From contig CAISTG010000015.1 of assembly GCA_903888345.1 (NCBI GenBank), positions 11,474-75,473 of the forward strand: a stretch of 64,000 nt of DNA. Reading direction: 5' to 3'. Below, one piece after another: positions 1 through 64,000 of this stretch. The position numbers and the translations under genes were made by a program. A model generated the notes under the pieces. That model was not told where the DNA came from. It did not search any database and worked only from the letters and a program-made list of their open reading frames with translations. Positions within the stretch are counted from its first letter, which is position 1. The number at the start of each line of letters is the position of its first letter. Source of the stretch: Candidatus Buchananbacteria bacterium (GTDB lineage: Bacteria > Patescibacteriota > Patescibacteriia > 2-01-FULL-39-33).

Positions 1-1331
1 AAACCGCCAGTCTCAGCATTACCATAAACTCGACCGGTAGCATATGAACTGCTAACATTACCGCTAAGTGACCCGACCAGGCCGCCAGTATACTCCTGTG
101 TACCCGTAACATGGCCCAAGGCAAAGGAGTTAGTGATATTGCCCAAGGCACTGCCGACTAAGCCGCCAACCGCGAAAACACCGTCGACATTGGCCGTGGA
201 GGAGCTATTATTAATCGTACCAGTTAAAGTCAAAACACCAACTAAGCCACCAACACTAAAATCGCCCGTATAATAATCCCAAACACTCACGACATGGCCC
301 GCGGAAAATGCATTAGTGATCGTGCCAGTCACGCCACCGACTAAACCACCAATATATTGGGAATCACTATAAACCGATGCATTCGCGCTAACTGCCGAGA
401 TGGCGCCAGCCGAACCACCCACTAAACCACCAACATAATCCGTACCAGTCACATGACCATTGATCAAGCTCGCCGCTGTTAAGCCGCCGGTTAATTTACC
501 AATCAAAGAACCGACACGATTATGACCAACAACTGAAGTGCCATCCATTTTAATATCATGGACCGATCCAGAAACATAACCAAACAGACCAACATAATCG
601 GTGCCACTACGATAAATATTAAGTCCTGTAACTGTATAACCATTACCATCAAAATTACCACTAAATGGTGTCGCCAAAGTACCAATTGGATTAAACCCAT
701 AACCATCATCATACAATGCCCCACCAATATTCGTATCGATAGCACATTCAATATCACCGGTTAATTCAAAATATTTATCGAGATAAATACCCGCCCCGGA
801 ACTAATATTTTGTAACTCCTGACAAGTGGAGACTTGATATGGCGATTCAACTGTACCCAACCCACCAGCAAAAAGCACGCTGTAGGAAAAAGCTAATTTA
901 GCTACACCAGCATTTTCATAGTATTCAACCTTCAAAGTATGAGTGCCTTCCGGAACAGTATAAATGGTCGAGGTTGTCATATAACTCTGATCAACCCAAG
1001 CGCCCAAGATCTGAGTACTATCGATATACACCCTAGAGCCATCGTCAGACCCCAAACGAAATACATAATTACCACCGGTTACCGTTTTAGTATAACGAGC
1101 AATAAAACCATCAGAACCGATTCCGGCTGGAGAGCCAATATCCCAATCAAAATTAATTTCCGAAACAGTTGTCGTTACCGTGGCCGCACCAACCGGCATG
1201 CTCGGAGTCGCCACGGCAGCCGTGTCCCAATATTCAGCTAAATAACCCTGCGAGGCAGACGCTCCACTGATCGCATAAAAAAATCCTAGCCCTACCAAAA
1301 TTGGTAAGAACAATACTTTAAATGTCTTCAT
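1..1331 (-). CDS. Secreted surface protein, 5'-partial in this window (C-terminus lies beyond position 1). It has an N-terminal signal peptide, a PA14-like domain and GLUG-motif repeats.
   Basis: ATG at 1331-1329 (minus). The frame stays open to the window edge; this ORF is absent from the track, presumably because it is edge-truncated. Translation begins MKTFKVLFLPILVGLGFFYAISGASA, then GYLAEYWDTAAV...FDWDIGSPAG (PA14-like), then repeated TGTDYVGGLVG / VGGLVG blocks like the neighbouring gene. Confidence 0.55.
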   Translation of the reverse strand, partial: MKTFKVLFLPILVGLGFFYAISGASASQGYLAEYWDTAAVATPSMPVGAATVTTTVSEINFDWDIGSPAGIGSDGFIARYTKTVTGGNYVFRLGSDDGSRVYIDSTQILGAWVDQSYMTTSTIYTVPEGTHTLKVEYYENAGVAKLAFSYSVLFAGGLGTVESPYQVSTCQELQNISSGAGIYLDKYFELTGDIECAIDTNIGGALYDDGYGFNPIGTLATPFSGNFDGNGYTVTGLNIYRSGTDYVGLFGYVSGSVHDIKMDGTSVVGHNRVGSLIGKLTGGLTAASLINGHVTGTDYVGGLVGGSAGAISAVSANASVYSDSQYIGGLVGGVTGTITNAFSAGHVVSVWDYYTGDFSVGGLVGVLTLTGTINNSSSTANVDGVFAVGGLVGSALGNITNSFALGHVTGTQEYTGGLVGSLSGNVSSSYATGRVYGNAETGG

Positions 1332-1492
1332 AATATAAGATTATAATTTGTTATTATTATAACATAAAGGAATAACTACCAGCAAATAAAATAATCATAC
1401 CCGATGTGAGAGTATGATTATTTGTTTTATGTTCCCTGCTCTATGTTACATGCTATATGTTATGTGATTCCTGTTCCATGTTCCCTGCCCCC

Positions 1493-4400
1493 CTACTTAT
1501 TCACTACTCCACGCGTCAGCGGTCCGAATGACCCATTGGCTGGTTTGATGCCTTTGGCTTTCTGGAATTTGATGAGGGCAATACGAGTGGCGGCTCCGAA
1601 TTTAGTGGTTTCGTTACCGGGACTACCCGGGCCAGTTTTGACCAGAATAAAGCCATTGGCATTGAGATACTTTTGAAGCTCTTTAACGTCATTATTAATC
1701 ATGCCCGAAGAAAGATTCTTTTTGAAAATAAATTTTGCCGACTTGGTGACGGTTACTGGGGTTATTGGCGTTGTATTGACAACAGTAGTTGCCAATGCCA
1801 AAGATTTGACCGTAATTTCGGCGCGATTAACAAAAATATTAGCAAAAGTTGCTTTAATATCGTTTTTACCATCACCGTCAAGATCAATGTCTTTGGACTC
1901 GCCTTTTTTGAGTGTGACAGTGACTGGTTTAGAAGAAAAAGTGATAGTAGCAATATTATTAGCTAGATCAAGATTAGTAATCTGAAAGCTATGAAAACCA
2001 GAATTCCAGCCATTAGAGCTTTCAGGGGCAGTAAAATTGTTAGTGTTGGTAATATAAGTCAAGACATTGACGCCAGTAGCCGTAATGGCGCCCACATTTA
2101 CGGTGGAGCCAATTCCTGTTGCAGAAATATCATTGCCTCCTGCCCCAGTACCTGCCGGAAGAGTGATGATAGCACCCCCACCACTAGCGGGCGGTGCCTG
2201 AACTGGAATCAACTCAAAACTGGCCGTTACGGTAATATCACCAGCAACTCCTGTATCAAGACGTGGATTACTAGTCACATTATCACTCCATTTTACAAAA
2301 CGATAACCTGAAGCAGCCACAGCCGTCACCGCGGTTCCATTGGTTCCGCTCAGTACGCTCTGAGATATACTGCCAGTAAGAGAACCATGATCTCCGGCAG
2401 AATATGCTAAGTTATAGTAAACTAAAAATACTCTTAATATTGGATAATTAATGCCCGCATTAATCACCCAGGTATCAGTAAAATTCCAATTAGAATATGT
2501 GTCTTGAGATTTCATCTCAGTGGTCGATTTTCCTACACCAACTGAAGAAGCAGATTGTCCGCTAGTCTCTAAATCCCAATAGGAAGCACTTGCTGCGGGA
2601 TCTTCGTAATAATCGGCGTAACCAACTAAGCCACCGATGTCGCTAACTGAGCCAGTAACTAAACCAGTCGAATAACAATTGGAAATCTCTGAATCCGGAT
2701 AGCTATTGCCTACTAAACCGCCAATATTTCCGTCCGCTGAACCGCTGACAGCACCAGTTGCATAGCAATCAGTCGTCGCGCCATAGCTTTCACCGACAAG
2801 ACCACCGACATCGACTCCAGAAGCGCTCACATTGCCGGTAGCATAACTTTCTGTAACGATTTCAGCACCTCCAGCTAGACCACCAACCCAATCATCCCCG
2901 ACTACATTACCAGTGGCATAACTACTCGCAATAGAACCACCATCAGTCCAACCGACTAGGCCTCCGACATCTGTGCCTTGATCATATCCGAGGATTGTTG
3001 AACCCACAGCGCCTGTAGCGTAGCTATTTAATATTTCACCGTCATTTTCACCAACTAACCCGCCAACGGCCCAACCATTACTCAATATTTGACTTGTAGC
3101 GAAGCTAGTTTTTACAGTATCACTATTAATACCCACCAATCCTCCCGTATAATCTCCTCCCTTAATTACGCCCGCCACGTTACAATTATTTATTGTGCCA
3201 CTATTTACACCGACTAGACCTCCAGTATAAGAATCTCCAGTGACTGTTGCATCAACAAGCCCCAAATTGTCTATCTCACCACTTAAGGCGGCAAATATAC
3301 CGATATTTGAGGTATTGGGGCGATTAATTGTTAAACCAATAATATTGTAATCATTACCATCAAGAGTTCCATTGAAATCACTAATAGGCGCAAAACCCGC
3401 ACCATCATTCCAATCTACTGTTTCCACTGCGTCAATATCTTGAGCTAGAATATAGCGTCCGTCCAGTGGATAGACGACATCATTGCCAATTTTTTGTAAT
3501 TCAGCAATCGTCCTAATTTCCTTGGTCCAGTTATTAGAAAAAATTGCCCTAATCACTGTATTACTCTGAGGTTGACCGCCAAAATATGGGTTACTAGTGG
3601 AATCATCACTCCATTTGAGAAAAAAATATCCCCTATCTGACACGGCAGTTACCGCGGTGCCGTTTTCATCATTCCATAAAAGTTGTGAAGTATTTCCATC
3701 GATTGATCCATGACCGTCGGTAGTATAAGTTAAGGTAAACTGACCAATCGGAGCTAACGTCACTCCTTGCAAAGTTGGATTTCTTGAACCTTCAACAATT
3801 TCCCAAGTAGTATCAAAATCCCAGTCACTAAATGTGGCCCCATTCTTCATCTGGCTACTTGATTTGCCTTCTCCCGCGGGAGAGGAATTAGACCCGCTAG
3901 TATCAATATTCCAGAATGAGGAAATACCTTCGCCATATCGATTTTTTCCCACCAGACCGCCCACATAATCATTTCCACTCACCTTACCAGTAGAATAACT
4001 GTTCCGAATCGTTTCATTATAATTGTAACCGACCAAGCCGCCGACCCACGCATCTCCAGTTACTCTAACAACAGAATAACTATCACTGATCGAACTATTG
4101 TTCGTTCCCACTAAGCCACCCGCAATATTATTACTAACGATCGTTAAGCCGGCGGAATAACTCCTAGTTATACTACCAGACAATGTAGCGCCGACTAAGC
4201 CACCAACATCATTGTTACCAACGACTGAACTTAACGAATAACTACGATTTATTTCACCATTATTTAAATAACCGATTAAGCCACCAACACGATAGTGTCC
4301 ATTTATTTTGCCGGTAGCATGACTACTAAACATTGAACTACTATCTGAATTACCGACCAAGCCCCCAACATAATCATAGCCAGTAACGTTACCGGTGGCC

Positions 4401-5527
4401 GAACCACCAGTTATCTGAGCCGAAACGAGGCTCCCAATTAATCCTCCAACATAATCTGCAGTACCAGTTACATTGCCAGTAGCGTAGATGTTATTAAAAA
4501 TAGTCCCACTTTCATTCCCAATAAAACCACCAACATAACCACCGCCAGTGACATCACCGGTGGCATAACTAGCGACTATCGAAGTGTATGAGTTACTGCC
4601 AATAAAACCACCGATATTATTCGCAACTCCAGTTACCTTGCCCGTGGCGCTACTATGGTCGATGGCGGCGGCATTAATGCCGATAAATCCACCCACCGCA
4701 TCATTACCAGCAACTGGACCAGTCGAACTGCAATTGGATATTGTTCCACCACTGATACTGCCAGCAAATCCCCCTACATTACTAACACCGGTAACGGATC
4801 CAGTGGCTGTACTACTAGTGATTAAACCAGTATCAACGCCGCCGATTAAGCCTCCGATAAAGGATGTACCATTAACATCACCAGTGGAGTAACTACTGTA
4901 AATATTTCCTAAATTTTCACCAACCAATCCTCCAATAAAAACTATACCCGTCACCTGACCAGAAGAATTACTACCTGAAATAGTACCGAAATTTGCGCCG
5001 GCTAGACCACCAATTACACTATCCGCACCAGAAAGATCGGCACTACTCGAACAATTTGTTATGATTCCATCAGCCCTATTTAGACCAACTATGGCGCCAA
5101 CATGATGATTACCCATAAACGAACCACCCACTAACTCTAAATTCTTTACCTGACCAGAAGAATAACCAAATAAACCCTGATAAGATTCAGCTGGTCTGTT
5201 TATATTTAATCCAATAATTTTATGATTACCGCCATCAAAAACGCCAAAAAAATTGTAATCGCCATTGCCAATTGGTACAAAACCCAAGTTATCATTCCAA
5301 TTAATGGTATCAGAACAATCAATGTCTCCTGTTAGTTGATAGACTTTTTCGGCAGTTAGTCCCGCCAAAGCGTCGGTATTAATTGATTGCAACTGAGTAC
5401 AAGTTGAAACCATGAAAGGATCAATTTCCGATCCAGTACCGGTACCAGTAAAGGCCTGAACAGTCAAAACCGGACACATCAAAAGCAAAACAAAACTGAA
5501 AAAATATAGACAAAGATATTTATACAT
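1493..5527 (-). CDS. Giant secreted GLUG-repeat surface protein (1344 aa). It also carries Listeria-Bacteroides-type repeats and a C-terminal peptidoglycan-binding (PG_binding_1-like) domain.
   Basis: Signal peptide MYKYLCLYFFSFVLLLMCPVLTVQA. Dozens of ...DYVGGLVG.../...GGLIG... GLUG-like units. GYFFLKWSDD and GYRFVKWSDN motifs (Flg_new-like). C-terminal LQKYLNANGF...FGAATRIALIKFQKAKGIKPANGSFGPLT resembles PG-binding domain 1. Confidence 0.75.
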   Translation of the reverse strand: MYKYLCLYFFSFVLLLMCPVLTVQAFTGTGTGSEIDPFMVSTCTQLQSINTDALAGLTAEKVYQLTGDIDCSDTINWNDNLGFVPIGNGDYNFFGVFDGGNHKIIGLNINRPAESYQGLFGYSSGQVKNLELVGGSFMGNHHVGAIVGLNRADGIITNCSSSADLSGADSVIGGLAGANFGTISGSNSSGQVTGIVFIGGLVGENLGNIYSSYSTGDVNGTSFIGGLIGGVDTGLITSSTATGSVTGVSNVGGFAGSISGGTISNCSSTGPVAGNDAVGGFIGINAAAIDHSSATGKVTGVANNIGGFIGSNSYTSIVASYATGDVTGGGYVGGFIGNESGTIFNNIYATGNVTGTADYVGGLIGSLVSAQITGGSATGNVTGYDYVGGLVGNSDSSSMFSSHATGKINGHYRVGGLIGYLNNGEINRSYSLSSVVGNNDVGGLVGATLSGSITRSYSAGLTIVSNNIAGGLVGTNNSSISDSYSVVRVTGDAWVGGLVGYNYNETIRNSYSTGKVSGNDYVGGLVGKNRYGEGISSFWNIDTSGSNSSPAGEGKSSSQMKNGATFSDWDFDTTWEIVEGSRNPTLQGVTLAPIGQFTLTYTTDGHGSIDGNTSQLLWNDENGTAVTAVSDRGYFFLKWSDDSTSNPYFGGQPQSNTVIRAIFSNNWTKEIRTIAELQKIGNDVVYPLDGRYILAQDIDAVETVDWNDGAGFAPISDFNGTLDGNDYNIIGLTINRPNTSNIGIFAALSGEIDNLGLVDATVTGDSYTGGLVGVNSGTINNCNVAGVIKGGDYTGGLVGINSDTVKTSFATSQILSNGWAVGGLVGENDGEILNSYATGAVGSTILGYDQGTDVGGLVGWTDGGSIASSYATGNVVGDDWVGGLAGGAEIVTESYATGNVSASGVDVGGLVGESYGATTDCYATGAVSGSADGNIGGLVGNSYPDSEISNCYSTGLVTGSVSDIGGLVGYADYYEDPAASASYWDLETSGQSASSVGVGKSTTEMKSQDTYSNWNFTDTWVINAGINYPILRVFLVYYNLAYSAGDHGSLTGSISQSVLSGTNGTAVTAVAASGYRFVKWSDNVTSNPRLDTGVAGDITVTASFELIPVQAPPASGGGAIITLPAGTGAGGNDISATGIGSTVNVGAITATGVNVLTYITNTNNFTAPESSNGWNSGFHSFQITNLDLANNIATITFSSKPVTVTLKKGESKDIDLDGDGKNDIKATFANIFVNRAEITVKSLALATTVVNTTPITPVTVTKSAKFIFKKNLSSGMINNDVKELQKYLNANGFILVKTGPGSPGNETTKFGAATRIALIKFQKAKGIKPANGSFGPLTRGVVNK

Positions 5528-5532
5528 AATAA

Positions 5533-5979
5533 TTAATATAATTTGAGAACATTTTTTTTGTTAACGGTGACCAGCATTAGTTTGACTGCGTCAATACTAT
5601 TATCATCGTTCAATTCTCCGACGACTCTAACAGTTGAGCCAATTTTAATGCCATTTTTATTGGGAAGCTTAAGTTGTTTTTTGACGGGAGCCTTAAATCT
5701 AACCAAAAATTTCGTCGAAGTTGTCAAATTAGCTGATCGACTCAACAATTTACTAGTCGGATTATTATCCGCAATCTTTACAACCACATAATTATTGTTG
5801 CTTATTGATTTCACGGTTGCCAGAAAATTTACGGAGTCAGATTTTTTAGCGACGCTAGAAGATTTCGTTGAAGAATTATTAATAACCCTAACTGTCGCAG
5901 TTTTTGCAAAAACAAAAACCGGTAATAACAATAAGTTAATAACCAAAAAAGAAGCAAAGAGAGATTTCGAATTAAGCAT
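5533..5979 (-). CDS. Small secreted protein of unknown function (148 aa)
   Basis: ORF with N-terminal signal peptide MLNSKSLFASFLVINLLLLPVFVFA. Same strand as the flanking surface-protein genes. No recognisable catalytic motif. Confidence 0.45.
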   Translation of the reverse strand: MLNSKSLFASFLVINLLLLPVFVFAKTATVRVINNSSTKSSSVAKKSDSVNFLATVKSISNNNYVVVKIADNNPTSKLLSRSANLTTSTKFLVRFKAPVKKQLKLPNKNGIKIGSTVRVVGELNDDNSIDAVKLMLVTVNKKNVLKLY

Positions 5980-6098
5980 GAGTCAAATTAATTTATAAGT
6001 AGTTAAACAATATTAATTATAATCATTAATTCCATTTTTGTAAATTTAAGCGACCTAAACAGCCCAGTTTTTTTATTTTCAAAATATTTCCCTTTAAT

Positions 6099-9000
6099 TT
6101 ACTCTGGCTTGACTGAAGTTGCGGTTAAAGTTTCAACGGCAGTGCCATAATTATAATAATCATTTCTAAAGCCCGCCTGTACTACGTAAGGTACTGCTTT
6201 ACCATAAAGTCTACTCTGCACCGAAGCATCAACAAATTTATACAGTCGCCCTTGAGCGCCAACACCATAAATAATTGAGCTATCATCAAATTTGATGAGA
6301 TTACCCGACCTAGCAACAAGATTACCACCAAGCGGTATTGCCTCAAACTCCGACTGGGAAATTTGTTTTAAAGTTGAAAATTTATTACCAATGTCTCCAA
6401 TGTCGTTAGCCCAGGTAGTATATGTATTACGATTAACAAAAAGATACTTAAGACCATCGCTTACGTAATAGACGGCCGGTCGATTGACGGTACTTACCTT
6501 AACAATTCTTCCTAACTTATCGGGAATAACAATATTTTTGCCGTTGCTGTCTATCGTTGCTTGAACCGCTATCAACGATTTAACTGTCAAACTGACTTGA
6601 TTGAAGGCTAAACTAGAAAAATTGATTGAAATATCCGATTTACCATCTTGGTCTAAATCGATATTCGCCTTTTCATTTAATTTCAATACTATTGTTTGCG
6701 GTGTAGACTCAACGCGTAAAGTAACGATCTGGGAAGTTACATCCAAGTTCACTACCGTCATTTTATGCTCTTGCCTTTGACTGGATTGACTAACGGTGGT
6801 TATAAAATTAGCGACTGAGTTCAGTGACGCGGTAAGATTTGTACCGAGCAGGCCAATTGTTCCGATACTACTCACGCCGTTGGTCGGAATACTGTACGAA
6901 GTCGTACTTACTACTGGCGGAACAATAAAACCACCGCCTCCCCCACCACCGCCACTTACCGGCGGTGCCACCACTGTCAGCGCTATCGAAAAAGAAACTG
7001 TTGACTTTGAACTAAAATTATTTACAAAATCCTCACAAATTACATAATAGACATAACTATTACCATTACTTAAGCCGCTAATTGGAGTAGTGTGATGTCT
7101 CAAGCCAGTAACTGAAAAAATAGTCATACTAGCAAAAAGAGTGCTGAAATTATCGGAATACTTACAAGTCGCCGCCTCGTCAGTGTCTAACACCAAAGTA
7201 GCATTAACTGTCCCCGCCACTTGCTCGCCGTCGGGCAATATATTAGAAATCACTGGGCCATCATTATCTGTCGCCACCGCAGCCACCGAAAAACTGGCGA
7301 CAGCCTCGGTACTGGTATTATTAGATAAATCCTGACAGACAATATAATAAGTATAGCTAGAACCATTGGTCAGGCTGGAGATTGGGGTTTTGTGATTAAT
7401 CGCTCCTGTTACGGCAAAAGGCGTCATCGCTCCAAAAGCTGTTCCCGAGACAGCTGCATAACGGCAAGTTGAATTTTCATTCGTCGTGACCGTCAGATTA
7501 ACACTACTAGTCCCATATTCCTGCACACCTGAAGGATAAATGTTGGAAAGAGTCGGGCCACTCAGATCACTGGTTGCGAATTTCCAGGTTGTCGCATCAG
7601 TAATACCCAAATAATTATTGATGGCAAACCCAACACCGACAAGTGCCGTGGCATCAATTTTGACATAATAATCAGTCTGCTCCGCCAAGACATTGGCGGG
7701 CGTAATCGTAACAAGGCCCGTTGATGAACAGTTAACCTGATTGGAATTAACATCGATAGTTTCTAATGGCAAATCATTTGAAGTTTTATAAAGAGCGATG
7801 CTACCACTCCCCTTCGCCATTGGTTGCGAAAATCGCAGTTGCAAATTAGTTGAAATAGAAGTTGAGGTCGTATTATTTTGAGGATAATAACTCAATGCTA
7901 CTGGATGAACTATATTTGTTTGGCCAACAGCAAAAACCATCACGCGATTATTTGCCGAGTCAGCCACGAAAAGCTTATTGCCATTTTCATAATAATAAAT
8001 ACCCCAGGGGGAATTAAGGAGTTTTGTCGACACTCCAGATGAAAGAGTTAAATAGTTATCCTGACCAATAACACTTACAGCCAGCTCACCATTAACAATT
8101 TCTGCGACATCAAAAACTGTCACCCGATTATTGCCACCCTCACTTACAAATAGGCGTTCGCTAATATTATCATATGCTAAAGCTGAAATATTTTTAAATC
8201 CTCCGTTTGTTGTAGCTGAGGAATTAGTTAAATAGCCTGACTGCCCTAACACATTAATTGCCGGCTCACCGTTAGTAATTTCGGCCACATCAAAAACTGT
8301 AACTCTTTGATTATTTCTTTCGGCTACAAATAAACGCTCATTTACCCAGTCATAAACTGAATCAAGAATATAGTCAAAGCCAGCTTGAGTAGTTGCTGTT
8401 GCGTTCGAAGTAAAATCAGTTTGCCCTAACACATTAATTGCCGGCTCACCGTTAGTAATTTCAGCCACATCAAAAACTAAAATTCGACTATAATCATTGA
8501 CAAATAGACGGTTATGGACAAAATCGTAAGCAAAACCACTTGAATTAGTGATATGATCCTGAGTTGAAGTACTAACCTTCGTCACAAAGTCAGCTTGACA
8601 CAATACATTAATAGCCGGCTCACCATTTGTAATTTCGGCCACATCAAATACCATGATACGATTGTTGCCGGCGTCATTAACAAATAGATAATTGCGAGCA
8701 AAATCATAGGCTAAACCATTCGGTACTTTTAATGAGCTTTGCGTCATGACTGTCGCAGTAGTAGTCGTAAAGGACGCCTGGCCCAAAACGTGAGTCGGCG
8801 TATAACTAGCCATCGATCCATCTGCATTAAGATTATAAACTAAAACTCGATTGTTAAAATTATCAGTTACAAATAGACGCAAATGAACGGGGTCGATCGT
8901 CAAATAGCGTGGTGTATATAACCCAAATTTGTTAATTGCTGGATTATAACTATTGTCAGTATTTGATTTATTAAAATTCGGTACTAAAGGATTGGCAATA

Positions 9001-12000
9001 ATGTCCTGATACTGGCCAATAAGATCAACTGCATTTTGGCCATTACTTATAGTTGAGGTTGCAGCATTAAATATCACCACTCGATGATTACTTGAATCAG
9101 CCACAAATAATTGATTATTAACATTATTATAAACAAGACCCGTCAAAGATTTGAGCCTGTTCTGACTTACTGTCGAAGTTGAGGCGTTAAAATCAGTCTG
9201 CCCCAAGACATTGATGGCGTTTTGTCCATTAACTATAGTTGAAGTAGCAACATTAAATATCATAACCCGACTATTCGACTGATCAGCAACAAATAACCTA
9301 CTCCCAACTGAGTCATACGTGACCCTAAATGGATTATTTAATGTCGTCTGCGTATGCCCGCTGGAACTACCGGAAAAATTAGCTTGCCCCAAGACATAAC
9401 TAGCATTTTCACCGTTAGTGATAGTTGAGGTAGCTGCGTTAAAAACCAATACTCGACGATTCAAGGCATCTGCCACAAATAAGCGATTATTCCCGGCGTC
9501 ATATTGAACACCACGCGGATAATTCATAGTACTTGTGGACGCGCTATAAGTCTTAGTAATGAAACTAGTCTGACCCAAGACATTGATTGCGTTTTGTCCA
9601 TTAGCAATAGTCGAGGTGGCGACATTAAACACCATTACTCGATTATTGGTAACATCAGCTACAAATAATCGGTTATTTGTTAGATCATAAGTTAGTCCGG
9701 CCGGTTGGCTTAATGAGTATTGAGTAGTTGTGGAAATGGCAGCACTAAAATCAGCCTGCCCCAAGACATTAACCGCATTTTCTCCATCAGCTATTACAGC
9801 GGTATCATAAACCAAAACTCGCATATTCACGCTATCTGAAACAAATAAACGATCACCAATAGAATCATACGCTAAGCCATCGACGGTATTAAATTTATTC
9901 TGTGATCTTCCGTTAGTTGAGCTCGAATATTCAGTTTGGCCCAAAATATGATCGGGAACATAATCGGCTAAGGTATTATCACTATTCAGATTATAAATCA
10001 TGATCCTATTATTAGTAACACCCTCAGCTACAAATAATCGATGATGAACAGTGTCCAAGGCTACTTCAACAGGTGAAAATAATCCCAATTTATTTCTCCC
10101 CTGATTATTTACATCGTTTTTATTAAAAGTTACTAGTGCGGGATTAGCGGTCACGTCCTGATATTGGCCGATTACATCGACAGCATCGCTACCATCAATA
10201 ATATAGCTGCGAGAAATGGTCACGGTAACTGCATATACTTGCGTGGTTCCATCAGCCGCCGTAACCATGTAGCTGACCGGATTAGAAAAATTTTGCGCCA
10301 CGCCGGAATTTGGACTAATTGAGGTGCCAAAATAACTAATTGTCGGCACCAGCGCTGTAACATCAGTTCCATAGGGCACGGTTGCGGCGATAGTATGTTG
10401 AGCTTCATCAATTATGGCTGTAACTGACAAACTAGAAAAAGCAAAAGAATCAATTCTTTTTGGCTGGCCGAGCACCTCTACTGCCTGCATCGCCTTTTTG
10501 GCATTAATTCTTGTACCGGCCGAAGTGATTCCATGCAAAGAAACCAAGTCATCACCACTGGTCAAAATAATATTTTTTATTTGGGCTGCCGACAGACTTG
10601 AATTATAGCCTTCCATTAAGGCGGCTAAACCAGCAACATACGGAGTAGCCATTGAGGTCCCGCTCAAATAACCGTAAGGCTCGTTTGAGCCATCAGTAAA
10701 TTTTTTAATACTAATTTGGTCGACATAACAACCGCCATGATTATTATCAGCAGCATTAGTTACCCACCTAAAACGGAATTTAAAATTGTTGGTTAGATAC
10801 TTTTTTGGAATCACGATATTACCAATATATGCAGCCGAACCACCAGCGGAACTATCGTCATTTGTCAGCCAATCCAAAACTGTCTCATCTAATCTGAATT
10901 GCTGATTATAGTAGGGCCAAGTACCTTCAGTAAAATTAACGCCATCGGCGCTATATTCAACAGCCAAATAATCAGCGTTCCAACTATACTCCGTATCACA
11001 AGCAGCAGCGAAACTAATAGTCGCTGATTTTGCATCAGTACCAAAATCATATGTTGCCGAAGTTATGGTCGTGTTAGCGTTAGCGGCGTAAGGATAATTG
11101 GGGCGCGCCACATGCAAAACCTTACCCCAAAAAGCATCGCCAGTATCATAAACTTTCCATTGATTGTTTATTCCTCCCAATACCCAACCATTAGGAAATT
11201 CTGAGGTTGGAGTAGTTTCAAAATTCTCATTAAAAACGGAGGCCTCAGAAATAGTGCTATACACATTAGTTCCCGGGGCCGCCACATCAACTGCGGTGGC
11301 ACTATAATCAGCAAAAGAGGCCAACTGATCGTTTTCATTAGTCGCTGTTACGGCAATAATATTATCTAAATTATAATCAGAGGGATAATTATGAAGCACG
11401 TCATTATTTTGACCATTATTTCCAGCCGCCGCGACAAAAATTCCACCTGCAATAGAAAAACGATTGATAGCATCATATTCTGCCTGTGAATAGCCATCAG
11501 AACCAAAGCTGGCATTAATTATTTTGGCACCATTTTGAATTGCAAAATCAATCGCCTTAATTTCACTAGCTACATCCAATTTAAATCTAATAGTCATGAT
11601 TTTTGCCCCACTCGCCACACCGACGACTCCCTTTGAGTTGTTTTTGGCGGCGGCGATAATTCCAGCCACGTGCGTTGCATGCGACGACATATCTACACTC
11701 AAATCGCTATATGCTTCTGGCATCGGATCTTTATCATTATCAACATAATCATAACCATGGCTGCAGCCACCTAAATAGGCGCCATTTTGATCTTTACAAC
11801 CAGATCCATCCCACATATTAGCGACCAGGTCAGGATGATTATAGGCCACACCATTATCGATGATTGCCACAATAACTGGGGAGATTGTCGCCGCATCAGC
11901 AATCTGCCAAGCTTCGGGCGCATCAATATCAGCATCAACAACGCCGCTGCGCGGATTATTATCCGGAAAATTGCCGCCAACTGTTTGACCAGTGTTATCT

Positions 12001-12539
12001 AAACCCCAAAGCAAGTTTTTATAAGTATCATTAGTATTGATAACTGAAGGTCGACGCTGATAATTGGGCTCAGCATATTCGACATTGGGATCGGCTTGTA
12101 ACTCCGCTATTTTCTGAGCGGTAGTCTTGCCATCCTTAATTTGCAAAAAAGACAGATTACCTTTTTTAGAAAATTCCCTCTTTTCCATCTTTCGGGCAGC
12201 ATTAAAAGTGTTGGCCTGTACTTGTCCGGCGGCGGTCTCTAGATTAATTTTTGATTTTTTGTATTTGATAATAACATCGCCCTCAATATAATCTTTTCCC
12301 GCCATTATACTGGGCCTTGAAGAACTGCTTAAACCGCCAGTAACTAGCCGCGCTGACTTCCCAATGTTCGACTGAACTGTTTTAACTTGATCTATAGCAG
12401 AAAAATCGACGGCATTAATTTTGGCCACGGCGACAGTTTGAGCCTGAATAATTTTAGTTGCCGGGCGATTAGAAAAAAATATGAGTGAAATACAAAAAAG
12501 GGCTAGGATAATTCCTCCACCAGCCAAGAACTTCTTCAT
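6099..12539 (-). CDS. Giant secreted protein (~2147 aa). N-terminal subtilisin-like (S8) serine protease, then multiple NHL repeats (beta-propeller), Ig-like domains, a Gly8 linker and a C-terminal Ca-binding-like module.
   Basis: Catalytic triad motifs VAIIDNGV (Asp), SHATHVAGIIAA (His), GTSMATPYVAGLAAL (Ser). More than 10 NHL-like units (RLFVAD..NNRVMVFNVATST). GGGGGGGG linker. Start chosen at MKKFLAGGG (12539), not the track's upstream 12605. The 12605 start would overlap a rho-independent terminator hairpin at 12608-12635. Confidence 0.8.
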   Translation of the reverse strand: MKKFLAGGGIILALFCISLIFFSNRPATKIIQAQTVAVAKINAVDFSAIDQVKTVQSNIGKSARLVTGGLSSSSRPSIMAGKDYIEGDVIIKYKKSKINLETAAGQVQANTFNAARKMEKREFSKKGNLSFLQIKDGKTTAQKIAELQADPNVEYAEPNYQRRPSVINTNDTYKNLLWGLDNTGQTVGGNFPDNNPRSGVVDADIDAPEAWQIADAATISPVIVAIIDNGVAYNHPDLVANMWDGSGCKDQNGAYLGGCSHGYDYVDNDKDPMPEAYSDLSVDMSSHATHVAGIIAAAKNNSKGVVGVASGAKIMTIRFKLDVASEIKAIDFAIQNGAKIINASFGSDGYSQAEYDAINRFSIAGGIFVAAAGNNGQNNDVLHNYPSDYNLDNIIAVTATNENDQLASFADYSATAVDVAAPGTNVYSTISEASVFNENFETTPTSEFPNGWVLGGINNQWKVYDTGDAFWGKVLHVARPNYPYAANANTTITSATYDFGTDAKSATISFAAACDTEYSWNADYLAVEYSADGVNFTEGTWPYYNQQFRLDETVLDWLTNDDSSAGGSAAYIGNIVIPKKYLTNNFKFRFRWVTNAADNNHGGCYVDQISIKKFTDGSNEPYGYLSGTSMATPYVAGLAALMEGYNSSLSAAQIKNIILTSGDDLVSLHGITSAGTRINAKKAMQAVEVLGQPKRIDSFAFSSLSVTAIIDEAQHTIAATVPYGTDVTALVPTISYFGTSISPNSGVAQNFSNPVSYMVTAADGTTQVYAVTVTISRSYIIDGSDAVDVIGQYQDVTANPALVTFNKNDVNNQGRNKLGLFSPVEVALDTVHHRLFVAEGVTNNRIMIYNLNSDNTLADYVPDHILGQTEYSSSTNGRSQNKFNTVDGLAYDSIGDRLFVSDSVNMRVLVYDTAVIADGENAVNVLGQADFSAAISTTTQYSLSQPAGLTYDLTNNRLFVADVTNNRVMVFNVATSTIANGQNAINVLGQTSFITKTYSASTSTMNYPRGVQYDAGNNRLFVADALNRRVLVFNAATSTITNGENASYVLGQANFSGSSSGHTQTTLNNPFRVTYDSVGSRLFVADQSNSRVMIFNVATSTIVNGQNAINVLGQTDFNASTSTVSQNRLKSLTGLVYNNVNNQLFVADSSNHRVVIFNAATSTISNGQNAVDLIGQYQDIIANPLVPNFNKSNTDNSYNPAINKFGLYTPRYLTIDPVHLRLFVTDNFNNRVLVYNLNADGSMASYTPTHVLGQASFTTTTATVMTQSSLKVPNGLAYDFARNYLFVNDAGNNRIMVFDVAEITNGEPAINVLCQADFVTKVSTSTQDHITNSSGFAYDFVHNRLFVNDYSRILVFDVAEITNGEPAINVLGQTDFTSNATATTQAGFDYILDSVYDWVNERLFVAERNNQRVTVFDVAEITNGEPAINVLGQSGYLTNSSATTNGGFKNISALAYDNISERLFVSEGGNNRVTVFDVAEIVNGELAVSVIGQDNYLTLSSGVSTKLLNSPWGIYYYENGNKLFVADSANNRVMVFAVGQTNIVHPVALSYYPQNNTTSTSISTNLQLRFSQPMAKGSGSIALYKTSNDLPLETIDVNSNQVNCSSTGLVTITPANVLAEQTDYYVKIDATALVGVGFAINNYLGITDATTWKFATSDLSGPTLSNIYPSGVQEYGTSSVNLTVTTNENSTCRYAAVSGTAFGAMTPFAVTGAINHKTPISSLTNGSSYTYYIVCQDLSNNTSTEAVASFSVAAVATDNDGPVISNILPDGEQVAGTVNATLVLDTDEAATCKYSDNFSTLFASMTIFSVTGLRHHTTPISGLSNGNSYVYYVICEDFVNNFSSKSTVSFSIALTVVAPPVSGGGGGGGGFIVPPVVSTTSYSIPTNGVSSIGTIGLLGTNLTASLNSVANFITTVSQSSQRQEHKMTVVNLDVTSQIVTLRVESTPQTIVLKLNEKANIDLDQDGKSDISINFSSLAFNQVSLTVKSLIAVQATIDSNGKNIVIPDKLGRIVKVSTVNRPAVYYVSDGLKYLFVNRNTYTTWANDIGDIGNKFSTLKQISQSEFEAIPLGGNLVARSGNLIKFDDSSIIYGVGAQGRLYKFVDASVQSRLYGKAVPYVVQAGFRNDYYNYGTAVETLTATSVKPE

Positions 12540-12600
12540 AATAAAATTAGAAAATTTAATAGTATACTTCTGTATATTATAGCACAAAAATATTAGCGAA

Positions 12601-12635
12601 ACCAAAAAAGAGAACTGGGGATAACAGCTCTCTTT
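12601..12635 (-). terminator. Rho-independent terminator downstream of the SDR gene
   Basis: Hairpin aagagaactg...cagctctctt (10 bp, 1 mismatch), then a T-run on the minus strand (plus accaaaaaag). Confidence 0.5.
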
Positions 12636-12675
12636 TAGATCTATTCTATTTAGTTAGTTTTGCTGTTCCCCGCCC

Positions 12676-13404
12676 CTATTGTGCCGTCCAACCGCCATCA
12701 ACATACAATACTGAGCCGGTGACAAACTTGGCTTCATCAGCAGCCAGATAGACTGCGGCGTAAGCGATATCATTGGGTTCGCCCATATGTCCGAGTGGCG
12801 TGGCCGCATTAATTCCAGCATTAGCCGCTTTATCATTCTTAATCCCCTTGGTCATGCCAGTTTCAATAAAGCCAGGAGCGATCGAATTAACTCTGATACC
12901 GGCCGCCGCCAACTCTAACGCAGCAGTACGAGTTAACTGATTAACTCCCCCTTTAGCCGAACAATAAGCAGCTGCACTCTTAAAGCCAACTTGACCCAAA
13001 ATCGAGGCCATATTAATAATTGAACCTTTGATTTTTTTGTTTTTCATGTAAGTAGCAGCCGCGCGCACGCCATAAAACACACCATTTAAATTAATCGCCA
13101 AAACTTTCTCCCAAACTTTATCCGGCATACCGACAATTTCTCCTGTTAAACCGACGCCGGCATTATTAACCATGATATCCAAACCACCAAATTTCTTCAC
13201 CGCCAAATCCACCAACTTTTTGACATCTTTATCTTTGGAGGTATCCGCTTTTAAAAATACTGCATTAGCCGGCAATTTGCCAGGATAAGCATTAATATCA
13301 GAGAAAACGACTTTCGCTCCCTCAGCGACAAACATTTCAGCTATCGCTTTGCCAATCCCTGACGAAGCGCCAGTGACGACAGCAACTTTGTTTTGTAGTC
13401 TCAT
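12676..13404 (-). CDS. Short-chain dehydrogenase/reductase (SDR), 3-oxoacyl-ACP reductase-like
   Basis: VAVVTGASSGIGKAIA (NAD(P)-binding TGxxxGxG), NNAG, YCSAKGG (catalytic Y-x3-K), 242 aa. Confidence 0.85.
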   Translation of the reverse strand: MRLQNKVAVVTGASSGIGKAIAEMFVAEGAKVVFSDINAYPGKLPANAVFLKADTSKDKDVKKLVDLAVKKFGGLDIMVNNAGVGLTGEIVGMPDKVWEKVLAINLNGVFYGVRAAATYMKNKKIKGSIINMASILGQVGFKSAAAYCSAKGGVNQLTRTAALELAAAGIRVNSIAPGFIETGMTKGIKNDKAANAGINAATPLGHMGEPNDIAYAAVYLAADEAKFVTGSVLYVDGGWTAQ

Positions 13405-13434
13405 ATAATTTGAAATTAATTATTGATATATAAA

Positions 13435-13609
13435 TTAAGCTAGATGCGACCCATCGCAAAAAGACTTATTTTTTGATTTACCACAACGACAAAGATGATA
13501 ATTTTCTTTTTTCGGATACTTCTTTAATATCTCATAAGATTCTGAATCTCCGTTAGCATCGCAAACAATATTTTCTTAGTCTAAAGTAATTTGTCCCGAC
13601 ACTAGGCAT
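13435..13609 (-). pseudogene. CDGSH iron-sulfur domain protein (mitoNEET-like, ~58 aa) with an apparent +1 frameshift at an A-run. Not in the ORF track.
   Basis: Minus-strand frames give MPSVGTNYFRLRK, then after a shift at agaaaat ...IVCDANGDSESYEILKKYPKKENYHLCRCGKSKNKSFCDGSHLA*. The CRCG.S.NK.FCDGSH segment matches the CDGSH signature C-x-C-x2-S-x3-(P/S)-x-C-D-G-S-H. Confidence 0.45.
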
Positions 13610-13711
13610 GGTCCATTCTTGCTGACGCTAATTTTTTTGCCAATTACATTTTTCACAACATTATATATCTAATACCTTAATTATCTCACTTTACTTTCAA
13701 AACCACAACCG

Positions 13712-13745
13712 TATTAAAAAACCGCTACAATTATTGTAACGGTTA
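13712..13745 (-). terminator. Rho-independent terminator for gene 13767-14306
   Basis: aaccgctacaat-t-attgtaacggtt hairpin (12 bp, 1 mismatch), followed on the minus strand by ttttttaat. Confidence 0.5.
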
Positions 13746-13766
13746 AAGTACATGTCATTATTTGCG

Positions 13767-14306
13767 CTATTCCCATTGGCGCTGTCGTCGTTCGCGCGCT
13801 TCTCTGATCACCAATTTAACATCCTGATGCCAAACTGCTGGATCGATTTGTAGACTATTGTTTAGATCCAACAAAATCAGCGCCGGATGCAACATATTCA
13901 TTTCAGATAACAGGCCATAACGATTGGCCCGCTCATCCTCTTCGTACCACTCACGTAAATGAACCAGTAGGATTGCCGCTAAAATCTCGTTGTCTAAGTA
14001 TTCTATCGCCCCGGCAAATGGCAGCAATAGCTGTTTTGGGAGCAATTCCTTTTTCCAGTAACAAATCCGTTCGTGGACTGAGGCTAGAAATAATGTTTCA
14101 TACTGCTCAAATTCATCGACAGTAATTTCCGGCGCTGGCAGCAGATCAAGCACGCATTTAAGTAAGACGTTACGATAACTGCGCCCCAAGGAAACTCCAG
14201 CTGGATCATGACTGCGAATAATCAGTGACAGCAAGACCCAACCAGTCTCGTAATCTGTTAAATCAGAAAAATCTGGCGGATCATCCTCAGGTTCAATAAT
14301 TCCCAT
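13767..14306 (-). CDS. Hypothetical protein (179 aa), acidic. Lies in a visibly GC-richer segment.
   Basis: Clean ORF with no recognisable motif. Its nucleotide composition is noticeably GC-richer than the flanking genes. Confidence 0.45.
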   Translation of the reverse strand: MGIIEPEDDPPDFSDLTDYETGWVLLSLIIRSHDPAGVSLGRSYRNVLLKCVLDLLPAPEITVDEFEQYETLFLASVHERICYWKKELLPKQLLLPFAGAIEYLDNEILAAILLVHLREWYEEDERANRYGLLSEMNMLHPALILLDLNNSLQIDPAVWHQDVKLVIREARERRQRQWE

Positions 14307-14331
14307 CAGATTGACTCCTCAAGTTGGAAAG

Positions 14332-14592
14332 TTAAACAATTTGAATCTTGAAACGACTATCTTCGATGTGACTAACCATTCCTTCGACTGAATCGAAAGC
14401 TAGTGCTTGTGGCTGAAACCCGAAATGTTTTTCATCTTGCATTTCGAAATCGAAATATTCCCGATTTTCTGCTGTCGAACGGACCGTTTTGCAAATACCT
14501 TCATACGGCTTTAAACCGGGACGAGTATAGGTAATCCGAATTCTTTTGCCAGCAAATATACCGAGTAATTGCGCCAATGTAACTTGAGACAT
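14332..14592 (-). CDS. Hypothetical small protein (86 aa)
   Basis: ORF co-oriented with and 25 bp upstream of 13767-14306. No motif. Confidence 0.4.
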   Translation of the reverse strand: MSQVTLAQLLGIFAGKRIRITYTRPGLKPYEGICKTVRSTAENREYFDFEMQDEKHFGFQPQALAFDSVEGMVSHIEDSRFKIQIV

Positions 14593-14750
14593 ACGCCGGT
14601 CTCCTTTTGGTTTAATTAATTAATAATCATAAGTGCAATTCAGAAAATAACTTACCAAAATTGACGCTTTTTGTCAATCAATTTATCTTTACCAAGAATT
14701 GTCGTTTGACGCTGAAAACCGAACTAATTTAAAAAGACATGATATAACTA

Positions 14751-15446
14751 TCATGTCTTCAGTTTTAAGAAAATGTTCGATATTACCTGATCAATAACCA
14801 GTCTCCCAAAATCAATTCCCACTGGTTGGTGTCGAATTTGCTGGCTAACCCAAATTGAGTCGCCAGATCCGATTGCTTCAATATATGTCTTAGCGGCGGC
14901 ATAACTATCAATGCGCTTTTTGATCTCCGCCAGCGTTTGAGGGTCACCACTATCTAAAGCATTTTTGGTGCGGAGATTCTGTTGCAAATCAACAGCATCC
15001 GCCCACAACATCAACCGTAACTGCGGATAAATGCCAGCCGTCAATCGCTCACTTAATAGCCAAGACTGCGTTTGCATAATTACTTCCGGATCATCACGAT
15101 CAATGACGAAAGCCAGTGCCCTGATTTCTGATGAATCAAGCACTACCACTTGGCCCGCCATTAAAGCCGGCAGTACCACCGTTAGGTAATTCGCACGCAT
15201 AGCCCGTAAATAATACTTATTATGCGCCAAAGTACCCGGAACCAAGCCCTGGCTAGCAACTAACTCTTGGCCAATTTGATTGGCTGCCGGACTACTTTCA
15301 AAGTATGACGGCTTAATTATTAGGCCGCCACGATCAGGCCAGAGAGCATTAAGACGAGTACTCAAAAGACTAGTAATACTGCTTTTCCCGCTACCGTCAG
15401 GCCCATCAACACTAATTAAAATTCCGGGAAACTGCGTTTGACTCAT
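14751..15446 (-). CDS. P-loop nucleoside/nucleotide kinase, thymidylate-kinase-like (231 aa)
   Basis: ILISVDGPDGSGKSSITSLL Walker-A in Tmk/dNK-like context. Strong SD aggagg 5 nt upstream of the ATG. Confidence 0.6.
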   Translation of the reverse strand: MSQTQFPGILISVDGPDGSGKSSITSLLSTRLNALWPDRGGLIIKPSYFESSPAANQIGQELVASQGLVPGTLAHNKYYLRAMRANYLTVVLPALMAGQVVVLDSSEIRALAFVIDRDDPEVIMQTQSWLLSERLTAGIYPQLRLMLWADAVDLQQNLRTKNALDSGDPQTLAEIKKRIDSYAAAKTYIEAIGSGDSIWVSQQIRHQPVGIDFGRLVIDQVISNIFLKLKT

Positions 15447-15490
15447 TCTATTCCTCCTTTTTTGAGTTCAGCTAGAAGTAGTTGTCTGAC

Positions 15491-15518
15491 TTGAAAATTT
15501 AATGTAATGTGCTACAAT
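15491..15518 (+). promoter_or_regulatory. Sigma70-type promoter for the CYTH gene
   Basis: TTGAAA (15491-15496), 16-nt spacer, TGcTACAAT extended -10 (15510-15518). Confidence 0.45.
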
Positions 15519-15542
15519 TATTTATATTAATACAATAATTTT

Positions 15543-16079
15543 ATGGCTAAAAACAATCAGGAAATTGAAGTAAAGGCTACTTTCCAAGATCAACAGGCGG
15601 TATTAAATATCCTCCAGCCTCAATTAACCTTCGTCAATCGAGTTTCAATCAACGACACTTATTTTAGTTCAGGGGCCAGCATGAGCAACACTAATAATCT
15701 TGTCAGAATTCGAGAAATCAATAACGACAAAGTGGAGCTTACATTCAAAGGAAAAACAGTTGACACTAATAATATTTGGCAAAGAACGGAGATTACTACT
15801 TTAGTTGATTCCGCCACTAATGCCAAAGCTATCCTAGCGAATTTGGGGCTCAAAGTCGTATCCGAATATCAAAACGCGAAAGAATATTACGACTATAATG
15901 GACTGGAAATTGTCTTCGCTAGATTTACTTTGCCAGCTACATTAGAATTTATGGAAATTGAAGGCGACACGACTACCGCTGTGGCCGAAGTTATTGAAAA
16001 ATTAGGCCAAACAATTACCGTCGTCGGTGAAGAAATTTTTGACGTCTTTGATCGTGCCAGAAATAATACTGCTAACTAA
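15543..16079 (+). CDS. CYTH-domain protein (CyaB/ThTPase-like triphosphate tunnel metalloenzyme), 178 aa
   Basis: N-terminal EIEVKATF (the EXEXK CYTH signature). Downstream LVRIREINNDKVELTFKGK and WQRTEITTL basic/acidic tunnel residues. Its 3' end overlaps the convergent gene by 8 nt. Confidence 0.55.
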   Translation: MAKNNQEIEVKATFQDQQAVLNILQPQLTFVNRVSINDTYFSSGASMSNTNNLVRIREINNDKVELTFKGKTVDTNNIWQRTEITTLVDSATNAKAILANLGLKVVSEYQNAKEYYDYNGLEIVFARFTLPATLEFMEIEGDTTTAVAEVIEKLGQTITVVGEEIFDVFDRARNNTAN

Positions 16080-17262
16080 TTTTTAAGTATTTTTTTAGAG
16101 CCACTAAAGATAAGCCGAAAAACGTTTCTGGCTTATTTTTTATTTGCTCTGTTAGTTTAGCCACATCTATCCAGTGCGGATTGCGATTCTCTTCAATATT
16201 TTCTTTCGGCTCACCCTCTAAATAGCGGCTAACGAAAACTAAAGCAACATAGGAACGATCACCACTCAATTGTTGTAGACAAATATACGGCTGATAGGCT
16301 TCGATAATTTGGCCGTTAGATTCGGGTTGCGAGGCCAGAAATGACGGCATAATTTCACTTAGAACTGATGTTTCTTCGAGTGTTTCCCGTACAGCTGCAA
16401 TCTGAGCCGATTCAAATCGCTTAATTAAACCAGAAGGCAATTCAAATTTGCCGGAATTCGCCGGATCGATGTTTGGCTTATGCCGCGTTTGTAATAATAT
16501 TTCTGTTTGACCGTTATTATTTCTTTCAACGATATTTACCACCACTGGAATACCAATTGATAAATCATCATAATTAATATATTTATTGTGCAGCGGCGCA
16601 AAGTAATTGCTCTTTTCTAAAAAATTATATAATATCGGACAGCTGTGGCTAATTTCTTCTTTTAAGTTTATCAAATCAATCGGCAGATTAAGATCATTTT
16701 TTAAATTCAAATTATAAATAGAATGGCCTTGGCAATTCTTGCTTAAATCATTAAAAGAATTAGAAGTGCTCCAACGCACACCAGAAAAAATATTCGTGTT
16801 TCCCTGATCCTTAAGTCCCATTAAGTAGACACCGCCATTAACTTCGGGGCCAAAAACGTAATCATTATTATCTAACCTAGCAAACCCCGTAATTAAATCT
16901 TCTTGTTTAATAAAGGGAATATCCATGGGGATCAAGATGGCTTTACTATAGCCATGAACATTGGTCAAAGTCTTAAAAATTATATTTAACTTGTCGCTCA
17001 AGCTTGGCGCGGCGTCAATCGTGAAGCCATTAATTGAATAATTTTCCTGGAACCAACGCAAATCAGCCAAGCTATCGGTCGCGACTACTAAATCAAAGTA
17101 ATCGGAATTATTGATTTTATTTAATAAATCAATAAAACAACATTTTGCTAATTCAAACGCAAAATCCTCCGAAGTCTCTTCGGCGATCCTGGTTTTAACC
17201 TTTCCTTTAACTGGGCGCTTAGCAAAGACCACTACAACATTATCATGTTTTTTATTCAACAT
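16072..17262 (-). CDS. Fusion protein: N-terminal DUF2064 (GT-A/nucleotidyltransferase-like) and C-terminal Nudix hydrolase domain (396 aa)
   Basis: VVVFAKRPVKGKVKTRIAEE matches the DUF2064 N-terminus (ivvfaKaPvpGrVKTRL). C-terminal Nudix box GKFELPSGLIKRFESAQIAAVRETLEETSV (GX5EX7REUXEEXGU). Confidence 0.6.
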   Translation of the reverse strand: MLNKKHDNVVVVFAKRPVKGKVKTRIAEETSEDFAFELAKCCFIDLLNKINNSDYFDLVVATDSLADLRWFQENYSINGFTIDAAPSLSDKLNIIFKTLTNVHGYSKAILIPMDIPFIKQEDLITGFARLDNNDYVFGPEVNGGVYLMGLKDQGNTNIFSGVRWSTSNSFNDLSKNCQGHSIYNLNLKNDLNLPIDLINLKEEISHSCPILYNFLEKSNYFAPLHNKYINYDDLSIGIPVVVNIVERNNNGQTEILLQTRHKPNIDPANSGKFELPSGLIKRFESAQIAAVRETLEETSVLSEIMPSFLASQPESNGQIIEAYQPYICLQQLSGDRSYVALVFVSRYLEGEPKENIEENRNPHWIDVAKLTEQIKNKPETFFGLSLVALKKYLKIS

Positions 17263-17266
17263 AGAT

Positions 17267-18262
17267 TTACTGATTAGTATTCCAAATTTTCTTATCTTGG
17301 CCAGGACAACTCTTCAAAAATTCTCGGGATTTAATAATGGCAGTCAAAATCTGTTCTTGATCATGACTAACTAAATACTCCCTTAAAGGAATGATTTGAT
17401 TATCCATGTGGCAGGGCTTGATATTTAAATCAGAATTAATAAATATTTCATTCGAAAGATAACAATCTCGACAAACCTCCGGGTCGCCACAACCAATTTC
17501 AATTGCCACGCCCCAAGTATTTTTATAAGTGAGCTTATTTAATGGCAAATAGCCACACTGTCCCCTGAAGCTATCGTCTTGTTGTGCCATCCTGACGCAA
17601 CCCAAGGCAACTAAACGCTCCAGCAGCTCAGGCAAAGGTAAATTCCAGCCCAGTTGTTCCGCCGTAATCGGTTCAAAATTCAAAAATTTAAATTTAAAAC
17701 CATAATGATCGCATAGATTTAAAAACTCTAAAATATTCTCGGCGTCATCGTTTTTTCCTTTAACGACAACATATTTTAATTCGACTATTGGACGATTTGG
17801 TAGCTGTGATAGATATTCCAAATTGTTTAATAAATGATCGAATTGACCGCTTGTTCCACCGGTCATTTTCTGCCAAGTGGCATAATTAGAGCCATGGATC
17901 GAAACAGCGATTTTATGGCAAACTGATGCCAGTTTATCCATTATAGCGGGTGTCAAACTTACTCCGTTGGAATGGAAAAATAATTCTTTGAACGGTTTTA
18001 ATTTAATATATTCCAGCAAATCCATTATCTTGGGATAGAGGCTCGGCTCACCGCCGGTCAAAGATAGTTTCTTTAAACCGGACCGATGTAAGACGTCAAT
18101 CAAATATATGAGCTCAGAATATTCTGCATGCGCAATATTTTTCTGGCAGATTGGCATACCCTCGTTTGAACAAAAAAAGCACTTAAGATTGCAATAATCA
18201 GTTAGAGCAACACGTAAAGGAAAATTGCCAAGAATTTCCGATTGTTTTTGTTCCAGTGACAT
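17267..18262 (-). CDS. Radical SAM enzyme, MoaA-like paralog A (331 aa), with a C-terminal auxiliary-cluster Cys motif
   Basis: LTDYCNLKCFFCSNEG (CxxxCxxC), LSLTGGEPSLYP, KFLNFEP (cf. MoaA FIEFMP), C-terminal VCRDC-x16-C (MoaA-like C-x2-C-x13+-C). Confidence 0.75.
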   Translation of the reverse strand: MSLEQKQSEILGNFPLRVALTDYCNLKCFFCSNEGMPICQKNIAHAEYSELIYLIDVLHRSGLKKLSLTGGEPSLYPKIMDLLEYIKLKPFKELFFHSNGVSLTPAIMDKLASVCHKIAVSIHGSNYATWQKMTGGTSGQFDHLLNNLEYLSQLPNRPIVELKYVVVKGKNDDAENILEFLNLCDHYGFKFKFLNFEPITAEQLGWNLPLPELLERLVALGCVRMAQQDDSFRGQCGYLPLNKLTYKNTWGVAIEIGCGDPEVCRDCYLSNEIFINSDLNIKPCHMDNQIIPLREYLVSHDQEQILTAIIKSREFLKSCPGQDKKIWNTNQ

Positions 18263-18266
18263 ATGT

Positions 18267-19454
18267 TTAGCAGTATTTAAATTTTTCTTCTTTGTTCCAG
18301 CCCGCGCAATTCATGCCCGGAGCGAGCATTAAATATTCACGAGACAAACGGAAGAGGTCAAATAATTCTTCGTAGTTTTCGGTTTCGATAGCGTGAGTCA
18401 AATCAATTTTAGTATCAAGTACCGCACATGGTTTAATATATAGCCCCTGACCATCATTAGTCGGTTTGATAAACATACACAAGAAATTATAGCAAGACAA
18501 GCAGGCGGCCTTTTGACCGCAGCCAAAAATACTATGTAAGCCGCCAACATTTTTGTAAGTGAAATTCGTGCCCGGGATATAAGTATCGGGATCGTTATGT
18601 CGAGGCGCATCAGCTGGAAAAACACAACCCAGCTTTTCTAATTTTTCAAAAAACTCTTTACGGCCAACAGTATATTTTTTTTGCTCAGGAAATTGCGGTT
18701 CGAACTCCAAAAATTTTGGATGAAAACTATTAGCAGCACAATAATCTAGTAATCGCTGCAACTCTTCTTCACTATCATTGATGCCCCGCATAATAACACT
18801 CTTAATAAAAACTTTATCGCCGATCTGTTGTTTAGTTAAATATTCTAAATTTTCCTGAAGTTTTTTATATTTTCCCACTTGAATCTCTTCCTTAAAATAA
18901 TTATTTAAATTAGAAATTTTATTCCAAGTTGGAAAGAAAAAGGAATTTACCGAAACCCCGATGCGCGAAAATGAATCTTTGAGCCGATCAATAATAGTTG
19001 GGGTCAAAGCAATACCATTACTATGAATGGAAAAACGAATTTGCGGATACTTTTTTGTCCAGTCAATCAATTTAAAATCACCGCTAGTAAAGTCTGGATG
19101 AATTGTTGGCTCGCCACCACTAAAATCAATCATTTTTAGAGTTGTTGATTTAATCAACATATCACCTAATTTCATCACCAAATCGATATTGGCATGACCA
19201 TTAAACTTATCCGCATAACTAGATCCTTCATTAGAACAAAAAACACACCAAGAATTACACTTTGGTGTGAGAGAAATACGCAAACGTATTTTAGCAAACA
19301 AATCAAGCATTTCTTCCCGGCTAAGGTGTTTTTGACCCTTGGCCGCCAATGAATCTTTACTGAGATCTAATACCCTACCATTCTGATCTTTTCTGACGGT
19401 AACTTCCTCTTCCTTAAATTCCTTAGCCAAAGAGACGCTTGTTTGATCTGACAT
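18267..19454 (-). CDS. Radical SAM enzyme, MoaA-like paralog B (395 aa), with a C-terminal Cys-rich auxiliary motif
   Basis: LTPKCNSWCVFCSNEG (CxxxCxxC), FSGGEPTIHP, KFLEFEP, FGCGQKAACLSCYNFLC...IKPC. Clearly paralogous to 17267-18262 (HSNGIALTPTIIDRL vs HSNGVSLTPAIMDKL). Confidence 0.75.
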   Translation of the reverse strand: MSDQTSVSLAKEFKEEEVTVRKDQNGRVLDLSKDSLAAKGQKHLSREEMLDLFAKIRLRISLTPKCNSWCVFCSNEGSSYADKFNGHANIDLVMKLGDMLIKSTTLKMIDFSGGEPTIHPDFTSGDFKLIDWTKKYPQIRFSIHSNGIALTPTIIDRLKDSFSRIGVSVNSFFFPTWNKISNLNNYFKEEIQVGKYKKLQENLEYLTKQQIGDKVFIKSVIMRGINDSEEELQRLLDYCAANSFHPKFLEFEPQFPEQKKYTVGRKEFFEKLEKLGCVFPADAPRHNDPDTYIPGTNFTYKNVGGLHSIFGCGQKAACLSCYNFLCMFIKPTNDGQGLYIKPCAVLDTKIDLTHAIETENYEELFDLFRLSREYLMLAPGMNCAGWNKEEKFKYC

Positions 19455-19477
19455 ATTGTTTTTTAATAATTCTATTG

Positions 19478-19506
19478 ATTATACCCCTCATTTCAATATT
19501 TGTCAA
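19478..19506 (-). promoter_or_regulatory. Consensus sigma70 promoter driving the rSAM-B / rSAM-A / DUF2064-Nudix operon
   Basis: Minus strand reads TTGACA, 17 nt, TATAAT. -35 is plus tgtcaa 19501-19506; -10 is plus attata 19478-19483. About 25 nt upstream of ATG 19454. Confidence 0.6.
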
Positions 19507-19552
19507 TAGCGGCAGAATAAACATATTTTTATGGCCCAATAAATAGCTAATA

Positions 19553-21355
19553 TTAGCTTAAATATAAATGTTGACGACCCAAAACATAGAGACTGTTCAT
19601 GGCGCGAGTTAAGGCAATATAAAGTAAATCTTTCTTGATGTGGGACACCTCGGCATGCAATTCTACCGGTAAACCATTAACTGACAGTAATTCCCCGTCA
19701 ACTCCGACCAAAAACACGGCATCAAATTCCACGCCCTGGGAGTCAATCAGTGACATCACTTTAACATTACTATATTGGCTGAATTGTTGCTGATAAGTTT
19801 TTAATAATTCCTCATTATGCGACAAGATACCCACACTCACCTCTTTCAGCTCCATTAATTTTTCGGTTACATATTCCAATTCTTCTGCTGGCGTTAAAAT
19901 CAATTCTTCTACTCGAGGCCCCGACTTAATCATTTCCGGCACCACCACGTCAAAGCCCAATTCTTTGAGATAAGTTAAAATTTCTTTGGTATTACGATAG
20001 ACCTTGGATAGCTGAACCAGACGCTCGGCTGGCAACTCGCCGCCAATGCCCGATAAATTATTAACCGTGCCTAATCTGACGCGTTGATTAAAGTCACCAA
20101 TATAGACCATCTCACCTATTTTCGCGTTAACCGCTTGGCTAAAGATTGCTAAATGCTCTGGCAAATAATTCTGAAACTCGTCAATAATCATCAATTTGTA
20201 ATCCGCTTTAAACTTACCCTTTTTCCGCTTCAATTCTTTAGTCTTGCCGACCAGCGAATAATAATCTTTTTCAATCTGAAAACCATTATCAATGCCAGCA
20301 ATCGCGCGCAACAAAACTGCTAAGTCCAAACGATCGAGCTGTTTATTATTCTTTTGCACCATCAACCTGGCGTGTCCAGCTTGATCCAAATAGTCACCAT
20401 ACACTGCCTGAAGCAACTTAAACCAATCAGTTTGCCACTCTAATGACTGCTGCGCGCGTAAACCCTGCACTTTCGCCCAGACATAACTAGCTTCGGCATC
20501 AGTTTCATGTTCGGTAATCGTCCAATCAACTAACGGCAGAATATTTTTTGCCCAAGCCGCTAAAGTCGTAATTTCCACGTCCCTAATACCTAACTCTGGC
20601 AACAAATGCGAGAAATAATCTCTGGTACTTTCATCTTGCACGAAAACAATCACTTCGCCATCGCTTACTTGATCCGCAGTTTCTGGTGATTGCAAGAGAT
20701 AAGCAACTCGATGCAAGGCTAGAGTCGTTTTGCCAGAACCAGCTGGACCAGTAACCACTAGCTTACCGCCAAAGCTGGAGCGAATTACCTGGTCTTGCGC
20801 CTTTTCCATTTGCGCCACAATTTCTGGCAGCACAAAGGCAGTCTTACGTGAAGAAAAATATTCTTGATAAATTAATTCGCGCGCAGCAATCTGACTTTCG
20901 GTCGATAAAAATAAGATCTTACCATCATTAATTAAATACTGATCTTTTTTAATTATTTCTCCGCCCTGCTCTCCGCCATGACTGCGGACCATAAAGGCGC
21001 CTGGAACCTCAAACCTAATTTGAGAAATCGGTGACGCCCAAGAATAGATATTTTCTTGATCAAAAGCAAATTTCGAAAAATACAATTCACGAAAATCTTT
21101 TTCGCCGTCGAATTTAATTAAGCAAGAATTAAAATACGGCGATGGATGTAGATGCTGCAAATCATTATAACGCTTGCGATAAGTCGCGATCATGGTTTGA
21201 TAGCTCAGCTTGTCCGCATCGGACTCTTGCGATAAATGCTTCAACGTTAAAATCTCCTCCGGAATACGCTGGAGTTCAGAAACGATCACTTCCCGCTTGT
21301 GTTCCAGTGTCGCCTTAACTTGCTCTAAATACTGGTCTTTTTGGTCTGCTGTCAT
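19553..21355 (-). CDS. UvrD/HelD-like superfamily-1 DNA helicase (helicase IV-like), 600 aa
   Basis: VVTGPAGSGKTTLALHRVAYLL (Walker A with the HelD-style AxHR), IIDEFQNY (DEXQ), YIGDFNQRV, N-terminal coiled-coil-like domain. Confidence 0.7.
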   Translation of the reverse strand: MTADQKDQYLEQVKATLEHKREVIVSELQRIPEEILTLKHLSQESDADKLSYQTMIATYRKRYNDLQHLHPSPYFNSCLIKFDGEKDFRELYFSKFAFDQENIYSWASPISQIRFEVPGAFMVRSHGGEQGGEIIKKDQYLINDGKILFLSTESQIAARELIYQEYFSSRKTAFVLPEIVAQMEKAQDQVIRSSFGGKLVVTGPAGSGKTTLALHRVAYLLQSPETADQVSDGEVIVFVQDESTRDYFSHLLPELGIRDVEITTLAAWAKNILPLVDWTITEHETDAEASYVWAKVQGLRAQQSLEWQTDWFKLLQAVYGDYLDQAGHARLMVQKNNKQLDRLDLAVLLRAIAGIDNGFQIEKDYYSLVGKTKELKRKKGKFKADYKLMIIDEFQNYLPEHLAIFSQAVNAKIGEMVYIGDFNQRVRLGTVNNLSGIGGELPAERLVQLSKVYRNTKEILTYLKELGFDVVVPEMIKSGPRVEELILTPAEELEYVTEKLMELKEVSVGILSHNEELLKTYQQQFSQYSNVKVMSLIDSQGVEFDAVFLVGVDGELLSVNGLPVELHAEVSHIKKDLLYIALTRAMNSLYVLGRQHLYLS

Positions 21356-21370
21356 ATGACTATAGTTAAA

Positions 21371-21400
21371 AAAACCGCCCCATCGGTTATTGGGCGGTTT
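21371..21400 (-). terminator. Rho-independent terminator for the lipoprotein gene 21624-23015
   Basis: ccgcccca...tgggcgg hairpin, followed on the minus strand by ttttttt. A second weaker hairpin at 21586-21612 sits immediately after the stop. Confidence 0.45.
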
Positions 21401-21623
21401 CTGAGTTATTAGATCTAGTGAAGAGAATCGAGTCCCTAAATTGTGGCTGTAGTTTCAGCATATGAAGTCTATTATACTACAATCATAAATATATTGCAAG
21501 CTATATTTAAATATTTGTCTAAATTACAATATAATTTCACTTTTTTGCCAGTAACAATAGCTTAAAAACGATAACGATTATATAAAAGCAGAGGCATCCG
21601 GCCCCTGCTTTTATATTTACGAC

Positions 21624-23015
21624 TTATTTCGCCTTATTCTGATATTCGTAAGACTTCTTCATTGCTTTCCAGAAAACCTCCCGATTAACGCAATGTGGAT
21701 TGGTGCCATCACAATCTTTGTTTTCTAAAACGTTGCCATATTTCGCATAAGGATTACCATCTTCATACTCATAGGCGTTAGCTGACATCTTCTTGATGAC
21801 CTCGGCGTGAGCCTTGTCGACGTCACCGCCAAATTTCCCTAATTCTTCTGCCATGCCCAAGTCATAAGCACGCGCTAGTCCCCGAAACTCCATTGACTTG
21901 GCTTCGGCTTTAACTGTATCCAGCGCCTCCTCTATCGGCTTGGTCGCCCAACCAACCGTCTTACCGGTAATCTCGCCAAAGACTCCTTCAATAATTTTAT
22001 CTTTTACTTCGTCTTTAATTTTATCGCCCATGGCATCATTAATCATTTTCATATTACGATTAAAATCCTCTTGCAATTCCGTTAGTCCACCATCAATCGC
22101 TTTTTGCCTTTCGAGCATGCGTTCATAAAAACGCAACTGCTCATCCCATTTTTGTTCCGACTCAGTCGGTTTGGTTTTCCAGATTTTTAAAACATCAACC
22201 GCATTACCAACTTTTTCGTTCCAACGATCTTTAACAATCGACTTGTCATCCATCTCCTCAATATCATTTTTGGGATCATTAATGTAGGCCAAATAATCTC
22301 GAATGGAGTTGTACTGCTCCATCGTCATTTTTGTTCCATTGTCTTTGAGTTTTTGATTAAACTCTAACAGCTTGGTTTTTAAGCCTGAATCAATATCTCC
22401 CACGGCGAAGTCGCCAATAATTTCTTGACTGATCGGATCCGATAATTTTTCGTATTCTTTTTTGTTATCAGCAGTTAAGACCGTCAACATGTCTGCACGC
22501 TTGGTTTCTAGCCCCGCTAATTGCTTTTTTAGATCTGAGTCATCGCCATTTTTTAGATATTCTTTAAGCTCTTCGATTTGTTTGTCCACTTCTACCACTT
22601 TGGTAGCATCAATTGATTTGCCAAGTTGACTACGACATTCTGCGGCCGAAGAACCAAATAATAATTTGCAGCCCGAAGGATTTTCATTCTTTATGGCCGC
22701 ATTCAAAATACATTCATCTTGTGTGTAAGAAAACAATCCTCCCTTAATCTGTTTGCAAGCCTCAAAATTACCAGTATTTTCCGCAATCATCAGATAACAT
22801 TTATCGCGCGGCGGATTAGACCCACCATCTTTGAACTTATCGCCTTTAATCTTGTCACATTGCGAAGTGTCACCTTCTTGCGCCCCCGCACCTTGGAAAC
22901 AATGATCACTGTCAGGCATAACATCACAAACCACCGTCATCCAATCACCTACACAGCCACTTAATAATAGTGGCGCCACCAACAAAAAGGCCATTAATAG
23001 ATATTTTGATTTCAT
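21624..23015 (-). CDS. Secreted lipoprotein, Cys-rich N-terminal region plus coiled-coil (463 aa), unknown function
   Basis: MKSKYLLMAFLLVAPLLLSGC lipobox. Many Cys in the first 120 aa. Lys/Glu-rich predicted helical remainder. Confidence 0.5.
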   Translation of the reverse strand: MKSKYLLMAFLLVAPLLLSGCVGDWMTVVCDVMPDSDHCFQGAGAQEGDTSQCDKIKGDKFKDGGSNPPRDKCYLMIAENTGNFEACKQIKGGLFSYTQDECILNAAIKNENPSGCKLLFGSSAAECRSQLGKSIDATKVVEVDKQIEELKEYLKNGDDSDLKKQLAGLETKRADMLTVLTADNKKEYEKLSDPISQEIIGDFAVGDIDSGLKTKLLEFNQKLKDNGTKMTMEQYNSIRDYLAYINDPKNDIEEMDDKSIVKDRWNEKVGNAVDVLKIWKTKPTESEQKWDEQLRFYERMLERQKAIDGGLTELQEDFNRNMKMINDAMGDKIKDEVKDKIIEGVFGEITGKTVGWATKPIEEALDTVKAEAKSMEFRGLARAYDLGMAEELGKFGGDVDKAHAEVIKKMSANAYEYEDGNPYAKYGNVLENKDCDGTNPHCVNREVFWKAMKKSYEYQNKAK

Positions 23016-23018
23016 AAA

Positions 23019-23597
23019 TTATTTCTTTTTAATGATCTTGATAATTAAGCGTGCGATTTCTGCCAAGAACCAAACTCCAGCCACGGCAAAAATTATATAG
23101 GATGTTTGGAGTAACGGCTCACCCAAATACGTAATCAAACCCTTAGCAATATCAATATAGCGCTTTTCAAAATATACTAATTGACGCGCCATCAAAAACC
23201 AGGGCAAGACACTAGCCACTAAAATAATTGGATTAAGTAAATACAGCCAACCTAAGCGCACCAGCTTCTTAATTAAATACAAAATATACATGGCGAGCAT
23301 AGAAACTAGCCCTAGAGCCCAACCAACGTAAATCGAGTAATCGGTAAAAATCTTCAAGATAGTCGCATTAGTGATGTCTTTGGCCTCCGGATCTAAATTA
23401 GAATAAACCCACATAAAGCTGGCACCATAAAGCAAGAATCCCAACAAGGGAAACCAGGCAGTATTAATGAATGACTTTCGGACTTTTTTTGGTTTGGCAC
23501 CTGGCACCGCCGCCGCCTCGTCCGCAATTTGATTGCTTGGTCTGCGATCGGTAGCAGCCTCCTCTTCGCTAGACGCGATTTTTGATTCTTCTTCCAT
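23019..23597 (-). CDS. Integral membrane protein (192 aa), unknown
   Basis: Acidic N-terminus followed by 4 hydrophobic TM-like segments. Starts 4 bp downstream of the previous gene (operon). Confidence 0.45.
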   Translation of the reverse strand: MEEESKIASSEEEAATDRRPSNQIADEAAAVPGAKPKKVRKSFINTAWFPLLGFLLYGASFMWVYSNLDPEAKDITNATILKIFTDYSIYVGWALGLVSMLAMYILYLIKKLVRLGWLYLLNPIILVASVLPWFLMARQLVYFEKRYIDIAKGLITYLGEPLLQTSYIIFAVAGVWFLAEIARLIIKIIKKK

Positions 23598-23727
23598 AAG
23601 ATAAGGTTAATAAATTTGCTTTAATTATAACGTTTTAGCAATATGTTGGCAAATTGATACGGAACTGAATTTGTCACTAAAAAAACATCTCAGTGGTTAG
23701 ACTGAGATGTTTTAACTTAGGATGTAG

Positions 23728-24522
23728 TTAGGCTTTCTTTTTCTTAAAAATCAGAACGCCTACTAAAGCAATAATAACGATAATTAATATTACGATAATA
23801 ATATTATAAATATTAGCCATAAACCAATTGCCACTCTCTGGTTCTGGATTTTGCTCATCAAAACTGCCCAAAACTTTTCCCACTGCTTGGTTTTCAGTAG
23901 TTAAAACATCGGTAGAAGTTACTGCTGGAGTAACCTCGGTGCCTGCATCACTTTTAACTTGTTGAGCGTCTTTAACTCCTGCTGTTGGAGTAGTTGGTGC
24001 AACAACAGTCGCTGTTAATAGCTGAGCCTCAACCTCCGGTTGTAAAACTTCTTTAGCGTTTACCGTGTATGTAGCACTGCCTCCGGCAGTCGAAATAGAT
24101 TTAACGGAATCACCGCCAACAATATTCACTCCTGTCATACCGACAATTGCCGCACTTGAGGCGCCAACCTTAAGTGACAAAGTTAATAATGTTTTATTAT
24201 CGGCACCACCACCAGGAATACCAACTAAGAAATGTGGATTAGCACAGGTCGGAGTTGTTAAAGCCTGCAAACCAGCAGCAACTGAAATATTTTGACAAGT
24301 AGCCTGATCAAAAACTAAGGTGCCCTCGATGGCATAAATCTTATTAGCCGCGGTGTTTATCCCGACTGTTGCGTTGATAACCTCTCCCGCCGTTACCGTT
24401 TTACTTGACGGTGAGACATATAATCCAGCAGTAGCGGCACTAACAGAACTAGCAACGCCCAGGATAGCAGTAACAAGCAATAATGACAAGACTATTAAGC
24501 TGTTAATTTTTTTCATAATCAT
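23728..24522 (-). CDS. Cell-surface protein with a signal peptide, a possible cohesin-like beta domain, a Thr/Val-rich linker and a C-terminal TM anchor (264 aa)
   Basis: Signal MIMKKINSLIVLSLLLVTAILGVASSVSA. C-terminal IIIVILIIVIIALVGVLIFKKKKA anchor. The cohesin call is tentative; it rests only on beta-rich composition and the adjacent dockerin gene. Confidence 0.4.
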   Translation of the reverse strand: MIMKKINSLIVLSLLLVTAILGVASSVSAATAGLYVSPSSKTVTAGEVINATVGINTAANKIYAIEGTLVFDQATCQNISVAAGLQALTTPTCANPHFLVGIPGGGADNKTLLTLSLKVGASSAAIVGMTGVNIVGGDSVKSISTAGGSATYTVNAKEVLQPEVEAQLLTATVVAPTTPTAGVKDAQQVKSDAGTEVTPAVTSTDVLTTENQAVGKVLGSFDEQNPEPESGNWFMANIYNIIIVILIIVIIALVGVLIFKKKKA

Positions 24523-24531
24523 ATATTAAAT

Positions 24532-25149
24532 TTAAATACTCCAGTTTGCCATTAGCAAAGCGAAATCAATAATATCTACTTTTAAATCGCCATTCAAGTC
24601 AGCAGAATTAACGCCTGTCTTATCCCAGTTAGCCATCATCATGGCAAAGTCGATAATATCAACGACGCCACTTTTATCAATATCACCGACTTTAGATACT
24701 GCTAAGGGAGGAGTACTGCCTCCTCCTCCGCCGCCTCCGCCATTATTGGTCGTAGCGATATTTATGACGTAAACGAATGAAGCAACAGCAGACTGCTTAT
24801 TATTGGCATAGCAGGCCAATGCTTTAATGGTCAATGATTGACTCACGGGAATTGCTATCCCCGTCCGGTAAACTTGTGCGGATAAACATGTTGGCTCTGA
24901 ACCATCAAAAGTATAATGAATAGAATTAGCGCCGGTCGCAGCTAAGACTACGGATTGAACAGCTGTATAAGTGCCCACAACTGGACTAGCGGTCGGAGTA
25001 GTAACCACCACCCCGCTAATACCAGTATCGATGCCTGTGCTCAAGGTGCCGGTTACTTCAGAGCCGGTTGAGATCCGTGCTTGACTTTGACTAACAAAGC
25101 AGAATAATCCAACCGCCACTAAACAAGAAATTTTTGTTAGATTTTTCAT
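24532..25149 (-). CDS. Secreted dockerin-domain protein with an Fn3-associated/CHB_HEX_C-like domain and a Gly8 linker (205 aa)
   Basis: Two canonical dockerin Ca-binding repeats, DIDKSGVVDIIDFAMMMANW and DLNGDLKVDIIDFALLMANW. IHYTFDGSEPT motif of the chitobiase C-terminal-like domain. GGGGGGGG linker. Confidence 0.6.
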   Translation of the reverse strand: MKNLTKISCLVAVGLFCFVSQSQARISTGSEVTGTLSTGIDTGISGVVVTTPTASPVVGTYTAVQSVVLAATGANSIHYTFDGSEPTCLSAQVYRTGIAIPVSQSLTIKALACYANNKQSAVASFVYVINIATTNNGGGGGGGGSTPPLAVSKVGDIDKSGVVDIIDFAMMMANWDKTGVNSADLNGDLKVDIIDFALLMANWSI

Positions 25150-25151
25150 AT

Positions 25152-28100
25152 TTATTCTTCGTTAGGTACGGTTTGAATTCCGTAACTTGTTGAGTAAGAG
25201 CCACCGACCGTTCCTTCCGGTACTCTAACTTCTACAATGATTCTGATCTGTCTTCCTAATTTTGTTGTATCTAAATCACCAGTTAAATTCATACTCCCAG
25301 AATAGGTATTGGCTTCACTAATAACGATGGCGCTCTCGCCAGAATTGACATCATTAGATTGAGCCGAATAGAAACGGATATTAGAAGCTGCAGGAATCAA
25401 GTTGGCGCCGCTAACAAAATCAGCGAATCTCATTCGTAAACCAGTTTCGGCAGTAGGAGCAGTGACATCAAATTGCCAAGCCCAACCATTAGCCCAAGAG
25501 CCGTCGGCAGTAGCAAAACTCTTAACAGTAGAAATTCCAGTAACAGCCAGAACAGTATCATCAGCAATAGTCGTAAAGCTCCCGGCTGTATAACTAGCTC
25601 CCATTAAGTTTCCCGCTTCATCTGCAACGTTACTCGAAACATAAATATAATAAGAAGTTTCTAAGTCTAAATTTGCAAGCGGATTAATAACGGCGCGAGT
25701 GCCTCCATTTTCTACGCTGATTGAAGCTGGCACGACAGAATTATCACTTGCCTTTCGTAATTCAATATTAGCAGCGGTTAAGGTGGTGGCTTTCATTGCT
25801 TCCGAAAAATCAACATAAGGACGAGCATTGAGGGCTACACCAGTAGCATCAGCTAATGGAGATTGACCAGCAACAATTGGTGCAACTAGGTCAGCGGTAT
25901 TTTCGGTAGTTGTAAAGCCAGAATTAGTTGAACCAATATTAGCAATCATGACATTTCCGACTTTATCAGAAACTCCAGAAATTATGAAATAGTAAGCAAC
26001 ACTATAATCTAAATTTGCATCAGGAATGAAATATACTTTTTGATTACCTTCAGCCAATACCTTTCCTGCAACTTGCGTGTCGGTAGAATCAACGCCAACC
26101 ATCATTAATTTAATATTGTCAGCATTAACTGTGTCAGTATTTAAAGCTTCAGAAAAATTGAAGAAAATAGGGGCCGAAATAGCTACATTAGTAGCACCAT
26201 TAGCTGGAGACATAGTTACTACATAAGGCGCAGTAACATCGGCCTGAGTAAAGGTAGCTACAGCTGTACCTGGCAATAAGTTACCACTAGAAACTGTAAT
26301 ATTTACATTACCAGCGGTTGTTTTTCTCAATGTTGTTTCAGCTACACCATTAACTAATGTTAGAATGGTGTCGCCTAAAGCTGCGCCATTATCAGCACTA
26401 ACCAAAACAATCGTTCCGCTTTGGTTGGTGGTTGGATGATCCCACTGATCTCTTCCAGTTACAGTGACGATACTGGCAGTATTAGTATCAACGGGCGAGG
26501 TGGCTACGACAGTCACCTTGCTAATTGGAGCTGGCACGACAATTATATTTTGAGTAGCGGTTGCGAAATTTCCCGAAAAATCAGTGGAAGTCCAGGTAAC
26601 CACAGTAGTTCCGACTGGAAAGCCAGCGACCGGAGCATCATTGGTAATGACTGGAGCTGCATCGACAACGTCAGATGTTATTGGAGATCCAATACTGACT
26701 GTTGACAAAACACCATTAGCGACAAATCCAGTGACGTCGGCCGGGGCAGTAATCGCCGGAGCTGTCGTATCATGAACATGAACATTAAAGTTTGAAGTGG
26801 CGGTATTTCCCAAAGCATCAGCTGAGGTGCAAGTGACAGTTGTGTCACCCAAAGCAAATTGGGATCCTGAAACTGGCAAACAAGCAACAGTGGTTGTGCC
26901 ATCAAATACGTCAACGGCTTCTGGGCTAACATAATCAACGATAGCGCCAGTGATTGAAGTAGCTTCAGCGACAACCTCTGCATGAGAGGCAATAACTGGG
27001 GCAACAGCATCAATCTTAATATTCTTATTAAAACTCAAAGAATTAGTCTCACTTGGAACTGGCAAGGTCAGATTTGAATCATTGCCGGCAAAATCGCGAA
27101 TAGACTGACCATCTAAATTTAAGGCATCACCAGCAATAGTGTCCAAATCCAAAGAATTATCACCTGATTGGACAGTGTAGCTGAAACTCACAATTGTTGA
27201 ACCGGTACCAGTGGAGTAATCGGCAGTGCGATCAGTCGCACCAGTTTCTAAAATTAAATATGGGCGTTGATCGATAGTATCCCAGCAATGGTCACCCCAA
27301 TAACCACAACCCCAAGGTCGATAATATGTTCCAACATTTACAGGTTCGCTAAATTCAACTGAGACAACAATGTTTTCACCAGCCTTGTAATCGCCATCAG
27401 CCTTATCGGAAGTAACATTAACAACTGTTGCTGGAGTGACATCATAAGTAATTCCAGTACTGGTCAAGGTTCCAGCATTGCCAGACATGTCAGTTCCGTC
27501 AAAAGTAACAGCATAGACACCTTCAGCCAAGGAAATTCCGGCGGCAGTTAAAGAGGCTTGAGAAATGGTATGAGCTCCAATAGTCAATTCGCTGCCAGAT
27601 AAAGTATAAACTGCTGAAACAGGCCCATTAACACTAATGGAACCGCTAGCCAAAGCTTCACTCAAAGTATAAGAAACTGTGTAATCAGCTTTAATGAAAG
27701 CATCAGTAGCTGGAGCAGTAGCAGAGAAAGCCGGCTTGGTGGTATCGACGACGACAACATTAAAAGTTGTGGAAGTAGCCACGTTGCCATGGGCATCTGT
27801 TTTGGAACAAGTGACAGTAGTGGTACCCAAATAGAAGGTTGAACCAGAGGCTGGCAAGCACGATGAGATTAAATCACCATCAACCAAGTCATGGGACATT
27901 GGCGCAGTGAAACCGACGCCAGCACCCAAAGTTGGGTCAATTGAAGCTTCAACTCCAGTAATGTCGGCATGAACATCAATCACTGGGCTAGTGGTATCAA
28001 GAATCGTGACTATTTGAGTAGCAGTTGCGAAATTTCCGGAACCATCAGTCGCCGTCCAGGTGACAGTTGTTTCTCCTGGGGCAAAACCAGCTGCAGGAGC

Positions 28101-29957
28101 ATCATTGGAGATAACTGGTGAAGCATCAGCGATATCGGAAACAATTGGTGATCCTAAGCTGACAATGGTAAAAGGTCCAGTTGCTTCATTAGTAACATCA
28201 ATCGGTGCAGTGATGACTGGTTTAGTTGTATCAATTACGCTAACAACAAAAGTTGAAGTTTGAATATTTGAGGCACTATCACTGGCAGTGCAAGTCACGG
28301 TAGTATTGCCCAACGCAAAAGTTGAGCTAGAAACTGGCAAACAAGAAACTGAAACCGCACCGTCAATATTATCAGTTGCTAATGGAGTATCATAAGTGAC
28401 TGTGGCGCCAGCAAATGAAGTTGCCTCAATACCAGAAACATCAGCATGGGCAACGATTTCCGGTTTAGTAGTATCAATAAAATTAATGATAACGTCACCA
28501 TGGGCAGTCAAACCACTAAAACTCAAGGTGACACTCCCCTTGTTAATAAAGGTTAGGGTTCGAGTAACAAGTCCGCCGACAGTGTTGCCACTGCCGCCAA
28601 TAATCCCCCCTGCGGAAGCTAAAATGGCAACTGGAGTATTATCTTGAACTTGATTGCCAGCAGCATCAGTAACAGTGATAGTCAAAGTCACGGTTGTACC
28701 TGGGGTTAGACTAGCTTCTGGAGATACTGTACTAGCTGAGATCGTGCCATTTCGCGCCGCACCGGCGGTAAATGATACGGATTCTGTCTGATCAATTAAT
28801 ATTCCACCAATTGTTACGGAAACAATTTTATCTTCCGCCTTAGTAGATTGTAAACGAATGATAGCTTGTCCATTAACATCAGTAGTAACCGTTAATGGAT
28901 CATAGGAAGCGCCGGTACTAGGAGCTGCCGAGATACTAACTACTTGACCTGCGAGAACATTTCCGAAAGCATCCTTAGCGGTAATAGTATAAGTAGCTGT
29001 ACCTCCGTCAGTCGTAACAACGCCCGGATTATTGCGAGTCAAAGTAGATTGACTGGCACTAATTGGACCACGGTTGACAGTCACAGTAAAAGTGGTTGAA
29101 GTTGCATGATTGCCGGCGACATCAGTAGCATTACAAGTAACAGTTGTGTTTCCGATGGCAAAAACAGACCCAGAAGCTGGCAAACAGACTGCTGTTCCAG
29201 TCGCATCAACATTATCAGTTACAGCAGGAGCAGTATAAATAACATGGCCAGAACCCAAAGCATCAGCGGTTGCAGTGACGGTTGAGTGAGGAGCGATTAC
29301 TGGAGCCACCGTATCAACAGTATAAGTAACAATGACTTGAATATAATCGACTGACGCTGTTCTATTTCTAGCTGGGGTTGCGTTGGTATTTATGGCAGAT
29401 AAATCAACGCCAAAATTGGCGCTATTTATATCAGCTGGAGTCCATGAAGTGCCCCAAAGATCAGATACTGACCCGTAAGTTGCAGCACCTTCAGTAGTTG
29501 GCCAATTTGTTCCAGTTACAGCCTTATTATCCCCAGTAATTACTCCACCCTTAACTAAACTAACTACATGATCACGGATTAATGGGTCAGAGGTACCACT
29601 AGTATAACGACCAACCACGACTTGGATTCCATTAATTGTCGCATTAGTCGGAATTGCAAAACCATAAGAACGCCCTGCCACATAATTGCTAGTGGCAGTT
29701 CCACCGCCAGGCAAATCAACGGTGGCATAAACATTATTATTGGAAACAATATTAGCAGGAACTGTCCACGCATATGTTCCAATTCCAGCGACGTTTGTAC
29801 CAGAACCAGCGAAATTTGGACCACTGGTCGCAGCTGAAGCTGTATTAATAAAAAAGCCGCAGACAAAAAGCATTGTCGCGACTACTGCAATTTTTCCTCC
29901 ATTTTTAAAAACCTTATTTCTTGAAAAAGAAATAATTGACTCGAATAATTGTTGCAT
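25152..29957 (-). CDS. Giant secreted adhesin/S-layer-like protein (1601 aa) with multiple HYR (hyalin-repeat) domains and SbsA_Ig/Big_5-like domains
   Basis: Repeated units of the type VAPVIA.H..V.A......A.V.Y..P.A.D..D.......C.P.SGS.F..G.T.VTC.A.D..GN.A (HYR). TAPYVVTMSPANGATNV...(Big_5-like). Signal-like N-terminus. Confidence 0.75.
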   Translation of the reverse strand: MQQLFESIISFSRNKVFKNGGKIAVVATMLFVCGFFINTASAATSGPNFAGSGTNVAGIGTYAWTVPANIVSNNNVYATVDLPGGGTATSNYVAGRSYGFAIPTNATINGIQVVVGRYTSGTSDPLIRDHVVSLVKGGVITGDNKAVTGTNWPTTEGAATYGSVSDLWGTSWTPADINSANFGVDLSAINTNATPARNRTASVDYIQVIVTYTVDTVAPVIAPHSTVTATADALGSGHVIYTAPAVTDNVDATGTAVCLPASGSVFAIGNTTVTCNATDVAGNHATSTTFTVTVNRGPISASQSTLTRNNPGVVTTDGGTATYTITAKDAFGNVLAGQVVSISAAPSTGASYDPLTVTTDVNGQAIIRLQSTKAEDKIVSVTIGGILIDQTESVSFTAGAARNGTISASTVSPEASLTPGTTVTLTITVTDAAGNQVQDNTPVAILASAGGIIGGSGNTVGGLVTRTLTFINKGSVTLSFSGLTAHGDVIINFIDTTKPEIVAHADVSGIEATSFAGATVTYDTPLATDNIDGAVSVSCLPVSSSTFALGNTTVTCTASDSASNIQTSTFVVSVIDTTKPVITAPIDVTNEATGPFTIVSLGSPIVSDIADASPVISNDAPAAGFAPGETTVTWTATDGSGNFATATQIVTILDTTSPVIDVHADITGVEASIDPTLGAGVGFTAPMSHDLVDGDLISSCLPASGSTFYLGTTTVTCSKTDAHGNVATSTTFNVVVVDTTKPAFSATAPATDAFIKADYTVSYTLSEALASGSISVNGPVSAVYTLSGSELTIGAHTISQASLTAAGISLAEGVYAVTFDGTDMSGNAGTLTSTGITYDVTPATVVNVTSDKADGDYKAGENIVVSVEFSEPVNVGTYYRPWGCGYWGDHCWDTIDQRPYLILETGATDRTADYSTGTGSTIVSFSYTVQSGDNSLDLDTIAGDALNLDGQSIRDFAGNDSNLTLPVPSETNSLSFNKNIKIDAVAPVIASHAEVVAEATSITGAIVDYVSPEAVDVFDGTTTVACLPVSGSQFALGDTTVTCTSADALGNTATSNFNVHVHDTTAPAITAPADVTGFVANGVLSTVSIGSPITSDVVDAAPVITNDAPVAGFPVGTTVVTWTSTDFSGNFATATQNIIVVPAPISKVTVVATSPVDTNTASIVTVTGRDQWDHPTTNQSGTIVLVSADNGAALGDTILTLVNGVAETTLRKTTAGNVNITVSSGNLLPGTAVATFTQADVTAPYVVTMSPANGATNVAISAPIFFNFSEALNTDTVNADNIKLMMVGVDSTDTQVAGKVLAEGNQKVYFIPDANLDYSVAYYFIISGVSDKVGNVMIANIGSTNSGFTTTENTADLVAPIVAGQSPLADATGVALNARPYVDFSEAMKATTLTAANIELRKASDNSVVPASISVENGGTRAVINPLANLDLETSYYIYVSSNVADEAGNLMGASYTAGSFTTIADDTVLAVTGISTVKSFATADGSWANGWAWQFDVTAPTAETGLRMRFADFVSGANLIPAASNIRFYSAQSNDVNSGESAIVISEANTYSGSMNLTGDLDTTKLGRQIRIIVEVRVPEGTVGGSYSTSYGIQTVPNEE

Positions 29958-30212
29958 TGCTATGCTATTAATTATTAAAAAGATCGTTTGTAATTAATCA
30001 AACGACTCCGTCTAGCAAGACCACCTTCAATGATTTGCCCAGACATGAAACTAATATATGAAACTATTTTAGTTTGCTTATTAAATTGAAATTTAAGAGC
30101 GCGAATATACACATATTACGTCCGCTAGTTTTCTTTGTCAAAGAAAAGTTATCCACACTTAGGGACGCTCAACGAAATCACTTCTCATGGGGGCATTATA
30201 TATTTTAAACCA

Positions 30213-30250
30213 CAAAAAAAGACCCCCGCAAAACCGTAGTTCTGCGGGGG
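30213..30250 (-). terminator. Rho-independent terminator for the small gene 30337-30570
   Basis: cccccgca...tgcggggg 8-bp GC stem, followed on the minus strand by tcttttttt. Confidence 0.55.
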
Positions 30251-30336
30251 TGTGTCCTAGGTGGAAACCTAGACAAAGAGCGGGCGGAGGAGCTAACTCA
30301 AGACATTATTTATCTGTTCCATCTGAATATTCACAT

Positions 30337-30570
30337 TTACAGCTCAGTGACAGTCGCAGACGCCAAAGAAATGTAGACATATCCGGAAACTCCCTCAATA
30401 CGACGATCTTGGTCCTTAATCTTATCCAAATACCGGTTGCTTAACTTCTGCACATTAACCGCAACGTCTTTTGGCTCACATTCCAAATCATTGAGCTCGA
30501 TGTCGACTGAGACCTTGTTACCATTATTCCAGTATTCAGCCACAAGGGTCACAAGATACAACTTCTTCAT
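30337..30570 (-). CDS. Small hypothetical protein (77 aa)
   Basis: Strong SD aggaga 7 nt upstream of the ATG, with its own terminator. No motif. Confidence 0.55.
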   Translation of the reverse strand: MKKLYLVTLVAEYWNNGNKVSVDIELNDLECEPKDVAVNVQKLSNRYLDKIKDQDRRIEGVSGYVYISLASATVTEL

Positions 30571-30783
30571 GCCGTCTCTCCTTTGCCTTTTTGCTCTCGC
30601 TGTTAATTACGTTGAGCGCTTTTGTTATTAAGAACAATATCAGCAATCGATTTAACTAATCGCTATTATAGCTAATATTTTATACTTTGTCAATCTAATT
30701 ATCCCCTGACTTGCTAAATACTATCTAATTTTAGATAATTTTTTTGCGAGTATTATCAATCTAAATATAGATTTCCCAACATC

Positions 30784-30812
30784 TTGCAAATATCCGCCAT
30801 TTGTGTTATACT
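30784..30812 (+). promoter_or_regulatory. Sigma70 promoter for the ABC-F gene
   Basis: TTGCAA (30784-30789), 17 nt, TGtTATACT extended -10 (30804-30812). The ~70-nt leader contains ggccaaaatcttggcc and tccgccgcggcgga hairpins. Confidence 0.5.
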
Positions 30813-30883
30813 AGTACTTATCTAGGCCAAAATCTTGGCCTAATTAATTTTCACTAAAATCCGCCGCGGCGGACCCTACCCCT

Positions 30884-32341
30884 ATGGCCGAAGAAGTACT
30901 CTTAAGATTTGATGAAGTAACCTTTGAATACTCCCACAACAAGCCGATTTTAGAAGAGGCTTCTTTTAGCGTGCGACGAGGATCAAAAATCACTTTAATG
31001 GGCCAAAACGGTGCTGGCAAAAGCACTTTGTTTGGCTTAATTACCAAAACCCTTAAACCCAAGGAAGGCAACGTCTTCATTACTAAGGATGCTAGTATCG
31101 GCAAAGCCCACCAGACCTTAGATCGCGCTGATTTTGAATTAACCATGACAGAATACTTCGCTCGTGCCTTTACTCAAGTCCCAGGCAACCTCAAAAGCCA
31201 AATTAGCAAGGTTTTAGACGCTGTTAACTTAACTATCCCCTTCGAGCGCAAAGTCGGAGAGATGAGCGGTGGCCAACAGGCTCGTTTACTCTTAGCCTTT
31301 GCCTTAATCCAAAATCCTGACATCCTCTTACTCGACGAACCGACCAATAATCTAGACCAAGCTGGCATTGACCACTTGATCTCCTTCTTGATGCTTTATG
31401 AAAAAACCGTCTTAGTTATTTCTCATGATGCTGATTTCTTGAACTGTTTCACTGACGGCGTCATTTATTTAGATAATCATACTCATCAAATTGAAAGCTA
31501 CAATGGTGACTACTTCACGGTAGTAGAAGAAATTGCCAAACGTATTGAACGCGAACAAATGGAAAACGCCCGCGCCGAAAAAGTTATCAAAGATCGTAAA
31601 GAAAAAGTTAACTTCTTCGCTAACAAAGGTGGTAAGATGCGTAAGCTGGCTAAAAAGTTACGCGAAGAAACTGAAGAATTAGAAGACAGTAAGATCGTCG
31701 TGCGACGTGAAGACAAGACTATTCGCGATTTCACAATTGAAGAACAAAATGTTATTGGCGATGTGGTAAATATTACCGCTGTTACTACTTTTTATGGCCA
31801 TTTACCATTAGTTAAAGAAGTAGAAATGACAATCAGAAAAAAGATGCATGTGCTCGTTTCCGGCCCCAATGGTGTCGGTAAAAGCACTTTCTTGCGCTCA
31901 CTCGTCGCTGGCACCGCTGAGGGCGCCACGATTACTGAAGGCGTCCGCGTTGGTTATTACAGCCAAGATTTTTCTCAATTAGACTTCGATCAGACCGTTT
32001 TTGATTCCCTACGCAGTACTGTGGAAGACGTAGAAGTCATGAGTGCCGAAACCATGCGCTCTATTGCAGCTGGATTCCTAATTACTGGTGACTTAATGGG
32101 CAACAAAGTTGGTGACTTATCTGAGGGTCAAAAGGGACTATTGTCTTTTGCCCGCTTAGTTTTAATGAAACCAGGCCTCTTAATTCTTGATGAACCAACC
32201 AATCACATCAACTTCCGCCATATTCCCGTTATCGCTCAAGCGATTAACAATTACGAGGGCGCCATGATCATGGTCAGCCATATGCCGGACTTCGTTAAAG
32301 AGATTAGAATTGATGAAACTTTGGATCTAACCAAATACTAA
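30884..32341 (+). CDS. ABC-F family ATPase (tandem ABC domains, no TMD). Translation factor / ribosome-protection type (EttA/Uup-like).
   Basis: GQNGAGKSTL + LSGGQQARLLLA + LLLDEPTNNLD. Then GPNGVGKSTF + LSEGQKGLLSFA + LILDEPTNHIN. Lys/Glu-rich interdomain linker. Confidence 0.85.
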   Translation: MAEEVLLRFDEVTFEYSHNKPILEEASFSVRRGSKITLMGQNGAGKSTLFGLITKTLKPKEGNVFITKDASIGKAHQTLDRADFELTMTEYFARAFTQVPGNLKSQISKVLDAVNLTIPFERKVGEMSGGQQARLLLAFALIQNPDILLLDEPTNNLDQAGIDHLISFLMLYEKTVLVISHDADFLNCFTDGVIYLDNHTHQIESYNGDYFTVVEEIAKRIEREQMENARAEKVIKDRKEKVNFFANKGGKMRKLAKKLREETEELEDSKIVVRREDKTIRDFTIEEQNVIGDVVNITAVTTFYGHLPLVKEVEMTIRKKMHVLVSGPNGVGKSTFLRSLVAGTAEGATITEGVRVGYYSQDFSQLDFDQTVFDSLRSTVEDVEVMSAETMRSIAAGFLITGDLMGNKVGDLSEGQKGLLSFARLVLMKPGLLILDEPTNHINFRHIPVIAQAINNYEGAMIMVSHMPDFVKEIRIDETLDLTKY

Positions 32342-32350
32342 TGGCTACTC

Positions 32351-32441
32351 CGTCATTGCGAGAAGCCAACAGGCGACGAAGCAATCTTTCTGGCCATGTT
32401 CTAGTAATCTTCAAGATTGCTTCGCTGAGCTCGCAATGACG
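32351..32441. repeat. 91-bp GC-rich palindromic (MITE/REP-like) element, the empty member of the CGTCAT...ATGACG family
   Basis: Arms cgtcattgcgag...ctcgcaatgacg (12/12) and gaagcaatctt...aagattgcttc (11/11) flank a central loop. Begins 10 nt after the ABC-F stop. Confidence 0.6.
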
Positions 32442-32461
32442 AAACAATATAAAACTAAAAT

Positions 32462-32481
32462 AGCCGCTCACTTGAGCGGCT
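32462..32481. terminator. Bidirectional rho-independent terminator between the convergent ABC-F and hemerythrin genes
   Basis: agccgctca-ct-tgagcggct hairpin with T-rich tracts on both strands. Confidence 0.5.
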
Positions 32482-32497
32482 ATTTATATTAACAAAA

Positions 32498-32914
32498 TTA
32501 TTTTAAGCCATGCTCAGCAAAGCATTGTTTATATTGCTGATCAATGGTTAGCAAATGATCAATCAGCCAATCTTCTAGAAAATCAACCAACTCAAAAGCC
32601 AAAGCAAAAATATCATCACCACATTTAGCTTGAATCTCTTCTAATTTAGCCGTAAACTCCCGATGCTTTGCAATATGTTCCTCTGCATTTTCGTAATTAA
32701 ACTCCTTAAAATACTTTTCTTCGGTCTCAAAATGAAATTTTTTGTAAGCCACCAAGTTACCAATAATCTCCCCAATCTTTTCTTTTTCCGGACCAGTATT
32801 AATAGTATCGATCAATAGATTAATAGTCGTAAACATGGCTTTGTGCTGTTCATCAATCAACTCAACACCAACACTGTACTTGTCGTCCCATTCTAATTTC
32901 TTACCCATTTCCAT
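32498..32914 (-). CDS. Bacteriohemerythrin (HHE cation-binding domain)
   Basis: WDDKYSVGVELIDEQHKAMF, HFETEEKYF, HIAKHREF, LVDWLIDHL (His/Glu diiron ligands). Start placed at MEMGKK (32914) rather than the track's upstream M (32968); this is uncertain. Confidence 0.7.
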   Translation of the reverse strand: MEMGKKLEWDDKYSVGVELIDEQHKAMFTTINLLIDTINTGPEKEKIGEIIGNLVAYKKFHFETEEKYFKEFNYENAEEHIAKHREFTAKLEEIQAKCGDDIFALAFELVDFLEDWLIDHLLTIDQQYKQCFAEHGLK

Positions 32915-33097
32915 ATATTTGTCATTATGACTAAGCCGCGGTAAGCAAGGATGCTTGAAAACCGCCATTAAATATATTATAACACTGGAATCTAAATCTG
33001 CCTAATGCTAGTTAGGTCATTGACAAAGTTACCATTTATCTTTACACTACAACTTAACCATTGTACCTTTAACCGCCACCAACCCAGGAGACGTCAA

Positions 33098-33829
33098 ATG
33101 AATAAACTGTCGTGGATTTTAGCCGTAATTTTCGGATTAATTATTGTTGTTCGGTGCCAGACGGTTATCGCCGCTGAAGACCCGCTTAAAGAGATTAATG
33201 CCAGCGGCTTCCCACTTACTACGGGTTTTCATTGGGAATACAATTACGTCAGTGAAGACCAAGATCCTAATGGCAAGTCATTGGCTGACCCCTATGGCAG
33301 TCAGGATGGACCCAAGGTCAAGGTAAATCGGGTCGAGCAGACGATGACCATGCAAGTTGGCGAGATTTTGATCGAAAATGGCAATATCAGGGCTGATGTC
33401 ACTGGTAATAGTTTACTAATCTTTGCCAATCCGGAAAGTGTCCGCGACTACAGTTGGGTTTATCAACCCTCAACTGGCGGTTTCTGGGAAGGGACGACTT
33501 CATTACGTAACGATTTCGTTGATAATCGACTCGGTTTAACTGCTGGCCGACCATTACTGCTGTTGCCGCCAAAAATCGGCCGACACTGGGGAGAAATATC
33601 GGAAGTTAAGCGTAACGATACGATGTATCGCTGGGAAGTTGAGACTAAAGAAGTTGTCAAAGTTCCCGCCGGTAACTTTATGTGCTATCGCCTAGCCTAT
33701 CGCACTAACCCCGATCACCAGATCATTTGGTTTTGCCCCAAGGTCGGCATTGTTAAAATGCAATATGTGCATCACGGCACAATCATGAATACGTTTATTG
33801 AACTTACCGCTTATGGTCAAAAAAAATAA
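33098..33829 (+). CDS. Secreted hypothetical protein (243 aa)
   Basis: SD aggag 7 nt upstream of ATG 33098. Signal peptide MNKLSWILAVIFGLIIVVRCQTVIA. The track ORF starts upstream at 33005 without an RBS. Confidence 0.5.
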   Translation: MNKLSWILAVIFGLIIVVRCQTVIAAEDPLKEINASGFPLTTGFHWEYNYVSEDQDPNGKSLADPYGSQDGPKVKVNRVEQTMTMQVGEILIENGNIRADVTGNSLLIFANPESVRDYSWVYQPSTGGFWEGTTSLRNDFVDNRLGLTAGRPLLLLPPKIGRHWGEISEVKRNDTMYRWEVETKEVVKVPAGNFMCYRLAYRTNPDHQIIWFCPKVGIVKMQYVHHGTIMNTFIELTAYGQKK

Positions 33830-33888
33830 GCACAACAAAACCCGTCAGATAACTTCTGGCGGGTATTTTAATATTATCACTGCCAGCT

Positions 33889-34641
33889 TTATTTAGTCGC
33901 AAAATTAAAAAAACCACCGCTACCCCCATAATTACATTGATTGCATAATGGCGAAACTGTCCGATCTAAATTATCAATCGACTGGCGAAAAGACTCAAAA
34001 GCGACATTTGTCCAAATATCTTCCAACCGATTATCTTTAACATTACCAAAACAATTAATCTCATAAAAATCACAACAACAACTGACAATCTTGCCACTGG
34101 GCCGCACACATAATACATTATGAATTCGATCGCAACCAGCCTGAAGTGCCTGTTGGGGTTTTGCTGCCCCCTCATGGCTAATATTACCGCCTCGATTATC
34201 TAGAAGAAACGGTTGCCGCTGATCAATGATCTCAATCAGATAATCTCGTGATTTTTTAAAATTACTAATCTTAGCAAAAGTCGCATCGTCATAAGTCGAA
34301 ACCTTAAGTTCACTTAAGCCAGCAGCAAACAGCCGATCCAACTTATCAAGATCTAACAAATCGCCATTACTGGCAATCATATGCCAAGCGTCAGGATTTT
34401 TTTGTTTGGAATAATTAATAAACTCGAAAATCCGTGGATCCGTTAGGGGCTCGTTAGTTTCAAAATAACCAATACGTCCCTTAAAGCCTAAGTCGGCTAG
34501 ATTATCAACAATTTTTTTAAATAATTCTGCACTTAATTCAATATTTTCCGGTTGATCACAATGACCATAATAACAATAAGAGCATCGACGTGTGCACCGA
34601 TTATTGGTTTGTATTTTGATGTGTTGAAATAATTTTGTCAC
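33889..34641 (-). CDS. Radical SAM enzyme with a C-terminal Cys-rich SPASM/twitch-like region (250 aa)
   Basis: NNRCTRRCSYCYY (CxxxCxxC). C-terminal ...CDRIHNVLCVRPSGKIVSCCCDFYEINCFGN...PLCNQCNYGG. Confidence 0.7.
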   Translation of the reverse strand: MTKLFQHIKIQTNNRCTRRCSYCYYGHCDQPENIELSAELFKKIVDNLADLGFKGRIGYFETNEPLTDPRIFEFINYSKQKNPDAWHMIASNGDLLDLDKLDRLFAAGLSELKVSTYDDATFAKISNFKKSRDYLIEIIDQRQPFLLDNRGGNISHEGAAKPQQALQAGCDRIHNVLCVRPSGKIVSCCCDFYEINCFGNVKDNRLEDIWTNVAFESFRQSIDNLDRTVSPLCNQCNYGGSGGFFNFATK

Positions 34642-34644
34642 AAA

Positions 34645-35055
34645 TTACTGCCAAATTTTATTAAGCTCGTCCCTTTTAATAAAGGGGTCGACTTCCTCAC
34701 TGGCAAATAAGTCAGCTTTAGAAAACCAAGCTGATGCGCTATGCTCTTCAGAAATTACAACTACTTCCGAACCAGTCAAAACTTCATTAATAGTAAAAAC
34801 AATACCCAACAAATCTTTGCCAGTATGATTGCTCTGCCAAATCCAAACGGGATCGCCCACCGTTAATCGTAGCCCAGTTTCTTCTTCTAATTCCCTTTTT
34901 AAGCCAGCCTTAACTTCTTCACCCTGATGAATGGTTCCACCAGGCAAAGTATAGAGTCCGCCCGGTCGATTTCTTTTTAATAATAAAACCTGATTAGCAT
35001 TATTAACAATAATAGCCTGAGTTGTAACTCTAGCATTGAGCTTTTCCATAAACAT
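34645..35055 (-). CDS. Nudix hydrolase (136 aa)
   Basis: Nudix box GGTIHQGEEVKAGLKRELEEETGL. Alternative start at MEKLN (35049). Confidence 0.75.
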   Translation of the reverse strand: MFMEKLNARVTTQAIIVNNANQVLLLKRNRPGGLYTLPGGTIHQGEEVKAGLKRELEEETGLRLTVGDPVWIWQSNHTGKDLLGIVFTINEVLTGSEVVVISEEHSASAWFSKADLFASEEVDPFIKRDELNKIWQ

Positions 35056-35185
35056 TTGATAATTAATTTTATACTATCTATTATGTCACATTATTACATT
35101 ATTAGCACACTCGCCCAAAAATTACAAGGATTAGATCAATTAAAAAAGCGCTTGTTTAGACAAAACAAGCGCCAAACTAACAAAC

Positions 35186-35770
35186 TTACCAAACCTCATA
35201 CTTAATTACTGCCCAAGGCGTCAGCAACAAGATCCAAAAGTACAACCAGGGGCTCTGATGCTCCACATAGTACAGGTCACGTTCGAGTCGACGTTCTGGC
35301 TCAATGTGGCTTTTCCGAAAACCATAGACTTGGGCTAGTCCTGACATGCCCGGCAACACTTGCAGTCGCTTTTTGTATTGCGGCAGCTGACTAGCATACT
35401 GCTCAACCAAGTGGGGTAACTCTGGTCGCGGTCCGACTAAACTCATGTCGCCTTTGATGACATTAACCAATTGTGGTAATTCATCGAGACTATAGCGACG
35501 GAGCAAGTGCGAAAACCTTGAGATCCGAGGATCGTGTTTGGTAATCGGACCAAGTTTACGCATCGCTAAATTTTCCGGCGTTGGCTTCATTGTCGTAATC
35601 TTATACATACCAAACTGCCGGCCGTCCTTACCAATCCGGTTGTCCTTAAATATTGCATGGCAACGCAGATGGCACTTGGTCACGACGATAATCGTTACCA
35701 GAACCGGCGAAACCAGCACTAATATAAACAGCGCTAACACCAAATCGACTAACCTATTTACAACCTTCAT
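35186..35770 (-). CDS. Polyprenyl-phosphate glycosyl-1-phosphate transferase (bacterial sugar transferase family, minimal PglC/WbaP-like), 194 aa
   Basis: N-terminal TM helix. DELPQLVNVIKGDMSLVGPRPE and PGMSGLAQVYG motifs. Overlaps the upstream gene by 4 nt. Confidence 0.8.
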   Translation of the reverse strand: MKVVNRLVDLVLALFILVLVSPVLVTIIVVTKCHLRCHAIFKDNRIGKDGRQFGMYKITTMKPTPENLAMRKLGPITKHDPRISRFSHLLRRYSLDELPQLVNVIKGDMSLVGPRPELPHLVEQYASQLPQYKKRLQVLPGMSGLAQVYGFRKSHIEPERRLERDLYYVEHQSPWLYFWILLLTPWAVIKYEVW

Positions 35771-36708
35771 AACTCACCCTCCATAATGGCTTTGATTTTC
35801 GCCGTAACCCAATCGAGGTTACCGAAAATTTCGAAAGTCTGACTTTGTTTGTAAATATCCCTGGCCAAAGCCAATACTCGCGTACTGACTTCCTTTTGGT
35901 TGAGTGGCTGATAGACACTTTTAGTTGTCACCAGCACCAACTGCAAAGGATCATAAAAAAACGATAGTGGTTGATATAGAGCAACTTCGGAGAAGCTACT
36001 TTCCACATCCACTAGTCGGCGACAAGTACAATATTCATCGTTCACCGGAACGACCTTAACTCGCACTACTAAATCGATTGGCGTCGCCTCAGTCTTCTTC
36101 TGACAAAGGTCCGCCGCCACCGCAATAAATCTGTCTTTCCCGAACGTCTTCAACAAATACAGATACTCGGGAAAATATAACCGAATGGTTTCCGGTCGCA
36201 GTCGAATCGGCTTAGTACCGCCAAACATGGTCGGTCGGCCCTGTAATCTGCCGATCAATAAGCGATCATTACCCAGATACCGATAACCGTCTTTAAGCAA
36301 CTTCAGGCTGGTAATGGACTTGCCAGAAGCGAATCCACCAACCAACATTAAGCCACGTCCTTCCGGTGACCGCAGTCCAACTGCATAAGCCAAAACATTA
36401 TCGACAGACAAGTAAAGGTGCGAAAAATGATAGACCAGTAAAATTTCTAAATCATTCCTCCAGAGCGCACTTTCGTTAAAATAGAAGAAAGTCTGCCGAG
36501 CCAGAGGATCAATATAGAGAGACGTTTCGGGCGCCACCATGACCGTAAATTCCCAATCATAGTCACGAGAAATCGCCTTGTAACAATAATAACTCGGAAT
36601 AGCCCGATCCGCGACATCCTGATAATAGGCCAGGACTGCCGGCGAGTTGGTTTTCAGCAGAATTTTGAAATCCAGCGAACTTAATGTGCAGGAAAGAATC
36701 TCTGGCAT
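35767..36708 (-). CDS. HprK-related kinase-like protein (HPr-kinase C-terminal-domain fold), 313 aa
   Basis: GLMLVGGFASGKSITSLKLLKDGYRYLGNDRLLIG parallels the HprK P-loop GvLitGdSGvGKSetALeLi..G..LvaDDrv. No N-terminal HprK domain. Confidence 0.5.
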   Translation of the reverse strand: MPEILSCTLSSLDFKILLKTNSPAVLAYYQDVADRAIPSYYCYKAISRDYDWEFTVMVAPETSLYIDPLARQTFFYFNESALWRNDLEILLVYHFSHLYLSVDNVLAYAVGLRSPEGRGLMLVGGFASGKSITSLKLLKDGYRYLGNDRLLIGRLQGRPTMFGGTKPIRLRPETIRLYFPEYLYLLKTFGKDRFIAVAADLCQKKTEATPIDLVVRVKVVPVNDEYCTCRRLVDVESSFSEVALYQPLSFFYDPLQLVLVTTKSVYQPLNQKEVSTRVLALARDIYKQSQTFEIFGNLDWVTAKIKAIMEGEL

Positions 36709-36709
36709 C

Positions 36710-37270
36710 TTAAGTCCTCCTTATTCGGATTTGTGTCCGAGCAAATTCATACGCCTCATCACCATTCCCGACAATAACTAAACGCGGACCTAACAATTCT
36801 TTCAGAAACTCCCGTGTCTGATCAAGTGACTCCTGAAATAAAACCAGATCAGTCACATCCGGAGTATCACCGCGTTTGACCATGTTTTTCAGACAATCGT
36901 CAAATGGTGTTGCGATCAGTACCACAAAAGTCGGCCACCAACTCCTGGTCAGTGGCAGCAACTCAGCGGCGGTAATTAGTCGCTTCCGGAAACACAGATT
37001 AGAAAAATCACAGAATGACGAACGCTCCATTAGCAATAAATCGGTACAAGCCGACAATTGCCGCAAGATTCGTTGTCGATAACTCACCCACTCCAGAATA
37101 CTAGTCTCATCCCTAGTTGCTCGTTTCAGACTATAAGGAAAACCAGTACCAAACCAGAGGGTTTCAGTTTGCGGCGAAACTTCGGCCGCTAACCGTTTAA
37201 TAACAGTGGTTTTACCCGCTCCCATTAAACCCTCGAAGTCAATTGACAAGGCTTGTTTGAGTCTAATCAT
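36710..37270 (-). CDS. P-loop nucleoside/nucleotide kinase-like protein (186 aa)
   Basis: DFEGLMGAGKTTVIKRLAAE Walker-A in dNK/Tmk-like context. Confidence 0.5.
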   Translation of the reverse strand: MIRLKQALSIDFEGLMGAGKTTVIKRLAAEVSPQTETLWFGTGFPYSLKRATRDETSILEWVSYRQRILRQLSACTDLLLMERSSFCDFSNLCFRKRLITAAELLPLTRSWWPTFVVLIATPFDDCLKNMVKRGDTPDVTDLVLFQESLDQTREFLKELLGPRLVIVGNGDEAYEFARTQIRIRRT

Positions 37271-37276
37271 GATGAC

Positions 37277-38263
37277 TTACCTCCAAATCCATGATTCACC
37301 GGTCTGCTGATAACGTAACTGCTGGGCGTGATAATGACTCGGCCAGAAACAACCAGAGCAATGCTCTGTATCCTTAGCTCGAGCTTCCAAAACTTTAGAA
37401 AAGTTGCTTGAGTCCTCCAAAGAAAAGATTGAGTACTGACTCAAGTGCTCTCCTTTGATGTCATTGCAACTCATTAATACGCCATCGGCATCGATCCTTA
37501 ACTCACTAATTACTGGAGCGCAATGCCAATTAAGGTTAATGGCGTAGTCCGGCAAGATAGTCAAGTATTCAACCGTATTAGATAACAACGCACCATCACG
37601 CTTCGCAGCAATCATCTTACCGACAAACTCTTGCAGTCGACCCTTATCCGACTCAGTAAAAGCAGGTGGTAAATTTCGGCCACGCGTTTGCCAATGATCG
37701 CCCGGACTAGCATGATAAGGCAGAATATACAGAGAAATTCCTTGTGCCGTTAACTGTTTCAAAATCAACTCAATCTGCTCCATGTTCTCGGGACGCAAAA
37801 CTGAATATGCAGTTAATTGCGGCACGCCAAGTTGCTGCATCAAAGCTAAAACTTCGTGAGCACGCAGACTCTTAGCGGTACTACAACTATCAAAACCATT
37901 TGGTCCGAGAACATCCATACTAGTGGAAAATCGTTGCAATCCTGCTCGCGCCAAACCGGCATAAATCTCCAGATCCGACATCGAGTTGGAAACAATGGCT
38001 AAATCCAATCCAGTCACCTCACGGTTAAACTGAACTAATTCAACAATGCCCGGATAGGTTGTTGGTTCTCCACCTAAAATAGAAACCTTATTAATACCTA
38101 AAGATTGCAAAATCAAAAAAGCTTTTTGCCAATCTTTCAGTGTTAATTCGTGGTAGTTCAACGCCAGCTTTCGGGTGCTGCAATGCTCACAAGAGAGATT
38201 ACAGCGTCGAGTAATGTAGATGCCGCAGGTCGTGATCGGATAGACGTTAGTGTCGATGTTCAT
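37277..38263 (-). CDS. Radical SAM enzyme with a C-terminal SPASM/MoaA-like auxiliary Cys region (329 aa)
   Basis: ITRRCNLSCEHCS (CxxxCxxC), SILGGEPTTYPG, WHCAPVISELRIDADGVLMSCND, CSGCFW. SD aaggag 7 nt upstream of ATG 38263. The track's upstream M at 38308 lacks an RBS. Confidence 0.75.
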   Translation of the reverse strand: MNIDTNVYPITTCGIYITRRCNLSCEHCSTRKLALNYHELTLKDWQKAFLILQSLGINKVSILGGEPTTYPGIVELVQFNREVTGLDLAIVSNSMSDLEIYAGLARAGLQRFSTSMDVLGPNGFDSCSTAKSLRAHEVLALMQQLGVPQLTAYSVLRPENMEQIELILKQLTAQGISLYILPYHASPGDHWQTRGRNLPPAFTESDKGRLQEFVGKMIAAKRDGALLSNTVEYLTILPDYAINLNWHCAPVISELRIDADGVLMSCNDIKGEHLSQYSIFSLEDSSNFSKVLEARAKDTEHCSGCFWPSHYHAQQLRYQQTGESWIWR

Positions 38264-38330
38264 ATAACATCTCCTTTTGTTGTGTTTTAAGTTGTCAATG
38301 TCCAGCAATAGACATCAAGATAACTCTTAA

Positions 38331-38359
38331 CTATAGTCGATAGTCTGATCTTTGTCAAG
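38331..38359 (-). promoter_or_regulatory. Consensus sigma70 promoter for the 6-gene rSAM/kinase/sugar-transferase/Nudix operon
   Basis: Minus strand reads TTGACA, 17 nt, TATAGT (plus tgtcaa 38354-38359, plus actata 38331-38336). Confidence 0.55.
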
Positions 38360-38481
38360 CCTTTTCTACTAATGCAAGGGAATTAGTGATTACGCCGAGA
38401 TTATTAAGAATAATACACTCAAGCTGATTCTATTTTGTTAATTCTCTATGTGCTATAATAAACACAAATAACCAAACTTAT

Positions 38482-39573
38482 ATGAAAAAATATTACCTCG
38501 GCTTAATTACTTTATTTTTCTTGTCGGTCGCCCCAGTTAGTGCCGCCACCGTCGCTAAAGTCGTTGTCTATAAACCAATAACTCCCGTAGCTTACACGCC
38601 AATAACTTGGGCCAAAGCGCCGGGTATCAATTCATATTTTCGTGCACCTGAAGGTAGCGGAGCGATTGATTTTATTACTCGCATCTATTTACCGCAAAAT
38701 CAAATTAATTTTGTAACGGCGACCGCCACTCCGATCAACCAAACCATTACTGTCGTCGATACTGAAACTACCGTAGCGCCTGATTCCAACACTAGTAGTA
38801 ATGATATTGGCTCCTACCCTAGTCTAGCGTTTAAACGCTTAGGCGCCGAGACCGCCAAAAACTTAACACCAAATACGAAGTTCCTCTGGGACGCGCCTTT
38901 CTTCAACATGCAACCGGAGTTTACTGATTTAAGCATGGCACTTAAATATACTAATGGCACTTCGACGACTATCACCGGCGGTGTTCGCTCTTTGGCCGAT
39001 TTAGCTCACCCACGCAAAATGTTGGTTGTTAATAATCAAACCGGCCAAGCCACCATTAAAGATTTTGATTCCGAATATTTTATAAATAGCACTAATGGTG
39101 ATTTAGCGATTGAGGGCTTTGCTCCGACTGTTGCCAAATCCGACAATGCTAGTGGCGCAGCCTCGCGTTTATTCGTAGGGGTTTCGAGTGACGGTAAAGA
39201 GTTAATGGTTTATTGCAGTCAACTGGCTACCGTTGGTGAAGCTAGCGCCGCCCTCGAGAATGCCGGGGCTTCTATAGACAATCAAATTCAAGTCGATGGC
39301 GGTGGCAGTGCCGCTTGTGGCTATAATCTGCCTGGTCAATACTTTGTCGAACCAACTCGCACGTTACCCTTGCTAATGGGCGCTGAAACAATTTTACTGC
39401 GCGGTAACATTACTTTAAGTAATACTAAAGTCCGTAATGGCGCGACCGCCAAATCCCCCATCATTAAGCAATTAGCCAAAGGCGTCGCTGTCCGCGTCTA
39501 CGAGGAAAAATCCGGCTACTACCGCATCAGCGACAAACAATGGGTCTTAAAAACAGCCGTCAAGAAAATTTAA
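38482..39573 (+). CDS. Secreted phosphodiester glycosidase (NAGPA-domain) family protein with a C-terminal bacterial SH3 domain (363 aa)
   Basis: Signal MKKYYLGLITLFFLSVAPVSA. LFVGVSSDGKELMVYC...IQVDGGGSAA (NAGPA LDGGGSS motif). C-terminal RNGATAKSPIIKQLAKGVAVRVYEEKSGYYRI (SH3b-like). TGcTATAAT extended -10 at 38451-38459. Confidence 0.6.
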   Translation: MKKYYLGLITLFFLSVAPVSAATVAKVVVYKPITPVAYTPITWAKAPGINSYFRAPEGSGAIDFITRIYLPQNQINFVTATATPINQTITVVDTETTVAPDSNTSSNDIGSYPSLAFKRLGAETAKNLTPNTKFLWDAPFFNMQPEFTDLSMALKYTNGTSTTITGGVRSLADLAHPRKMLVVNNQTGQATIKDFDSEYFINSTNGDLAIEGFAPTVAKSDNASGAASRLFVGVSSDGKELMVYCSQLATVGEASAALENAGASIDNQIQVDGGGSAACGYNLPGQYFVEPTRTLPLLMGAETILLRGNITLSNTKVRNGATAKSPIIKQLAKGVAVRVYEEKSGYYRISDKQWVLKTAVKKI

Positions 39574-39582
39574 TTTTACATT

Positions 39583-39620
39583 TAAAAAACAACGGGCATT
39601 CAACTCGTTGTTTTTAATTT
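39583..39620. terminator. Bidirectional rho-independent terminator
   Basis: aacaacg-ggcattcaact-cgttgtt hairpin flanked by an A-run and a T-run. Confidence 0.55.
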
Positions 39621-39628
39621 GAATCAAT

Positions 39629-40774
39629 TTATTTTTTGGCAAACTTCTTTAAAGTTTTACTAATAACCATTACTACTTGCTTATCTAAAACAGTTGGCAA
39701 GATTTTATTCTTAGTTGGTTTAACAACTGAGGCAATCGCTTGTGCTACCGCAATCTTCATTTCCGTTGTTACTTGTTTAATTTTATAATCCAATAAGCCA
39801 CGGAAAATTCCGGGGAACACTAAAGCGTTATTAATTTGATTGGGAAAATCGGATCGGCCAGTACCAACAATCCCCGCGCCCGCCGCTAAGGCGGCCTCCG
39901 GCATAATCTCGGGCACCGGATTAGCCATCGCAAAAATAATTGGCTCAGGTGCCATACTTTTAATCATCGCTGGCGTCAACTGATTACCTTTGGAAACTCC
40001 AATAAAAACATCGGCTCCAATTAAAGCTTGTTTCAAATCACCTTTTAAATGACTCCTATTAGTTTTCAGGCTGATATCACACTTAACAGTATTCAGGTTC
40101 AGACAATCCTGGTAAATTGTGCCGCGGCTATCAAGTAAAATAATATCGGCAACTTGTTGTTCGATTAATAATCTAGCGATCGCAATACCCGCTGCTCCCG
40201 CACCATTGATGACGATTTTTAAGGAAGACAGCTTTTTCTTCGTCACCTTAACCGCATTAATTAAGGCGGCTAAAACTACGATCGCGGTCCCGTCCTGATC
40301 ATCGTGAAAAACCGGAATTGTTAATTCTCTTTCTAATCGTTCTAAAATTTCAAAACATTCTGGCGCCGCAATGTCTTCCAAATTAATGCCGCCGAAACTC
40401 GGTTCAATTTCTTTACAGAATTTAATAATCGCCTCGGGCTCGCGTGAATTAATACATAGTGGTATCGCATCAACCCCACCTAATTCTTTAAAGATCACTG
40501 CCTTACCTTCCATGACTGGCATCGCTGCTTCCGGACCAAGATTTCCTAAGCCCAAAACAGCAGTACCATTACTAACAATTGCCACTTGATTGGAGCGGTT
40601 AGTGTAAATCCACGATTTGCTTTTATCAACACCGATCGCCGCTGAAACCGCTCCGACACCCGGAGTATACGCCAATGACAAATCACTCTGATTTTTGATT
40701 GCTATTTTTGACTTTATTTCGATTTTACCACGATTTTTCTGATGTAGCTCTAATGACTTTTTATTATAATCCAT
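39629..40774 (-). CDS. NAD(P)-dependent malic enzyme (381 aa)
   Basis: LAYTPGVGAVSAAI, VSNGTAVLGLGNLGPEAAMPVMEGKAVIFKELGGVDAIPLCI, NGAGAAGIA. Canonical malic-enzyme motifs. Confidence 0.85.
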   Translation of the reverse strand: MDYNKKSLELHQKNRGKIEIKSKIAIKNQSDLSLAYTPGVGAVSAAIGVDKSKSWIYTNRSNQVAIVSNGTAVLGLGNLGPEAAMPVMEGKAVIFKELGGVDAIPLCINSREPEAIIKFCKEIEPSFGGINLEDIAAPECFEILERLERELTIPVFHDDQDGTAIVVLAALINAVKVTKKKLSSLKIVINGAGAAGIAIARLLIEQQVADIILLDSRGTIYQDCLNLNTVKCDISLKTNRSHLKGDLKQALIGADVFIGVSKGNQLTPAMIKSMAPEPIIFAMANPVPEIMPEAALAAGAGIVGTGRSDFPNQINNALVFPGIFRGLLDYKIKQVTTEMKIAVAQAIASVVKPTKNKILPTVLDKQVVMVISKTLKKFAKK

Positions 40775-40929
40775 ATGTTGAAATATTTAATTGTTCTAAT
40801 TGTATCATTTATACAAAGATATTGCGATTTAACTTTCAAAATCATTAATCGACCGAAAATTAGCCAGCTATGAGCTTAAATGTTATAATATTTAGGCAAT
40901 CAGCTCGAAAAACTAACGCGCTACTTATG

Positions 40930-41487
40930 TTAAAAAAATTTCTTTTAGTCTTCGGTGTTATTATTATTTTTACCGTCTACAGTCTTTATCAATATAATGG
41001 CTTTATCACGATTGGCGACGATGTTGGCGCCAACAACGAAACATCAGCTTTACCTCAGACCCTCCCAACGGCGAGCGCTCCGATTTCTGGCGAGATTGAA
41101 GATGATGATATGGTGCCAGTTGCCACCAACCCGGTAACTTCACCAGCACCCGTTGCCACTCCCGCTCCAGTTAAAACTCCGACCCCCACAACACCAACTG
41201 GCGTCTATCGCAATGGCACTTATAATGGCAATATAGTTAATGCCTACTATGGAAATATTCAAGTTCAAGTAGTTATTAGTAATGGCAAAATTTCTGACGT
41301 GATTTTTTTGAATTACCCCAGTGATCGTCGCAACTCGATCGCGATCAATAATTATGCAATGCCCATCTTAAAATCCGAAACGATCCAAGCCCAAAGCGCT
41401 TCAGTCAACGCTGTTTCTGGTGCCACCTTCACTAGCCAGGCCTTCAATCAATCATTAACTTCTGCCTTAAACCAAGCTAAAATTTAA
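40930..41487 (+). CDS. Membrane-anchored FMN-binding domain protein (flavinylation substrate)
   Basis: N-terminal TM LLVFGVIIIFTVY. Thr/Pro-rich linker. C-terminal FMN_bind motif NAVSGATFTSQAF (flavinylated Thr in S-G-A-T). Start taken at MLKKF. Confidence 0.6.
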   Translation, partial: LKKFLLVFGVIIIFTVYSLYQYNGFITIGDDVGANNETSALPQTLPTASAPISGEIEDDDMVPVATNPVTSPAPVATPAPVKTPTPTTPTGVYRNGTYNGNIVNAYYGNIQVQVVISNGKISDVIFLNYPSDRRNSIAINNYAMPILKSETIQAQSASVNAVSGATFTSQAFNQSLTSALNQAKI

Positions 41488-41489
41488 TT

Positions 41490-42263
41490 ATGAAAGAAAC
41501 TCGAGTCATGATGAACATGCCGATTACGGTTGAAATTACTGATACTTCAGCAACAACTACAGCGATGGAAAAAATATTTTCCTATTTTGAGTATGTTGAA
41601 AATAATTTTAGTGTTTTTAAAAATGATAGCGAAATCAGTCGCCTTAATCGTGGTGAATTACTGCCGGCCGATTACAGTCAGGAAATGAAAGAGGTATTAG
41701 AAAAATCAGACGCCACCAAACAAAGCACTAACGGCTACTTTGATATCTGGATCGCTGGCCGCCTTAATCCCTCCGGGCTAGTCAAAGGCTGGGCCATTCA
41801 CAACGCTGCCAAATTACTGCTGGCCGACGGTTTTAGGAATTTCTATGTTGACGCTGGTGGTGATCTGGAAGCGCACGGTCACAACGCTAACGGCGCCCCT
41901 TGGACTATCGGCATTAGAAACCCGTTTAACTTAAATGAAAATGTTAAAATAATTTACTTACCCGAATCAGGCTTGGGGGTCGCGACTTCCGGCACCTATA
42001 TTCGCGGCCAACACATCATTAATCCTCACGATAACTCAACACCCTTAACTGACATTGTCAGTCTGACAATTATTGGTCCCAACATTTATGAAGCTGATCG
42101 CTTCGCTACCGCAGCTTTCGCTATGGGGCGATCAGGCATCAATTTTATTGAAGGACTCAATGGCTTTGAAGGTTATAGTATCGATCAAGCTGGCCGGGCA
42201 ACTATGACTAGCGGTTTCGAACAATACACCATTAAACCAGCAGTAGCAACTTCTAAAATTTAA
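41490..42263 (+). CDS. apbE: ApbE-family FAD:protein FMN transferase (257 aa)
   Basis: GLVKGWAIHNAAKLL, YVDAGGDLEAHG, WTIGIRNP, GVATSGTYIRG, HIINPHD. Classic ApbE motifs. Confidence 0.75.
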   Translation: MKETRVMMNMPITVEITDTSATTTAMEKIFSYFEYVENNFSVFKNDSEISRLNRGELLPADYSQEMKEVLEKSDATKQSTNGYFDIWIAGRLNPSGLVKGWAIHNAAKLLLADGFRNFYVDAGGDLEAHGHNANGAPWTIGIRNPFNLNENVKIIYLPESGLGVATSGTYIRGQHIINPHDNSTPLTDIVSLTIIGPNIYEADRFATAAFAMGRSGINFIEGLNGFEGYSIDQAGRATMTSGFEQYTIKPAVATSKI

Positions 42264-42266
42264 CTT

Positions 42267-43796
42267 ATGCTAAAATTCATCGACAACTGGCTCAATAAAA
42301 TTACCATGTATCGCCTGATTCTCTACTATTTGATCGGGTTGTGGTTGGTGGCGATTGTATTTTCGGCGCTTGGCATCATGCCTTATCGTGTTTCGGCTTT
42401 ATTATTTTCCGCCTTTTTTATTACCGTTGTTTGCTGGGTAGTTAATAAAGTTTTTGCGATTGTTTACAAAGCGCCGATGAATATGGAATCGCTTTATATT
42501 ACAGCGTTTATTCTGGTGTTAATTATTACCCCCAATCAACCAACTAATTACCTCCAATATCTGTCACTGGCCGGCTGGGCAGCAGTCTGGGCCATGGCGT
42601 CCAAGTTTATTTTTGCCTATCGTAACAAACACATCTTTAATCCCGCGGCCATCGCGGTCGTTATCACCTCCTTCGCCCTTAATCAATCAGCGACTTGGTG
42701 GGTGGGAACCGCGCCGATGGCTTTCTTTGTCATTATTGGCGGTATTTTAATTGTTCGTAAAATCCGCCGTACTGATTTGCTTTTAAGTTTTTTTGGAGTT
42801 TCTCTAACTTTGATTTTTGGTTATTACCTCTGGGTCGGCCAAAATTTCTGGACCATCGCTCAAAATTCACTACTCTCCTCTTCGTTGCTGTTTTTTGCTT
42901 TTGTGATGCTGACCGAACCCTTAACCACACCACCAACGCGCAAACTACGAATTATTTATGGCGCTTTAACCGGTTTCTTGTCCGCGCCCTTTATTCATCT
43001 CGGCTCAATTTATTTCACACCAGAATTAGCACTCGTCTTAGGTAATATTTTTTCCTTTGCCGTCAGTCCAAAACATAAGTTAATTTTGTCGCTCCGCAAT
43101 ATCACGAAGATTGCCAATGATACTTACCATTTTTGGTTTGATAGCGATCGTGAGTTAACTTTTAAGCCTGGTCAATATTTGGAATGGACTTTGAGCCACC
43201 CGCAACCAGATAGCCGTGGTAATCGCCGTTACTTTACTATCGCCTCCGCACCAACCGAAAAAGGTATTGGCCTCGGGGTCAAGTTTTATCCCCAGTCCAG
43301 CACCTTTAAGCAACATTTAGCTCAGTTAAAACCCGGTGATCAAATTATTGCTGCTCAATTAGCCGGCGACTTTACCTTGCCAACCGACCCCAACAAAAAG
43401 CTCGTCCTGATTGCCGGCGGTATTGGTATCACCCCCTTCCGCAGCATGATTCAATATTTAATTGACACCAAAGAGCAGCGCGACATCGTTTTAATGTATT
43501 CCAATAATCAACTAGCCGATATCGCTTATCAAGACATTTTGACCGCAGCACAAAAGCAACTCAACCTTAAAACAATTTACGTCTTAACTGATCAAGCAAC
43601 TATGCCAGCCAATTGGCACGGCGAAAAAGGTTACATCGACGCCGCCATGATTACTCGAACTATTCCCGATCACCAAGAGCGATTATTTTATATCTCTGGT
43701 CCGCACTCAATGGTGGTTAGCGCCATCGAAGCATTGAAGCTTCTCAAAATTACTGGTGACCATATTAAAACTGACTTCTTCCCTGGCTTTGCCTAA
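42267..43796 (+). CDS. Polytopic membrane protein fused to a C-terminal ferredoxin-NADP-reductase-like FAD/NAD(P)-binding domain (509 aa)
   Basis: More than 8 TM helices (NqrB/RnfD-like feel). C-terminal RRYFTIASAP (RxYS FAD motif) and KLVLIAGGIGITPFRSMIQYL (NAD-binding). Confidence 0.6.
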   Translation: MLKFIDNWLNKITMYRLILYYLIGLWLVAIVFSALGIMPYRVSALLFSAFFITVVCWVVNKVFAIVYKAPMNMESLYITAFILVLIITPNQPTNYLQYLSLAGWAAVWAMASKFIFAYRNKHIFNPAAIAVVITSFALNQSATWWVGTAPMAFFVIIGGILIVRKIRRTDLLLSFFGVSLTLIFGYYLWVGQNFWTIAQNSLLSSSLLFFAFVMLTEPLTTPPTRKLRIIYGALTGFLSAPFIHLGSIYFTPELALVLGNIFSFAVSPKHKLILSLRNITKIANDTYHFWFDSDRELTFKPGQYLEWTLSHPQPDSRGNRRYFTIASAPTEKGIGLGVKFYPQSSTFKQHLAQLKPGDQIIAAQLAGDFTLPTDPNKKLVLIAGGIGITPFRSMIQYLIDTKEQRDIVLMYSNNQLADIAYQDILTAAQKQLNLKTIYVLTDQATMPANWHGEKGYIDAAMITRTIPDHQERLFYISGPHSMVVSAIEALKLLKITGDHIKTDFFPGFA

Positions 43797-43812
43797 AATA
43801 ATTTATATATGT

Positions 43813-44106
43813 ATGACTGATATTAGAAAATATTCTGACCGAAAAGAATATTTAATAAAAGCAGTGTCCGAGAGAAGAAGAAAACTTCGTGATCTAGCAA
43901 TACAATATAAAGGCAATAAGTGTGAAATCTGCGGCTACGACAAATGCCGACAAGCTCTTGAATTTCATCATAAAGATACCACCTTGAAAGACTTTGGCAT
44001 TTCGGCCAAGGGATATACGAGAGCATGGAAAAATATTAAGAACGAACTGGATAAATGTATTATGGTATGTGCTAATTGTCATCGAGAACTCCATAATAAT
44101 ATTTAA
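43813..44106 (+). CDS. Free-standing HNH endonuclease (97 aa)
   Basis: CEICGYDKC...EFHHKD...CANCHRELHNN. Complete HNH/His-Me finger with both Zn-ligand Cys pairs. Confidence 0.75.
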   Translation: MTDIRKYSDRKEYLIKAVSERRRKLRDLAIQYKGNKCEICGYDKCRQALEFHHKDTTLKDFGISAKGYTRAWKNIKNELDKCIMVCANCHRELHNNI

Positions 44107-44111
44107 ATTAT

Positions 44112-44145
44112 TAAAAAAACAGAGACTTAATTCTCTGTTTTTTAA
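44112..44145. terminator. Bidirectional rho-independent terminator
   Basis: acagagactta-attctctgt hairpin between A7 and T7 runs. Confidence 0.55.
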
Positions 44146-44166
44146 AAAATATTTGAAGTTAGATTT

Positions 44167-44370
44167 TTAACCTTTTAAATATTTACCGGCAACACTCAAA
44201 GCAAATGAAGGCAAGATAATAAAAACGATGGCAAATAAAAGTCTGATCAAGATTTCGCTAATAAATGAATCCGCCTTATCCGGACCAGAGCCAGTAAACA
44301 CCACTAAGAGTCCAATAACCCCGAAGGCAATCGAAGCACCAATAAAAATCTGCGTGGCAATTTTTTGCAT
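44167..44370 (-). CDS. Small membrane protein (67 aa, 2 TM), unknown
   Basis: Hydrophobic ORF with no motif. Confidence 0.4.
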   Translation of the reverse strand: MQKIATQIFIGASIAFGVIGLLVVFTGSGPDKADSFISEILIRLLFAIVFIILPSFALSVAGKYLKG

Positions 44371-44457
44371 ATTTTTGGTTTAATTTAAGGGCTTAGCCCT
44401 GAGGCGTAAAGCGCCACCAATAACGGTGGTGACAAGTTACAGTAAACAAGTTCTAGG

Positions 44458-44763
44458 CTCAGCGGACTGGATTCGAACCAGTAACCTACCGGTTACACTT
44501 ATCCCTAACTTTCGTTAAAGCGTGGACTATATCATTACCTTTTTTCCTGACGGAATTTTAGGTATCGGGCGCTTCGAATTAGCTACTGCTAACCCTACTC
44601 CCTTGCGGGATAGTCTCTGCACCTTTCCGCCGAGGCGGACTTGGCTCAGGATTACCATTTTAAAGGCTTCCCTGAATTCACCCGATTTTCATTCCGAAGT
44701 TTCCTTCGGAAGCTGCGTCTTATTTGTTCACAGCCGGTTGCTCTACCATTGAGCTACCGCTGA
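44458..44763 (-). tRNA. tRNA-Asn(GUU) interrupted by a 234-nt group I intron in the anticodon loop (between nt 35 and 36)
   Basis: 5' exon (44730-44763): TCAGCGG TA GCTC AATGGTA GAGC A ACCGG CTGT. 3' exon (44458-44495): TAA CCGGT AGGTT ACTGG TTCGAAT CCAGT CCGCTGA G. Spliced loop CUGUUAA and G73 match E. coli tRNA-Asn. Acceptor, D, anticodon and T stems are all perfectly paired. Confidence 0.8.
44496..44729 (-). ncRNA. Group I self-splicing intron (tRNA-anticodon-loop type)
   Basis: Contains the conserved R element GTGCAGAGACTATCC (consensus GUUCAGAGACUA) and S element GATATAGTCC (consensus AAGAUAUAGUCC), which form P7. P/Q-like AATTCAGGGAAGCC / AATCCTGAGCC. Internal guide GCAGCU pairs with the exon end GGCUGU with a U-G pair at the splice site. 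The intron ends in G (omega-G) before TAACCGGT. Too short to encode a protein. Confidence 0.75.
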
Positions 44764-44910
44764 GCTTAAAGCTTGTTTATATATCATCCGTTTTTTAACG
44801 GACTTATTTTAAGGTAGCGATGTTAATCATATTAGCAATAATTTCGACCTTTGTCAATAATTTATTGGCTGTGGACAAACCACTAACGATTACACTAATT
44901 ATTTAAATTT

Positions 44911-44939
44911 CTTGACATTTTTTTAAAAATATGATAAAA
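44911..44939 (+). promoter_or_regulatory. Candidate sigma70 promoter for the 45011 sugar-transferase gene
   Basis: TTGACA (44911-44916), 17 nt, TAAAAA. Strong SD aaaggag 8 nt upstream of ATG 45011. Confidence 0.4.
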
Positions 44940-45010
44940 ATAACGATGCTCTTTCACAATCACCAGCCCTCATTATTAGAGGGTAATTAACACTAAAAGG
45001 AGTTGACTCA

Positions 45011-45658
45011 ATGCAAGCTAAGCATGATTTGCGATATTTAGACTTACTACTATGCGCCATCATGATTATTCCCATGGCGTTAACAATTATGATTTTCGCG
45101 CTACTGATTAAACTCACTACCAATCATTCCGCTTTCTTTATCCAAAAACGAATCGGCCTGAATGGCGCGATTATTAACGTCGTTAAGCTCCGAACAATGT
45201 ATGAGCAGGAAAAAACCAACTGCTTGGGCCGATTTTTGCGGCGCTTTGGTCTCGATGAACTACCGCAAGCCTGCTGGAATATTCCCCGCGGCGAAATGTC
45301 GTTTTTCGGACCACGCCCCTTGCCCCTAGAAGAGGCCGGGGCTAACATTGTCAGCGGTCGAACCTGTCGCCGCTCCGGCATTATCAATATCTTTTCAGCC
45401 ATTGCCGGTCCAGCTAAAGGCCATCAGCCGACGGAACTGCATTATTATTTCGAAGACTTCGAATTGCAACATTGGTCAAAATTATGGATAGCCAAGCTCA
45501 TTCTGGCTTTGATTCATTCATTGTTGTGGCGCAAAAACATGGCGGCGCGTTTAAGATTCTTCGGTTTTGACCAGCAACTACTGGAACTACTGAAGGAAAC
45601 GACCAACCGCACACCAGGAGATAATCATGGGATTTCATCGATGCCAATACTGCCTTGA
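45011..45658 (+). CDS. Second bacterial sugar transferase-family protein (polyprenyl-phosphate glycosylphosphotransferase-like), 215 aa, in a GC-richer segment
   Basis: N-terminal TM. DELPQACWNIPRGEMSFFGPRPLPLEE (DELPQ...GPRP motif). C-terminal amphipathic helix similar to gene 35186-35770. Confidence 0.65.
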   Translation: MQAKHDLRYLDLLLCAIMIIPMALTIMIFALLIKLTTNHSAFFIQKRIGLNGAIINVVKLRTMYEQEKTNCLGRFLRRFGLDELPQACWNIPRGEMSFFGPRPLPLEEAGANIVSGRTCRRSGIINIFSAIAGPAKGHQPTELHYYFEDFELQHWSKLWIAKLILALIHSLLWRKNMAARLRFFGFDQQLLELLKETTNRTPGDNHGISSMPILP

Positions 45659-46268
45659 ACCAACCAGGGAGCCACATCAATTTCCCAATCTGTCGACTGG
45701 CGATATTAATTTATCGTTCACTAGTGGACGGAGTTGGGTCATGCCGGATATGATCTGTCATTACATGGCAGATCACAAGTGGTTACCCCCGCAAGATTTC
45801 ATCGACGACGTGCTGACTAGCAAGCTCTGCATAAAGCACCAAGGCTCGAGTGGCTACCAAACAGTTGCCCAATCAATTAGGCGAGTAACTACTATTATGA
45901 CCGGAACTAAAATCGGTTATCTAACCGGTGATTTTACCACCGGAACTGTACCGCCCGGTTTCCTAGCTCGATTGAAGATACTAATGGATTTGGCCACGAC
46001 TAATTTAATGCGGGTGCAAACCAAAGGTTTACCGCCAGCCTACATTAAATCAGCGGCCATCAAGGATCAAAACGGCGTCGTCTATGTTGGCCATCGCCAT
46101 CACAAAATCTTCCCGCTGATGCCCGAAGAATTGATTCGCGACAGCGTCCAGGGATTCGTCACTAATGCCGACCGCTTCGTTACTCGTGAAGAAGGCGCCG
46201 CTATCGCTTATACTGCCGGGCAAATTCCCGAACCGAAGAAGACTTTATTTTCCGAAGATCTTTATTAA
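45627..46268 (+). CDS. Hypothetical protein (213 aa), possible Cys/His metal-binding N-terminus
   Basis: ORF overlaps the previous gene by 32 nt (start uncertain). HRCQYC...CHYMADH. No confident family. Confidence 0.4.
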   Translation: MGFHRCQYCLEPTREPHQFPNLSTGDINLSFTSGRSWVMPDMICHYMADHKWLPPQDFIDDVLTSKLCIKHQGSSGYQTVAQSIRRVTTIMTGTKIGYLTGDFTTGTVPPGFLARLKILMDLATTNLMRVQTKGLPPAYIKSAAIKDQNGVVYVGHRHHKIFPLMPEELIRDSVQGFVTNADRFVTREEGAAIAYTAGQIPEPKKTLFSEDLY

Positions 46269-46275
46269 ACAACAA

Positions 46276-46309
46276 CGGCCACCCCGCAAGAGGTGGCCGC
46301 TTTTTTTTA
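46276..46309. terminator. Bidirectional rho-independent terminator shared by the convergent genes ending at 46268 and 46358
   Basis: cggccacc-ccgcaaga-ggtggccg followed by T8. The reverse strand also has a T-rich tail. Confidence 0.6.
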
Positions 46310-46327
46310 TATTTATGATAACTACAG

Positions 46328-46357
46328 GATTCCCGCCTTCGCGGGAATGACAGCGGA
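46328..46357. repeat. GC-rich hairpin element GGATTCCCGC-cttc-GCGGGAATGACAGCGG, a member of the ATGAC(G/A) repeat family
   Basis: Perfect 8-bp stem ATTCCCGC/GCGGGAAT. Shares the GGATTCCCG...GGAATGAC framework with the element at 53459-53497. Abuts the rpoD stop codon. Confidence 0.5.
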
Positions 46358-47644
46358 TTAGTAATCACGTAACTTTTCAATACCTTTAATCTTCATCACT
46401 TTTTCTAAGGCTTTGGCTTCGATCTGACGGATACGTTCGCGAGTCACATCAAATTCCTTACCAACTTCTTCTAAGGTATGAGCCACACCATCTTTCAAGC
46501 CAAAACGCATTTCCAAAACTTTTTGTTCTCTAGGCGTTAATTCGGACATCACCTCTTTAACATAATCGCTCAAGATTTCTAGCCCAGCAGAACGATCGGG
46601 CGTCATGGTCTTCTGGTCTTCAATAAAATCTTCCAACACACTATCTTCGCTATCATCACCAACTGGCGTGCCGAGTGAAATAGTTTCTTGCGAGATTTTA
46701 ATAATATGATTAACCTTATCCAAATCATCACCCATTTCCGCCGCAATTTCCTCGGGCATTGGTTCACGTCCTAAGTCCTGTACTAAGCGTCGTTCCACTT
46801 GTTGGAAACGATTAATATTTTCTACCATATGCACCGGAATACGAATCGTACGGGATTGATCAGCGAGTGATCTAGTAATTGCCTGGCGAATCCACCAGGT
46901 AGCATAAGTCGAGAATTTGTAACCTTTATGATAATCAAATTTTTCAACAGCACGGAAAAGACCGATGTTGCCTTCTTGAATCAAGTCTAATAATGATAAA
47001 TTTTTACCAGTGAATTTCTTAGCGATCGAAACCACTAAACGTAAATTTGATTTAATTAATTTTTGTTTCGCTTCAGCATCACCACGTTCAATCCGCTTCG
47101 CTAATTGCACTTCCTCATCAGTCGAGAGCAATGGCACCTTGCCGATTTCGCGCAAATACATTTGAATCGAGTCAGCGGAGATATCCCCCAAATCAATATT
47201 ATCAGACAAAGTAATCTTAGCAGTTTTTTTGGCGGTTTCTAAATTCAATAAGCCAGTACCTGGTTTCGCTAGTAACGATGGAGTTTCCACCACTGCCAAA
47301 CTCGCTGCTTCTAAATCATCAAGTAGAGTTTCATATTTATCGAGATACTCTTCGATTTCCGGAAACAAAAAAGAAATTTCTTGTTCCGTCACAAAACCAC
47401 GCAACTTGCCCTTTTTGATTAAGGCGTTGATCTCGTCCAAGTTCGGCTCCACGATGACGTGTGGTTCTGGCTTCGGAACAATAACTTTCTTGAATGGTTT
47501 TTTAATGGCCTTAGGCTTCAAAAATTTCTTAATTGGTTTTTTAACGACCTTCAAAGATTTTTTGGCAACAACCGGCTTGACGATTTTTTTGATCGCCTTT
47601 TTAACTTTAACGGGTTTAACCGCTTTCTTAATTGGTTTTTTCAT
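46358..47644 (-). CDS. rpoD: RNA polymerase primary sigma factor (sigma70/RpoD) with an unusual Lys/Pro-rich N-terminal repeat extension
   Basis: Region 2 [58 protein letters not shown]. Region 4 [28 protein letters not shown]-terminus is [27 protein letters not shown]... Start at MKKPIKK (47644). Confidence 0.85.
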
Positions 47645-47722
47645 GTGGCTAAAATTAATTCCGACGGTAGCGCACAAGTAGCGCTAGTGTTAGAATGATT
47701 TAAATTAGTACTTCACAAATCA

Positions 47723-49654
47723 TTAGAGCGCTGATTTTTGTTTGATCAGTTCGCTATGCTGTTTGATGATTTCACCGAAGGCTTGGGAGTCTCCGATTTT
47801 TTCGGCTCTTTGCATCTCGTTTTGCAAACGAGAAATTTCACGATTAAAATAATTACTTTTCAAGAGACGAATTAAATTATCTAATTCGTTCTTGGCATCT
47901 TTGGCTTCCAAGTCAAAAAAATCCTTTTGCGCCAAAAGATAGGACTGTTCTAAATATTTTACGGCATCAGGATTAGCGGCTTGAGTGACGACCATCATAT
48001 AGAATTGGTCGAATATATTTTGTTCTTCCCGCTCCGTGGCCGTGAGAGTGAACAGTTCATTGTTTCTAGTATAAAACAATATTAAATCTTTGTAAAGACC
48101 CTGAGCCAAATCATCGGCAATTACTTCCGGTGCCAGAATTTCCGGTAATTTTGGCAAAAATCCGGGCTGAATCCAAATAATGGCTAAAATTTGCCGAAAG
48201 ATGCGTAATTCTAGGCTCATAATGGTATTTGGGGACAAGACCGCGCTAGCAGGTTTTTGGGGCTCTACAGTGGCCTTGGACGGGGTCTTCAGAGTGCCTC
48301 CAAAACGCGAAATTAGCTCGCGCAAGGCCTCTTCCCTCACGCTCAGCCGATTAGCGATTTCATGAGTCCAATAGTCTTTTTCAATAGGATCATCAATTTT
48401 AGCAATCTTTTCGCAGAGGAATTTTGCGACTTGTTTTTTGGTGTCCAAGTCAGTAATATTTTTATCTTTAATTGATGAGTTCCAAAAATATTCTAACGCC
48501 GGTTGCGCCTCAGCGATCGCTTGTTTCCAGTCATCCGGATTATTCTTTAAGCACTCATCCGGGTCCTTGCCATTAGGAATCGAGATAATTTTTAAATTAA
48601 GATTATAACCTAAAGCGGGATCAATGAACTGGGAAGGTTTACCGAAACGATCAACGTTATTAATTACTCGTTCTTCCTTAACGATACTGGTCAGTAATTC
48701 ATCGCCACGGTTGGTGGCTTTTTGTCCAGCGGCGTCAGCGTCCAAGGCTAAAAAAATATTATTTGAGAAACGACGTAATAATTGTAATTGTTCTTTGGTT
48801 AAGGCGGTACCAGAGGAAGCGACGGTATTTTTGAAACCATGTTGATAACAACTAACGGCATCCATCTGTCCTTCGACCACTACCACAGCATCTTGTTTTC
48901 TAATTTCATTTTTGGCTTGCGCTAAAGCAAAGACGATTGCGCTTTTGTTATAAATATCGGTTTGCGGACTATTCACGTATTTCGCCGGCTCATCTTTATC
49001 CAGTGTTCGCCCAGTAAAACCGCAGACACGTCCATTATGATCAATAATCGGAAACATAATACGATTGCGGAAACGATCATAGTAACCACTCCCCCGTTCC
49101 TTCCTAATACAAAATCCGGCGGCAAATATTTCAGTGTCAGCAAAATTCTTTTTGCGCAAAAAATCAAACAGATTGCTCCAGTCATTAATCGCATAACCAA
49201 TCCGGAAAGTTTCAATCGTATCTTCCTGCAAACCACGATATTCCAAATACTCCCGCGCTTCTTGCGCCCGCGGTGATTGCAACAAAACCTGATGCCAATA
49301 CTTGGTCGTCATTTCACAAACGTCATACAAACGATTTTTTTTGTTATGCGCTTCCGGATTCTGTCGGGTTAAGGTAACGCCAGTTTTCTGAGCTAAGATT
49401 TTCAACGCTTCAGCAAATTCAATGTTTTCAATTTTCATTAAAAACTCAAAAGCATCGCCACCTTCGCCGCAACCAAAACAATGAAAACTACCGCGCGCCG
49501 GTGAAACAATCATTGACGGTGTCTTTTCATTATGAAAAGGGCAATTAGCTTTATAGGCACCCACACCCGCCGGAACCAATTTCAAATACTCGCCGATGAA
49601 ATCGACGATATCCAATTTATCCTTAATTTCTTGTATTTCCGGGGAAGAGGCCAT
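47723..49654 (-). CDS. dnaG: DNA primase DnaG (643 aa)
   Basis: Zn-ribbon CPFHNEKTPSMIVSPARGSFHCFGCGEGGDAFEF. RNA-pol domain. TOPRIM VVVVEGQMDAV and LALDADAAGQKAT. Upstream of rpoD, the classic operon order. Confidence 0.85.
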   Translation of the reverse strand: MASSPEIQEIKDKLDIVDFIGEYLKLVPAGVGAYKANCPFHNEKTPSMIVSPARGSFHCFGCGEGGDAFEFLMKIENIEFAEALKILAQKTGVTLTRQNPEAHNKKNRLYDVCEMTTKYWHQVLLQSPRAQEAREYLEYRGLQEDTIETFRIGYAINDWSNLFDFLRKKNFADTEIFAAGFCIRKERGSGYYDRFRNRIMFPIIDHNGRVCGFTGRTLDKDEPAKYVNSPQTDIYNKSAIVFALAQAKNEIRKQDAVVVVEGQMDAVSCYQHGFKNTVASSGTALTKEQLQLLRRFSNNIFLALDADAAGQKATNRGDELLTSIVKEERVINNVDRFGKPSQFIDPALGYNLNLKIISIPNGKDPDECLKNNPDDWKQAIAEAQPALEYFWNSSIKDKNITDLDTKKQVAKFLCEKIAKIDDPIEKDYWTHEIANRLSVREEALRELISRFGGTLKTPSKATVEPQKPASAVLSPNTIMSLELRIFRQILAIIWIQPGFLPKLPEILAPEVIADDLAQGLYKDLILFYTRNNELFTLTATEREEQNIFDQFYMMVVTQAANPDAVKYLEQSYLLAQKDFFDLEAKDAKNELDNLIRLLKSNYFNREISRLQNEMQRAEKIGDSQAFGEIIKQHSELIKQKSAL

Positions 49655-49794
49655 GGGTTTTAATGCTTATGATTACTATTCAATAATACAACAAATCACC
49701 CCCAACCAGCAACGTTGACAAAATTTGCTAAAAATGATAATTTTCAGTATCGAAGTACCTTAACAATTGGCCACAAACAACAGGAGAACATGAC

Positions 49795-50040
49795 ATGAAC
49801 CATTTAACCGATGATTTGATCAGAGTTGCGACGCTAAAAATCGCCGCCCGCTACGTAATTGGAAAGCAGCGAACTCACGATTGTCTGTACCATGGACAGG
49901 GCCTCTTTGAGATTGGCGAATACTCAGTTCTAGCTGAAATTAAAGCAGCGGTTCAAGAAATTGATTACAAGCTAATTGTAACTTCAATGGTCTATTTACC
50001 CAACGGTAATTTGTTCGTTAATTTTGATCGCTTTATTTAA
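49795..50040 (+). CDS. Hypothetical small protein (81 aa)
   Basis: SD aggaga 8 nt upstream of the ATG. Confidence 0.45.
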   Translation: MNHLTDDLIRVATLKIAARYVIGKQRTHDCLYHGQGLFEIGEYSVLAEIKAAVQEIDYKLIVTSMVYLPNGNLFVNFDRFI

Positions 50041-50062
50041 TTAACACACAGGAGTACTGTCA

Positions 50063-50434
50063 GTGATTAAAGCCTCTGAACTCGACCTGCGCCTGGAACA
50101 GCATCGCCAAGAAATTCTCGCTCACTTCAATTCTGCCTTGATCCAACTGGTTACTAAATTTAATAGCAATCGGAATTTCCTAAGACTTTGGGAGAAACTT
50201 GACGACGCCACTTTCGAAAACTCGACCCCCTTCGCCGTCAATTCTGATTTTAAGATCTCACTCTTAGACATTATCAATCTGCCCGGTTACGAAAAGTTGC
50301 GCGAACTTTGCGCTGAGCGGAATTTCCGTTTGAAAATCGAACTCAAAAATGATCCCGTCATTAGCGAAGCGATCATTTGGCCGACACTTATGATTACGAT
50401 TACTAAAGTTCAACCTAGCGCTCACCCAGAGTGA
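50063..50434 (+). CDS. Hypothetical protein (123 aa, GTG start). Its C-terminus is encoded partly by the conserved leader repeat.
   Basis: SD aggag 11 nt upstream of the GTG. Ends ...TKVQPSAHPE inside repeat copy A. Confidence 0.4.
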   Translation: MIKASELDLRLEQHRQEILAHFNSALIQLVTKFNSNRNFLRLWEKLDDATFENSTPFAVNSDFKISLLDIINLPGYEKLRELCAERNFRLKIELKNDPVISEAIIWPTLMITITKVQPSAHPE

Positions 50435-50460
50435 GACCGAACAGAAAGGAAGCCGACATG
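50409..50460 (+). repeat. Conserved 52-nt leader element, copy A (hairpin CTCAC-CCAGA-GTGAG plus SD AAAGGAAG, then ATG)
   Basis: 49/52 nt identical to 51443-51493: TTCAACCTAGCRCTCACCCAGAGTGAGACCGARYAGAAAGGAAGCCGACATG. Confidence 0.7.
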
Positions 50461-50892
50461 CCGAAACAATCAACTATCGGTGCCGCACTTAAGTCGCGAC
50501 ATGAAAATATTTTGAAAGCACGGGCGGCAGAAGAGGCAATCAGAAAAGATAATATTGCCAGACCATTTCGCCAACAAGCAGAAAAGATGGTCGACGAAAT
50601 TATGGCGTTCGCTAATAATTGCAGTTTGCCTGACGAACTCATACTTAAGAGAGAATGGGAAGTAGGCTATATAGACATTCAAAAAGAGTTTAAGGAAGTA
50701 ATCGAGCAAGAAATATACTCGGGGCGCTTAGTTCCTAGTAATCTAATCACCGAATTTTGTAAAAACATCTTCGAGAACTTTAAAACTCAAGGCGGAGGCA
50801 AAATTCTGACTGATTTTTGTACCAAGCAAGACCTGCCCCTAAACATTTCTTTAAATGCGGGCTGGACCATCTCCTGCACCATTACCTGGTAA
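50458..50892 (+). CDS. Hypothetical protein (144 aa), paralog of 51491-51928
   Basis: ATG preceded by aaaggaag. C-terminal ...LTDFCTKQDLPLNISLNAGWTISCTITW resembles the paralog's ...LTDFCQENQLTLCLALSGSIIFLTISW. Confidence 0.5.
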   Translation: MPKQSTIGAALKSRHENILKARAAEEAIRKDNIARPFRQQAEKMVDEIMAFANNCSLPDELILKREWEVGYIDIQKEFKEVIEQEIYSGRLVPSNLITEFCKNIFENFKTQGGGKILTDFCTKQDLPLNISLNAGWTISCTITW

Positions 50893-50931
50893 ACGCTGAA
50901 CCATTCCAACCGAAACAAGGATCAGAAAATC

Positions 50932-51408
50932 GTGGGCAACCAACCGACTGAAGATACGCACCAACTACTGGAAAGATTACGTCAGAATTATGAAGATTAT
51001 CTGGCGGACTGTCGACGACAGAATGAAGTCATTCGCGAGGAAATGCAACAATTAATCTGTCTGACTTTTAACGAGCGGCTTAATAATCAATTCGCCCAAC
51101 TTACCAATCTGCGCTATTGGGCGCCACGCTTTGAATTGCAATCGGAAACAGCCAACCAATGCCCCATCTGCTCCATTGCTATTGACGGCATCAAACCTGA
51201 CCACGGCTGGGTCAACCATGCCTACTTTGCTGAAAAGGCAGCGGAAATGTCCGCCAACTATTCCACGATCAAATTTTATTGGGAGAGATTAGGATTCGAC
51301 GTCAAAATTCAACGCAATGAAAATAAAGAATTCAACGGAACGATTGTTTTGCAGATTGTTATCGGTTGGCTCGGAAATTCAAAACGCGGCCACCCACGCA
51401 GACAATAA
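50932..51408 (+). CDS. Hypothetical protein (158 aa, GTG start) with a CPIC motif
   Basis: ORF. Occupies the same position as 50063-50434 in the second tandem module. Confidence 0.4.
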   Translation: MGNQPTEDTHQLLERLRQNYEDYLADCRRQNEVIREEMQQLICLTFNERLNNQFAQLTNLRYWAPRFELQSETANQCPICSIAIDGIKPDHGWVNHAYFAEKAAEMSANYSTIKFYWERLGFDVKIQRNENKEFNGTIVLQIVIGWLGNSKRGHPRRQ

Positions 51409-51442
51409 ATAGTGATCATTTGGCCAAACGATTAAATTACAT

Positions 51443-51493
51443 TCAACCTAGCACTCACCCAGAGTGAGACCGAGTAGAAAGGAAGCCGACATG
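51443..51493 (+). repeat. Conserved 52-nt leader element, copy B
   Basis: See copy A. Upstream similarity extends about 20 nt further (acgatta...ttcaacc). Confidence 0.7.
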
Positions 51494-51928
51494 TCAAATC
51501 TAGGGGAGCTACTGCACCTCAAATATACTGAGGCAGTCGAGGCAAGAAAGATCAATGAGGAAAAGATCCGGCAACGGAAAACCTATCCTTTTTCTGATTA
51601 TCTTATTCAATTAATTACTACTTTGCCTGAGACACTGCTATCAGTTGCCGCAAGTGGGAGGAAATATTTCAAATTGGATTTAGCAAATGAATTCGCTAAA
51701 GAAATACAAGAAATTGAAGATGGTTACGGTTTTCGGCACAATCAGCCAGCAAAACAGATGATAGACAGCCTGTATAATGATTTAAAGTTTAATTTCGAAA
51801 AAAATTCTTTGGCACCACTAACTGATTTTTGCCAGGAAAACCAGCTAACACTTTGCCTTGCACTTAGTGGCTCAATAATATTCCTAACTATTAGTTGGGA
51901 AGAATGGCCACCGGCGCCAACTGAATGA
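51491..51928 (+). CDS. Hypothetical protein (145 aa), paralog of 50458-50892
   Basis: Same leader and SD, and similar C-terminus. Confidence 0.5.
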   Translation: MSNLGELLHLKYTEAVEARKINEEKIRQRKTYPFSDYLIQLITTLPETLLSVAASGRKYFKLDLANEFAKEIQEIEDGYGFRHNQPAKQMIDSLYNDLKFNFEKNSLAPLTDFCQENQLTLCLALSGSIIFLTISWEEWPPAPTE

Positions 51929-51989
51929 AAATATTGCACTTTCAACAAGAGCCACTCTTACGAGCGGCTCTTTTTTAATTATTGAAATT

Positions 51990-52406
51990 TTAGTTCTTCC
52001 ACAGACCATGCAGATTGCAATAGGCGCGAGCGATAACTGCTTCAGCTTCTTCGGGAATTTCAAATTCCGTTTCTGGTAGATCTCCCGGATGAAAGAAATG
52101 CTTGTAGCTAATAGTATCTTCAGGAGCATTAGCGGTTTTTGGCAAGACTACCAACAACTCAACCCATTCGATATAGTGCGCCCCTTCCATCGGATGGGCG
52201 ACTGAACCGACTTTGACGGCCACCTTAGTGCCATCACGCTCCACTACCGGCACATGCTTTTCGGTTGCAGCGTCAGTGCTATTTTCAGTTTGTAATGCCA
52301 TTTCCTGGCCACAACAAACCAAAGTGCCACCACCAACATGGACCACTTCAACAATATTGCCACAGACTGAGCATTTATAAACTTCGTTTAAAGATGTAAC
52401 TGCCAT
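51990..52406 (-). CDS. dfx: Desulfoferrodoxin (2Fe superoxide reductase), 138 aa
   Basis: N-terminal desulforedoxin [28 protein letters not shown] domain [11 protein letters not shown]..., [18 protein letters not shown]. Confidence 0.85.
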
Positions 52407-52418
52407 ATGTTTTTATTA

Positions 52419-52805
52419 CGTCATCCTGAGCTTGCGAAGGATCTCATTCTTTAACCACTAAAATTTTCAGATAAATCCTTCCAACCAGGATTAAAATTAT
52501 TAATTAAATCTACTTTCTTTTGCCTTATCCATCCCTTAATTTGCTTTTCTCTAATAAGCGAATCATTTATCGACTCACTATATTCATACCAAACTAATTT
52601 ATCCGCATTATACTTCCTAACAAATTGAGATATTCTTTGTTCTTTGGTTTTATATTCCCAAATTCTTCGCAATAAATCATTAGTAACTCCGATATACAGT
52701 ACCTTATTATATTTATTAGTAGTTATATAAACATAATAGTATTTTTCCGACATATGTAAAGTAACATGGGATTCTTCACTCCGTTAAACTTCGTTCAGGA
52801 TGACG
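52419..52805. mobile_element. 387-bp palindromic-repeat element carrying a GIY-YIG gene, inserted between rubrerythrin and desulfoferrodoxin
   Basis: Terminal inverted repeats cgtcatcctgagc (52419-52431) and gttcaggatgacg (52793-52805), 12/13 match. Same CGTCAT...ATGACG end family as the empty element at 32351-32441. The left end is 13 nt upstream of the dfx start codon. The right end is 11 nt past the rbr stop. Confidence 0.55.
52451..52753 (-). CDS. GIY-YIG nuclease-superfamily protein (COG2827/UPF0213-like), 100 aa
   Basis: YYVYITTN...LYIGVTNDLLRRIWEYK. GIY-YIG motif with the conserved Arg/Glu. Confidence 0.75.
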   Translation of the reverse strand: MSEKYYYVYITTNKYNKVLYIGVTNDLLRRIWEYKTKEQRISQFVRKYNADKLVWYEYSESINDSLIREKQIKGWIRQKKVDLINNFNPGWKDLSENFSG

Positions 52806-52815
52806 CGGCGATTGA

Positions 52816-53400
52816 TTAGTAATTTTCAGATTTTATTTGAGAGAAAGCTTGAGCATGATTACAACTAGGACATTCTTGTAACGCTTCCTTACCAAAATGG
52901 ACATAACCACATTCACGGCAAACCCACCAAACCTCTTCTTCTTTTTTGAAAACAGTTCCAGCTTCAACTTCTTTTAGGATTTTCAAATAGCGTTCTTCAT
53001 GATGCTCTTCGGCTTTAGCAATTGATCTCAGGCGCGCCGCTAATTTTGGATAACCTTCCTCATCAGCCGTCGTTGCAAATTCCGGATACATCGTGACATG
53101 TTCGTAATTTTCACCGGCAATCGCTGCTTTTAAATTATCGGCTGTGGTGCCATAAGTAGTTGGTACTTCCGCTTCAATTTTAATTGCAGTCAAATCATCG
53201 GTTGACAATTTTTTGAGAGTTTGAATTTCTTCAAATAATTTAGCAGCATGTTCACGCTCCTGGTCCGCAGTCATTAAAAATATTTCAGCGATTTGCTCGA
53301 AGCCCTCTTTCTTGGCAACTTTGCTATACATCGTGTAACGATTACGCGCCTGCGATTCACCGACAAAGGCCTTACAAAGATTAGTAATAGTTTTGGTCAT
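52816..53400 (-). CDS. rbr: Rubrerythrin (ferritin-like diiron domain plus C-terminal rubredoxin), 194 aa
   Basis: ESQARNRYTMYS...EEREHA, a second E..H pair, C-terminal WVCRECGYVHFGKEALQECPSCNH. Confidence 0.85.
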   Translation of the reverse strand: MTKTITNLCKAFVGESQARNRYTMYSKVAKKEGFEQIAEIFLMTADQEREHAAKLFEEIQTLKKLSTDDLTAIKIEAEVPTTYGTTADNLKAAIAGENYEHVTMYPEFATTADEEGYPKLAARLRSIAKAEEHHEERYLKILKEVEAGTVFKKEEEVWWVCRECGYVHFGKEALQECPSCNHAQAFSQIKSENY

Positions 53401-53458
53401 AAATTAATTTAATTTTATCCTCAGAATCAACCGCAATTGATGTCTGTGGTTCCACCTA

Positions 53459-53497
53459 TTAAATAAGTGGATTCCCGTCCGCCGCGGCGGACTGGAA
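53459..53497. repeat. GC-rich compound hairpin GGATTCCCG-TCCGCCGCGGCGGA-CTGGAATGACGCTCGG
   Basis: Perfect 14-nt palindrome TCCGCCGCGGCGGA, identical to 30860-30873 upstream of the ABC-F gene. Flanked by GGATTCC/GGAAT. Carries the ATGACG family motif. Confidence 0.5.
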
Positions 53498-53559
53498 TGA
53501 CGCTCGGTTATTTTTAGTTATCGTATTTTACCACACTACTGTTTATTTTGACAACTCCT

Positions 53560-55623
53560 CTAACGATCCCCTTTTACTGACTCAATTTCATCTAAAACCT
53601 CATCAGCGGGCGGGTTGGTTGCTAACGTTACCGAATTACTCGCAACTACTGGTGGCACATAATTTTCTTCTAAGACGCCGTCTTCGGTTTCAATTAATGG
53701 TTCGGGCTTAGGTAACAAGGAGGCCAAACTCATCGCTGGAGCTTTAATGGTTTCTTCTTTAATGGCCAGACCTTCCATCTGACGTACCTGCGGATCACGC
53801 TCCTCGGTTTTCTTGCGCCTCTCTTCACGAACTTTCTTAAAGCAATCATCACAATAAGTTGGACGGCCTAAATCTGGTTTGAATTTCAATTTAAAATCCT
53901 TATGGCACAATGTACAACTAGCCGCATACAATTCGGTGCTTAGTGGCTTGTCGCGACCAACTAACCGTGGTGGTTCTATTTTAACTGGCGTTGCAGCTAT
54001 CGGTCGTTCATTCGGACGATCCGAGCGCATCGATGCCGGACCACTAATGGGAGTACTCTGGCGTTCTTCGCGACGCGGCATTGGCCGATCGCTTCCGGAA
54101 CGCGTTTGATCGCGACGCGGATCTAATCGTGGTCGCTCCTCACGCGGTGGACGCTCGCTAAACTTCGGCTTCGGTGACAAAGTGCCCTGACCTAATTCTG
54201 ACAGACTAATGGTCGGACCAGCAGCATTTAGCGCTTCCTTCATTGGTACAATCTCACCTAATTGAAATTCTTCATTCGGACCAGGTTTACCTTCACTACT
54301 AGCGCTCGAAACCATACCCATCTTCGATGCCAAATCCATGCCACTCCAACGATTAATGCGCTCTTCCACTTCCGCGCGCGGATGCGAATAGCGTTCGCGT
54401 GAAACTTGAATAACTTTTTGAGTGCTATTGGTCCGATAATCGCCAAATAGCGGCGGTAAAGTGGCCGCCGAAAACGGATCAGAAGAAACACCATCAATCA
54501 TTAACTTTAAATAAATGGCGAAAGCTGGCAAATTAACTAAGTCCTCTTCCGTAAAAAATGGAGCGAATTCCAGAACTAATTTCTCAGCATCAGCAGCACC
54601 GACACGGAAACAAATCAGTGTACCGACGTTACCAAACACACCGGCCTGTACTGTCTCTGGCAATTGCTCGATATATTGGTGCGCCACCACTAAATTCAAA
54701 CGATATTTTCTAGCTTCAGACAAAATGTCGGCAAAAGAATCAGTCGCAAAATTCTGAAATTCGTCGACATACAGATAAAAATCTTTACGTTCGTTTTCTG
54801 GCATGTCCACGCGACTCATCGCCGCCATGTATAATTTTGTAACTATCATTGAGCCCAATAATTGCATCGTATCTTCACCAATACGACCCTTGGATAAATC
54901 CAAAATTAAGATTTTTTGGTTGTCCATGACGTCACGCAGGTCGATGGTTGATTTGACTTGGCCAATAATATTTCTAATCAAAAAGTTTGATAAAAACTGT
55001 CCAACTTTATTTTGAATAGGAGAAATAACTTCCTGCAACACGCGATCATTCCATTTCGTAAATTCATTAACCCAGAAACTGCGTACCACCGGATCCTTGA
55101 TTTTTTCGACTACCTTTTCGCGATAATCTTTCTCCACCAGAATTCTCATAACGCCCAACATAGTGGAACCAGGATAATCCAACAAAGCCATAATCGTGTT
55201 GCGCAAAATATATTCCAAACGTGGTCCCCAACTTTCAGCGAATTGCTTTTTGAAAATAGAAACAATGCCGGAAGCAATCAAATGCTTATGCGATTCTTCC
55301 ACCGATTCCATGATATTAAAAGCGATCGGAAACTGCGTATCCGCCGGTGAAAAGTAAATAACATCATTAATACGATTGCTCGGAATAAAATCCAGAATTT
55401 TCTGGGCCGTATCGCCATGAGGATCGATGTAACAACAACCCTCGCCATTGATAATATCGGAGATGATCAAATTTTCTAGTAAGGTCGTTTTACCCATACC
55501 GGTTTTACCGATAATGTACATATGTCGGCGACGATCATCGCGCTTAATACCAAAAGAGCGCGCTTCATTGCGATAATTAGTGGAACCAAAAATTGTAACG
55601 TCGTTTTTGTTGGCTTCAGCCAT
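53560..55623 (-). CDS. VirB4/VirD4/HerA-superfamily P-loop ATPase (AAA-like/DUF87-type) with a C-terminal disordered Arg/Pro-rich region and a Zn ribbon (687 aa)
   Basis: HMYIIGKTGMGKTTLLENL...CCYIDPHGD (Walker A plus the PHG motif typical of this clade). DFYLYVDEFQNF (Walker B). LNLVVAHQYIEQL (TQ..QL-like). C-terminal CTLCHKDFK...YCDDCFKK. Confidence 0.55.
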   Translation of the reverse strand: MAEANKNDVTIFGSTNYRNEARSFGIKRDDRRRHMYIIGKTGMGKTTLLENLIISDIINGEGCCYIDPHGDTAQKILDFIPSNRINDVIYFSPADTQFPIAFNIMESVEESHKHLIASGIVSIFKKQFAESWGPRLEYILRNTIMALLDYPGSTMLGVMRILVEKDYREKVVEKIKDPVVRSFWVNEFTKWNDRVLQEVISPIQNKVGQFLSNFLIRNIIGQVKSTIDLRDVMDNQKILILDLSKGRIGEDTMQLLGSMIVTKLYMAAMSRVDMPENERKDFYLYVDEFQNFATDSFADILSEARKYRLNLVVAHQYIEQLPETVQAGVFGNVGTLICFRVGAADAEKLVLEFAPFFTEEDLVNLPAFAIYLKLMIDGVSSDPFSAATLPPLFGDYRTNSTQKVIQVSRERYSHPRAEVEERINRWSGMDLASKMGMVSSASSEGKPGPNEEFQLGEIVPMKEALNAAGPTISLSELGQGTLSPKPKFSERPPREERPRLDPRRDQTRSGSDRPMPRREERQSTPISGPASMRSDRPNERPIAATPVKIEPPRLVGRDKPLSTELYAASCTLCHKDFKLKFKPDLGRPTYCDDCFKKVREERRKKTEERDPQVRQMEGLAIKEETIKAPAMSLASLLPKPEPLIETEDGVLEENYVPPVVASNSVTLATNPPADEVLDEIESVKGDR

Positions 55624-55634
55624 AAAATTAGTGT

Positions 55635-57341
55635 TTAAGCGAATGGTAAATTACTAGGCGGCGCACCTTTGCGTTCGGGCGCAATATTTGGACCGACTGC
55701 CGGTGGCACTGGTGCCAAACCCGGACCGGATGGTGTAATCGGTGTTACTGCCGGTATAGTGTAAGTGGGCACTTCGGGCTCACTTGGGCTAACCGAAGGC
55801 TGATGAATTGGCGCACCTGGTGCTTGAAAATTAGGGGCAGCTGGAGAAACTGGTGCTGTTCGCGGTGGATGTCGTTCTTCTTTTTTAACAGCCGGACCAA
55901 CACGATCCATATATGGCAAACGAGTAGGCGGTGCGGATTTCTTACTATCAATCTTACCGACTTGAACGGCTTTAACTGTCATTACTGGGAAGTGCCAGAG
56001 CGTTGCTAATTCTTCTGGATTTAATAAAGTTAATTTGGTCATCTCGTTGCTCTCGCCATACCAAGCGCTACGATTACAATACCAACGCAACAACCGCGTT
56101 TGTTTTTTGGCAATGCGTTGATTAACAAAAAAATAATCAGCCGAAGTTTTGGTATAACCATTAGGCTTAAAAGCATTGGCATCACTCGTATTGAATTGCT
56201 GGAAAGCACCAGACACACCAGTGACACCACGCCCTTTAGCAAAGACAGCATGCTTACCAATATAGAGCATACGGAATCTAACCTTAAATGCTTGCTTCGA
56301 TAATTTCTGCTCTACTCGCTCCAAAACACTACGCTCGCCCGGAGTAATTTTAAACATGCGCCACTGATCTTCTTCTTTTTTCTTATCAACAGCAGCCGCG
56401 CCCCACGGCGTTCCAGTGATTTCTCCTAATAACCCAGTGCCCCAAGCGGCCGCACCTTCCAAGGGAGCAGAAACGAACTTCGTCGGATCAAAAGATTCCG
56501 GTGCTTTATATTCACGACCCTGTAATTTCGAGACCACCTTTTTGGCTTCTTCACCCCAACCCGGTGGTTGTGGTTGAATAACCAATTGAATCCAAATTTG
56601 TTCACCTTCACCAATACGACTCATAATTTCCATCAAGTTAGCCATTGGGTCTAAGAAAGTCTGCGTTTGTTGATGTTCAAATTCTGGATAGGTCTTAATT
56701 GGATACGGATAAGTTTTAACTAAAACGAATTCCGAGCCCCACATATTATAAATCTTGTTCGGAAAGGGCAACTGTCTAAACGTTAACGGCTCACCCGTCT
56801 GTGGATTGGTTGCCTCGGAATCATAATCAACGTAGTCAGAAACCTCATTAATTTCGGCCTCTGGATACTGAGAATAAATTACTGATTCGATAAAATCACG
56901 AAATTGATTAGGTGTTCGAATCAAAAACCGCGTATGCCCCTCAATACTGACAATTTCAAATGAAAAACTTTCCGTTACTTTACCGCTCCAATATTTATCA
57001 ATCAAATTTGAAGACGTATAAACACCGGCTAAAGCCGCAAATAGATTTTCGACTGCTTTTGGGGTTTGCTCGTTATTCTTCGGAATATCTACCGCCAATA
57101 AGGTATGCTTCCATTTCCCCTGGAATTGACCAGCTCGATATTCCAGAAAAACAAATTGATACATGCCCCACAAATATAAAACAACTATAATCAACCAACC
57201 ACCGTGGCTAAATAATTGCCAAGCGATCGTTAAGGGGCTTTGGGTCGCAAAAATTAAAAAATAACCCCAAATTCCAGTGGCAGAAAAATAATTTCCGACA
57301 CTGCTTACAAGACCACCGAAGGGATCAAAAGTTGGATTCAT
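55635..57341 (-). CDS. Polytopic membrane protein (4 N-terminal TM) with a large soluble domain and a Pro-rich C-terminus (568 aa). Possible secretion/DNA-transfer partner of the adjacent ATPase.
   Basis: Hydrophobic N-terminus. Ends only 12 nt before the ATPase start (operon). No enzymatic motif. Confidence 0.45.
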   Translation of the reverse strand: MNPTFDPFGGLVSSVGNYFSATGIWGYFLIFATQSPLTIAWQLFSHGGWLIIVVLYLWGMYQFVFLEYRAGQFQGKWKHTLLAVDIPKNNEQTPKAVENLFAALAGVYTSSNLIDKYWSGKVTESFSFEIVSIEGHTRFLIRTPNQFRDFIESVIYSQYPEAEINEVSDYVDYDSEATNPQTGEPLTFRQLPFPNKIYNMWGSEFVLVKTYPYPIKTYPEFEHQQTQTFLDPMANLMEIMSRIGEGEQIWIQLVIQPQPPGWGEEAKKVVSKLQGREYKAPESFDPTKFVSAPLEGAAAWGTGLLGEITGTPWGAAAVDKKKEEDQWRMFKITPGERSVLERVEQKLSKQAFKVRFRMLYIGKHAVFAKGRGVTGVSGAFQQFNTSDANAFKPNGYTKTSADYFFVNQRIAKKQTRLLRWYCNRSAWYGESNEMTKLTLLNPEELATLWHFPVMTVKAVQVGKIDSKKSAPPTRLPYMDRVGPAVKKEERHPPRTAPVSPAAPNFQAPGAPIHQPSVSPSEPEVPTYTIPAVTPITPSGPGLAPVPPAVGPNIAPERKGAPPSNLPFA

Positions 57342-57458
57342 AGGATTAACTGCAGGTACTAATTACTGCTTATATTATACCACGTTTGACGCGGCACTTC
57401 AAAATTATTAATAATGTGGATAAATTATCTTTAGCGCGATCAATTTTAAGTCAAACAA

Positions 57459-57494
57459 AAAGCCTGCTAAAAAATATTTAGCAGGCTTTTTTAT
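57459..57494. terminator. Bidirectional rho-independent terminator
   Basis: agcctgcta-aaaaatattt-tagcaggct 9-bp stem between A5 and T6. Confidence 0.6.
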
Positions 57495-57504
57495 ATAGAT
57501 TTTT

Positions 57505-58704
57505 TTAAACTTCAGCTTGAGCTACTGCTTCAACCGCTTGTTCAGCGACTGCCTCGGCAACTGGTTCTTTAGCAATGAAATATCGAGATTTATCATTCTT
57601 CTTGATCTTGTCACTATTCATTAAGGATAGATAGACAGTCGAGCGTTTGACATTACGTCTTTCTAAAACCTTATCGATAATCTGATCTTTAGTTAATGGT
57701 CCTTCAAGATTCAAGATTTCTTCAATGACATCAGCAACATTACCTGGTTTATAGCCCCATTCAGATAAGGCATAAATGCCGCGTCCGACTAAGACATATT
57801 TAGGATCCAGGATTAATTCGTTATGAACGGTTGGCGCATAAGCGATTTTGCCGTCAAAAGCATTAGTATTGATTTCGCTAGCGATTTCCGTAAAATGCAT
57901 TGGGCGTCCGCCACGTTTTAAGGTTAGATAAATCTTATCGTTAATTTTCTTCGGCTTAACAATGCCCCAAGAAATTAAACCCCAATTATCAAAGATGTCT
58001 TGTTTGATCTTACGAGAAGCTCTTAAATAGCTTTCCAAGATCTTATTAATATCATCTTCGGTCGCTTCTAACATGGTAGTTAAACTCATGATGCGATCTT
58101 TATTGGTGATATAGAATTCTGAACTCTTAAATTGTTCCATTAAATCTTCTAGTTTGACTGGCTCACCATTCTTTTCAACGATATTAACCATTTCAGTAAT
58201 AACTAACTTCAGGAAATCAACATCAGATGATCCTAATTTCCAAAGGTTATTAAATTCTTTATCTTGATAAACCTTATTGATATTATCAGAGAAGATATGC
58301 TCAGCTAAGAACATTAAAGAATTTTCGGCATCCGGATGGGTAATCATGTAATTCAAAACATTCTCTAAGAAGAAGGTTTCTTCCATGACGCCGCCATATT
58401 GCTCCAATAATTGGACCACTAGGTTTTCGGCCTCTTTGATATCATCTTTTAAGTCGCGCAATTCCTTGAGCTTCTTAATTGAAAGATTTTCAATTTGGCG
58501 AACACGCTCACGGGTAATACCGTAGCTTTGACCAATCTCTTCCAGAGTGTGGCGTTTAGGGTGACCTAAGCCAAAACGTCTAGTTAAGACATCTTTTTCC
58601 TTAATAGCTAGGTTAGCTAAAAGAATACCTAGGGTTTCGACCGGGTTAAAGGAGGATAATCCTTCTTTAAATTTGTTTTTTCTAACTTGATCTAAAATTG
58701 ACAT
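57505..58704 (-). CDS. Putative transcription regulator: N-terminal sigma70 region-4-like HTH and C-terminal HARE-HTH domain (399 aa)
   Basis: TLEEIGQSYGITRERVRQIENLSIKKLKEL nearly mirrors RpoD region 4 in this window. C-terminal LVGRGIYALSEWGY matches the HARE-HTH signature (RNAP delta/ASXL type). Confidence 0.5.
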   Translation of the reverse strand: MSILDQVRKNKFKEGLSSFNPVETLGILLANLAIKEKDVLTRRFGLGHPKRHTLEEIGQSYGITRERVRQIENLSIKKLKELRDLKDDIKEAENLVVQLLEQYGGVMEETFFLENVLNYMITHPDAENSLMFLAEHIFSDNINKVYQDKEFNNLWKLGSSDVDFLKLVITEMVNIVEKNGEPVKLEDLMEQFKSSEFYITNKDRIMSLTTMLEATEDDINKILESYLRASRKIKQDIFDNWGLISWGIVKPKKINDKIYLTLKRGGRPMHFTEIASEINTNAFDGKIAYAPTVHNELILDPKYVLVGRGIYALSEWGYKPGNVADVIEEILNLEGPLTKDQIIDKVLERRNVKRSTVYLSLMNSDKIKKNDKSRYFIAKEPVAEAVAEQAVEAVAQAEV

Positions 58705-58955
58705 ATTTCAATTAATTTGTAGCTTATATTTTATAAAATGATTAATATGGTATAATTTAGACTATTTTTAGATGCTCTTTTTTATCTAAATTTGGCTAAA
58801 TACTACCTCTTTACTATTTTTATACCTTAATTATATCAAAAAAGATGAACTTTGTCAATAGGCGCTATTTGACATTTATCCCAATTGGATTTATAACATA
58901 TCTAACGTACATTTTGACAGTATATTTTTTCTTCAACCAACAGGAGTGCCATGAG

Positions 58956-59195
58956 ATGAGTATTCCCCAAAATTGTGCGCAATGTAACAGTAGTAATATC
59001 AGTATTAGCCATTCTTATCCCGACGATGAAGAGACTGGCAATCAAAATGACATGAATGTTATTGTCCGCATCTATGTCCAGTGTCACGCTTGCGGCCATA
59101 CCAGCTATACTGATGAATACGACGGGCAACTGGGAGCAACGCCAATCCATAAATTTGACGACTACCCGCCCGAGGATTCCGATCCCGATCATTAG
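58956..59195 (+). CDS. Small zinc-ribbon protein (~80 aa)
   Basis: CAQCN...CHACGH (two CxxC). SD aggag upstream of ATGagATG. Terminator hairpin acccgacc...ggccgggtc plus T7 at 59203-59238. Confidence 0.4.
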   Translation: MSIPQNCAQCNSSNISISHSYPDDEETGNQNDMNVIVRIYVQCHACGHTSYTDEYDGQLGATPIHKFDDYPPEDSDPDH

Positions 59196-59240
59196 ACAAT
59201 TCGTAACCGACAAAACCCGACCAATAGGCCGGGTCTTTTT

Positions 59241-60359
59241 TTAAATTTTTCCTTTTTTAATCTCGCGTCGTAATTTCTCCATTAAACGTAAATAAAATTC
59301 CAGGTTATTCAAAGTGGCTAAGCGCATCGCCAAAGGCTCGGCGGTCTTAAAGAGATGATGTAAATAGGCTTTGGTGAATTTTTTTAAATTAGTATCATTA
59401 ATCGGCGAGAAGTCTTGTTTATACTTGGCATTCATAATATTGATGGCCTCATAACCTAAGCCGCTCCCCTGCCAAAGATACAATCGTCCATGACGCGCCT
59501 CTCGCGTGGGAATTACACAATCGAACATATCAATTCCCCGCTTAACCGCTTCGATAATATTTTCAGGCGTTCCAACGCCCATCAAGTAACGCGGCTTATC
59601 ACTTGGCAATTGTGGCGCCAAATAATCTAACACCTCATACATTTGCTCATTTGACTCACCAACGGCCAACCCGCCGACCGCATAACCATCAAAATTAAGT
59701 TTCGCTAAGTCTTTGAGTGACTGTTCACGCAAATCACGATAAACCCCGCCCTGATTGATAGCGAAATATAATTGTTTGGCGGCAGCAATGGTTTCTGATT
59801 TTTTTGGCTTATTACCTAACTTCCGCGTCTTCTTAATTTCCGTCATCGCTTCCTTGGCCCATTTAGTCGTCATACTAACAGCATCGGCCACTTCTTTATG
59901 AGTGGCAGTCGATGGCGGACAAACATCTAGGATCATAGCGATATCCGAACCAATAATGCGTTCAATCTCTAAAACCGATTTCGGCGTTAGGGTGTGCTTG
60001 CTGCCATCTAAATGAGAACGGAATTCAACGCCGTGTGGCATAATCTTTCTGATTTTCGATAAGGAGAAAACCTGAAAGCCACCCGAGTCAGTCAGAATCG
60101 AGCCTTTCCAGTCCATGAACTTATGCAACCCACCAGCCCCCTTCATCACTTCCATACCAGGAGTCAAATACAAATGATAAGTATTAGACAGCAAGATTGG
60201 CGATTTTAATTCCTTAATATCGGCTGCGGTGAGATTTTTAACCGCTGCTTTAGTGGCAATCGGCATGAAGAACGGCGTCGTTAGTGTACCGTGTGCCGTT
60301 TTCAGCTTACCTAAGCGGGCTTGTGATTTTTTGGATTTTTTAAGGAGTTTAAATGACAT
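59241..60359 (-). CDS. tgt: Queuine tRNA-ribosyltransferase (tRNA-guanine transglycosylase), 372 aa
   Basis: PFFMPIATKAAVK, LLSNTYHLYLTPG, GGLHKFMDWKGSILTDSGGFQVFSL, ILDVCPP, C-terminal Zn site CVIPTREARHGRLY. Confidence 0.85.
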   Translation of the reverse strand: MSFKLLKKSKKSQARLGKLKTAHGTLTTPFFMPIATKAAVKNLTAADIKELKSPILLSNTYHLYLTPGMEVMKGAGGLHKFMDWKGSILTDSGGFQVFSLSKIRKIMPHGVEFRSHLDGSKHTLTPKSVLEIERIIGSDIAMILDVCPPSTATHKEVADAVSMTTKWAKEAMTEIKKTRKLGNKPKKSETIAAAKQLYFAINQGGVYRDLREQSLKDLAKLNFDGYAVGGLAVGESNEQMYEVLDYLAPQLPSDKPRYLMGVGTPENIIEAVKRGIDMFDCVIPTREARHGRLYLWQGSGLGYEAINIMNAKYKQDFSPINDTNLKKFTKAYLHHLFKTAEPLAMRLATLNNLEFYLRLMEKLRREIKKGKI

Positions 60360-60360
60360 G

Positions 60361-60389
60361 TTGACAATTAGGCTTTATTTTTATATAGT
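60361..60389 (+). promoter_or_regulatory. Consensus sigma70 promoter for the 60445 gene
   Basis: TTGACA (60361-60366), 17 nt, TATAGT (60384-60389). Confidence 0.55.
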
Positions 60390-60444
60390 TAACTATCATT
60401 TAGGACATTAACAATAGCCGTAACCAACCAAAAGGAATAGCAGC

Positions 60445-60732
60445 ATGGCCCTAACACCTGCAGAGTTCGAAATTGCACTAAACGAGAAGAATAAACGGGA
60501 TGAAGAATTAATGCGAGCCAAATTAGCAATTCGAGTTGATTTACTCGAGAAAATAATTGATGGCCAATTAGCTCTTGGCTCAAGTTACTGTGCCTTCGAT
60601 GACGACGAAATACTAACAACAAATGAATTGGATGAGATCGTCCGTAGATATAAGGCAGTCGGCTGGCTTAAGATTCACTATATTCCCCGACAGACTAATT
60701 TTGGCCCCCGGCTTGAATTTATATGGAAGTAA
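60445..60732 (+). CDS. Hypothetical protein (95 aa), paralog of 61053-61334
   Basis: MALTPAEFEIALNEKNK...RRYKAVGWLKIHY vs MALSPEKFEEAAVQAKK...RRLYHEAGWGEVEF. Confidence 0.5.
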   Translation: MALTPAEFEIALNEKNKRDEELMRAKLAIRVDLLEKIIDGQLALGSSYCAFDDDEILTTNELDEIVRRYKAVGWLKIHYIPRQTNFGPRLEFIWK

Positions 60733-60754
60733 CAAAGAACAAGGATCAACAACC

Positions 60755-61048
60755 ATGAACAACGATGAGCATACTGACTCTAAGTTCAATACCTACATGC
60801 ATGTGCTAAGTTTCTTTTTCTTCACTATGGCCATAACGCTACCCTATTTTAGGACCGACAATCTAGGCCTAATGTTTGCAGCAGTTTTTCTGCTCCTGGC
60901 AGGACTGACGAACCTATCACTGTGGGTCTGCAACTATCTCGGCCGAAAATTGAACGCGATCATCGAGGAATTGAGAAGCGCTAATGAAATTCCACCGATC
61001 TCAATCGATGAAGAAACCGAACCGCAACAATCACTAGAAGGAGAATAG
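60755..61048 (+). CDS. Small membrane protein (97 aa, 2 TM)
   Basis: SD aagga 10 nt upstream of ATG. Hydrophobic FFFFTMAITLPYF and LMFAAVFLLLAGL. The track's longer ORF from 60623 overlaps the previous gene and is less likely. Confidence 0.4.
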   Translation: MNNDEHTDSKFNTYMHVLSFFFFTMAITLPYFRTDNLGLMFAAVFLLLAGLTNLSLWVCNYLGRKLNAIIEELRSANEIPPISIDEETEPQQSLEGE

Positions 61049-61052
61049 AGTC

Positions 61053-61334
61053 ATGGCCCTATCGCCAGAAAAATTTGAGGAAGCGGCCGTTCAGGCCAAG
61101 AAACTGAAAATTCAATCTCAGTTAGAACAAATCGAAAAAGATTTAGACCAGGCCATTACTTACGGCAAGCGAGAGATCTATGTTGGTGAACTGCCGCTAT
61201 CGGAAACCATGATTGCAATCAGACGACTCTACCATGAGGCCGGATGGGGCGAAGTTGAGTTCAATCCAAGCCATGACAATCGATCTGCTAGACCCGGCTC
61301 AGTGCAGATTAAATTAGTTAAGCGACCAACGTAA
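61053..61334 (+). CDS. Hypothetical protein (93 aa), paralog of 60445-60732
   Basis: SD aggaga 7 nt upstream of the ATG. Shares N- and C-terminal motifs with the paralog. Confidence 0.5.
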   Translation: MALSPEKFEEAAVQAKKLKIQSQLEQIEKDLDQAITYGKREIYVGELPLSETMIAIRRLYHEAGWGEVEFNPSHDNRSARPGSVQIKLVKRPT

Positions 61335-61396
61335 CAAGTCACCGCGACAAGACTACGAACATTTATTATCACTCTGGATCACCTTCCAGAGTTTTT

Positions 61397-63391
61397 TTAT
61401 TCCGTAATACCACTCACCTGTCCCAAAATCGGATCATCAAAAGAAGTGGTGATTGCTTTTAAAGTCTTGGAAATATCGGCGCCAGTTTCTAGATCTTTGG
61501 CAACTAATTTAATTTCTGGCAACAAAACTAGGACTCGACCCAAATCAGATTCTTGCGGCGTTAAACTAATATTAAAATCAGCATTAGCGCCCTTTGCGGT
61601 CTTAGGCAATTTAGAAATTTTCCAAGTCAATTTGCGCGTTGTTTTGTTGTAAGCAATATCGCCAGTATCGACATTAGTCTTAGCATCCCAATTAATATTC
61701 TTCGGTAAGATAGCAGAGACCTCAATCGTGCCAATATCGTGTAAGTTATTAGCTAGTGAAATTTTAATATTATAAGATGAAGCCTCGCCAACATTAGGCC
61801 TGATCGGACCGGCGCCTAAGGCAACATTATTTTCATCGTAATAGCGCGCTGCTGCTCTCAAACTTAAGTCAGAGTTTATCGAATTAACTAAGGTCTTACT
61901 CTTGATAAGTACCATTTCACCAGTAATATTTTTGAATTTTGCGGTAGCTGAATTAGCAATATTAAAGGTGGTGATATTAGATTTATTTAAGGTCAACAAA
62001 TCGCTAACCCGAATCTGCCAAGAAATATCCCCCTCTTCGCCGGGACGCAACGTTAGTAACTTCGGCACCTCTTTACCAGTCCAAGTAATAGTATGATCTT
62101 TGACCCGTCCATTGTTCTCATCAGACAAAGTATCCCAATTCAGAATCTCCGAATCCAGCAAAGCCGCAAGCTCAATGTTTTTGAGATCATCCTGACCGTT
62201 ATTTTTATAACTTAAAGTATAAAACAATACATCATCAAAACTAACCGACTGATCTTGGCCCGAGCCATTAACCACCAGAGCTAAACTTAATTGATCTTTC
62301 ACTACCTCCGTAATCAAAGACTGTTCGGCCATTAGTAGGGTGTCGTTATTATTTTTCCAATTGACGCGCAACTTTATTTCTTGATTACCCGAATCAACCA
62401 GTCCGGAATAATTACCACGAATAATTAATTTAACATCAGTACTAGTAACACTTAAATCAGTCGAGGTAGCTAATTTCTTTATTACCCAGAGATTATTGGT
62501 ACCATCTTTAGTGTCGGGAGAGGAGGAAGCAACCACAAAACCCTTCGGATATTCCGCACTCACTTCTAAATTATTTAAGACCTCTTTACCGATATTTCTG
62601 ATTGTCACCCTAAATTCAGCATCTTGATTAGCTAGTAGCTTATTTGGCGCCTCAGCTACTACGACAACGACTGAAGAAGTGATTCCCAAATCAACTGAAG
62701 CCTTTTGTTTAAAGTCGGCATTAAGATTCTCGGGCTTAAAAGTCAAAGTGCCTGATAAATTATGAACGGAATTAAGTGGCGCCGTAATCTTGCCGATAAA
62801 TTTTATTTGCTGAGTTTCTCCCACTTTCAAAACACTGATATCCCAATTATTTTTCTTGTCACCGGTCGCCTCTGGCGTTCCAGAAACATACTTAAAAGCT
62901 TCCGGATACAATAAGTCAATATTTAGATTATATAAATTAACCTTTTCTTTATTGGTAATTAAAATAGTATAGGTCTGCTCTTGACCAGCCACAATGGCAA
63001 TCGGTGGTTCAATCTTAAAGGTTACTTTTTCGTTAGTGAAAGTCTCATTATTTAAATTAGAAAAAATCAAAAAACCAACAACCGAAGCCACAAACAAGAC
63101 CGTAAACACGGCGACTAAAGTATATAAGATGGTTTGCCACAATGGCCGTTGACCCTGATCAAGTCTCGTTAAATCAGGTATTTGGCCGTCATCGTCAGTA
63201 TAAACATTAGCTAAATCACGCTGCATTTCCTTAGTGCGGTCATCTTTTTTGTTCCATCGTCCCGTTAAAACTGAACCTTTATTTTTTTTGGTGATTGCCC
63301 GAGCTAAATCATCTTGCATTGTGCCGATGTTTTTATCCACCGCTGCCAATTCGGTATCATCCGAAATTGGTTTTTTTGAAAATAAAGGCAT
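61397..63391 (-). CDS. Membrane-anchored large extracytoplasmic protein (N-terminal cytoplasmic tail, one TM, then ~570-aa beta-rich ectodomain), 664 aa
   Basis: TM LWQTILYTLVAVFTVLFVASVVGFLIF. Repeated Ig/CARDB-like segments. An A8 homopolymer lies in the N-terminal coding region (63282-63289). Confidence 0.5.
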   Translation of the reverse strand: MPLFSKKPISDDTELAAVDKNIGTMQDDLARAITKKNKGSVLTGRWNKKDDRTKEMQRDLANVYTDDDGQIPDLTRLDQGQRPLWQTILYTLVAVFTVLFVASVVGFLIFSNLNNETFTNEKVTFKIEPPIAIVAGQEQTYTILITNKEKVNLYNLNIDLLYPEAFKYVSGTPEATGDKKNNWDISVLKVGETQQIKFIGKITAPLNSVHNLSGTLTFKPENLNADFKQKASVDLGITSSVVVVVAEAPNKLLANQDAEFRVTIRNIGKEVLNNLEVSAEYPKGFVVASSSPDTKDGTNNLWVIKKLATSTDLSVTSTDVKLIIRGNYSGLVDSGNQEIKLRVNWKNNNDTLLMAEQSLITEVVKDQLSLALVVNGSGQDQSVSFDDVLFYTLSYKNNGQDDLKNIELAALLDSEILNWDTLSDENNGRVKDHTITWTGKEVPKLLTLRPGEEGDISWQIRVSDLLTLNKSNITTFNIANSATAKFKNITGEMVLIKSKTLVNSINSDLSLRAAARYYDENNVALGAGPIRPNVGEASSYNIKISLANNLHDIGTIEVSAILPKNINWDAKTNVDTGDIAYNKTTRKLTWKISKLPKTAKGANADFNISLTPQESDLGRVLVLLPEIKLVAKDLETGADISKTLKAITTSFDDPILGQVSGITE

Positions 63392-63453
63392 AAAAATATA
63401 TAAAGTTTATTCAATTAAAGACGAACTAACTATTAACACGAAAAACCGGTTGC

Positions 63454-64000
63454 TTATTGCCCAGTAATCGCTTTTTTAGTGAAACCGACCGTCATGAATT
63501 TATCAGTGTCTGTTTTGCTAGAAAATAATAATTTATTATTAACGGTCTGCGCCGATTCGGGATAGAATAATTTGAGAGTTAAGTTATTAGGATAACTGAC
63601 CTCGCTGCTAAGATCATCCTGGCTTCGACCGGATTGTTTTTGAAATTTTAAACTATAGGAAGAAACCTCTGGCGAAAACAAATTCGCCGCCGCTCGAACA
63701 AGATTATTTTTGGGGTCATTTAATTCCACCTTGAATGGTAACTTATAAACTAGCACCAAATCTCGCGACTCACCTGGGCCGATCACGGTCCAATTAGCAA
63801 AAACTGTTTTGCCATTTTCTTCATAAATTTTCGTACCAGAAGTGGCATCAATAAAGGCGTTATTCTCATTCGTTAATGAAGCTAACAATTGAGCACGATC
63901 ATCAACAGTTTTAAATTTATCGGCGGTAAACCCTTTAAATCCGGCCGCCTGAATCAATTGACTGCCCGCTGGAACATAAATTCGTAAATAAGAGTTGTTA
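63454..64000 (-). CDS. C-terminal part of a further large protein (start lies beyond the window edge)
   Basis: The frame stays open to position 64000. The track's M at 63957 is a TTG inside a longer frame. Confidence 0.45.
   Translation of the reverse strand, partial: NNSYLRIYVPAGSQLIQAAGFKGFTADKFKTVDDRAQLLASLTNENNAFIDATSGTKIYEENGKTVFANWTVIGPGESRDLVLVYKLPFKVELNDPKNNLVRAAANLFSPEVSSYSLKFQKQSGRSQDDLSSEVSYPNNLTLKLFYPESAQTVNNKLLFSSKTDTDKFMTVGFTKKAITGQ

Follow-up and report, generated by a model that had tools for sequence, protein, structure and literature searches.

MoaA (PDB 1TV7/1TV8/2FB3), which carries out GTP 3',8-cyclisation, is the top structural match of both radical-SAM proteins described here. 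GTP coordination and radical initiation by MoaA depend on its Arg266, Arg268 and C-terminal GG motif (PMC12625886). In the biosynthesis of tubercidin, a radical-SAM enzyme works alongside a Nudix hydrolase that acts in tailoring (PMC6112128). Nucleoside-analogue clusters and our cassette, as we read it, have in common that radical-SAM enzymes modify a nucleotide scaffold and are joined by kinases and Nudix tailoring; the radical-SAM enzymes AbmM and BlsE, which act on nucleotides, are among the structural and sequence matches of our proteins. Tubercidin-type clusters reside in actinomycetes, whereas the cassette is carried by CPR and DPANN organisms, whose genomes are tiny; these clusters have no counterpart of the CYTH or GreA-like proteins, and no homolog of the deazapurine enzymes was found in the cassette. 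Prokaryotic viperin (pVip) systems resemble the cassette in that their radical-SAM enzyme has an NMP-kinase-type kinase as partner, and both show a patchy spread that is consistent with horizontal transfer; PADLOC includes viperin models that are defined by association with kinases. However, the matches of our radical-SAM proteins to pVip/viperin are weak (48 bits versus a family cutoff of 180). To our knowledge, viperins lack the auxiliary cluster that our proteins have, and none of the pVip systems known contains a DUF2064, CYTH, Nudix or GreA-like protein. CofC and MobA, members of the wider GT-A group, have the same fold as the DUF2064 domain. NadM-type proteins, annotated in NCBIfam as 'bifunctional nicotinamide-nucleotide adenylyltransferase/Nudix', provide a precedent for a nucleotidyltransferase/Nudix fusion, although their nucleotidyltransferase fold differs from that of DUF2064.

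In the window, which is the whole stretch of 64,000 nucleotides that was analyzed, the cassette consists of two radical-SAM genes (rSAM_A and rSAM_B), a DUF2064::Nudix fusion gene, a CYTH gene and a P-loop kinase gene (Table 1). The rSAM_A, rSAM_B and fusion genes are separated by gaps of 4 nt only and form a three-gene operon; the CYTH gene converges on the fusion gene, and the two overlap by 8 nt (16072-16079). The perfect TTGACA-17-TATAAT site in front of rSAM_A is likely the promoter of the operon. It is the sole 12/12 match in an 8.3-kb stretch (13400-21700), for which we estimate that ∼0.003-0.01 perfect matches would be expected by chance; weaker promoter-like sites are frequent in the same stretch, with 38 observed versus 24.7 ± 4.4 in shuffled sequences. 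The five genes, the overlap and the perfect site were all recovered where the first-pass annotation had placed them. The TTGAAA-16-TACAAT site lies in the 96-nt divergent spacer between the kinase and CYTH genes; it is a candidate CYTH promoter, weakly supported since 10/12 matches are common by chance. No Rfam element was detected in the short leader upstream of rSAM_A. The GC content of the operon (0.3665) is the lowest in the window (mean 0.4107), within the bottom 1.3% of sliding windows.

Table 1. Genes and promoter-like sites of the cassette region in the window.
Feature	Position	Strand	Length	Remark
P-loop kinase	14751-15446	-	231 aa	
Promoter-like TTGAAA-16-TACAAT	15491-15518	+		extended TG; 10/12 match
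CYTH	15543-16079	+	178 aa	
DUF2064::Nudix fusion	16072-17262	-	396 aa	
rSAM_B	17267-18262	-	331 aa	
rSAM_A	18267-19454	-	395 aa	
Promoter-like TTGACA-17-TATAAT	19478-19506	-		23 nt upstream of the rSAM_A ATG
HelD-like	19553-21355	-	600 aa	

The neighbourhood is strongly conserved. We found the cassette at 12 genome and 53 metagenome loci, giving 53 non-redundant groups, mostly labelled as CPR/Patescibacteria or DPANN. Among the 44 loci that extend past rSAM_B, 43 have a DUF2064 gene after it, and these 43 serve as the denominator hereafter. CYTH is present in 36/43 and a P-loop kinase, from either of two unrelated families, in 35/43. The invariant core is rSAM_B, DUF2064, kinase and CYTH, whereas Nudix (fused or adjacent in 31/43) and rSAM_A are accessory; a minimal form with one radical-SAM gene exists, and most versions, the window included, contain rSAM_A plus Nudix fused to DUF2064. 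The kinase slot is occupied by adjacent orthologs of the window kinase (KINB) in 20 loci, by the P-loop kinase KINA in 15 and by an unknown 250-aa protein in 5; KINA and KINB are unrelated (hhalign probability 3.6%). CYTH occurs on either strand, yet always adjacent. The non-orthologous replacement of the kinase and the strand flipping of a CYTH gene that stays in place indicate that selection acts on the functions.

The family is small, isolated, rare and patchy. At E ≤ 1e-30, the rSAM_B profile retrieved 27 of 1.84 billion representative proteins, and scores dropped from >300 bits to a bulk of 100-130 bits, which we take to be MoaA-like proteins. The cassette occurs at 12 loci among 185,579 species (one genome each) and in ∼110 clusters among 5.8 billion proteins. 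Bacterial and archaeal labels are intermixed at 49-67% identity, which points to transfer between the two domains; no viral copies were found. In CPR genomes, the cassette adjoins dCMP deaminase, dUTPase, ThyA and DHFR genes (locus L018) or NifU and cysteine desulfurase genes (L022), or has RNase HII on one side and ribosomal protein genes on the other (L077); some other loci place it next to restriction-modification genes. We found no published description of the cassette, in line with the first-pass annotation, which knew of none for this gene combination.

Both radical-SAM proteins match PF04055 (63 and 78 bits), and their AF2 models are confident (pLDDT of 91.9 and 91.0). They are paralogous (hhalign probability 100%, E 3.4e-73, 33% identity over 327 columns). 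rSAM_A is a MoaA-fold 'twitch' radical-SAM protein with a conserved N-terminal extension of ∼55 aa; its cluster motif C66-x3-C70-x2-C73 is followed by SNEG, and C312, C318, C321, C326 and C343 are invariant. rSAM_B, the radical-SAM protein common to all versions of the cassette, contains R17 and the motif C24-x3-C28-x2-C31 with SNEG after it; C258, C264, C267 and C284 are invariant. The auxiliary cluster is probably closed by a fourth conserved Cys. The motifs previously noted, CxxxCxxC, GGEP, F-x-E/F-x-P (FLEFEP/FLNFEP) and a C-terminal CxxC...C, can be seen in both sequences. Both proteins are collinear with MoaA and align with S. aureus MoaA over the whole length, sharing the N-terminal CX3CX2C, GGEP, the Arg17 equivalent (invariant) and three C-terminal auxiliary-cluster Cys residues. 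However, the identity is only 17-20%, our proteins have an extra invariant Cys, and the two paralogs occur together in most versions. Different from MoaA, they also lack Arg266, Arg268 and the GG motif. The earlier statement that the motifs track MoaA is therefore correct for fold and cluster architecture only; with the GTP-specific residues missing, GTP as substrate is not implied.

The fusion protein matches PF09837 (53 bits) and PF00293 (46 bits). Its DUF2064 part (∼residues 1-225) is of GT-A fold, resembling the CofC/MobA nucleotidyltransferases, and matches structure 3CGX (E 5e-9), the only solved relative of the domain; the invariant residues are K15, K23, R25, PMD114, GPExNGG and W164-S165. 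The Nudix part (∼residues 235-396) contains the box G-x5-E-x7-REtlEEtsV, which is kept across the family together with the DUF2064 residues. TIGR04282 gave 94 bits against a cutoff of 134. The fusion protein falls into 58 clusters, and the lengths of their contigs are those of the radical-SAM contigs. We know of no characterised member of DUF2064 and of no demonstrated activity, and our literature search turned up no published account of it.

The CYTH protein matches PF01928 (54 bits) and contains the N-terminal E7-x-E9-x-K11 (ExExK) motif. The kinase, previously called Tmk-like, is of NMP-kinase type with an intact P-loop (GPDGSGKS), but its Tmk/Cmk matches are sub-threshold only (17-24 bits; TIGR00041, 24 bits against an 83-bit cutoff). 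The HelD-like neighbour, whose membership had been left undecided, is not conserved with the cassette and is split into two ORFs in the closest relative. Besides the one-radical-SAM form, the first-pass annotation did not foresee a sixth component, a GreA-like protein present in 28/43 loci and absent from the window. It aligns with GreA over its full length, and its acidic tip (G-x-D-x-W-H-D-E/N) is conserved. The GreA-like partner is also found in archaeal-labelled loci; we are not aware that archaeal RNA polymerase uses Gre factors.

With confidence slightly above even, and without data on the chemistry, we favour a horizontally mobile cassette that phosphorylates and radically modifies a nucleotide and then processes its phosphate end, yielding a modified nucleotide or dinucleotide. 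The product is most likely a modified nucleotide and not the molybdenum cofactor; an NTP substrate and the identity of the product are inferences. The case for a nucleotide as substrate rests on what the neighbouring genes are likely to do and on one conserved Arg, while the other GTP-site arginines of MoaA are not conserved. The kinase would phosphorylate a nucleoside monophosphate-like precursor. rSAM_A and rSAM_B, possibly as a heterodimer, would hold the nucleotide partly via its phosphates; basic residues occur at or near the positions of Lys163 and Arg192, presumably the triphosphate contacts of MoaA. 5'-Deoxyadenosyl radicals may then be used to rearrange or cross-link the ribose or base, in a reaction expected to differ from that of MoaA because the guanine-binding Arg266, Arg268 and GG tail are absent. 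DUF2064 is predicted to add a nucleotidyl group to the phosphorylated product or to take one from it, and Nudix and CYTH might trim, cyclise or recycle the di- or triphosphate ends.

That the radical-SAM proteins are genuine MoaA enzymes of molybdenum-cofactor synthesis, or else maturases of RiPP peptides, seems hardly tenable. MoaA is the top NCBIfam match of both proteins; among sequence profiles it is the best match of rSAM_B and the second of rSAM_A, with SuiB, SkfB and CteB, which are RiPP maturases, ranking closely behind. However, the MoaA scores, at 69-106 bits, stay below the 284-bit cutoff, and the GTP-site residues are missing. No MoaC/B/D/E, MogA or MoeA gene was found among the long non-overlapping window ORFs scanned (≥100 aa, excluding the 2168-aa surface protein at 6099-12605) or in the nine related loci with annotation. 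Domain profile searches found SPASM and RRE domains in neither protein, no free-standing small ORF is conserved across loci L001-L022 and the window region, and the genes abut. The proposal of a nucleotide-modification system outside the molybdenum-cofactor pathway, which SPASM maturases with a precursor peptide, molybdenum-cofactor genes or an unconserved neighbourhood would each have refuted, met none of these and is supported. A nucleotide-linked cofactor or primary metabolite, built or salvaged, is a possibility that we doubt but keep. CofC, MobA and CobY act in F420, MGD and cobamide synthesis, respectively; by the same logic, the kinase would make X-phosphate, DUF2064 NDP-X, the radical-SAM enzymes would build or remodel X, and Nudix and CYTH would clear leftover phosphates. 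DUF2064 does score with CofC models (PF01983, 23.7 bits; TIGR03552), albeit below the cutoff (23 versus 105 bits), the three CPR loci named above lie among housekeeping genes, and conservation is high (mean column identity of 59% for rSAM_A and 52% for rSAM_B). On the other hand, the cassette is very rare and apparently moves between bacteria and archaea, no dependent enzyme travels with it, and the GreA-like partner would have no obvious role.

The GreA-like partner, and the HelD-like protein of the RNA-polymerase-binding type directly upstream in a window without it, would fit an RNA 5'-end or transcription-coupled system. CYTH would be an RNA triphosphatase, DUF2064 a capping-type nucleotidyltransferase, Nudix a decapping enzyme and the kinase a polynucleotide kinase, with the radical-SAM enzymes modifying the cap or initiating nucleotide and the GreA-like or HelD-like protein providing the coupling to RNA polymerase. 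RNA triphosphatases and decapping enzymes are known among CYTH and Nudix proteins. Nevertheless, we consider this improbable: none of the components showed an RNA-binding domain, the HelD-like gene does not travel with the cassette, the one-radical-SAM core form usually lacks the GreA-like gene, and the model that CYTH matches is not one for RNA triphosphatases but of the small-molecule CyaB type (TIGR00318 'class IV adenylate cyclase', 61.6 bits, exceeding the cutoff of 57.95). DUF2064 could also be a glycosyltransferase, which counts against our favoured reading. 3CGX was deposited as 'putative nucleotide-diphospho-sugar transferase', and the top NCBIfam match of the fusion protein, under cutoff, is an 'arsenosugar glycosyltransferase' model. 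DesII, BlsE and AbmM are radical-SAM precedents for NDP-sugar modification, so that a GT-A sugar-nucleotide transferase, radical-SAM enzymes modifying the NDP-sugar and a Nudix enzyme hydrolysing it can be envisaged. This glycan tailoring is rather improbable too; the cassette has no conserved companions among sugar-1-phosphate, epimerase, dehydratase or polysaccharide genes, and neither CYTH nor the GreA-like protein nor a kinase of the NMP-kinase type fits glycan synthesis.

As for the role of a modified nucleotide, the frequent GreA-like partner hints that RNA polymerase is the enzyme either attacked or protected, a weak link given that this partner also occurs in archaeal-labelled loci and is absent from the window. 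Defence has no direct support (PADLOC pVip matches are weak, 52-63 bits, viral copies are lacking, and several CPR genomes carry the cassette among housekeeping genes, although others have restriction-modification genes beside it), and a housekeeping cofactor is less likely. What is confirmed is that the genes are real and constitute a conserved, undescribed cassette common to ultra-small bacteria (CPR) and archaea (DPANN). Our best guess is that it serves these organisms as an accessory effector with viperin-like logic, producing either a nucleotide analogue directed against viruses or competitors, or a signal.

As summarized in the table below, ORF calling recovered a three-gene operon encoding two paralogous MoaA-fold radical-SAM enzymes, rSAM_A and rSAM_B, and one DUF2064::Nudix fusion protein. 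Successive genes of the operon have 4 nt between them; the CYTH gene is convergent with the fusion gene and overlaps it by 8 nt. The promoter-like sequence upstream of rSAM_A is the sole 12/12 match to TTGACA-17-TATAAT within the 8.3 kb searched. The genes, domains, overlap and sigma70-type promoter described in the first-pass annotation are all present, as confirmed by ORF calling, Pfam/NCBIfam searches and the promoter match. The operon (16072-19454) has the lowest GC of the window, 0.3665 compared to the mean of 0.4107, which places it in the lowest 1.3% of sliding windows; the GC of the adjoining kinase gene (0.4555) is above the window mean. One Rfam search of positions 13000-22000 gave no riboswitch or other RNA element above chance.

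Features of the window and of related loci (L numbers and the JGI locus), with their coordinates
Sequence	Feature	Position	Strand	Details
Window	P-loop kinase	14751-15446	-	231 aa
Window	CYTH	15543-16079	+	178 aa
Window	DUF2064::Nudix fusion	16072-17262	-	396 aa
Window	rSAM_B	17267-18262	-	331 aa
Window	rSAM_A	18267-19454	-	395 aa
Window	Promoter-like TTGACA-17-TATAAT	19506..19478	-	23 nt 5' of rSAM_A start codon
Window	HelD-like	19553-21355	-	600 aa
Window	hyp86	14332-14592
Window	hyp179	13767-14306		179 aa
Window	rSAM	in 33889-38308	-	343 aa; MoaA model 63 bits, pVip 41 bits
Window	P-loop kinase	in 33889-38308	-	186 aa; weak dNK/Tmk and PADLOC VakA matches
Window	313-aa protein	in 33889-38308	-	weakly like HprK-related kinase B
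Window	Bac_transf sugar-phosphate transferase	in 33889-38308	-
Window	Nudix protein	in 33889-38308	-	136 aa
Window	rSAM with SPASM domain	in 33889-38308	-	250 aa
Window	Four tandem ORFs	50063-51928	+	123-158 aa; GTG starts; no Pfam match
Window	Surface protein			1344 aa; GLUG, InlB B-repeat, PG-binding domains
Window	Surface protein	6099-12605		2168 aa; reads as subtilisin-type protease with NHL-like repeats
Window	Surface protein			1601 aa; HYR and Big domains
Window	TrwB/TraG-type coupling protein	53560-55623
L001	GreA-like gene	11420-11938
L018	GreA-like gene	11068-11664
L076	GreA-like gene	5931-6431
L076	AbrB/MazE-type protein	6415-7335
JGI locus	AbrB/MazE-type protein	5420-6334
L006	~250-aa kinase-slot protein	12452-13228
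L007	~250-aa kinase-slot protein	12543-13355
L018	Nucleotide metabolism genes around cassette	4087-6922, 12989-13723
L020	HelD-like, split	2014-3815		ORFs of 274 + 326 aa

The related loci come from two scans, one that covered a single genome for each species (12 loci) and one of metagenomes (a further 53 loci); HMMs were built for the components, and clustering at 95% rSAM_B identity left 53 non-redundant loci. DUF2064 is the gene after rSAM_B in 43 of the 44 loci whose contig extends beyond rSAM_B. CYTH was found in 36/43 loci (four of the seven loci without it are truncated contigs), a P-loop kinase in 35/43, Nudix, either fused or adjacent, in 31/43, and one GreA-like gene (~160 aa, PF01272) in 28/43. 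The kinases belong to two unrelated families, the window-type KINB (20 loci) and KINA (15 loci), with an hhalign probability of 3.6% between them. The strand of CYTH varies among the loci, its adjacency is kept. Six loci (L015 and L067-L071) contain a minimal one-rSAM form, composed of an rSAM_B-like protein, DUF2064, KINA and CYTH. Based on the component counts and these six loci, the core of the cassette is rSAM_B, DUF2064, kinase and CYTH, with rSAM_A, Nudix and the GreA-like protein as frequent additions. This conserved cassette is under selection. The first-pass annotation was not aware of any description of the exact gene combination, and the system does appear to be undescribed; our literature search, DUF2064 included, returned no description of this gene set.

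In 5/43 loci (L006, L007, L026, L027 and L030, all without P-loop kinase), the kinase slot is occupied by an unknown protein of ~250 aa with the motifs TIAGRLIY...GNNRE...VIDVDWPDQY. An ATP-grasp-like identity is unsupported for this protein, which has no Pfam or PDB match.

The two rSAM proteins score 63 and 78 bits on the Radical_SAM Pfam model and are paralogous to each other: their profile-profile alignment has a probability of 100% (E 3.4e-73), with 33% identity across its 327 columns. The top NCBIfam match of both is MoaA TIGR02666; however, the scores (106.5 bits for rSAM_B and 69.2 bits for rSAM_A) are below the cutoff of 284 bits, and no NCBIfam model is reached at cutoff by rSAM_A, rSAM_B, the fusion protein or the kinase. 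For residue mapping, both families were aligned with S. aureus MoaA and its R17A/R266A/R268A mutant sequences, taken from the PDB alignment. The suggestion that the pair tracks MoaA stands for the full-length collinearity, the overall fold, the N-terminal CX3CX2C cluster, the three C-terminal Cys residues of the auxiliary [4Fe-4S] cluster and the equivalent of Arg17, which is invariant (R59 in rSAM_A and R17 in rSAM_B). Besides the cutoff score, it fails at the other two of the three conserved GTP-site arginines of MoaA, Arg17, Arg266 and Arg268 (PMC12625886). The Arg266 position is C326 in rSAM_A and E272 in rSAM_B, the Arg268 position is F328 and F274, respectively, and the whole segment (consensus CYxFLCMFVKP in rSAM_A and CYxSNEIFITP in rSAM_B) lacks any conserved Arg. 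Different from MoaA, neither family alignment has the C-terminal GG (Gly339 and Gly340), the proteins ending in ...GWNKEEKFKYC (rSAM_A) and ...KIWNTNQ (rSAM_B); an extra invariant Cys is located slightly upstream (C312 of rSAM_A and C258 of rSAM_B), and rSAM_A also has C326. In MoaA, Arg266 drives GTP coordination to the auxiliary cluster (PNAS, PMC12625886), and Arg268 and the GG tail are required for radical initiation (PMC12625886). Owing to the absence of these residues, we conclude from the alignments that rSAM_A and rSAM_B are MoaA-fold 'twitch' enzymes and not GTP 3',8-cyclases. The exact sequence of rSAM_A is not on record; those of rSAM_B (P0111) and the fusion protein (P0229) are.

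The DUF2064, NUDIX and CYTH assignments of the first-pass annotation were borne out, like that of the radical-SAM domains, by Pfam HMM scores above cutoff. The fusion protein scores 53.1 bits on PF09837 (cutoff 25.8) and marginally passes PF01983 of CofC (23.7 versus 22 bits), but it stays below the equivalog cutoffs of TIGR04282 (94.2 versus 134) and TIGR03552 (23.4 versus 105); judged by these scores, it is a DUF2064 member, neither CofC nor an arsenosugar-cluster protein. The DUF2064 invariants K15/K23/R25/PMD/GPExNGG are intact. Its Nudix domain (PF00293, 45.7 bits versus cutoff 21.1) contains the box G-LIKRF-E-SAQIAAV-RETLEETSV, in which the replacement of the last Gly by Ser is the sole change compared to GX5EX7REUXEEXGU; most members of the family keep the box, and P0269 and P0272 have a degenerate one. 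The CYTH protein passes the cutoffs of PF01928 (54.3 versus 23.2 bits) and TIGR00318, 'class IV adenylate cyclase' (61.6 versus 57.95 bits), and has the N-terminal ExExK motif (E7-I-E9-V-K11). The kinase had been called thymidylate-kinase-like; its P-loop is intact, but beyond this and a general NMP-kinase similarity it shares nothing more with Tmk/Cmk, and its scores are below the dTMP kinase cutoffs (TIGR00041, 24.1 versus 83.25; PF02223, 17 versus 27 bits). Judged by their residues, the catalytic motifs of the cassette (rSAM clusters, DUF2064 invariants, Nudix box, ExExK and P-loop) are intact.

Several known systems could in principle account for the rSAM pair. The similarity to MoaA would fit molybdenum cofactor biosynthesis; however, domains of MoaC/B/D/E, MogA and MoeA are absent from the window ORFs of 100 aa and above that were scanned (all long ORFs except the 2168-aa surface protein; shorter ORFs, in the size range of MoaD, lay outside the scan), and no Moco genes were found in the nine Pfam-annotated related loci. 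Viperins are associated with kinases, as the names of PADLOC models indicate, but both rSAMs reach only ~48 bits on NF038283 and are below the cutoffs of 180 (NF038283) and 450 (TIGR04278); the PADLOC pVip models gave merely 52-63 bits, within the rSAM core only, so a known defence system is not supported either. As for a SPASM/RiPP maturase, rSAM_A and rSAM_B have neither SPASM (PF13186, TIGR04085) nor RRE domains. Every small ORF conserved across L001-L022 and the window region sits inside a large gene, and the 4-nt gaps speak against a precursor-peptide gene within the operon. A viral origin received no support, with no relatives in IMG/VR and only 22-23% identity matches, in Listeria phage records, in the phage collection. 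The first-pass annotation had excluded a molybdopterin pathway and had cautiously proposed a candidate nucleotide-modification system, to be abandoned if the rSAMs proved to be peptide maturases with a precursor nearby, if Moco genes turned up in conserved context or if the neighbourhood was not conserved in relatives. The exclusion agrees with our scan, and the proposal survives on all three counts.

The homologs of rSAM_A form ~110 clusters at 48-91% identity, carrying labels that include Falkowbacteria, Patescibacteria, Pacearchaeota, DPANN and 'Promethearchaeota'. For rSAM_B there are 123 homolog clusters; for the fusion protein there are 58, and the contigs carrying these agree in length with the contigs of the rSAM homologs. 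Searched against 1.84 billion representatives, the rSAM_B profile gave just 27 proteins with E <= 1e-30. The scores drop steeply, from >300 bits to 100-130 bits, the range of a bulk that we assumed to consist of MoaA-like proteins. Ordered by identity to the window protein, bacterial and archaeal labels interleave (Woesearchaeota 61%, one Saccharibacteria locus 51%), which implies transfer of the cassette between domains. Three cassette loci labelled 'Gammaproteobacteria' have a GC of 28-36%, and their labels are doubted for this reason; across the co-assembly bins L005, L006, L012 and L010, labelled 'Gammaproteobacteria' or 'Methanosarcinales', the cassette lies on DNA of 28-37% GC and the labels look doubtful. 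The flanking genes are of housekeeping or nucleotide metabolism type in L018, L022 and L077, and of restriction-modification or nuclease type in L015 and L019. In L018, a CPR genome, dCMP deaminase, dUTPase, thymidylate synthase and DHFR genes directly precede the cassette and a genuine thymidylate kinase follows it; L015 has dCMP deaminase near its one-rSAM form. This arrangement may point to the metabolism of pyrimidine deoxynucleotides, or it may have come about by chance. The neighbours of the sister family P0110, a RuBisCO/IF-2B salvage pair together with genes of unknown function, were uninformative. In six very long protein records (P0296, P0299-P0301, P0304 and P0305; 895-1444 aa), the rSAM_B profile matches three or four separate segments per protein; these proteins would be multi-radical-SAM fusions.

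The GreA-like protein aligns end to end with GreA and has a conserved tip, G-x-D-x-W-H-D-E/N. Besides the three examples in the table, its gene was found in 25 further loci, including those labelled archaeal (Woesearchaeota and Pacearchaeota). An HMM search found none in the whole 64 kb window; the window lineage (the window and its 91%-identical relative L020/L021) is among the few two-rSAM forms without this gene. Directly upstream of the kinase and rSAM_A, two archaeal loci encode a protein (304-306 aa) whose sequence faintly shows an AbrB/MazE-type domain; this protein could be a local regulator.

The HelD-like helicase, left in the first-pass annotation as a possible part of the system, does not belong to the cassette: it scores 122.8 bits on NF041464 (cutoff 419), no homolog is adjacent in L001-L012, and elsewhere it is near the cassette only in L020/L021, in a form split over two ORFs. 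The split is seen in two separate assemblies, and the gene may be decaying or have a two-gene form. As hidden components, hyp86 and hyp179 were also rejected; neither matches any family, and hyp86 is not conserved beyond the closest relative. The ORF of hyp179, which stands between the cassette and an SDR gene, is probably a recent insertion or spurious, since it is missing even from the otherwise syntenic L020/L021. Approximately 15 kb from the cassette, the window contains a second cluster of similar make-up. The window also encodes RpoD, DnaG, Tgt and three giant predicted surface proteins (1493-12605 and 25152-29957), a gene content that points to a bacterium, probably of the CPR. Among the four tandem ORFs, the second and the fourth are paralogs with 29% identity (E 2e-10), and both have MRPxRKEADM at the N-terminus.

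For the cassette itself, we infer the following scheme. The kinase would supply a phosphorylated nucleotide, which the radical-SAM pair may hold partly via its phosphates and modify on ribose or base, by a chemistry unlike that of MoaA. DUF2064 would then carry out nucleotidyl transfer, and Nudix and CYTH may process di- or triphosphate ends; whether CYTH cyclises or hydrolyses is undecided. Precedents are the kinase association of viperins, the tubercidin pathway, in which a radical-SAM enzyme is combined with a tailoring Nudix hydrolase (PMC6112128), and, for the fusion, the NCBIfam families named nucleotidyltransferase/Nudix bifunctional enzymes. As to its role, we have a slight preference for an accessory effector or signal rather than a cofactor, without evidence on the product: the cassette is rare, patchy and mobile, and the GreA-like protein that often accompanies it suggests a connection with RNA polymerase. 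This preference is weakened by the housekeeping surroundings of some cassettes and by the GreA-like copies in archaeal loci. We regard it as rather unlikely that the cassette makes a previously unknown NTP-derived molecule, through a two-enzyme radical-SAM reaction without characterised counterpart, which either affects RNA polymerase or is put to use by it, via the GreA-like protein as dedicated secondary-channel factor. It would then be a new alarmone or DksA-ppGpp-like control, or a chain-terminator with built-in rescue factor, exchanged among CPR/DPANN as an accessory module. The components come from known superfamilies, and we place the system within a known kind, radical-SAM nucleotide-modifying cassettes, and not among categorically new ones.

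The finding bears on radical-SAM enzymology and on CPR/DPANN biology. The cassette adds two MoaA-fold radical-SAM families that are new and differ in their active site, which probably means new nucleotide chemistry; the uncharacterised DUF2064 gains its first strong functional context, and the minimal form is a directly testable four-gene system. Little is known of the defence and signalling systems of the host organisms, in which the product could serve as an antiviral, as a nucleotide analogue against competitors or as a nucleotide signal. The genomes of CPR/DPANN are tiny and encode few biosynthetic pathways. A cassette of five to six genes, two of them for Fe-S radical enzymes, that is retained at 50-67% identity and seems to have been exchanged between the two domains must bring them a real benefit.

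Follow-up and report, generated by a model that had tools for sequence, protein, structure and literature searches.

Two gene clusters with the same broad set of enzymes in one stretch of DNA raise the question of whether they belong to a family of related pathways. In the 64,000-nucleotide stretch analysed here (the window), locus 1 (14751-19506) and locus 2 (33889-38358) lie on the same strand with 14 kb between them. The initial annotation had proposed that they encode related small-molecule or glycoconjugate pathways. The domain content at these positions was checked with Pfam and NCBIfam, and each locus does encode two radical SAM enzymes, a Nudix domain, a P-loop kinase and a transferase, with auxiliary Cys motifs in all four radical SAM proteins. 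The window has 56 non-nested ORFs, and the only four products with an N-terminal CX3CX2C motif, like the only two Nudix boxes, fall inside the loci. Two disjoint six-gene windows, each with at least two radical SAM proteins, a Nudix protein and a Walker-A protein, arose at a frequency of about 4e-4 when gene order was randomised, in agreement with the annotation that the recurrence is no coincidence. Each of the two loci is a genuine conserved cassette. The proposed kinship of the pathways was not supported. The best explanation, in which we have moderate confidence, is that these are two independent, individually conserved cassettes with a convergent toolkit for nucleotide-activated substrates, the chemistry of which we infer below.

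Locus 1 starts with a promoter-like site (TTGACA-17-TATAAT, 12/12; 19478..19506, minus strand) that separates it from a helicase gene upstream and lies 24 nt before the start of rSAM_B. This 395-aa MoaA/viperin-like radical SAM protein with a C-terminal Cys motif (18267..19454, minus; Pfam Radical_SAM, 4.7e-17) scores 69 bits against MoaA (TIGR02666, cut-off 284) and 48.5 bits against viperin (NF038283, cut-off 180). It is paralogous (33% identity, E 5e-52) to the cassette core protein rSAM_A (17267..18262, minus; 331 aa; Radical_SAM, 1.2e-21). The latter is MoaA-like, and its score, 106 bits with MoaA, is under both the MoaA and the viperin cut-offs. MoaA is also its top PDB sequence match (8e-18) and, for an AF2 model with a pLDDT of 89, the best Foldseek match (TM 0.68), with viperin-like enzymes next. 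Cysteines C24/C28/C31 and C258/C264/C267/C284 are invariant in rSAM_A, as is, in its family, the residue aligned to MoaA R17. The following gene (16072..17262, minus; 396 aa) encodes the annotated GT-A-like transferase, a DUF2064 domain (3.6e-14) of CofC/MobA-like fold (TIGR04282, 94 bits for a cut-off of 134; PDB 3cgx, 4.8e-9). The Nudix of this locus, listed separately in the initial annotation, is fused to it (NUDIX 8.4e-12), with an intact box at residue 278. Convergent with the fusion gene is a gene overlooked in the first reading (15543..16079, plus). Its 178-aa product is a CYTH/triphosphate-tunnel enzyme (Pfam CYTH 1.9e-14; TIGR00318, 61.6 bits, above the cut-off of 57.95) with an N-terminal EIEVK (ExExK) motif. 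The 231-aa kinase (14751..15446, minus) is a Tmk-like P-loop protein with sub-threshold family matches (Pfam Tmk/Cmk 17-20 bits versus cut-offs of 26-27; TIGR00041 E 2.5e-5, nearly full length). Membership of an 86-aa ORF downstream of it (14332..14592, minus) is uncertain. This ORF matches no Pfam or NCBIfam family; it is present in the 81%-identical relative L045 and was not found in the other related loci.

Homologues of rSAM_A fall into at least 121 protein clusters (40-83% identity), and 26 loci carry a conserved form of the locus-1 block; they belong to Saccharibacteria, other CPR bacteria, "Gammaproteobacteria" MAGs and DPANN archaea. DUF2064 follows rSAM_A in 24 of the 26 and is fused to Nudix in 12; CYTH and a P-loop kinase are found in 20 loci each, and rSAM_B in 14, where it accompanies the Nudix fusion wherever this occurs. 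The kinase family of the window is kept in seven bacterial loci, and 13 DPANN-type loci have a different P-loop kinase family (F3) in its place. The accessory genes of variant cassettes encode further phosphatases. The flanks are unrelated (116 Pfam families among 144 flanking ORFs) and mostly housekeeping. Type I restriction-modification genes occur among them (three matches to the methylase model and three to the specificity model), and AbiEii genes were seen in two instances. A gene for a Gre-factor-like (GreA-C-domain) protein adjoins the cassette in 12 loci, archaeal ones included. Locus 1 is horizontally mobile, occurring in CPR bacteria and DPANN archaea. This uncharacterised cassette, of which we found no published description, is widespread in bacteria and archaea with tiny genomes, and its most likely role is to modify a nucleoside triphosphate.

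Locus 2, all on the minus strand, has a promoter-like site matching at 11 of 12 positions (38330..38358). The first protein is a radical SAM enzyme with a Twitch-type auxiliary Cys motif (37277..38308; Pfam Radical_SAM). It was called as 343 aa; its start is most likely the ATG at 38263, which would give 328 aa, as in its homologues. This family counts about nine members. In the shorter numbering C21/C25/C28 and C248-x12-G-x4-C266...C302-x2-C305 are invariant, and the nearest sequences in the PDB, those of SkfB and MoaA, match just the N-terminal half. Next come a 186-aa dNK-like P-loop kinase (36710..37270), with sub-threshold dNK/Tmk matches confined to the P-loop and a match to PADLOC VakA across its full length (1.4e-6), and a 313-aa HprK-like P-loop protein missed by the initial annotation (35767..36708; TIGR04355, 37.7 bits versus a cut-off of 200). 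The latter matches the HprK structure 1jb1 in the Walker A/NDR region (E 0.016), and a search of 1.8 billion proteins gave only six representatives at E < 1e-30. The polyprenyl-phosphate sugar transferase noted earlier is a small phosphoglycosyl transferase of the PglC/WbaP type (35186..35770; 194 aa), a full-length Bac_transf (183.8 bits; TIGR03025, 223 bits, aligned on its C-terminal domain) with an N-terminal hydrophobic helix and the DE and PRP motifs (LDELPQ, GPRP). Unlike such transferases in glycan-assembly clusters, it lies among radical SAM enzymes, kinases and a Nudix hydrolase. Between its gene and the Nudix gene, a terminator-like hairpin (35147..35173; 11-bp stem, then a T run) divides the locus into two predicted transcription units. 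A hairpin is kept in this gap in L031, L033 and L036, with different stem sequences. The stand-alone Nudix hydrolase (34645..35055; 136 aa; 62.4 bits) has an intact box and is present in all locus-2-type loci. The last protein (33889..34641; 250 aa; Pfam Radical_SAM and SPASM) is a Twitch enzyme that aligns end to end with BtrN, the 2-deoxy-scyllo-inosamine dehydrogenase of butirosin biosynthesis (4m7s; E 1.5e-25, 29% identity over 234 aa), all seven cluster cysteines included. However, locus 2 is not an aminoglycoside cluster: it has neither an aminotransferase nor a 2-DOI synthase. No nucleotidyltransferase, glycosyltransferase or flippase was found in it either. L031/L038, L033 and L036/37 share its gene order. 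With protein families of some 3-9 members, versus the 121 or more clusters of the locus-1 family, locus 2 is rare and lineage-restricted: only a few close relatives carry it. Its L036 variant adjoins Bro-N, DUF7718 and DUF5647 genes.

Comparison of the two loci bore out the annotation that they are not sequence duplicates, since cross-locus BLAST matches are limited to the generic radical SAM core and the Nudix box. Profile-profile alignment (hhalign) of their radical SAM families covers only some 100 generic N-terminal columns; those of locus 1 are MoaA-like in sequence and fold, whereas of the two in locus 2 one is Twitch-type and the other homologous to BtrN. The kinase families align with a probability of 8%, and the Nudix proteins, of distinct families, have the box alone in common (E 0.004). 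The transferases are not analogous: DUF2064 would build an NMP-phosphate linkage, and Bac_transf consumes an NDP-sugar. In the 26 locus-1-type loci (flanks up to 9 kb, E <= 1e-4) no locus-2 gene other than Nudix was found, a generic stand-alone Nudix being present in a few of them; no locus-1 gene was found in the locus-2-type loci, and none of the other loci examined had the two cassettes next to each other. On the terms set by the initial annotation, components from unrelated families that are not found together in other genomes, its interpretation is largely refuted. The likeness of the two loci stops at broad enzyme superfamilies, and relatedness at the subfamily level is absent. Both cassettes pair radical SAM chemistry with nucleotide-phosphate enzymes. 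Their recurrence thus reflects a convergent theme: each would act on nucleotide-activated substrates and so draws on a common broad toolkit. This is convergence, neither coincidence nor common descent.

The substrate of locus 1 is likely a nucleoside triphosphate, given that MoaA and viperins are the nearest relatives, that the R17-aligned residue is invariant and that all partners are nucleotide or phosphate enzymes. MoaA and viperins both act on nucleoside triphosphates. We can predict that rSAM_A, with rSAM_B as an add-on, would act on such a substrate by radical H-abstraction, and that the Tmk-like kinase would supply or re-phosphorylate the nucleotide. The DUF2064 domain may couple NMP to a phosphate-bearing partner, the fused Nudix and CYTH trimming or recycling di- and triphosphate species, and the pathway would end in a modified nucleotide or an NDP-linked metabolite. 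A glycoconjugate pathway, as annotated, is reasonable for locus 2 and not for locus 1. In locus 2 the BtrN-like dehydrogenase and the Twitch radical SAM enzyme may remodel a sugar or cyclitol, the two P-loop kinases and Nudix would manage its phosphate or nucleotide handle, and the PglC-type transferase would move the sugar-phosphate to polyprenyl phosphate.

Another reading, tentative and rather unlikely, would make locus 1 (perhaps locus 2 as well) a system for phage defence or conflict, of the prokaryotic-viperin (pVip) type. In this scheme the radical SAM enzyme would convert an NTP into a chain-terminating or toxic analogue, with the triphosphate coming from the kinase; self-poisoning would be curbed by Nudix and CYTH, and the RNA polymerase of the host rescued by the Gre-like factor. 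The PADLOC pVip models match both loci weakly (rSAM_A, 7e-18; rSAM_B, 1.5e-14; locus-2 radical SAM, 2.7e-11; BtrN-like protein, 4.2e-8), viperin folds rank second structurally, and a MoaA/viperin-group radical SAM protein beside an NMP-kinase-like gene recalls the kinase-linked pVips named in PADLOC. The patchy, cross-domain distribution with unrelated flanks, shared with pVips as to its patchiness, the GC of locus 1, the lowest of the window, and the Gre-like genes point the same way, as do the restriction-modification and AbiEii genes in related flanks and the neighbours of the L036 variant. However, locus 1, at 48 bits, is far under the viperin cut-off of 180, and no PADLOC system matches the cassette. 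Its radical SAM proteins have an auxiliary Cys cluster, which viperins are not known to have, and the cassette includes three to four extra enzymes. A fixed operon of four to six enzymes, a nucleotidyltransferase among them, is more suggestive of biosynthesis, and its neighbours are mainly housekeeping genes. The cassette was not found in the viral contigs searched, which is neutral as to a role in defence.

A Moco-like route in locus 1 to a pterin, cofactor or dinucleotide, with MoaA-like GTP cyclisation followed by MobA/CofC-like nucleotidylation, is improbable. It would account for MoaA being the top match in sequence and fold, for the shared N-terminal CX3CX2C and C-terminal CxxC...C motifs, and for a conserved multi-enzyme operon in which a protein weakly resembling CofC comes next in order. 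But both radical SAM proteins, two paralogous copies, are well under the MoaA cut-off and have no Mob_synth_C domain; MoaC, MoaD and MoaE-like genes are absent from all cassettes, the partners being CYTH, Nudix and a Tmk-like kinase. Furthermore, rSAM_A has Y-L-S-N-E after the C-terminal CxxC in place of N-R-x-R, which binds guanine in MoaA, and the Gre-like and phosphatase accessory genes would be left unexplained.

We also doubt a RiPP-type or protein-modifying role for locus 2, in which two radical SAM/SPASM-type maturases and the HprK-like kinase act on a peptide, as proposed for SynChlorMet (ScmC/E/F) and HprK-related kinase A/B cassettes. Like the kinases of those cassettes, the HprK-like protein lies between two auxiliary-cluster radical SAM enzymes. 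Its wider relatives, which match TIGR04355 (53/60), TIGR04352 (43/60) and ScmC (18/60), are HprK-related kinases B and A and ScmC, and occur in presumed peptide-modifying cassettes; Pfam finds a SPASM domain, and the 343-aa radical SAM enzyme is nearest in the PDB to the peptide maturase SkfB. In contrast, the HprK-like protein itself is far under all family cut-offs, and no PqqD/RRE domain or precursor peptide gene was found, nor, in the intergenic regions, any small conserved ORF. The partners, a PglC-type transferase, Nudix and a dNK-like kinase, are of sugar or nucleotide type and are no RiPP components, and the short radical SAM enzyme is a full-length homologue of BtrN, a radical SAM sugar/cyclitol dehydrogenase. 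It is more likely that locus 2 modifies a sugar, and most likely it would load the modified sugar-phosphate onto a polyprenyl carrier.

Least probable is that the loci are diverged members of one pathway family, by common descent or module exchange, making related small molecules or glycoconjugates: beyond the common superfamily content and non-random clustering, a link is hinted at by the F3 kinase, which resembles that of locus 2 (hhalign 87%, E 4e-6, 79 columns), by a GreA-C-domain gene that also adjoins one locus-2-type cassette (L034), by a HelD-like helicase beside locus 1 whose orthologue adjoins a locus-2-type cassette in L031, and by the common strand and proximity, but the radical SAM proteins, window-type kinases and Nudix proteins are unrelated by subfamily, the transferases are opposite in role with unrelated folds, CYTH and the HprK-like gene are core to one locus each, and the cassettes are never adjacent elsewhere in the loci examined. 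The window also has an orphan sugar transferase at 45011-45658, recognised correctly in the initial annotation; it is a Bac_transf protein (E 2.2e-25), 25% identical to the locus-2 copy.

The domain content of the two loci was established by ORF calling and Pfam/NCBIfam scans. Locus 1 (14751-19506) is transcribed from two radical SAM genes, rSAM_B (18267-19454, minus strand) followed by rSAM_A (17267-18262, minus strand), into a gene encoding DUF2064 and Nudix domains as a single 396-aa protein (16072-17262, minus strand). It also contains a convergent CYTH gene (15543-16079, plus strand) and a 231-aa P-loop protein (14751-15446, minus strand) with weak but nearly full-length similarity to thymidylate kinase. 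Locus 2 (33889-38358, minus strand) begins with a radical SAM gene (37277-38308), whose true start is probably the ATG at 38263, the one that its homologues use. The following genes encode a 186-aa P-loop kinase, a 313-aa HprK-like P-loop protein (35767-36708), a 194-aa Bac_transf transferase, a 136-aa Nudix protein and, last, a 250-aa radical SAM assigned to SPASM by Pfam and related to BtrN. Extra conserved cysteine motifs are present in all four radical SAMs. Both Nudix proteins exceed the PF00293 gathering threshold of 21.1 (45.7 bits in locus 1, 62.4 bits in locus 2) and have an intact GX5EX7REX2EE box. The scans and motif checks thus bear out the initial annotation in assigning to each locus two radical SAMs with extra cysteine motifs, a Nudix, a P-loop kinase and a transferase; the CYTH and HprK-like genes, which it had missed, and the DUF2064-Nudix fusion have to be added. 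The window's four radical SAMs and two Nudix genes, among 56 non-nested ORFs, all fall inside the two loci, and two such clusters arose in about 4e-4 of gene-order permutations. With the domains confirmed, this indicates that the gene clustering is real and non-random.

Such clustering had been read as suggesting a family of related pathways and not coincidence. The permutation result agrees with the second half of this statement, whereas the proposed relatedness did not hold below the superfamily level. Within locus 1, rSAM_A and rSAM_B are paralogues (33% identity, E 5e-52), while the radical SAMs of locus 1 and those of locus 2 have only the N-terminal radical-SAM core in common. Profile-profile comparison of the rSAM_A family (n=27) with the locus-2 rSAM family (n=9) aligned only about 100 N-terminal columns. 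At the C-terminus, rSAM_A has a MoaA-like cluster motif (C258-x5-C264-x2-C267-x16-C284) and the locus-2 enzyme a Twitch/SPASM signature (C-x12-G-x4-C...C-x2-C). The two kinase families were related by hhalign with a probability of 8%. The fused Nudix of locus 1 constitutes a separate family, which the locus-2 Nudix matches through the Nudix box alone. The transferases are no functional analogues either, DUF2064 being a CofC/MobA-like GT-A fold and Bac_transf a polyprenyl-phosphate phosphoglycosyl transferase of a family that consumes NDP-sugars. Judged by their sequences, the two loci are not related below the superfamily level. The recurrence is better described as a theme of radical-SAM chemistry on nucleotide-activated substrates than as a family of related pathways, so that the earlier interpretation is only partly supported.

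Three observations connect the loci at a distance. A kinase family found in locus-1-type cassettes of DPANN type (F3) is similar to the kinase of locus 2 (hhalign 87%, E 4e-6, 79 columns), a likeness that may be no more than the common dNK-type P-loop/ERS region. In the related locus L034, a 77-aa ORF with a GreA-C domain lies upstream of the locus-2-type rSAM. Finally, a HelD/UvrD-like helicase gene (19553-21355, minus strand; NCBIfam HelD_BACSU 122.8 bits, below cut-off) adjoins locus 1, and its orthologue (45% identical) lies directly downstream of the locus-2-type cassette in the related loci L031 and L038 (L031:12976-14808). Being found beside locus 1 here and beside the other cassette there, the helicase and both cassettes may once have been adjacent in this lineage. 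The link that the F3 kinase, the GreA-C ORF and the helicase provide between the loci is weak, and none of them makes the cassettes homologous. The helicase was rejected as a member of locus 1, since none of the other 26 loci contains it and a separate promoter, with a perfect sigma-70 consensus, serves locus 1. L045, an 81%-identical close relative, retains the block helicase-rSAM_B-rSAM_A-fusion-CYTH-kinase-86 aa-SDR, with the helicase gene in two pieces. It does not share the region of the window that lies past the helicase and between the loci (21.6-33.8 kb). The 86-aa ORF and the SDR gene are separated in the window by an indel of about 600 bp (13723-14331) that L045 likewise lacks; it contains a 179-aa ORF (13767-14306, minus strand) without family match.

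What matters most in these results is that the locus-1-type cassette was recognized as a compact, conserved and mobile module, horizontally shared among the genomes of Saccharibacteria, other CPR bacteria and DPANN archaea, and apparently not described before. Homologues of rSAM_A form at least 121 protein clusters (40-83% identity), with sources that include Patescibacteria, Omnitrophica, Pacearchaeota, Nanoarchaeota and Promethearchaeota. Searching the GTDB species genomes yielded 28 locus-1-type loci, in Saccharibacteria, Falkowbacteria, other Patescibacteria MAGs, MAGs labelled Gammaproteobacteria, DPANN archaea (Pace-, Woese- and Nanoarchaeota) and one Methanosarcinales MAG. For the 26 loci with rSAM_A, gene content was counted from the window proteins mapped onto them and from clusters of all their ORFs. 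The DUF2064 gene is directly downstream of rSAM_A in 24 of the 26, the remaining two being truncated contigs. CYTH and a P-loop kinase are each found near rSAM_A in 20 loci; the kinase is of the window type in seven and of the F3 family, in DPANN-type loci, in 13. rSAM_B is less constant (14/26), and the Nudix is fused to DUF2064 in 12, always with rSAM_B. The flanks of the individual loci are unrelated to one another (116 Pfam families in 144 ORFs) and are mostly housekeeping genes or genes without assigned function; type I R-M and AbiEii genes make up a few of them. In the window, locus 1 has the lowest GC content (0.366-0.368 versus about 0.41).

Several accessory genes recur in the related loci. 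A Gre-factor-like family (F4) is encoded in 12 of the 28 loci (L003:6475-7044, L016:12395-12874, L014:5759-6259 and nine other loci), of which four are archaeal and 11 contain rSAM_A; no copy was found in the window itself. These proteins of 160-190 aa have a full-length Gre architecture, and the D-x-W-H-D-[EN] motif at their tip is conserved. To our knowledge, bacterial Gre factors are not expected in archaeal DPANN MAGs. In two bacterial locus-1-type cassettes (L004:12426-13181 and L010:12281-13042) the Gre-like gene is followed by a gene for a protein of about 252 aa with no Pfam match. A protein of about 310 aa with an AbrB/MazE-type N-terminal domain (F5) is encoded in 11 loci, of DPANN type (e.g. 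L009:1799-2752), by a gene divergently transcribed from rSAM_A, and is a candidate regulator of the cassette. Histidine phosphatases and a metallophosphoesterase are further recurrent accessory proteins.

Both radical SAMs of locus 1 point to the MoaA/viperin branch. MoaA is the best match of rSAM_A in NCBIfam and among PDB sequences (8e-18). Its AF2 model (pLDDT 89) has the MoaA structures 2fb2 and 1tv7 as top Foldseek hits (TM 0.68 over 331 columns), and viperin and viperin-like enzymes rank after MoaA. The enzyme thus resembles MoaA in overall fold, in the CX3CX2C motif (C24/C28/C31) and in the C-terminal auxiliary-cluster cysteines (C258/C264/C267/C284), all seven being invariant. The arginine aligned to MoaA R17 is also invariant in the rSAM_A family. 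Unlike MoaA, the locus-1 rSAMs lack the Mob_synth_C domain (no PF06463 match), and no MoaC/MoaD/MoaE-type genes were found among the recurrent cassette families. Scores against the MoaA model TIGR02666 are all below its cut-off of 284 (rSAM_A 106.5, rSAM_B 69.2, locus-2 rSAM 63.4 bits), and those against the viperin model NF038283 are partial and below 180 (rSAM_A 48.4, rSAM_B 48.5 bits). In MoaA an N-R-x-R motif after CxxC binds guanine. Where this motif would stand rSAM_A carries Y-L-S-N-E, and its base specificity may thus differ from that of MoaA. Among the partners, the CYTH protein, a triphosphate-tunnel enzyme type, is above cut-off for both PF01928 (54.3 bits versus 23.2) and the class IV adenylate cyclase model TIGR00318 (61.6 versus 57.95), with EIEVK at residues 7-11 as its N-terminal ExExK motif. 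DUF2064 exceeds the PF09837 gathering threshold (53.1 bits versus 25.8) and is below the cut-off of TIGR04282, the 'arsenosugar biosynthesis glycosyltransferase' model (94.2 versus 134), which makes it a family member outside the ArsS-linked subfamily. The kinase, with 17-20.5 bits, is below the Pfam gathering threshold of 27 and matches TIGR00041 over nearly its full length (E 2.5e-5); like the locus-2 kinase, it has a Walker A motif.

MoaA and viperin act on nucleoside triphosphates, and the partners in locus 1 (Tmk-like kinase, CYTH, Nudix and the CofC/MobA-like putative nucleotidyltransferase) are all nucleotide or phosphate enzyme types. From this combination we infer a pathway that would convert an NTP into a modified nucleotide or an NDP-linked product, whose phosphorylation state the kinase, Nudix and CYTH steps would set. 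The product may be a cofactor-like metabolite, for which the fixed multi-enzyme operon and the predominantly housekeeping flanks speak, or, by a pVip-like logic, an antiviral or toxic nucleotide analogue, for which the patchy distribution across domains, the Gre-like partner and the R-M neighbours speak. We regard the conflict reading as less likely than not. It is unlikely, in our opinion, that the cassette, often including the Gre-like gene, makes a novel rSAM-modified nucleotide acting on transcription or RNA 5' ends and constitutes a new nucleotide-based system of conflict or regulation that CPR bacteria and DPANN archaea exchange. Such a nucleotide could be chain-terminating or cap-like, and the Gre-like factor, Nudix and CYTH would serve self-protection or turnover. 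Neither locus could be assigned to a known defence system, as PADLOC gave weak single-protein matches only (pVip models, 63 bits for rSAM_A and 52 for rSAM_B, over part of the model). A viral origin of locus 1 was rejected, since no relative was found in IMG/VR viral contigs.

A full-text literature search found no description of DUF2064 or of the locus-1 gene combination, and returned generic viperin papers only for VakA; no cultured model or published description of the cassette was found. CPR and DPANN organisms have a minimal metabolism and depend on a host, so a dedicated NTP-type rSAM pathway of 4-6 genes is likely to matter to them, be it for host interactions, defence or a missing cofactor. 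Once the product of the cassette is identified, the MoaA/viperin branch would gain a new radical-SAM reaction, and DUF2064 would have a function assigned.

For locus 2 the evidence suggests a sugar-directed pathway. The 250-aa radical SAM aligns end to end with BtrN, a Twitch-type radical-SAM dehydrogenase, over residues 1-237 versus 1-236 (29% identity, E 1.5e-25), including all seven cluster cysteines (3 + 4). The transferase matches PF02397 with 183.8 bits (threshold 27) over residues 6-190 of 194, and contains the Asp-Glu (LDELPQ) and PRP (GPRP) motifs. BtrN homology, a PglC-type transferase and a Nudix would together fit a sugar or cyclitol, probably nucleotide-activated, that is radically remodelled and passed as sugar-phosphate to polyprenyl phosphate, a proposal that we make tentatively. 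Locus 2 pairs a BtrN-like enzyme, here outside aminoglycoside biosynthesis, with a phosphoglycosyl transferase. The chief alternative to the sugar reading is a RiPP-like cassette. The HprK-like protein scores 37.7 bits with TIGR04355 (HprK-related kinase B), over its central ~100 residues only and below the cut-off of 200; its membership in the HprK superfamily is supported by Walker A and NDR matches to HprK and wider relatives. These relatives are the HprK-related kinase B/A and ScmC families, companions of paired radical-SAM/SPASM enzymes, as a RiPP-like cassette would have. Against it, the intergenic regions of locus 2 contain no precursor ORF, and there is no PqqD domain. The AF2 model of the HprK-like protein (three sequences, pLDDT 47) was unusable, and the locus-2 kinase gave 18-24 bits over the P-loop only (Pfam gathering threshold 27). 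The orphan Bac_transf at 45011-45658 covers only model positions 2-144 of 179, and a DUF7919-containing ORF (45627-46268, plus strand) overlaps its 3' end.

The locus-2 cassette is rare. Only three 90%-clusters of the HprK-like protein were found in a collection of 5.8 billion proteins, and a set of 1.8 billion yielded six representatives at E < 1e-30; for the radical SAM at 37277-38308, relatives number about nine. L031 and L038 have the complete series rSAM-kinase-HprK-like-Bac_transf-Nudix-BtrN-like, and a 2.6-kb contig (L033) has the segment from the HprK-like to the BtrN-like gene in unchanged order. In L036 and L037 the BtrN-like gene is missing and Bro-N, DUF7718 and DUF5647 genes are found instead (L036:4704-6266), which hints that the L036 neighbourhood is mobile or phage-related. 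In L034 a gene for an IS1595-family transposase (12067-12732) stands where the kinase and Bac_transf genes would be, and 7 kb further downstream there is another copy of it. Distant relatives of the locus-2 rSAM (32-41% identity) occur in unrelated contexts (AMP-binding + SDR, an aaRS-like gene, a B12-rSAM), too heterogeneous to be informative on function. The transferase gene is separated from the Nudix gene by a terminator-like hairpin, preserved in four loci with differing stem sequences, which suggests that locus 2 consists of two transcription units.

Elsewhere in the window, two giant ORFs (6099-12605 and 25152-29957, both minus strand) encode proteins of 2168 and 1601 aa. The latter adjoins a gene for a small protein with CHB_HEX_C, Fn3-associated and dockerin domains (24532-25149, minus strand). 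The genes at 40870-43796 (plus strand) encode an FMN_bind protein, an ApbE flavin transferase and an NQR2/RnfD-like protein fused to FAD/NAD-binding domains, possibly an extracytoplasmic flavinylation or electron-transfer module. Finally, the tRNA-Thr(UGU) gene (44456-44763, minus strand) has its anticodon loop split by a 234-nt group I intron (Rfam RF00028, 96 bits); it was missed by standard ARAGORN and found in intron-aware mode.

Follow-up and report, generated by a model that had tools for sequence, protein, structure and literature searches.

A rare six-gene module of a Patescibacteria bacterium that may tailor a sugar- or nucleotide-type small molecule for a polyprenyl carrier

Several described systems resemble parts of the locus reported here. 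BtrN, the 2-deoxy-scyllo-inosamine dehydrogenase of butirosin (PDB 4M7S/4M7T), is a twitch-domain radical SAM enzyme that acts as a carbohydrate/cyclitol alcohol dehydrogenase, and BlsE (cytosylglucuronate decarboxylase) and MoaA (GTP 3',8-cyclase) act on nucleoside or nucleotide carbohydrates. Small monotopic phosphoglycosyl transferases (PGTs) are represented by PglC (PDB 8G1N, 8E37) and the catalytic domain of WbaP, and pVip loci combine viperin with a nucleotide kinase. HprK-related kinases A (TIGR04352) and B (TIGR04355) and ScmC accompany radical SAM/SPASM genes in cassettes, and HPr-kinase homologs phosphorylate lasso precursors (PMC8498205). We found no description in the literature of the module reported here.

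The module lies in a 64,000-nt stretch of DNA (the window) from a tiny uncultured Patescibacteria bacterium and consists of six minus-strand ORFs in the order R1-K-H-P-N-S (33889-38263; Table 1). A first-pass annotation, made from the sequence alone, had placed six co-directional, tightly spaced genes here behind a consensus promoter, and we confirm the ORF coordinates, the spacing (a 4-nt H/P overlap at 35767-35770, other gaps of 6, 1 and 3 nt), the promoter and, in Pfam profile searches, the Radical_SAM, Bac_transf, NUDIX and Radical_SAM+SPASM domain calls. The promoter is followed by a leader of ~60 nt with an AGGAG ribosome-binding site ahead of the R1 ATG at 38263, and a TTGAC(A/T) box, a 16-17 nt spacer and a TA-rich hexamer are also found upstream of R1 in the related loci L001, L003 and L004.

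Table 1. Predicted features of the module; positions are those of the window.
Feature	Position	Strand	Basis
Promoter-like TTGACA-17-TATAGT, upstream of R1	38330..38358	-	Best match of the region, 11/12
R1, radical SAM enzyme, 328 aa	37277..38263	-	PF04055, 63.6 bits
K, small P-loop kinase, dNK/Tmk type, 186 aa	36710..37270	-	Motifs, sub-threshold profile matches
H, two-domain PEPCK/HprK-superfamily P-loop protein, 313 aa	35767..36708	-	4-nt overlap with P start
P, minimal monotopic polyprenyl-phosphate PGT, PglC type, 194 aa	35186..35770	-	PF02397, 183.8 bits, full profile
Intrinsic-terminator-like hairpin and T-run	35141..35173	-	11 bp, 5-nt loop, 12 nt past P stop
Promoter-like TTGTAA-18-AATAAT, ahead of N	35098..35127	-	9/12, consensus match only
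N, Nudix hydrolase, 136 aa	34645..35055	-	PF00293, 62.4 bits; complete Nudix box GTIHQGEEVKAGLKRELEEETGL
S, BtrN-family twitch-domain radical SAM enzyme, 250 aa	33889..34641	-	GTG start, 3 nt past N stop
Terminal hairpin between convergent S and the 33005-33829 gene	33835..33870	.	Terminator scan match 33840-33864 (+)

The proposal that one promoter serves all six genes did not survive. The 130-nt gap between P and N (35056-35185) holds a hairpin with a T-run (35173-35147, dG -15.6 kcal/mol, z -4.87; 0/200 shuffles equally stable) and, after it, a promoter-like box. At the corresponding position L001, L004/5, L007, L089 and L093/95 also have a hairpin, T-run and -10-like box, although the sequences are unrelated, and the terminator position after P is conserved across six independent loci; the boxes that follow the hairpin in L001, L007, L004, L093 and L089 include TGGTATAGA, TGGTATAAA and TATAAT. 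Because this terminator-like hairpin and promoter-like box are conserved in position, the module is predicted to comprise two adjacent transcription units, R1-K-H-P and N-S. The hairpin beyond S is probably a bidirectional terminator (minus-strand fold, dG -11.9, z -3.7).

The most informative proteins are S and P. In a phmmer comparison S aligns end to end with BtrN 4m7s, which has the same length (residues 1-237 versus 1-236, E 1.5e-25, 29% identity), and Cys 16/20/23 of its CxxxCxxC motif and the four twitch auxiliary-cluster cysteines 170/188/233/236 align with 16/20/23 and 169/187/232/235 of BtrN, accounting for all seven Fe-S ligands. S also matches PF13186 (SPASM, 36.6 bits) and has orthologs in L001 (65% identity) and L003 (58%). 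Judged by this alignment, S is a full-length homolog of BtrN; its earlier description as a small radical SAM protein with a SPASM/twitch tail stands as regards domains, but the relationship is to BtrN and not to a peptide maturase. In contrast to BtrN, S has no 2-deoxystreptamine partners nearby (2-DOI synthase, aminotransferase), follows a Nudix gene in a locus from Patescibacteria and carries three extra cysteines (CCC at 188-190, C178, C197). The best solved relative of P is PglC 8g1n (E 5.6e-29, residues 4-190). Like PglC and the WbaP catalytic domain it is a protein of ~195 aa with a full Bac_transf domain, a catalytic DE dyad (SLDELPQL) and GPRP motif that align with those of PglC, and a re-entrant, hydrophobic N-terminal helix with Ser-Pro; P is an intact PglC-type enzyme, in line with the first call of a minimal PglC/WbaP-type transferase. 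It differs from these enzymes in lying outside any pgl-type or O-antigen/capsule locus, with no adjacent glycosyltransferases or flippase, in being uniquely coupled to a PEPCK/HprK-fold protein, and in scoring under all NCBIfam equivalog cutoffs.

R1 has a CxxxCxxC motif and a twitch-like C-terminal auxiliary-cluster motif (C248, C266, C302, C305), and these cysteines are invariant among 9 homologs. Its AF2 model (pTM 0.84) finds BlsE as the best mutual match in Foldseek (TM 0.66/0.66), followed by MoaA (0.60/0.60), viperins (0.55-0.60) and the core of SuiB and SkfB. BlsE and MoaA are the best full-length fold matches, and their substrates count in favour of a sugar or nucleotide reading of R1, but identity is 15-18% and the best NCBIfam matches (MoaA, PqqE and others) all fall far under their cutoffs (MoaA 63.6 versus 284 bits, BlsE 30.3 versus 400).

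H has a compact two-domain fold of the PEP-carboxykinase/HprK superfamily. Its earlier designation as HPr-kinase-C-domain-like is upheld at superfamily level but not at profile level (PF07475 15.3 bits versus a cutoff of 33.3; TIGR04355 37.7 versus 200). H is far smaller than ATP-dependent PEP carboxykinase, lacks the N-terminal domain of HPr kinase/phosphorylase and shows marginal sequence similarity (E 0.016). K was annotated as dNK/Tmk-like, for which the motifs speak (FEGLxGxGKTT, ER(S/C) and RGD are invariant in 4 orthologs), as does a match to a PHROG thymidylate kinase (3.5e-8, residues 5-157), but the curated family score does not reach threshold (PF01712 dNK 23.8 bits versus 27, P-loop region only). 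N is a catalytically complete Nudix protein; among solved structures it comes closest to a MutT-related protein, an NMNAT/Nudix fusion and GDP-mannose mannosyl hydrolase (E 1e-9 to 1e-7).

The module recurs with the same gene order in ~8 independent metagenomic loci whose flanks are unrelated. P directly follows H in 7/8 loci and overlaps it in most (by 4-14 nt in the window, L001, L004, L089 and L093); H and P are translationally coupled. The genes do not always come as a full set of six: S is missing from L004/5 and L093-95, and K and P from L003. The partner genes in related loci concern nucleosides, sugars, lipid carriers or export: a UbiA prenyltransferase with an ABC-2 exporter in L093-95; a Zn-ADH, a Gfo/Idh/MocA protein, a xylose-isomerase-like TIM barrel and a glyoxalase in L090, where the radical SAM protein is 44% identical to R1; an AhcY-like NAD enzyme in the place of R1 in L091; and, in the distant relative L092, an H-like protein with a nucleoside/nucleobase deaminase-type amidohydrolase and a Ham1 NTP pyrophosphatase. 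An IS element is present in L003, and Bro-N/DUF7718/DUF5647 genes lie beside L004.

The reading that we tentatively favour is tailoring of a small molecule, of nucleotide-sugar or nucleoside type, and its loading onto polyprenyl phosphate, not peptide (RiPP) maturation. The first-pass annotation had likewise preferred a nucleotide-sugar or lipid-linked sugar over a peptide, and this is favoured by the BtrN homology of S, the intact P and the missing precursor and recognition element, to which the related loci add the ABC-2 exporter, the UbiA prenyltransferase and sugar/cyclitol oxidoreductases. The motifs, folds and gene content, the homology of S to BtrN, the synteny and the internal terminator kept across loci are observed; the class of substrate, the step order, what K, H and N contribute and where the product goes we infer as follows. 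A nucleotide-activated sugar or nucleoside-type carbohydrate would be altered by the two auxiliary-cluster radical SAM enzymes, R1 as a member of the BlsE/MoaA/viperin-like structural group and S as a BtrN-type enzyme that may oxidize a ring secondary alcohol to a ketone. The P-loop enzymes K and H would then handle phosphorylation states, P would move the resulting phospho-sugar onto polyprenyl phosphate, and N may cleave an NDP-linked intermediate or side product. Against this reading, the cluster in the window contains no nucleotidyltransferase, glycosyltransferase or flippase, so that no complete glycan pathway can be recognized; K and N could equally serve free nucleotide chemistry; and the peptide maturases SuiB, SkfB and PqqE match the R1 fold at similar E-values.

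The main rival, which we consider doubtful, is a viperin-like antiviral or antimicrobial nucleoside/nucleotide-analogue pathway, in which K and H would phosphorylate a nucleoside, R1 (and S) would carry out radical chemistry on the ribose of an NTP, N would remove pyrophosphate or detoxify, and the PGT would be immunity- or export-related or link the product to lipid, the free modified nucleotide or nucleoside acting against phages, competitors or the episymbiont's host. As in pVip loci, a radical SAM gene lies beside a small dNK/Tmk-type kinase; the PADLOC model VakA aligns with the whole of K (1.4e-6), the defence-candidate Nudix PDC-S07 is a match for N (8e-13), and R1 matches pVip models and superposes on viperin and MoaA structures. 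The L091 enzyme in the R1 slot is adenosylhomocysteinase-like (nucleoside ribose 3'-OH), the L092 partners also fit, and the patchy distribution, unrelated flanks, mobile or Bro-N-type neighbours of L003 and L004 and the R1-H block of 55% GC within the 39% GC locus L003 point the same way. However, the viperin and pVip matches of R1 are confined to some 80 generic N-terminal residues (15-96; 33.6 bits versus a cutoff of 180), and R1 carries a four-Cys auxiliary cluster that, to our knowledge, viperins lack. Nothing in pVip loci corresponds to the PGT, H, N or S; the homology of S is to a cyclitol dehydrogenase rather than to a nucleotide enzyme; and a PglC-type PGT placed so regularly behind H has no known precedent in nucleotide-based defence. 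IMG/VR viral contigs gave no matches, and the window flanks are housekeeping genes rather than a defence island.

It is improbable that R1-K-H-P and N-S are functionally independent neighbours, brought together by descent or chance, with no six-gene pathway. The conserved terminator and promoter between P and N, the absences of S and a consistent GC step of ~5-20 points between the blocks in four loci would suit such independence, but wherever the contig extends beyond the block, an orthologous Nudix gene comes next, among otherwise unrelated flanks (53% identical in the window and L093), and it persists in L003 despite the IS insertion; genes that stay adjacent in at least six contexts are usually functionally linked. 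Part of the operon had been proposed to be horizontally acquired, from the richer GC of 35.2-38.3 kb. The step is real (45.4% for 35186-38263, 37.7% for 33889-35055, 41.1% for the window) but modest, within the window's gene-to-gene scatter; with per-gene z-scores of -1.4 to +1.55 (GC3 of P up to z 2.2), the step at the internal terminator is not a clear outlier. As an inference from the window the acquisition was thus overstated, but because a high-then-low step recurs in other loci, most extremely in L003, the R1-H block may plausibly be mobile.

RiPP-like maturation, in which an HprK-like kinase would phosphorylate and the rSAM/SPASM pair cross-link a precursor encoded elsewhere or missed, draws on the distant relationship of H to TIGR04355, TIGR04352 and ScmC (a shared P-loop region, ~310 aa, true members in its wider HMM neighbourhood, adjoining radical SAM genes), on the lasso precedent and on the SuiB, SkfB and PqqE-like core of R1, but is highly unlikely given the score of H, the ancestry of S and the lack of a role for a PGT, Nudix hydrolase or dNK-like kinase in known RiPP logic. 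That the module belongs to the hallmark systems of HprK-related kinases with SPASM proteins is not supported, whereas the reported lack of a precursor or PqqD-like element is borne out: no small ORF is conserved between the genes of five loci, none of the ~8 loci contains a precursor ORF, PqqD/RRE or protease, and the six genes and their flanks, scanned with Pfam, show no ATP-grasp or PqqD partner. In both radical SAM proteins CxxxCxxC begins at residue 16-21, too close to the N-terminus for a peptide-recognition domain to fit ahead of it.

The module is very rare, and its placements so far are only in Patescibacteria. On the favoured but tentative reading, its two radical enzymes tailor a sugar- or nucleotide-type small molecule destined for a membrane lipid carrier, and the phospho-sugar set on polyprenyl phosphate would seed an envelope or exported glycoconjugate.

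The cluster comprises six co-directional ORFs on the minus strand (33889-38365; see the table of window features), encoding a first radical SAM enzyme (R1), a dNK/Tmk-like P-loop kinase (K), a P-loop protein of the PEPCK/HprK superfamily (H), a PglC-type phosphoglycosyl transferase (P, or PGT), a Nudix hydrolase (N) and a small BtrN-type radical SAM/SPASM enzyme (S). Spacing is tight between R1 and K (6 nt), K and H (1 nt) and N and S (3 nt), H and P overlap by 4 nt, and P and N are separated by 130 nt. The promoter proposed in the first-pass annotation is indeed the top consensus match of the region (11/12), but the single six-gene sigma-70 operon that it was thought to drive did not hold up, since the P/N gap opens with an 11-bp hairpin and T-run (dG -15.6 kcal/mol, z -4.9 against shuffles), a predicted terminator that is followed by a promoter-like box, TTGTAA-18-AATAAT. 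Immediately 3' of the PGT stop codon, metagenomic loci with relatives of the cluster genes (L001, L004/5, L007, L089 and L093/95) likewise carry a hairpin, a T-run and a -10-like box; the hairpin sequences are unrelated between loci while their position is conserved in six, and the four folded gave z-scores of -3.1 to -7.0. Because these elements recur after PGT, the conserved architecture is predicted to consist of an R1-K-H-P unit and, past a terminator and promoter, N(-S). Rfam identified no regulatory RNA in 33700-38600, either at the gathering threshold or at E<=1.

Coordinates of the cluster and of other features in the window
Feature	Coordinates	Strand	Remarks
Promoter, TTGACA-17-TATAGT	38358-38330
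R1, radical SAM	37277-38263	-	328 aa; AGGAG ahead of ATG
K, dNK/Tmk-like kinase	36710-37270	-	186 aa
H, PEPCK/HprK superfamily	35767-36708	-	313 aa
P, PGT	35186-35770	-	194 aa
Hairpin and T-run	35173-35141
N, Nudix hydrolase	34645-35055	-	136 aa
S, radical SAM/SPASM	33889-34641	-	250 aa; GTG start
Divergent upstream neighbour	38482-39573	+	signal peptide; C-terminal SH3_3 domain
Second rSAM/Nudix/kinase cluster	14751-19454	-	with 15543-16079 (+)
MoaA-like rSAM gene	18267-19454	-	second cluster
MoaA-like rSAM gene	17267-18262	-	second cluster
TIGR04282/CofC-like transferase fused to Nudix domain	16072-17262	-	second cluster
CYTH/class IV cyclase-like gene	15543-16079	+	second cluster; divergent
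dTMP-kinase-like P-loop protein	14751-15446	-	second cluster
UvrD-like helicase	19553-21355		upstream of second cluster
Group I intron	44503-44739	-	Rfam 96.3 bits
Truncated second Bac_transf ORF	45011-45658	+	adjoins intron
DUF7919 ORF	45627-46268	+	overlaps preceding ORF
Possible mobile-element remnant	53560-58704	-	568-aa unannotated protein; sigma-70 region-4/HARE-HTH protein
TrwB/TraG-like type IV coupling protein	53560-55623	-	treble-clef zinc finger

The module is extremely rare. Only five members of the H family and about nine relatives of R1 were recovered when 5.8 billion protein clusters were searched by word index. With an H profile run exhaustively against 1.84 billion representatives, matches numbered 7 at E<=1e-30, 60 at E<=1e-10 and 1,178 at E<=1e-3, the outer shell including true TIGR04355, TIGR04352 and ScmC proteins. 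Scans with the H alignment found no relative among GTDB species representatives and only a JGI copy of L001 among metagenome contigs, H- and R1-alignment scans of IMG/VR viral contigs gave no match, and a plasmid DNA search in distant mode returned only 65-80-nt matches inside generic sugar-transferase genes. H is present in 8/8 loci, with P directly after it in 7/8 and N wherever the contig goes on; R1 is replaced in L091, and S and, in L003, both K and P can be dispensed with. Since N and S of the different loci are truly orthologous (53-65% identity), the module travels as a unit amid unrelated flanks.

Gene order and GC content (%) in related metagenomic loci
Locus	Gene order	Surroundings	GC, first block	GC, N(-S)
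L001	R1-K-H-P-N-S	flanked by RNHCP, UvrD	49.7 (R1-K-H-P)	43.6
L004/5	R1-K-H-P-N	then DUF7718, DUF5647, Bro-N	38.6 (R1-K-H-P, L004)	34.1 (L004)
L093-95	R1-K-H-P-N	then two unknowns and three-gene ABC-2 transporter; divergent UbiA prenyltransferase upstream
L007	H-P-N-S	contig end
L089	K-H-P	contig end
L091	AhcY-like, K-H-P	AhcY-like gene in place of R1
L003	R1-H-[IS1595]-N-S	no K or P	55.4 (R1-H)	33.4

At the expected place of S, L004 (4704-6266) and L005 carry two small genes, DUF7718 and DUF5647, overlapping by 4 nt, and a Bro-N protein, a content beside the module that looks mobile-element- or phage-derived. More distant versions of the module keep other company. L090 (3396-9980) combines an R1 homolog (44% identity, E 3e-92) with two tandem H paralogs forming an A/B-like pair (hhalign 97.6%), neighboured by a zinc alcohol dehydrogenase resembling threonine and scyllo-inosose dehydrogenases, a Gfo/Idh/MocA oxidoreductase, a glyoxalase and an AP_endonuc_2 xylose-isomerase-like TIM barrel and, further on, by three unknowns, one of them a HEAT-repeat protein; this distant R1-H core lies in what looks like a cyclitol or sugar pathway with no PGT. 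L092 combines a distant H and an rSAM-SPASM protein with a nucleoside/nucleobase-deaminase-type amidohydrolase, a methyltransferase and a Ham1 NTP pyrophosphatase. An aminotransferase in L091, considered as a sugar aminotransferase, proved to be an ordinary SerC (499.8 bits, cutoff 253). The most distant R1 homolog (34% identity; L006 2486-5841) overlaps by 4 nt a preceding 782-aa metallo-beta-lactamase-fold protein with a weak Anti-Pycsar Apyc1-type match; the contig ends there.

The GC step from which horizontal acquisition of part of the cluster had been proposed does coincide with the P/N boundary (R1-K-H-P 45.4%, N-S 37.7%, whole window 41.1%), but per-gene GC z-scores in the window range only from -1.4 to +1.55, and PGT's GC3 alone reaches 2.2. 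A high-then-low step between the two blocks recurs in L001, L004 and L003. The last of these (10001-11943, 12067-12732 and 19410-20075 of a 542-kb contig) has an R1-H pair far above the 38.9% GC of its whole locus, an IS1595-family transposase exactly at the expected place of K and P and a second copy 7 kb off, suggesting recent horizontal arrival and IS-mediated remodelling. The window is the only member of the module with taxonomic evidence (Patescibacteria): its Tgt protein shares 81% identity with that of a Candidatus Buchananbacteria MAG, and the hits ranking next are mostly to further MAGs of Patescibacteria type. As the cluster is flanked by ordinary chromosomal genes (ABC-F ATPase, hemerythrin, malic enzyme, ApbE, RpoD, DnaG and Tgt), the locus belongs to the chromosome of a CPR/Patescibacteria bacterium. 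Some 15 kb from the cluster, the segment with the type IV coupling protein is possibly what is left of a conjugative or mobile element. Elsewhere in the window, no tRNA or rRNA was detected around the group I intron, and the Bac_transf ORF beside it matches only about the first 60-80% of family models. The second rSAM/Nudix/kinase cluster was considered as a duplicate of the one studied here and rejected, the similarity being generic and at motif level only.

Of the two radical SAM enzymes, S is the more readily placed. It has Radical_SAM and SPASM domains (Pfam) and aligns over residues 1-237 with residues 1-236 of BtrN (PDB 4M7S; E 1.5e-25, 29% identity over 234 columns), its Cys 16/20/23 and 170/188/233/236 corresponding to BtrN 16/20/23 and 169/187/232/235. 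This full-length homology, with three radical-SAM-cluster and four twitch-domain auxiliary-cluster cysteines, places S in the BtrN family and predicts a carbohydrate or cyclitol enzyme. BtrN itself oxidises a ring secondary alcohol of 2-deoxy-scyllo-inosamine to the ketone; no 2-DOS pathway genes adjoin S among the Pfam hits of the cluster and its flanks. R1 has a Pfam Radical_SAM match of 63.6 bits, and none of its top NCBIfam matches (MoaA, PqqE and many others) comes near its cutoff; that to MoaA (TIGR02666) scores 63.6 bits against a cutoff of 284 and covers the N-terminal half only. Its CxxxCxxC motif is invariant, as are four C-terminal cysteines around a DADGxxxxC hairpin, which we predict to bind a twitch-like auxiliary cluster. 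The R1 model (pTM 0.84) resembles BlsE most closely (TM 0.66/0.66), followed by MoaA (0.60) and viperins (0.55-0.60), and also matches the cores of SuiB, SkfB and PqqE.

P matches Bac_transf (PF02397) over profile positions 2-179 of 179 at 183.8 bits (cutoff 27) and PglC (8g1n) end-to-end (E 5.6e-29). It keeps SLDELPQL with the DE dyad and GPRP with the PRP motif, and its VSPVL aligns with TSPII of PglC, the Ser-Pro re-entrant N-terminal helix, all as in small monotopic PglC-type transferases. The best scores against named equivalogs (WcaJ, WbaP, EpsZ and others) fall below cutoff (TIGR03025 223.2 of 295.55 bits; WcaJ 206 of 410.75), and P is without the N-terminal domains of these proteins. 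The divergent upstream neighbour of the cluster matches NAGPA (phosphodiester glycosidase) at a borderline 24.7 bits (cutoff 25); a putative sugar-1-phosphodiester-cleaving enzyme beside a phosphoglycosyl transferase cluster is suggestive, and the neighbour is not conserved in the other loci. H had been taken for an HprK-related kinase, yet it scores 37.7 bits (E 1.2e-9) against the cutoff of 200 for HprK-related kinase B (TIGR04355), with residues 97-195 alone matching model positions 137-233 of 351, and falls equally short of HPr kinase/phosphorylase (PF07475 15.3 bits, cutoff 33.3; TIGR00679 14.4, cutoff 240). It therefore resembles the HprK superfamily without belonging to those families, the P-loop domain fold alone being common. 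K has P-loop-only Pfam matches (PF01712 dNK 23.8 and PF02223 18.4 bits, cutoffs 27) and a dNK-type P-loop, with ER(S/C) and RGD invariant in 4 orthologs. N is a Nudix protein (PF00293 62.4 bits, cutoff 21.1) with a complete box, G-TIHQG-E-EVKAGLK-RE-L-E-EE-T-G-L (pattern GX5EX7REUXEEXGU), and among solved structures it comes closest to a MutT-like protein, an NMNAT/Nudix fusion and GDP-mannose mannosyl hydrolase.

To the observed protein identities, motifs, folds, synteny and predicted terminator we add a scheme whose substrate class, step order and product fate we infer, and which we favour tentatively, at slightly under an even chance: the cluster would remodel a nucleotide-activated sugar or nucleoside-type carbohydrate and commit it to polyprenyl phosphate. 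R1 and the BtrN-type dehydrogenase S would carry out the remodelling, phosphorylation states would be set by K and H, transfer of the phospho-sugar to polyprenyl phosphate would fall to P, which is translationally coupled to H, N would hydrolyse an NDP-linked intermediate or by-product, and the ABC-2 transporter would export the product in some lineages. Weaknesses are that the cluster contains no nucleotidyltransferase, further glycosyltransferase or flippase, and that K and H score under family cutoffs. A further step, which we regard as rather unlikely, is that the module makes a hitherto unknown class of carbohydrate or nucleoside-carbohydrate, linked to polyprenyl phosphate and remodelled by radical SAM enzymes, with the PEPCK-fold kinase in physical complex with the minimal PglC-type transferase. 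It would be a surface or exported product specific to a few episymbionts among the Patescibacteria and might serve, for instance, in antagonism or in attachment to a host; initiation of envelope glycoconjugates would then have, in S and H, its first BtrN-type enzyme and its first HprK/PEPCK-fold kinase.

The main rival, a pathway to a free nucleoside or nucleotide analogue of the viperin-plus-kinase kind, has perhaps a modest chance of being correct. Over most of its length K matches a phage thymidylate kinase family (PHROG, 3.5e-8) and the PADLOC defence model VakA (1.4e-6), R1 has matches to the PADLOC model pVip, and the AhcY-like gene of L091, the nucleotide enzymes of L092 and the patchy, mobile-looking distribution would fit as well. 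The viperin matches are, however, generic in nature, the PADLOC ones being confined to the N-terminal 80 residues of R1 and that to pVip NF038283 to residues 15-96 (33.6 bits, cutoff 180), and coupling to the PGT is nearly universal. Despite the predicted terminator within the cluster, it is improbable, given an orthologous N in every locus whose contig goes on, that two unrelated operons are mere neighbours here.

The first-pass annotation had also noted a gene combination typical of certain RiPP-like systems. Alongside the HprK-related kinase, GRASP-with-SPASM and SynChlorMet cassettes encode a small candidate for the precursor and a PqqD-like protein, an ATP-grasp protein or both, but no ATP-grasp or PqqD protein occurs among the six proteins and the flanks. 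The cluster has no ATP-grasp, PqqD/RRE (peptide-recognition element) or protease, and none is among the Pfam hits of about eight related loci. The first pass saw no precursor, and none emerged here either: of the ORFs of at least 12 aa situated mostly outside annotated genes in five loci, none combined a ribosome-binding site with a counterpart in another locus. In both radical SAM enzymes the cluster motif begins at residues 16-21, leaving no room for an N-terminal peptide-recognition domain, and the gene company in L090 and L092 likewise points away from a peptide. On these grounds a RiPP is very improbable, and 'HprK-like plus SPASM' alone should not be taken as a sign of one.

We rate the module as a putative tailoring and initiation module for a lipid-linked glycoconjugate. 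Literature searches found no published description of this gene combination. Each domain belongs to a known kind; the novelty lies in their combination, which brings together a BtrN-type rSAM and a second twitch rSAM, a minimal PGT to which a PEPCK/HprK-fold kinase is coupled, a Nudix hydrolase and a dNK-like kinase. Practical value is limited until the substrate is known. If the proposal holds, BtrN-type radical SAM sugar chemistry would reach past aminoglycoside antibiotics to glycoconjugates that are exported or part of the cell envelope, a small-molecule or lipid-linked role would fall to one branch of the HprK-related kinase superfamily (about 1,200 representatives), which is poorly understood, and minimal phosphoglycosyl transferases would gain a new partner protein. 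Patescibacteria genomes are tiny, which makes it unlikely that a conserved module of six genes, two of them for oxygen-sensitive radical enzymes, could simply be dispensed with.
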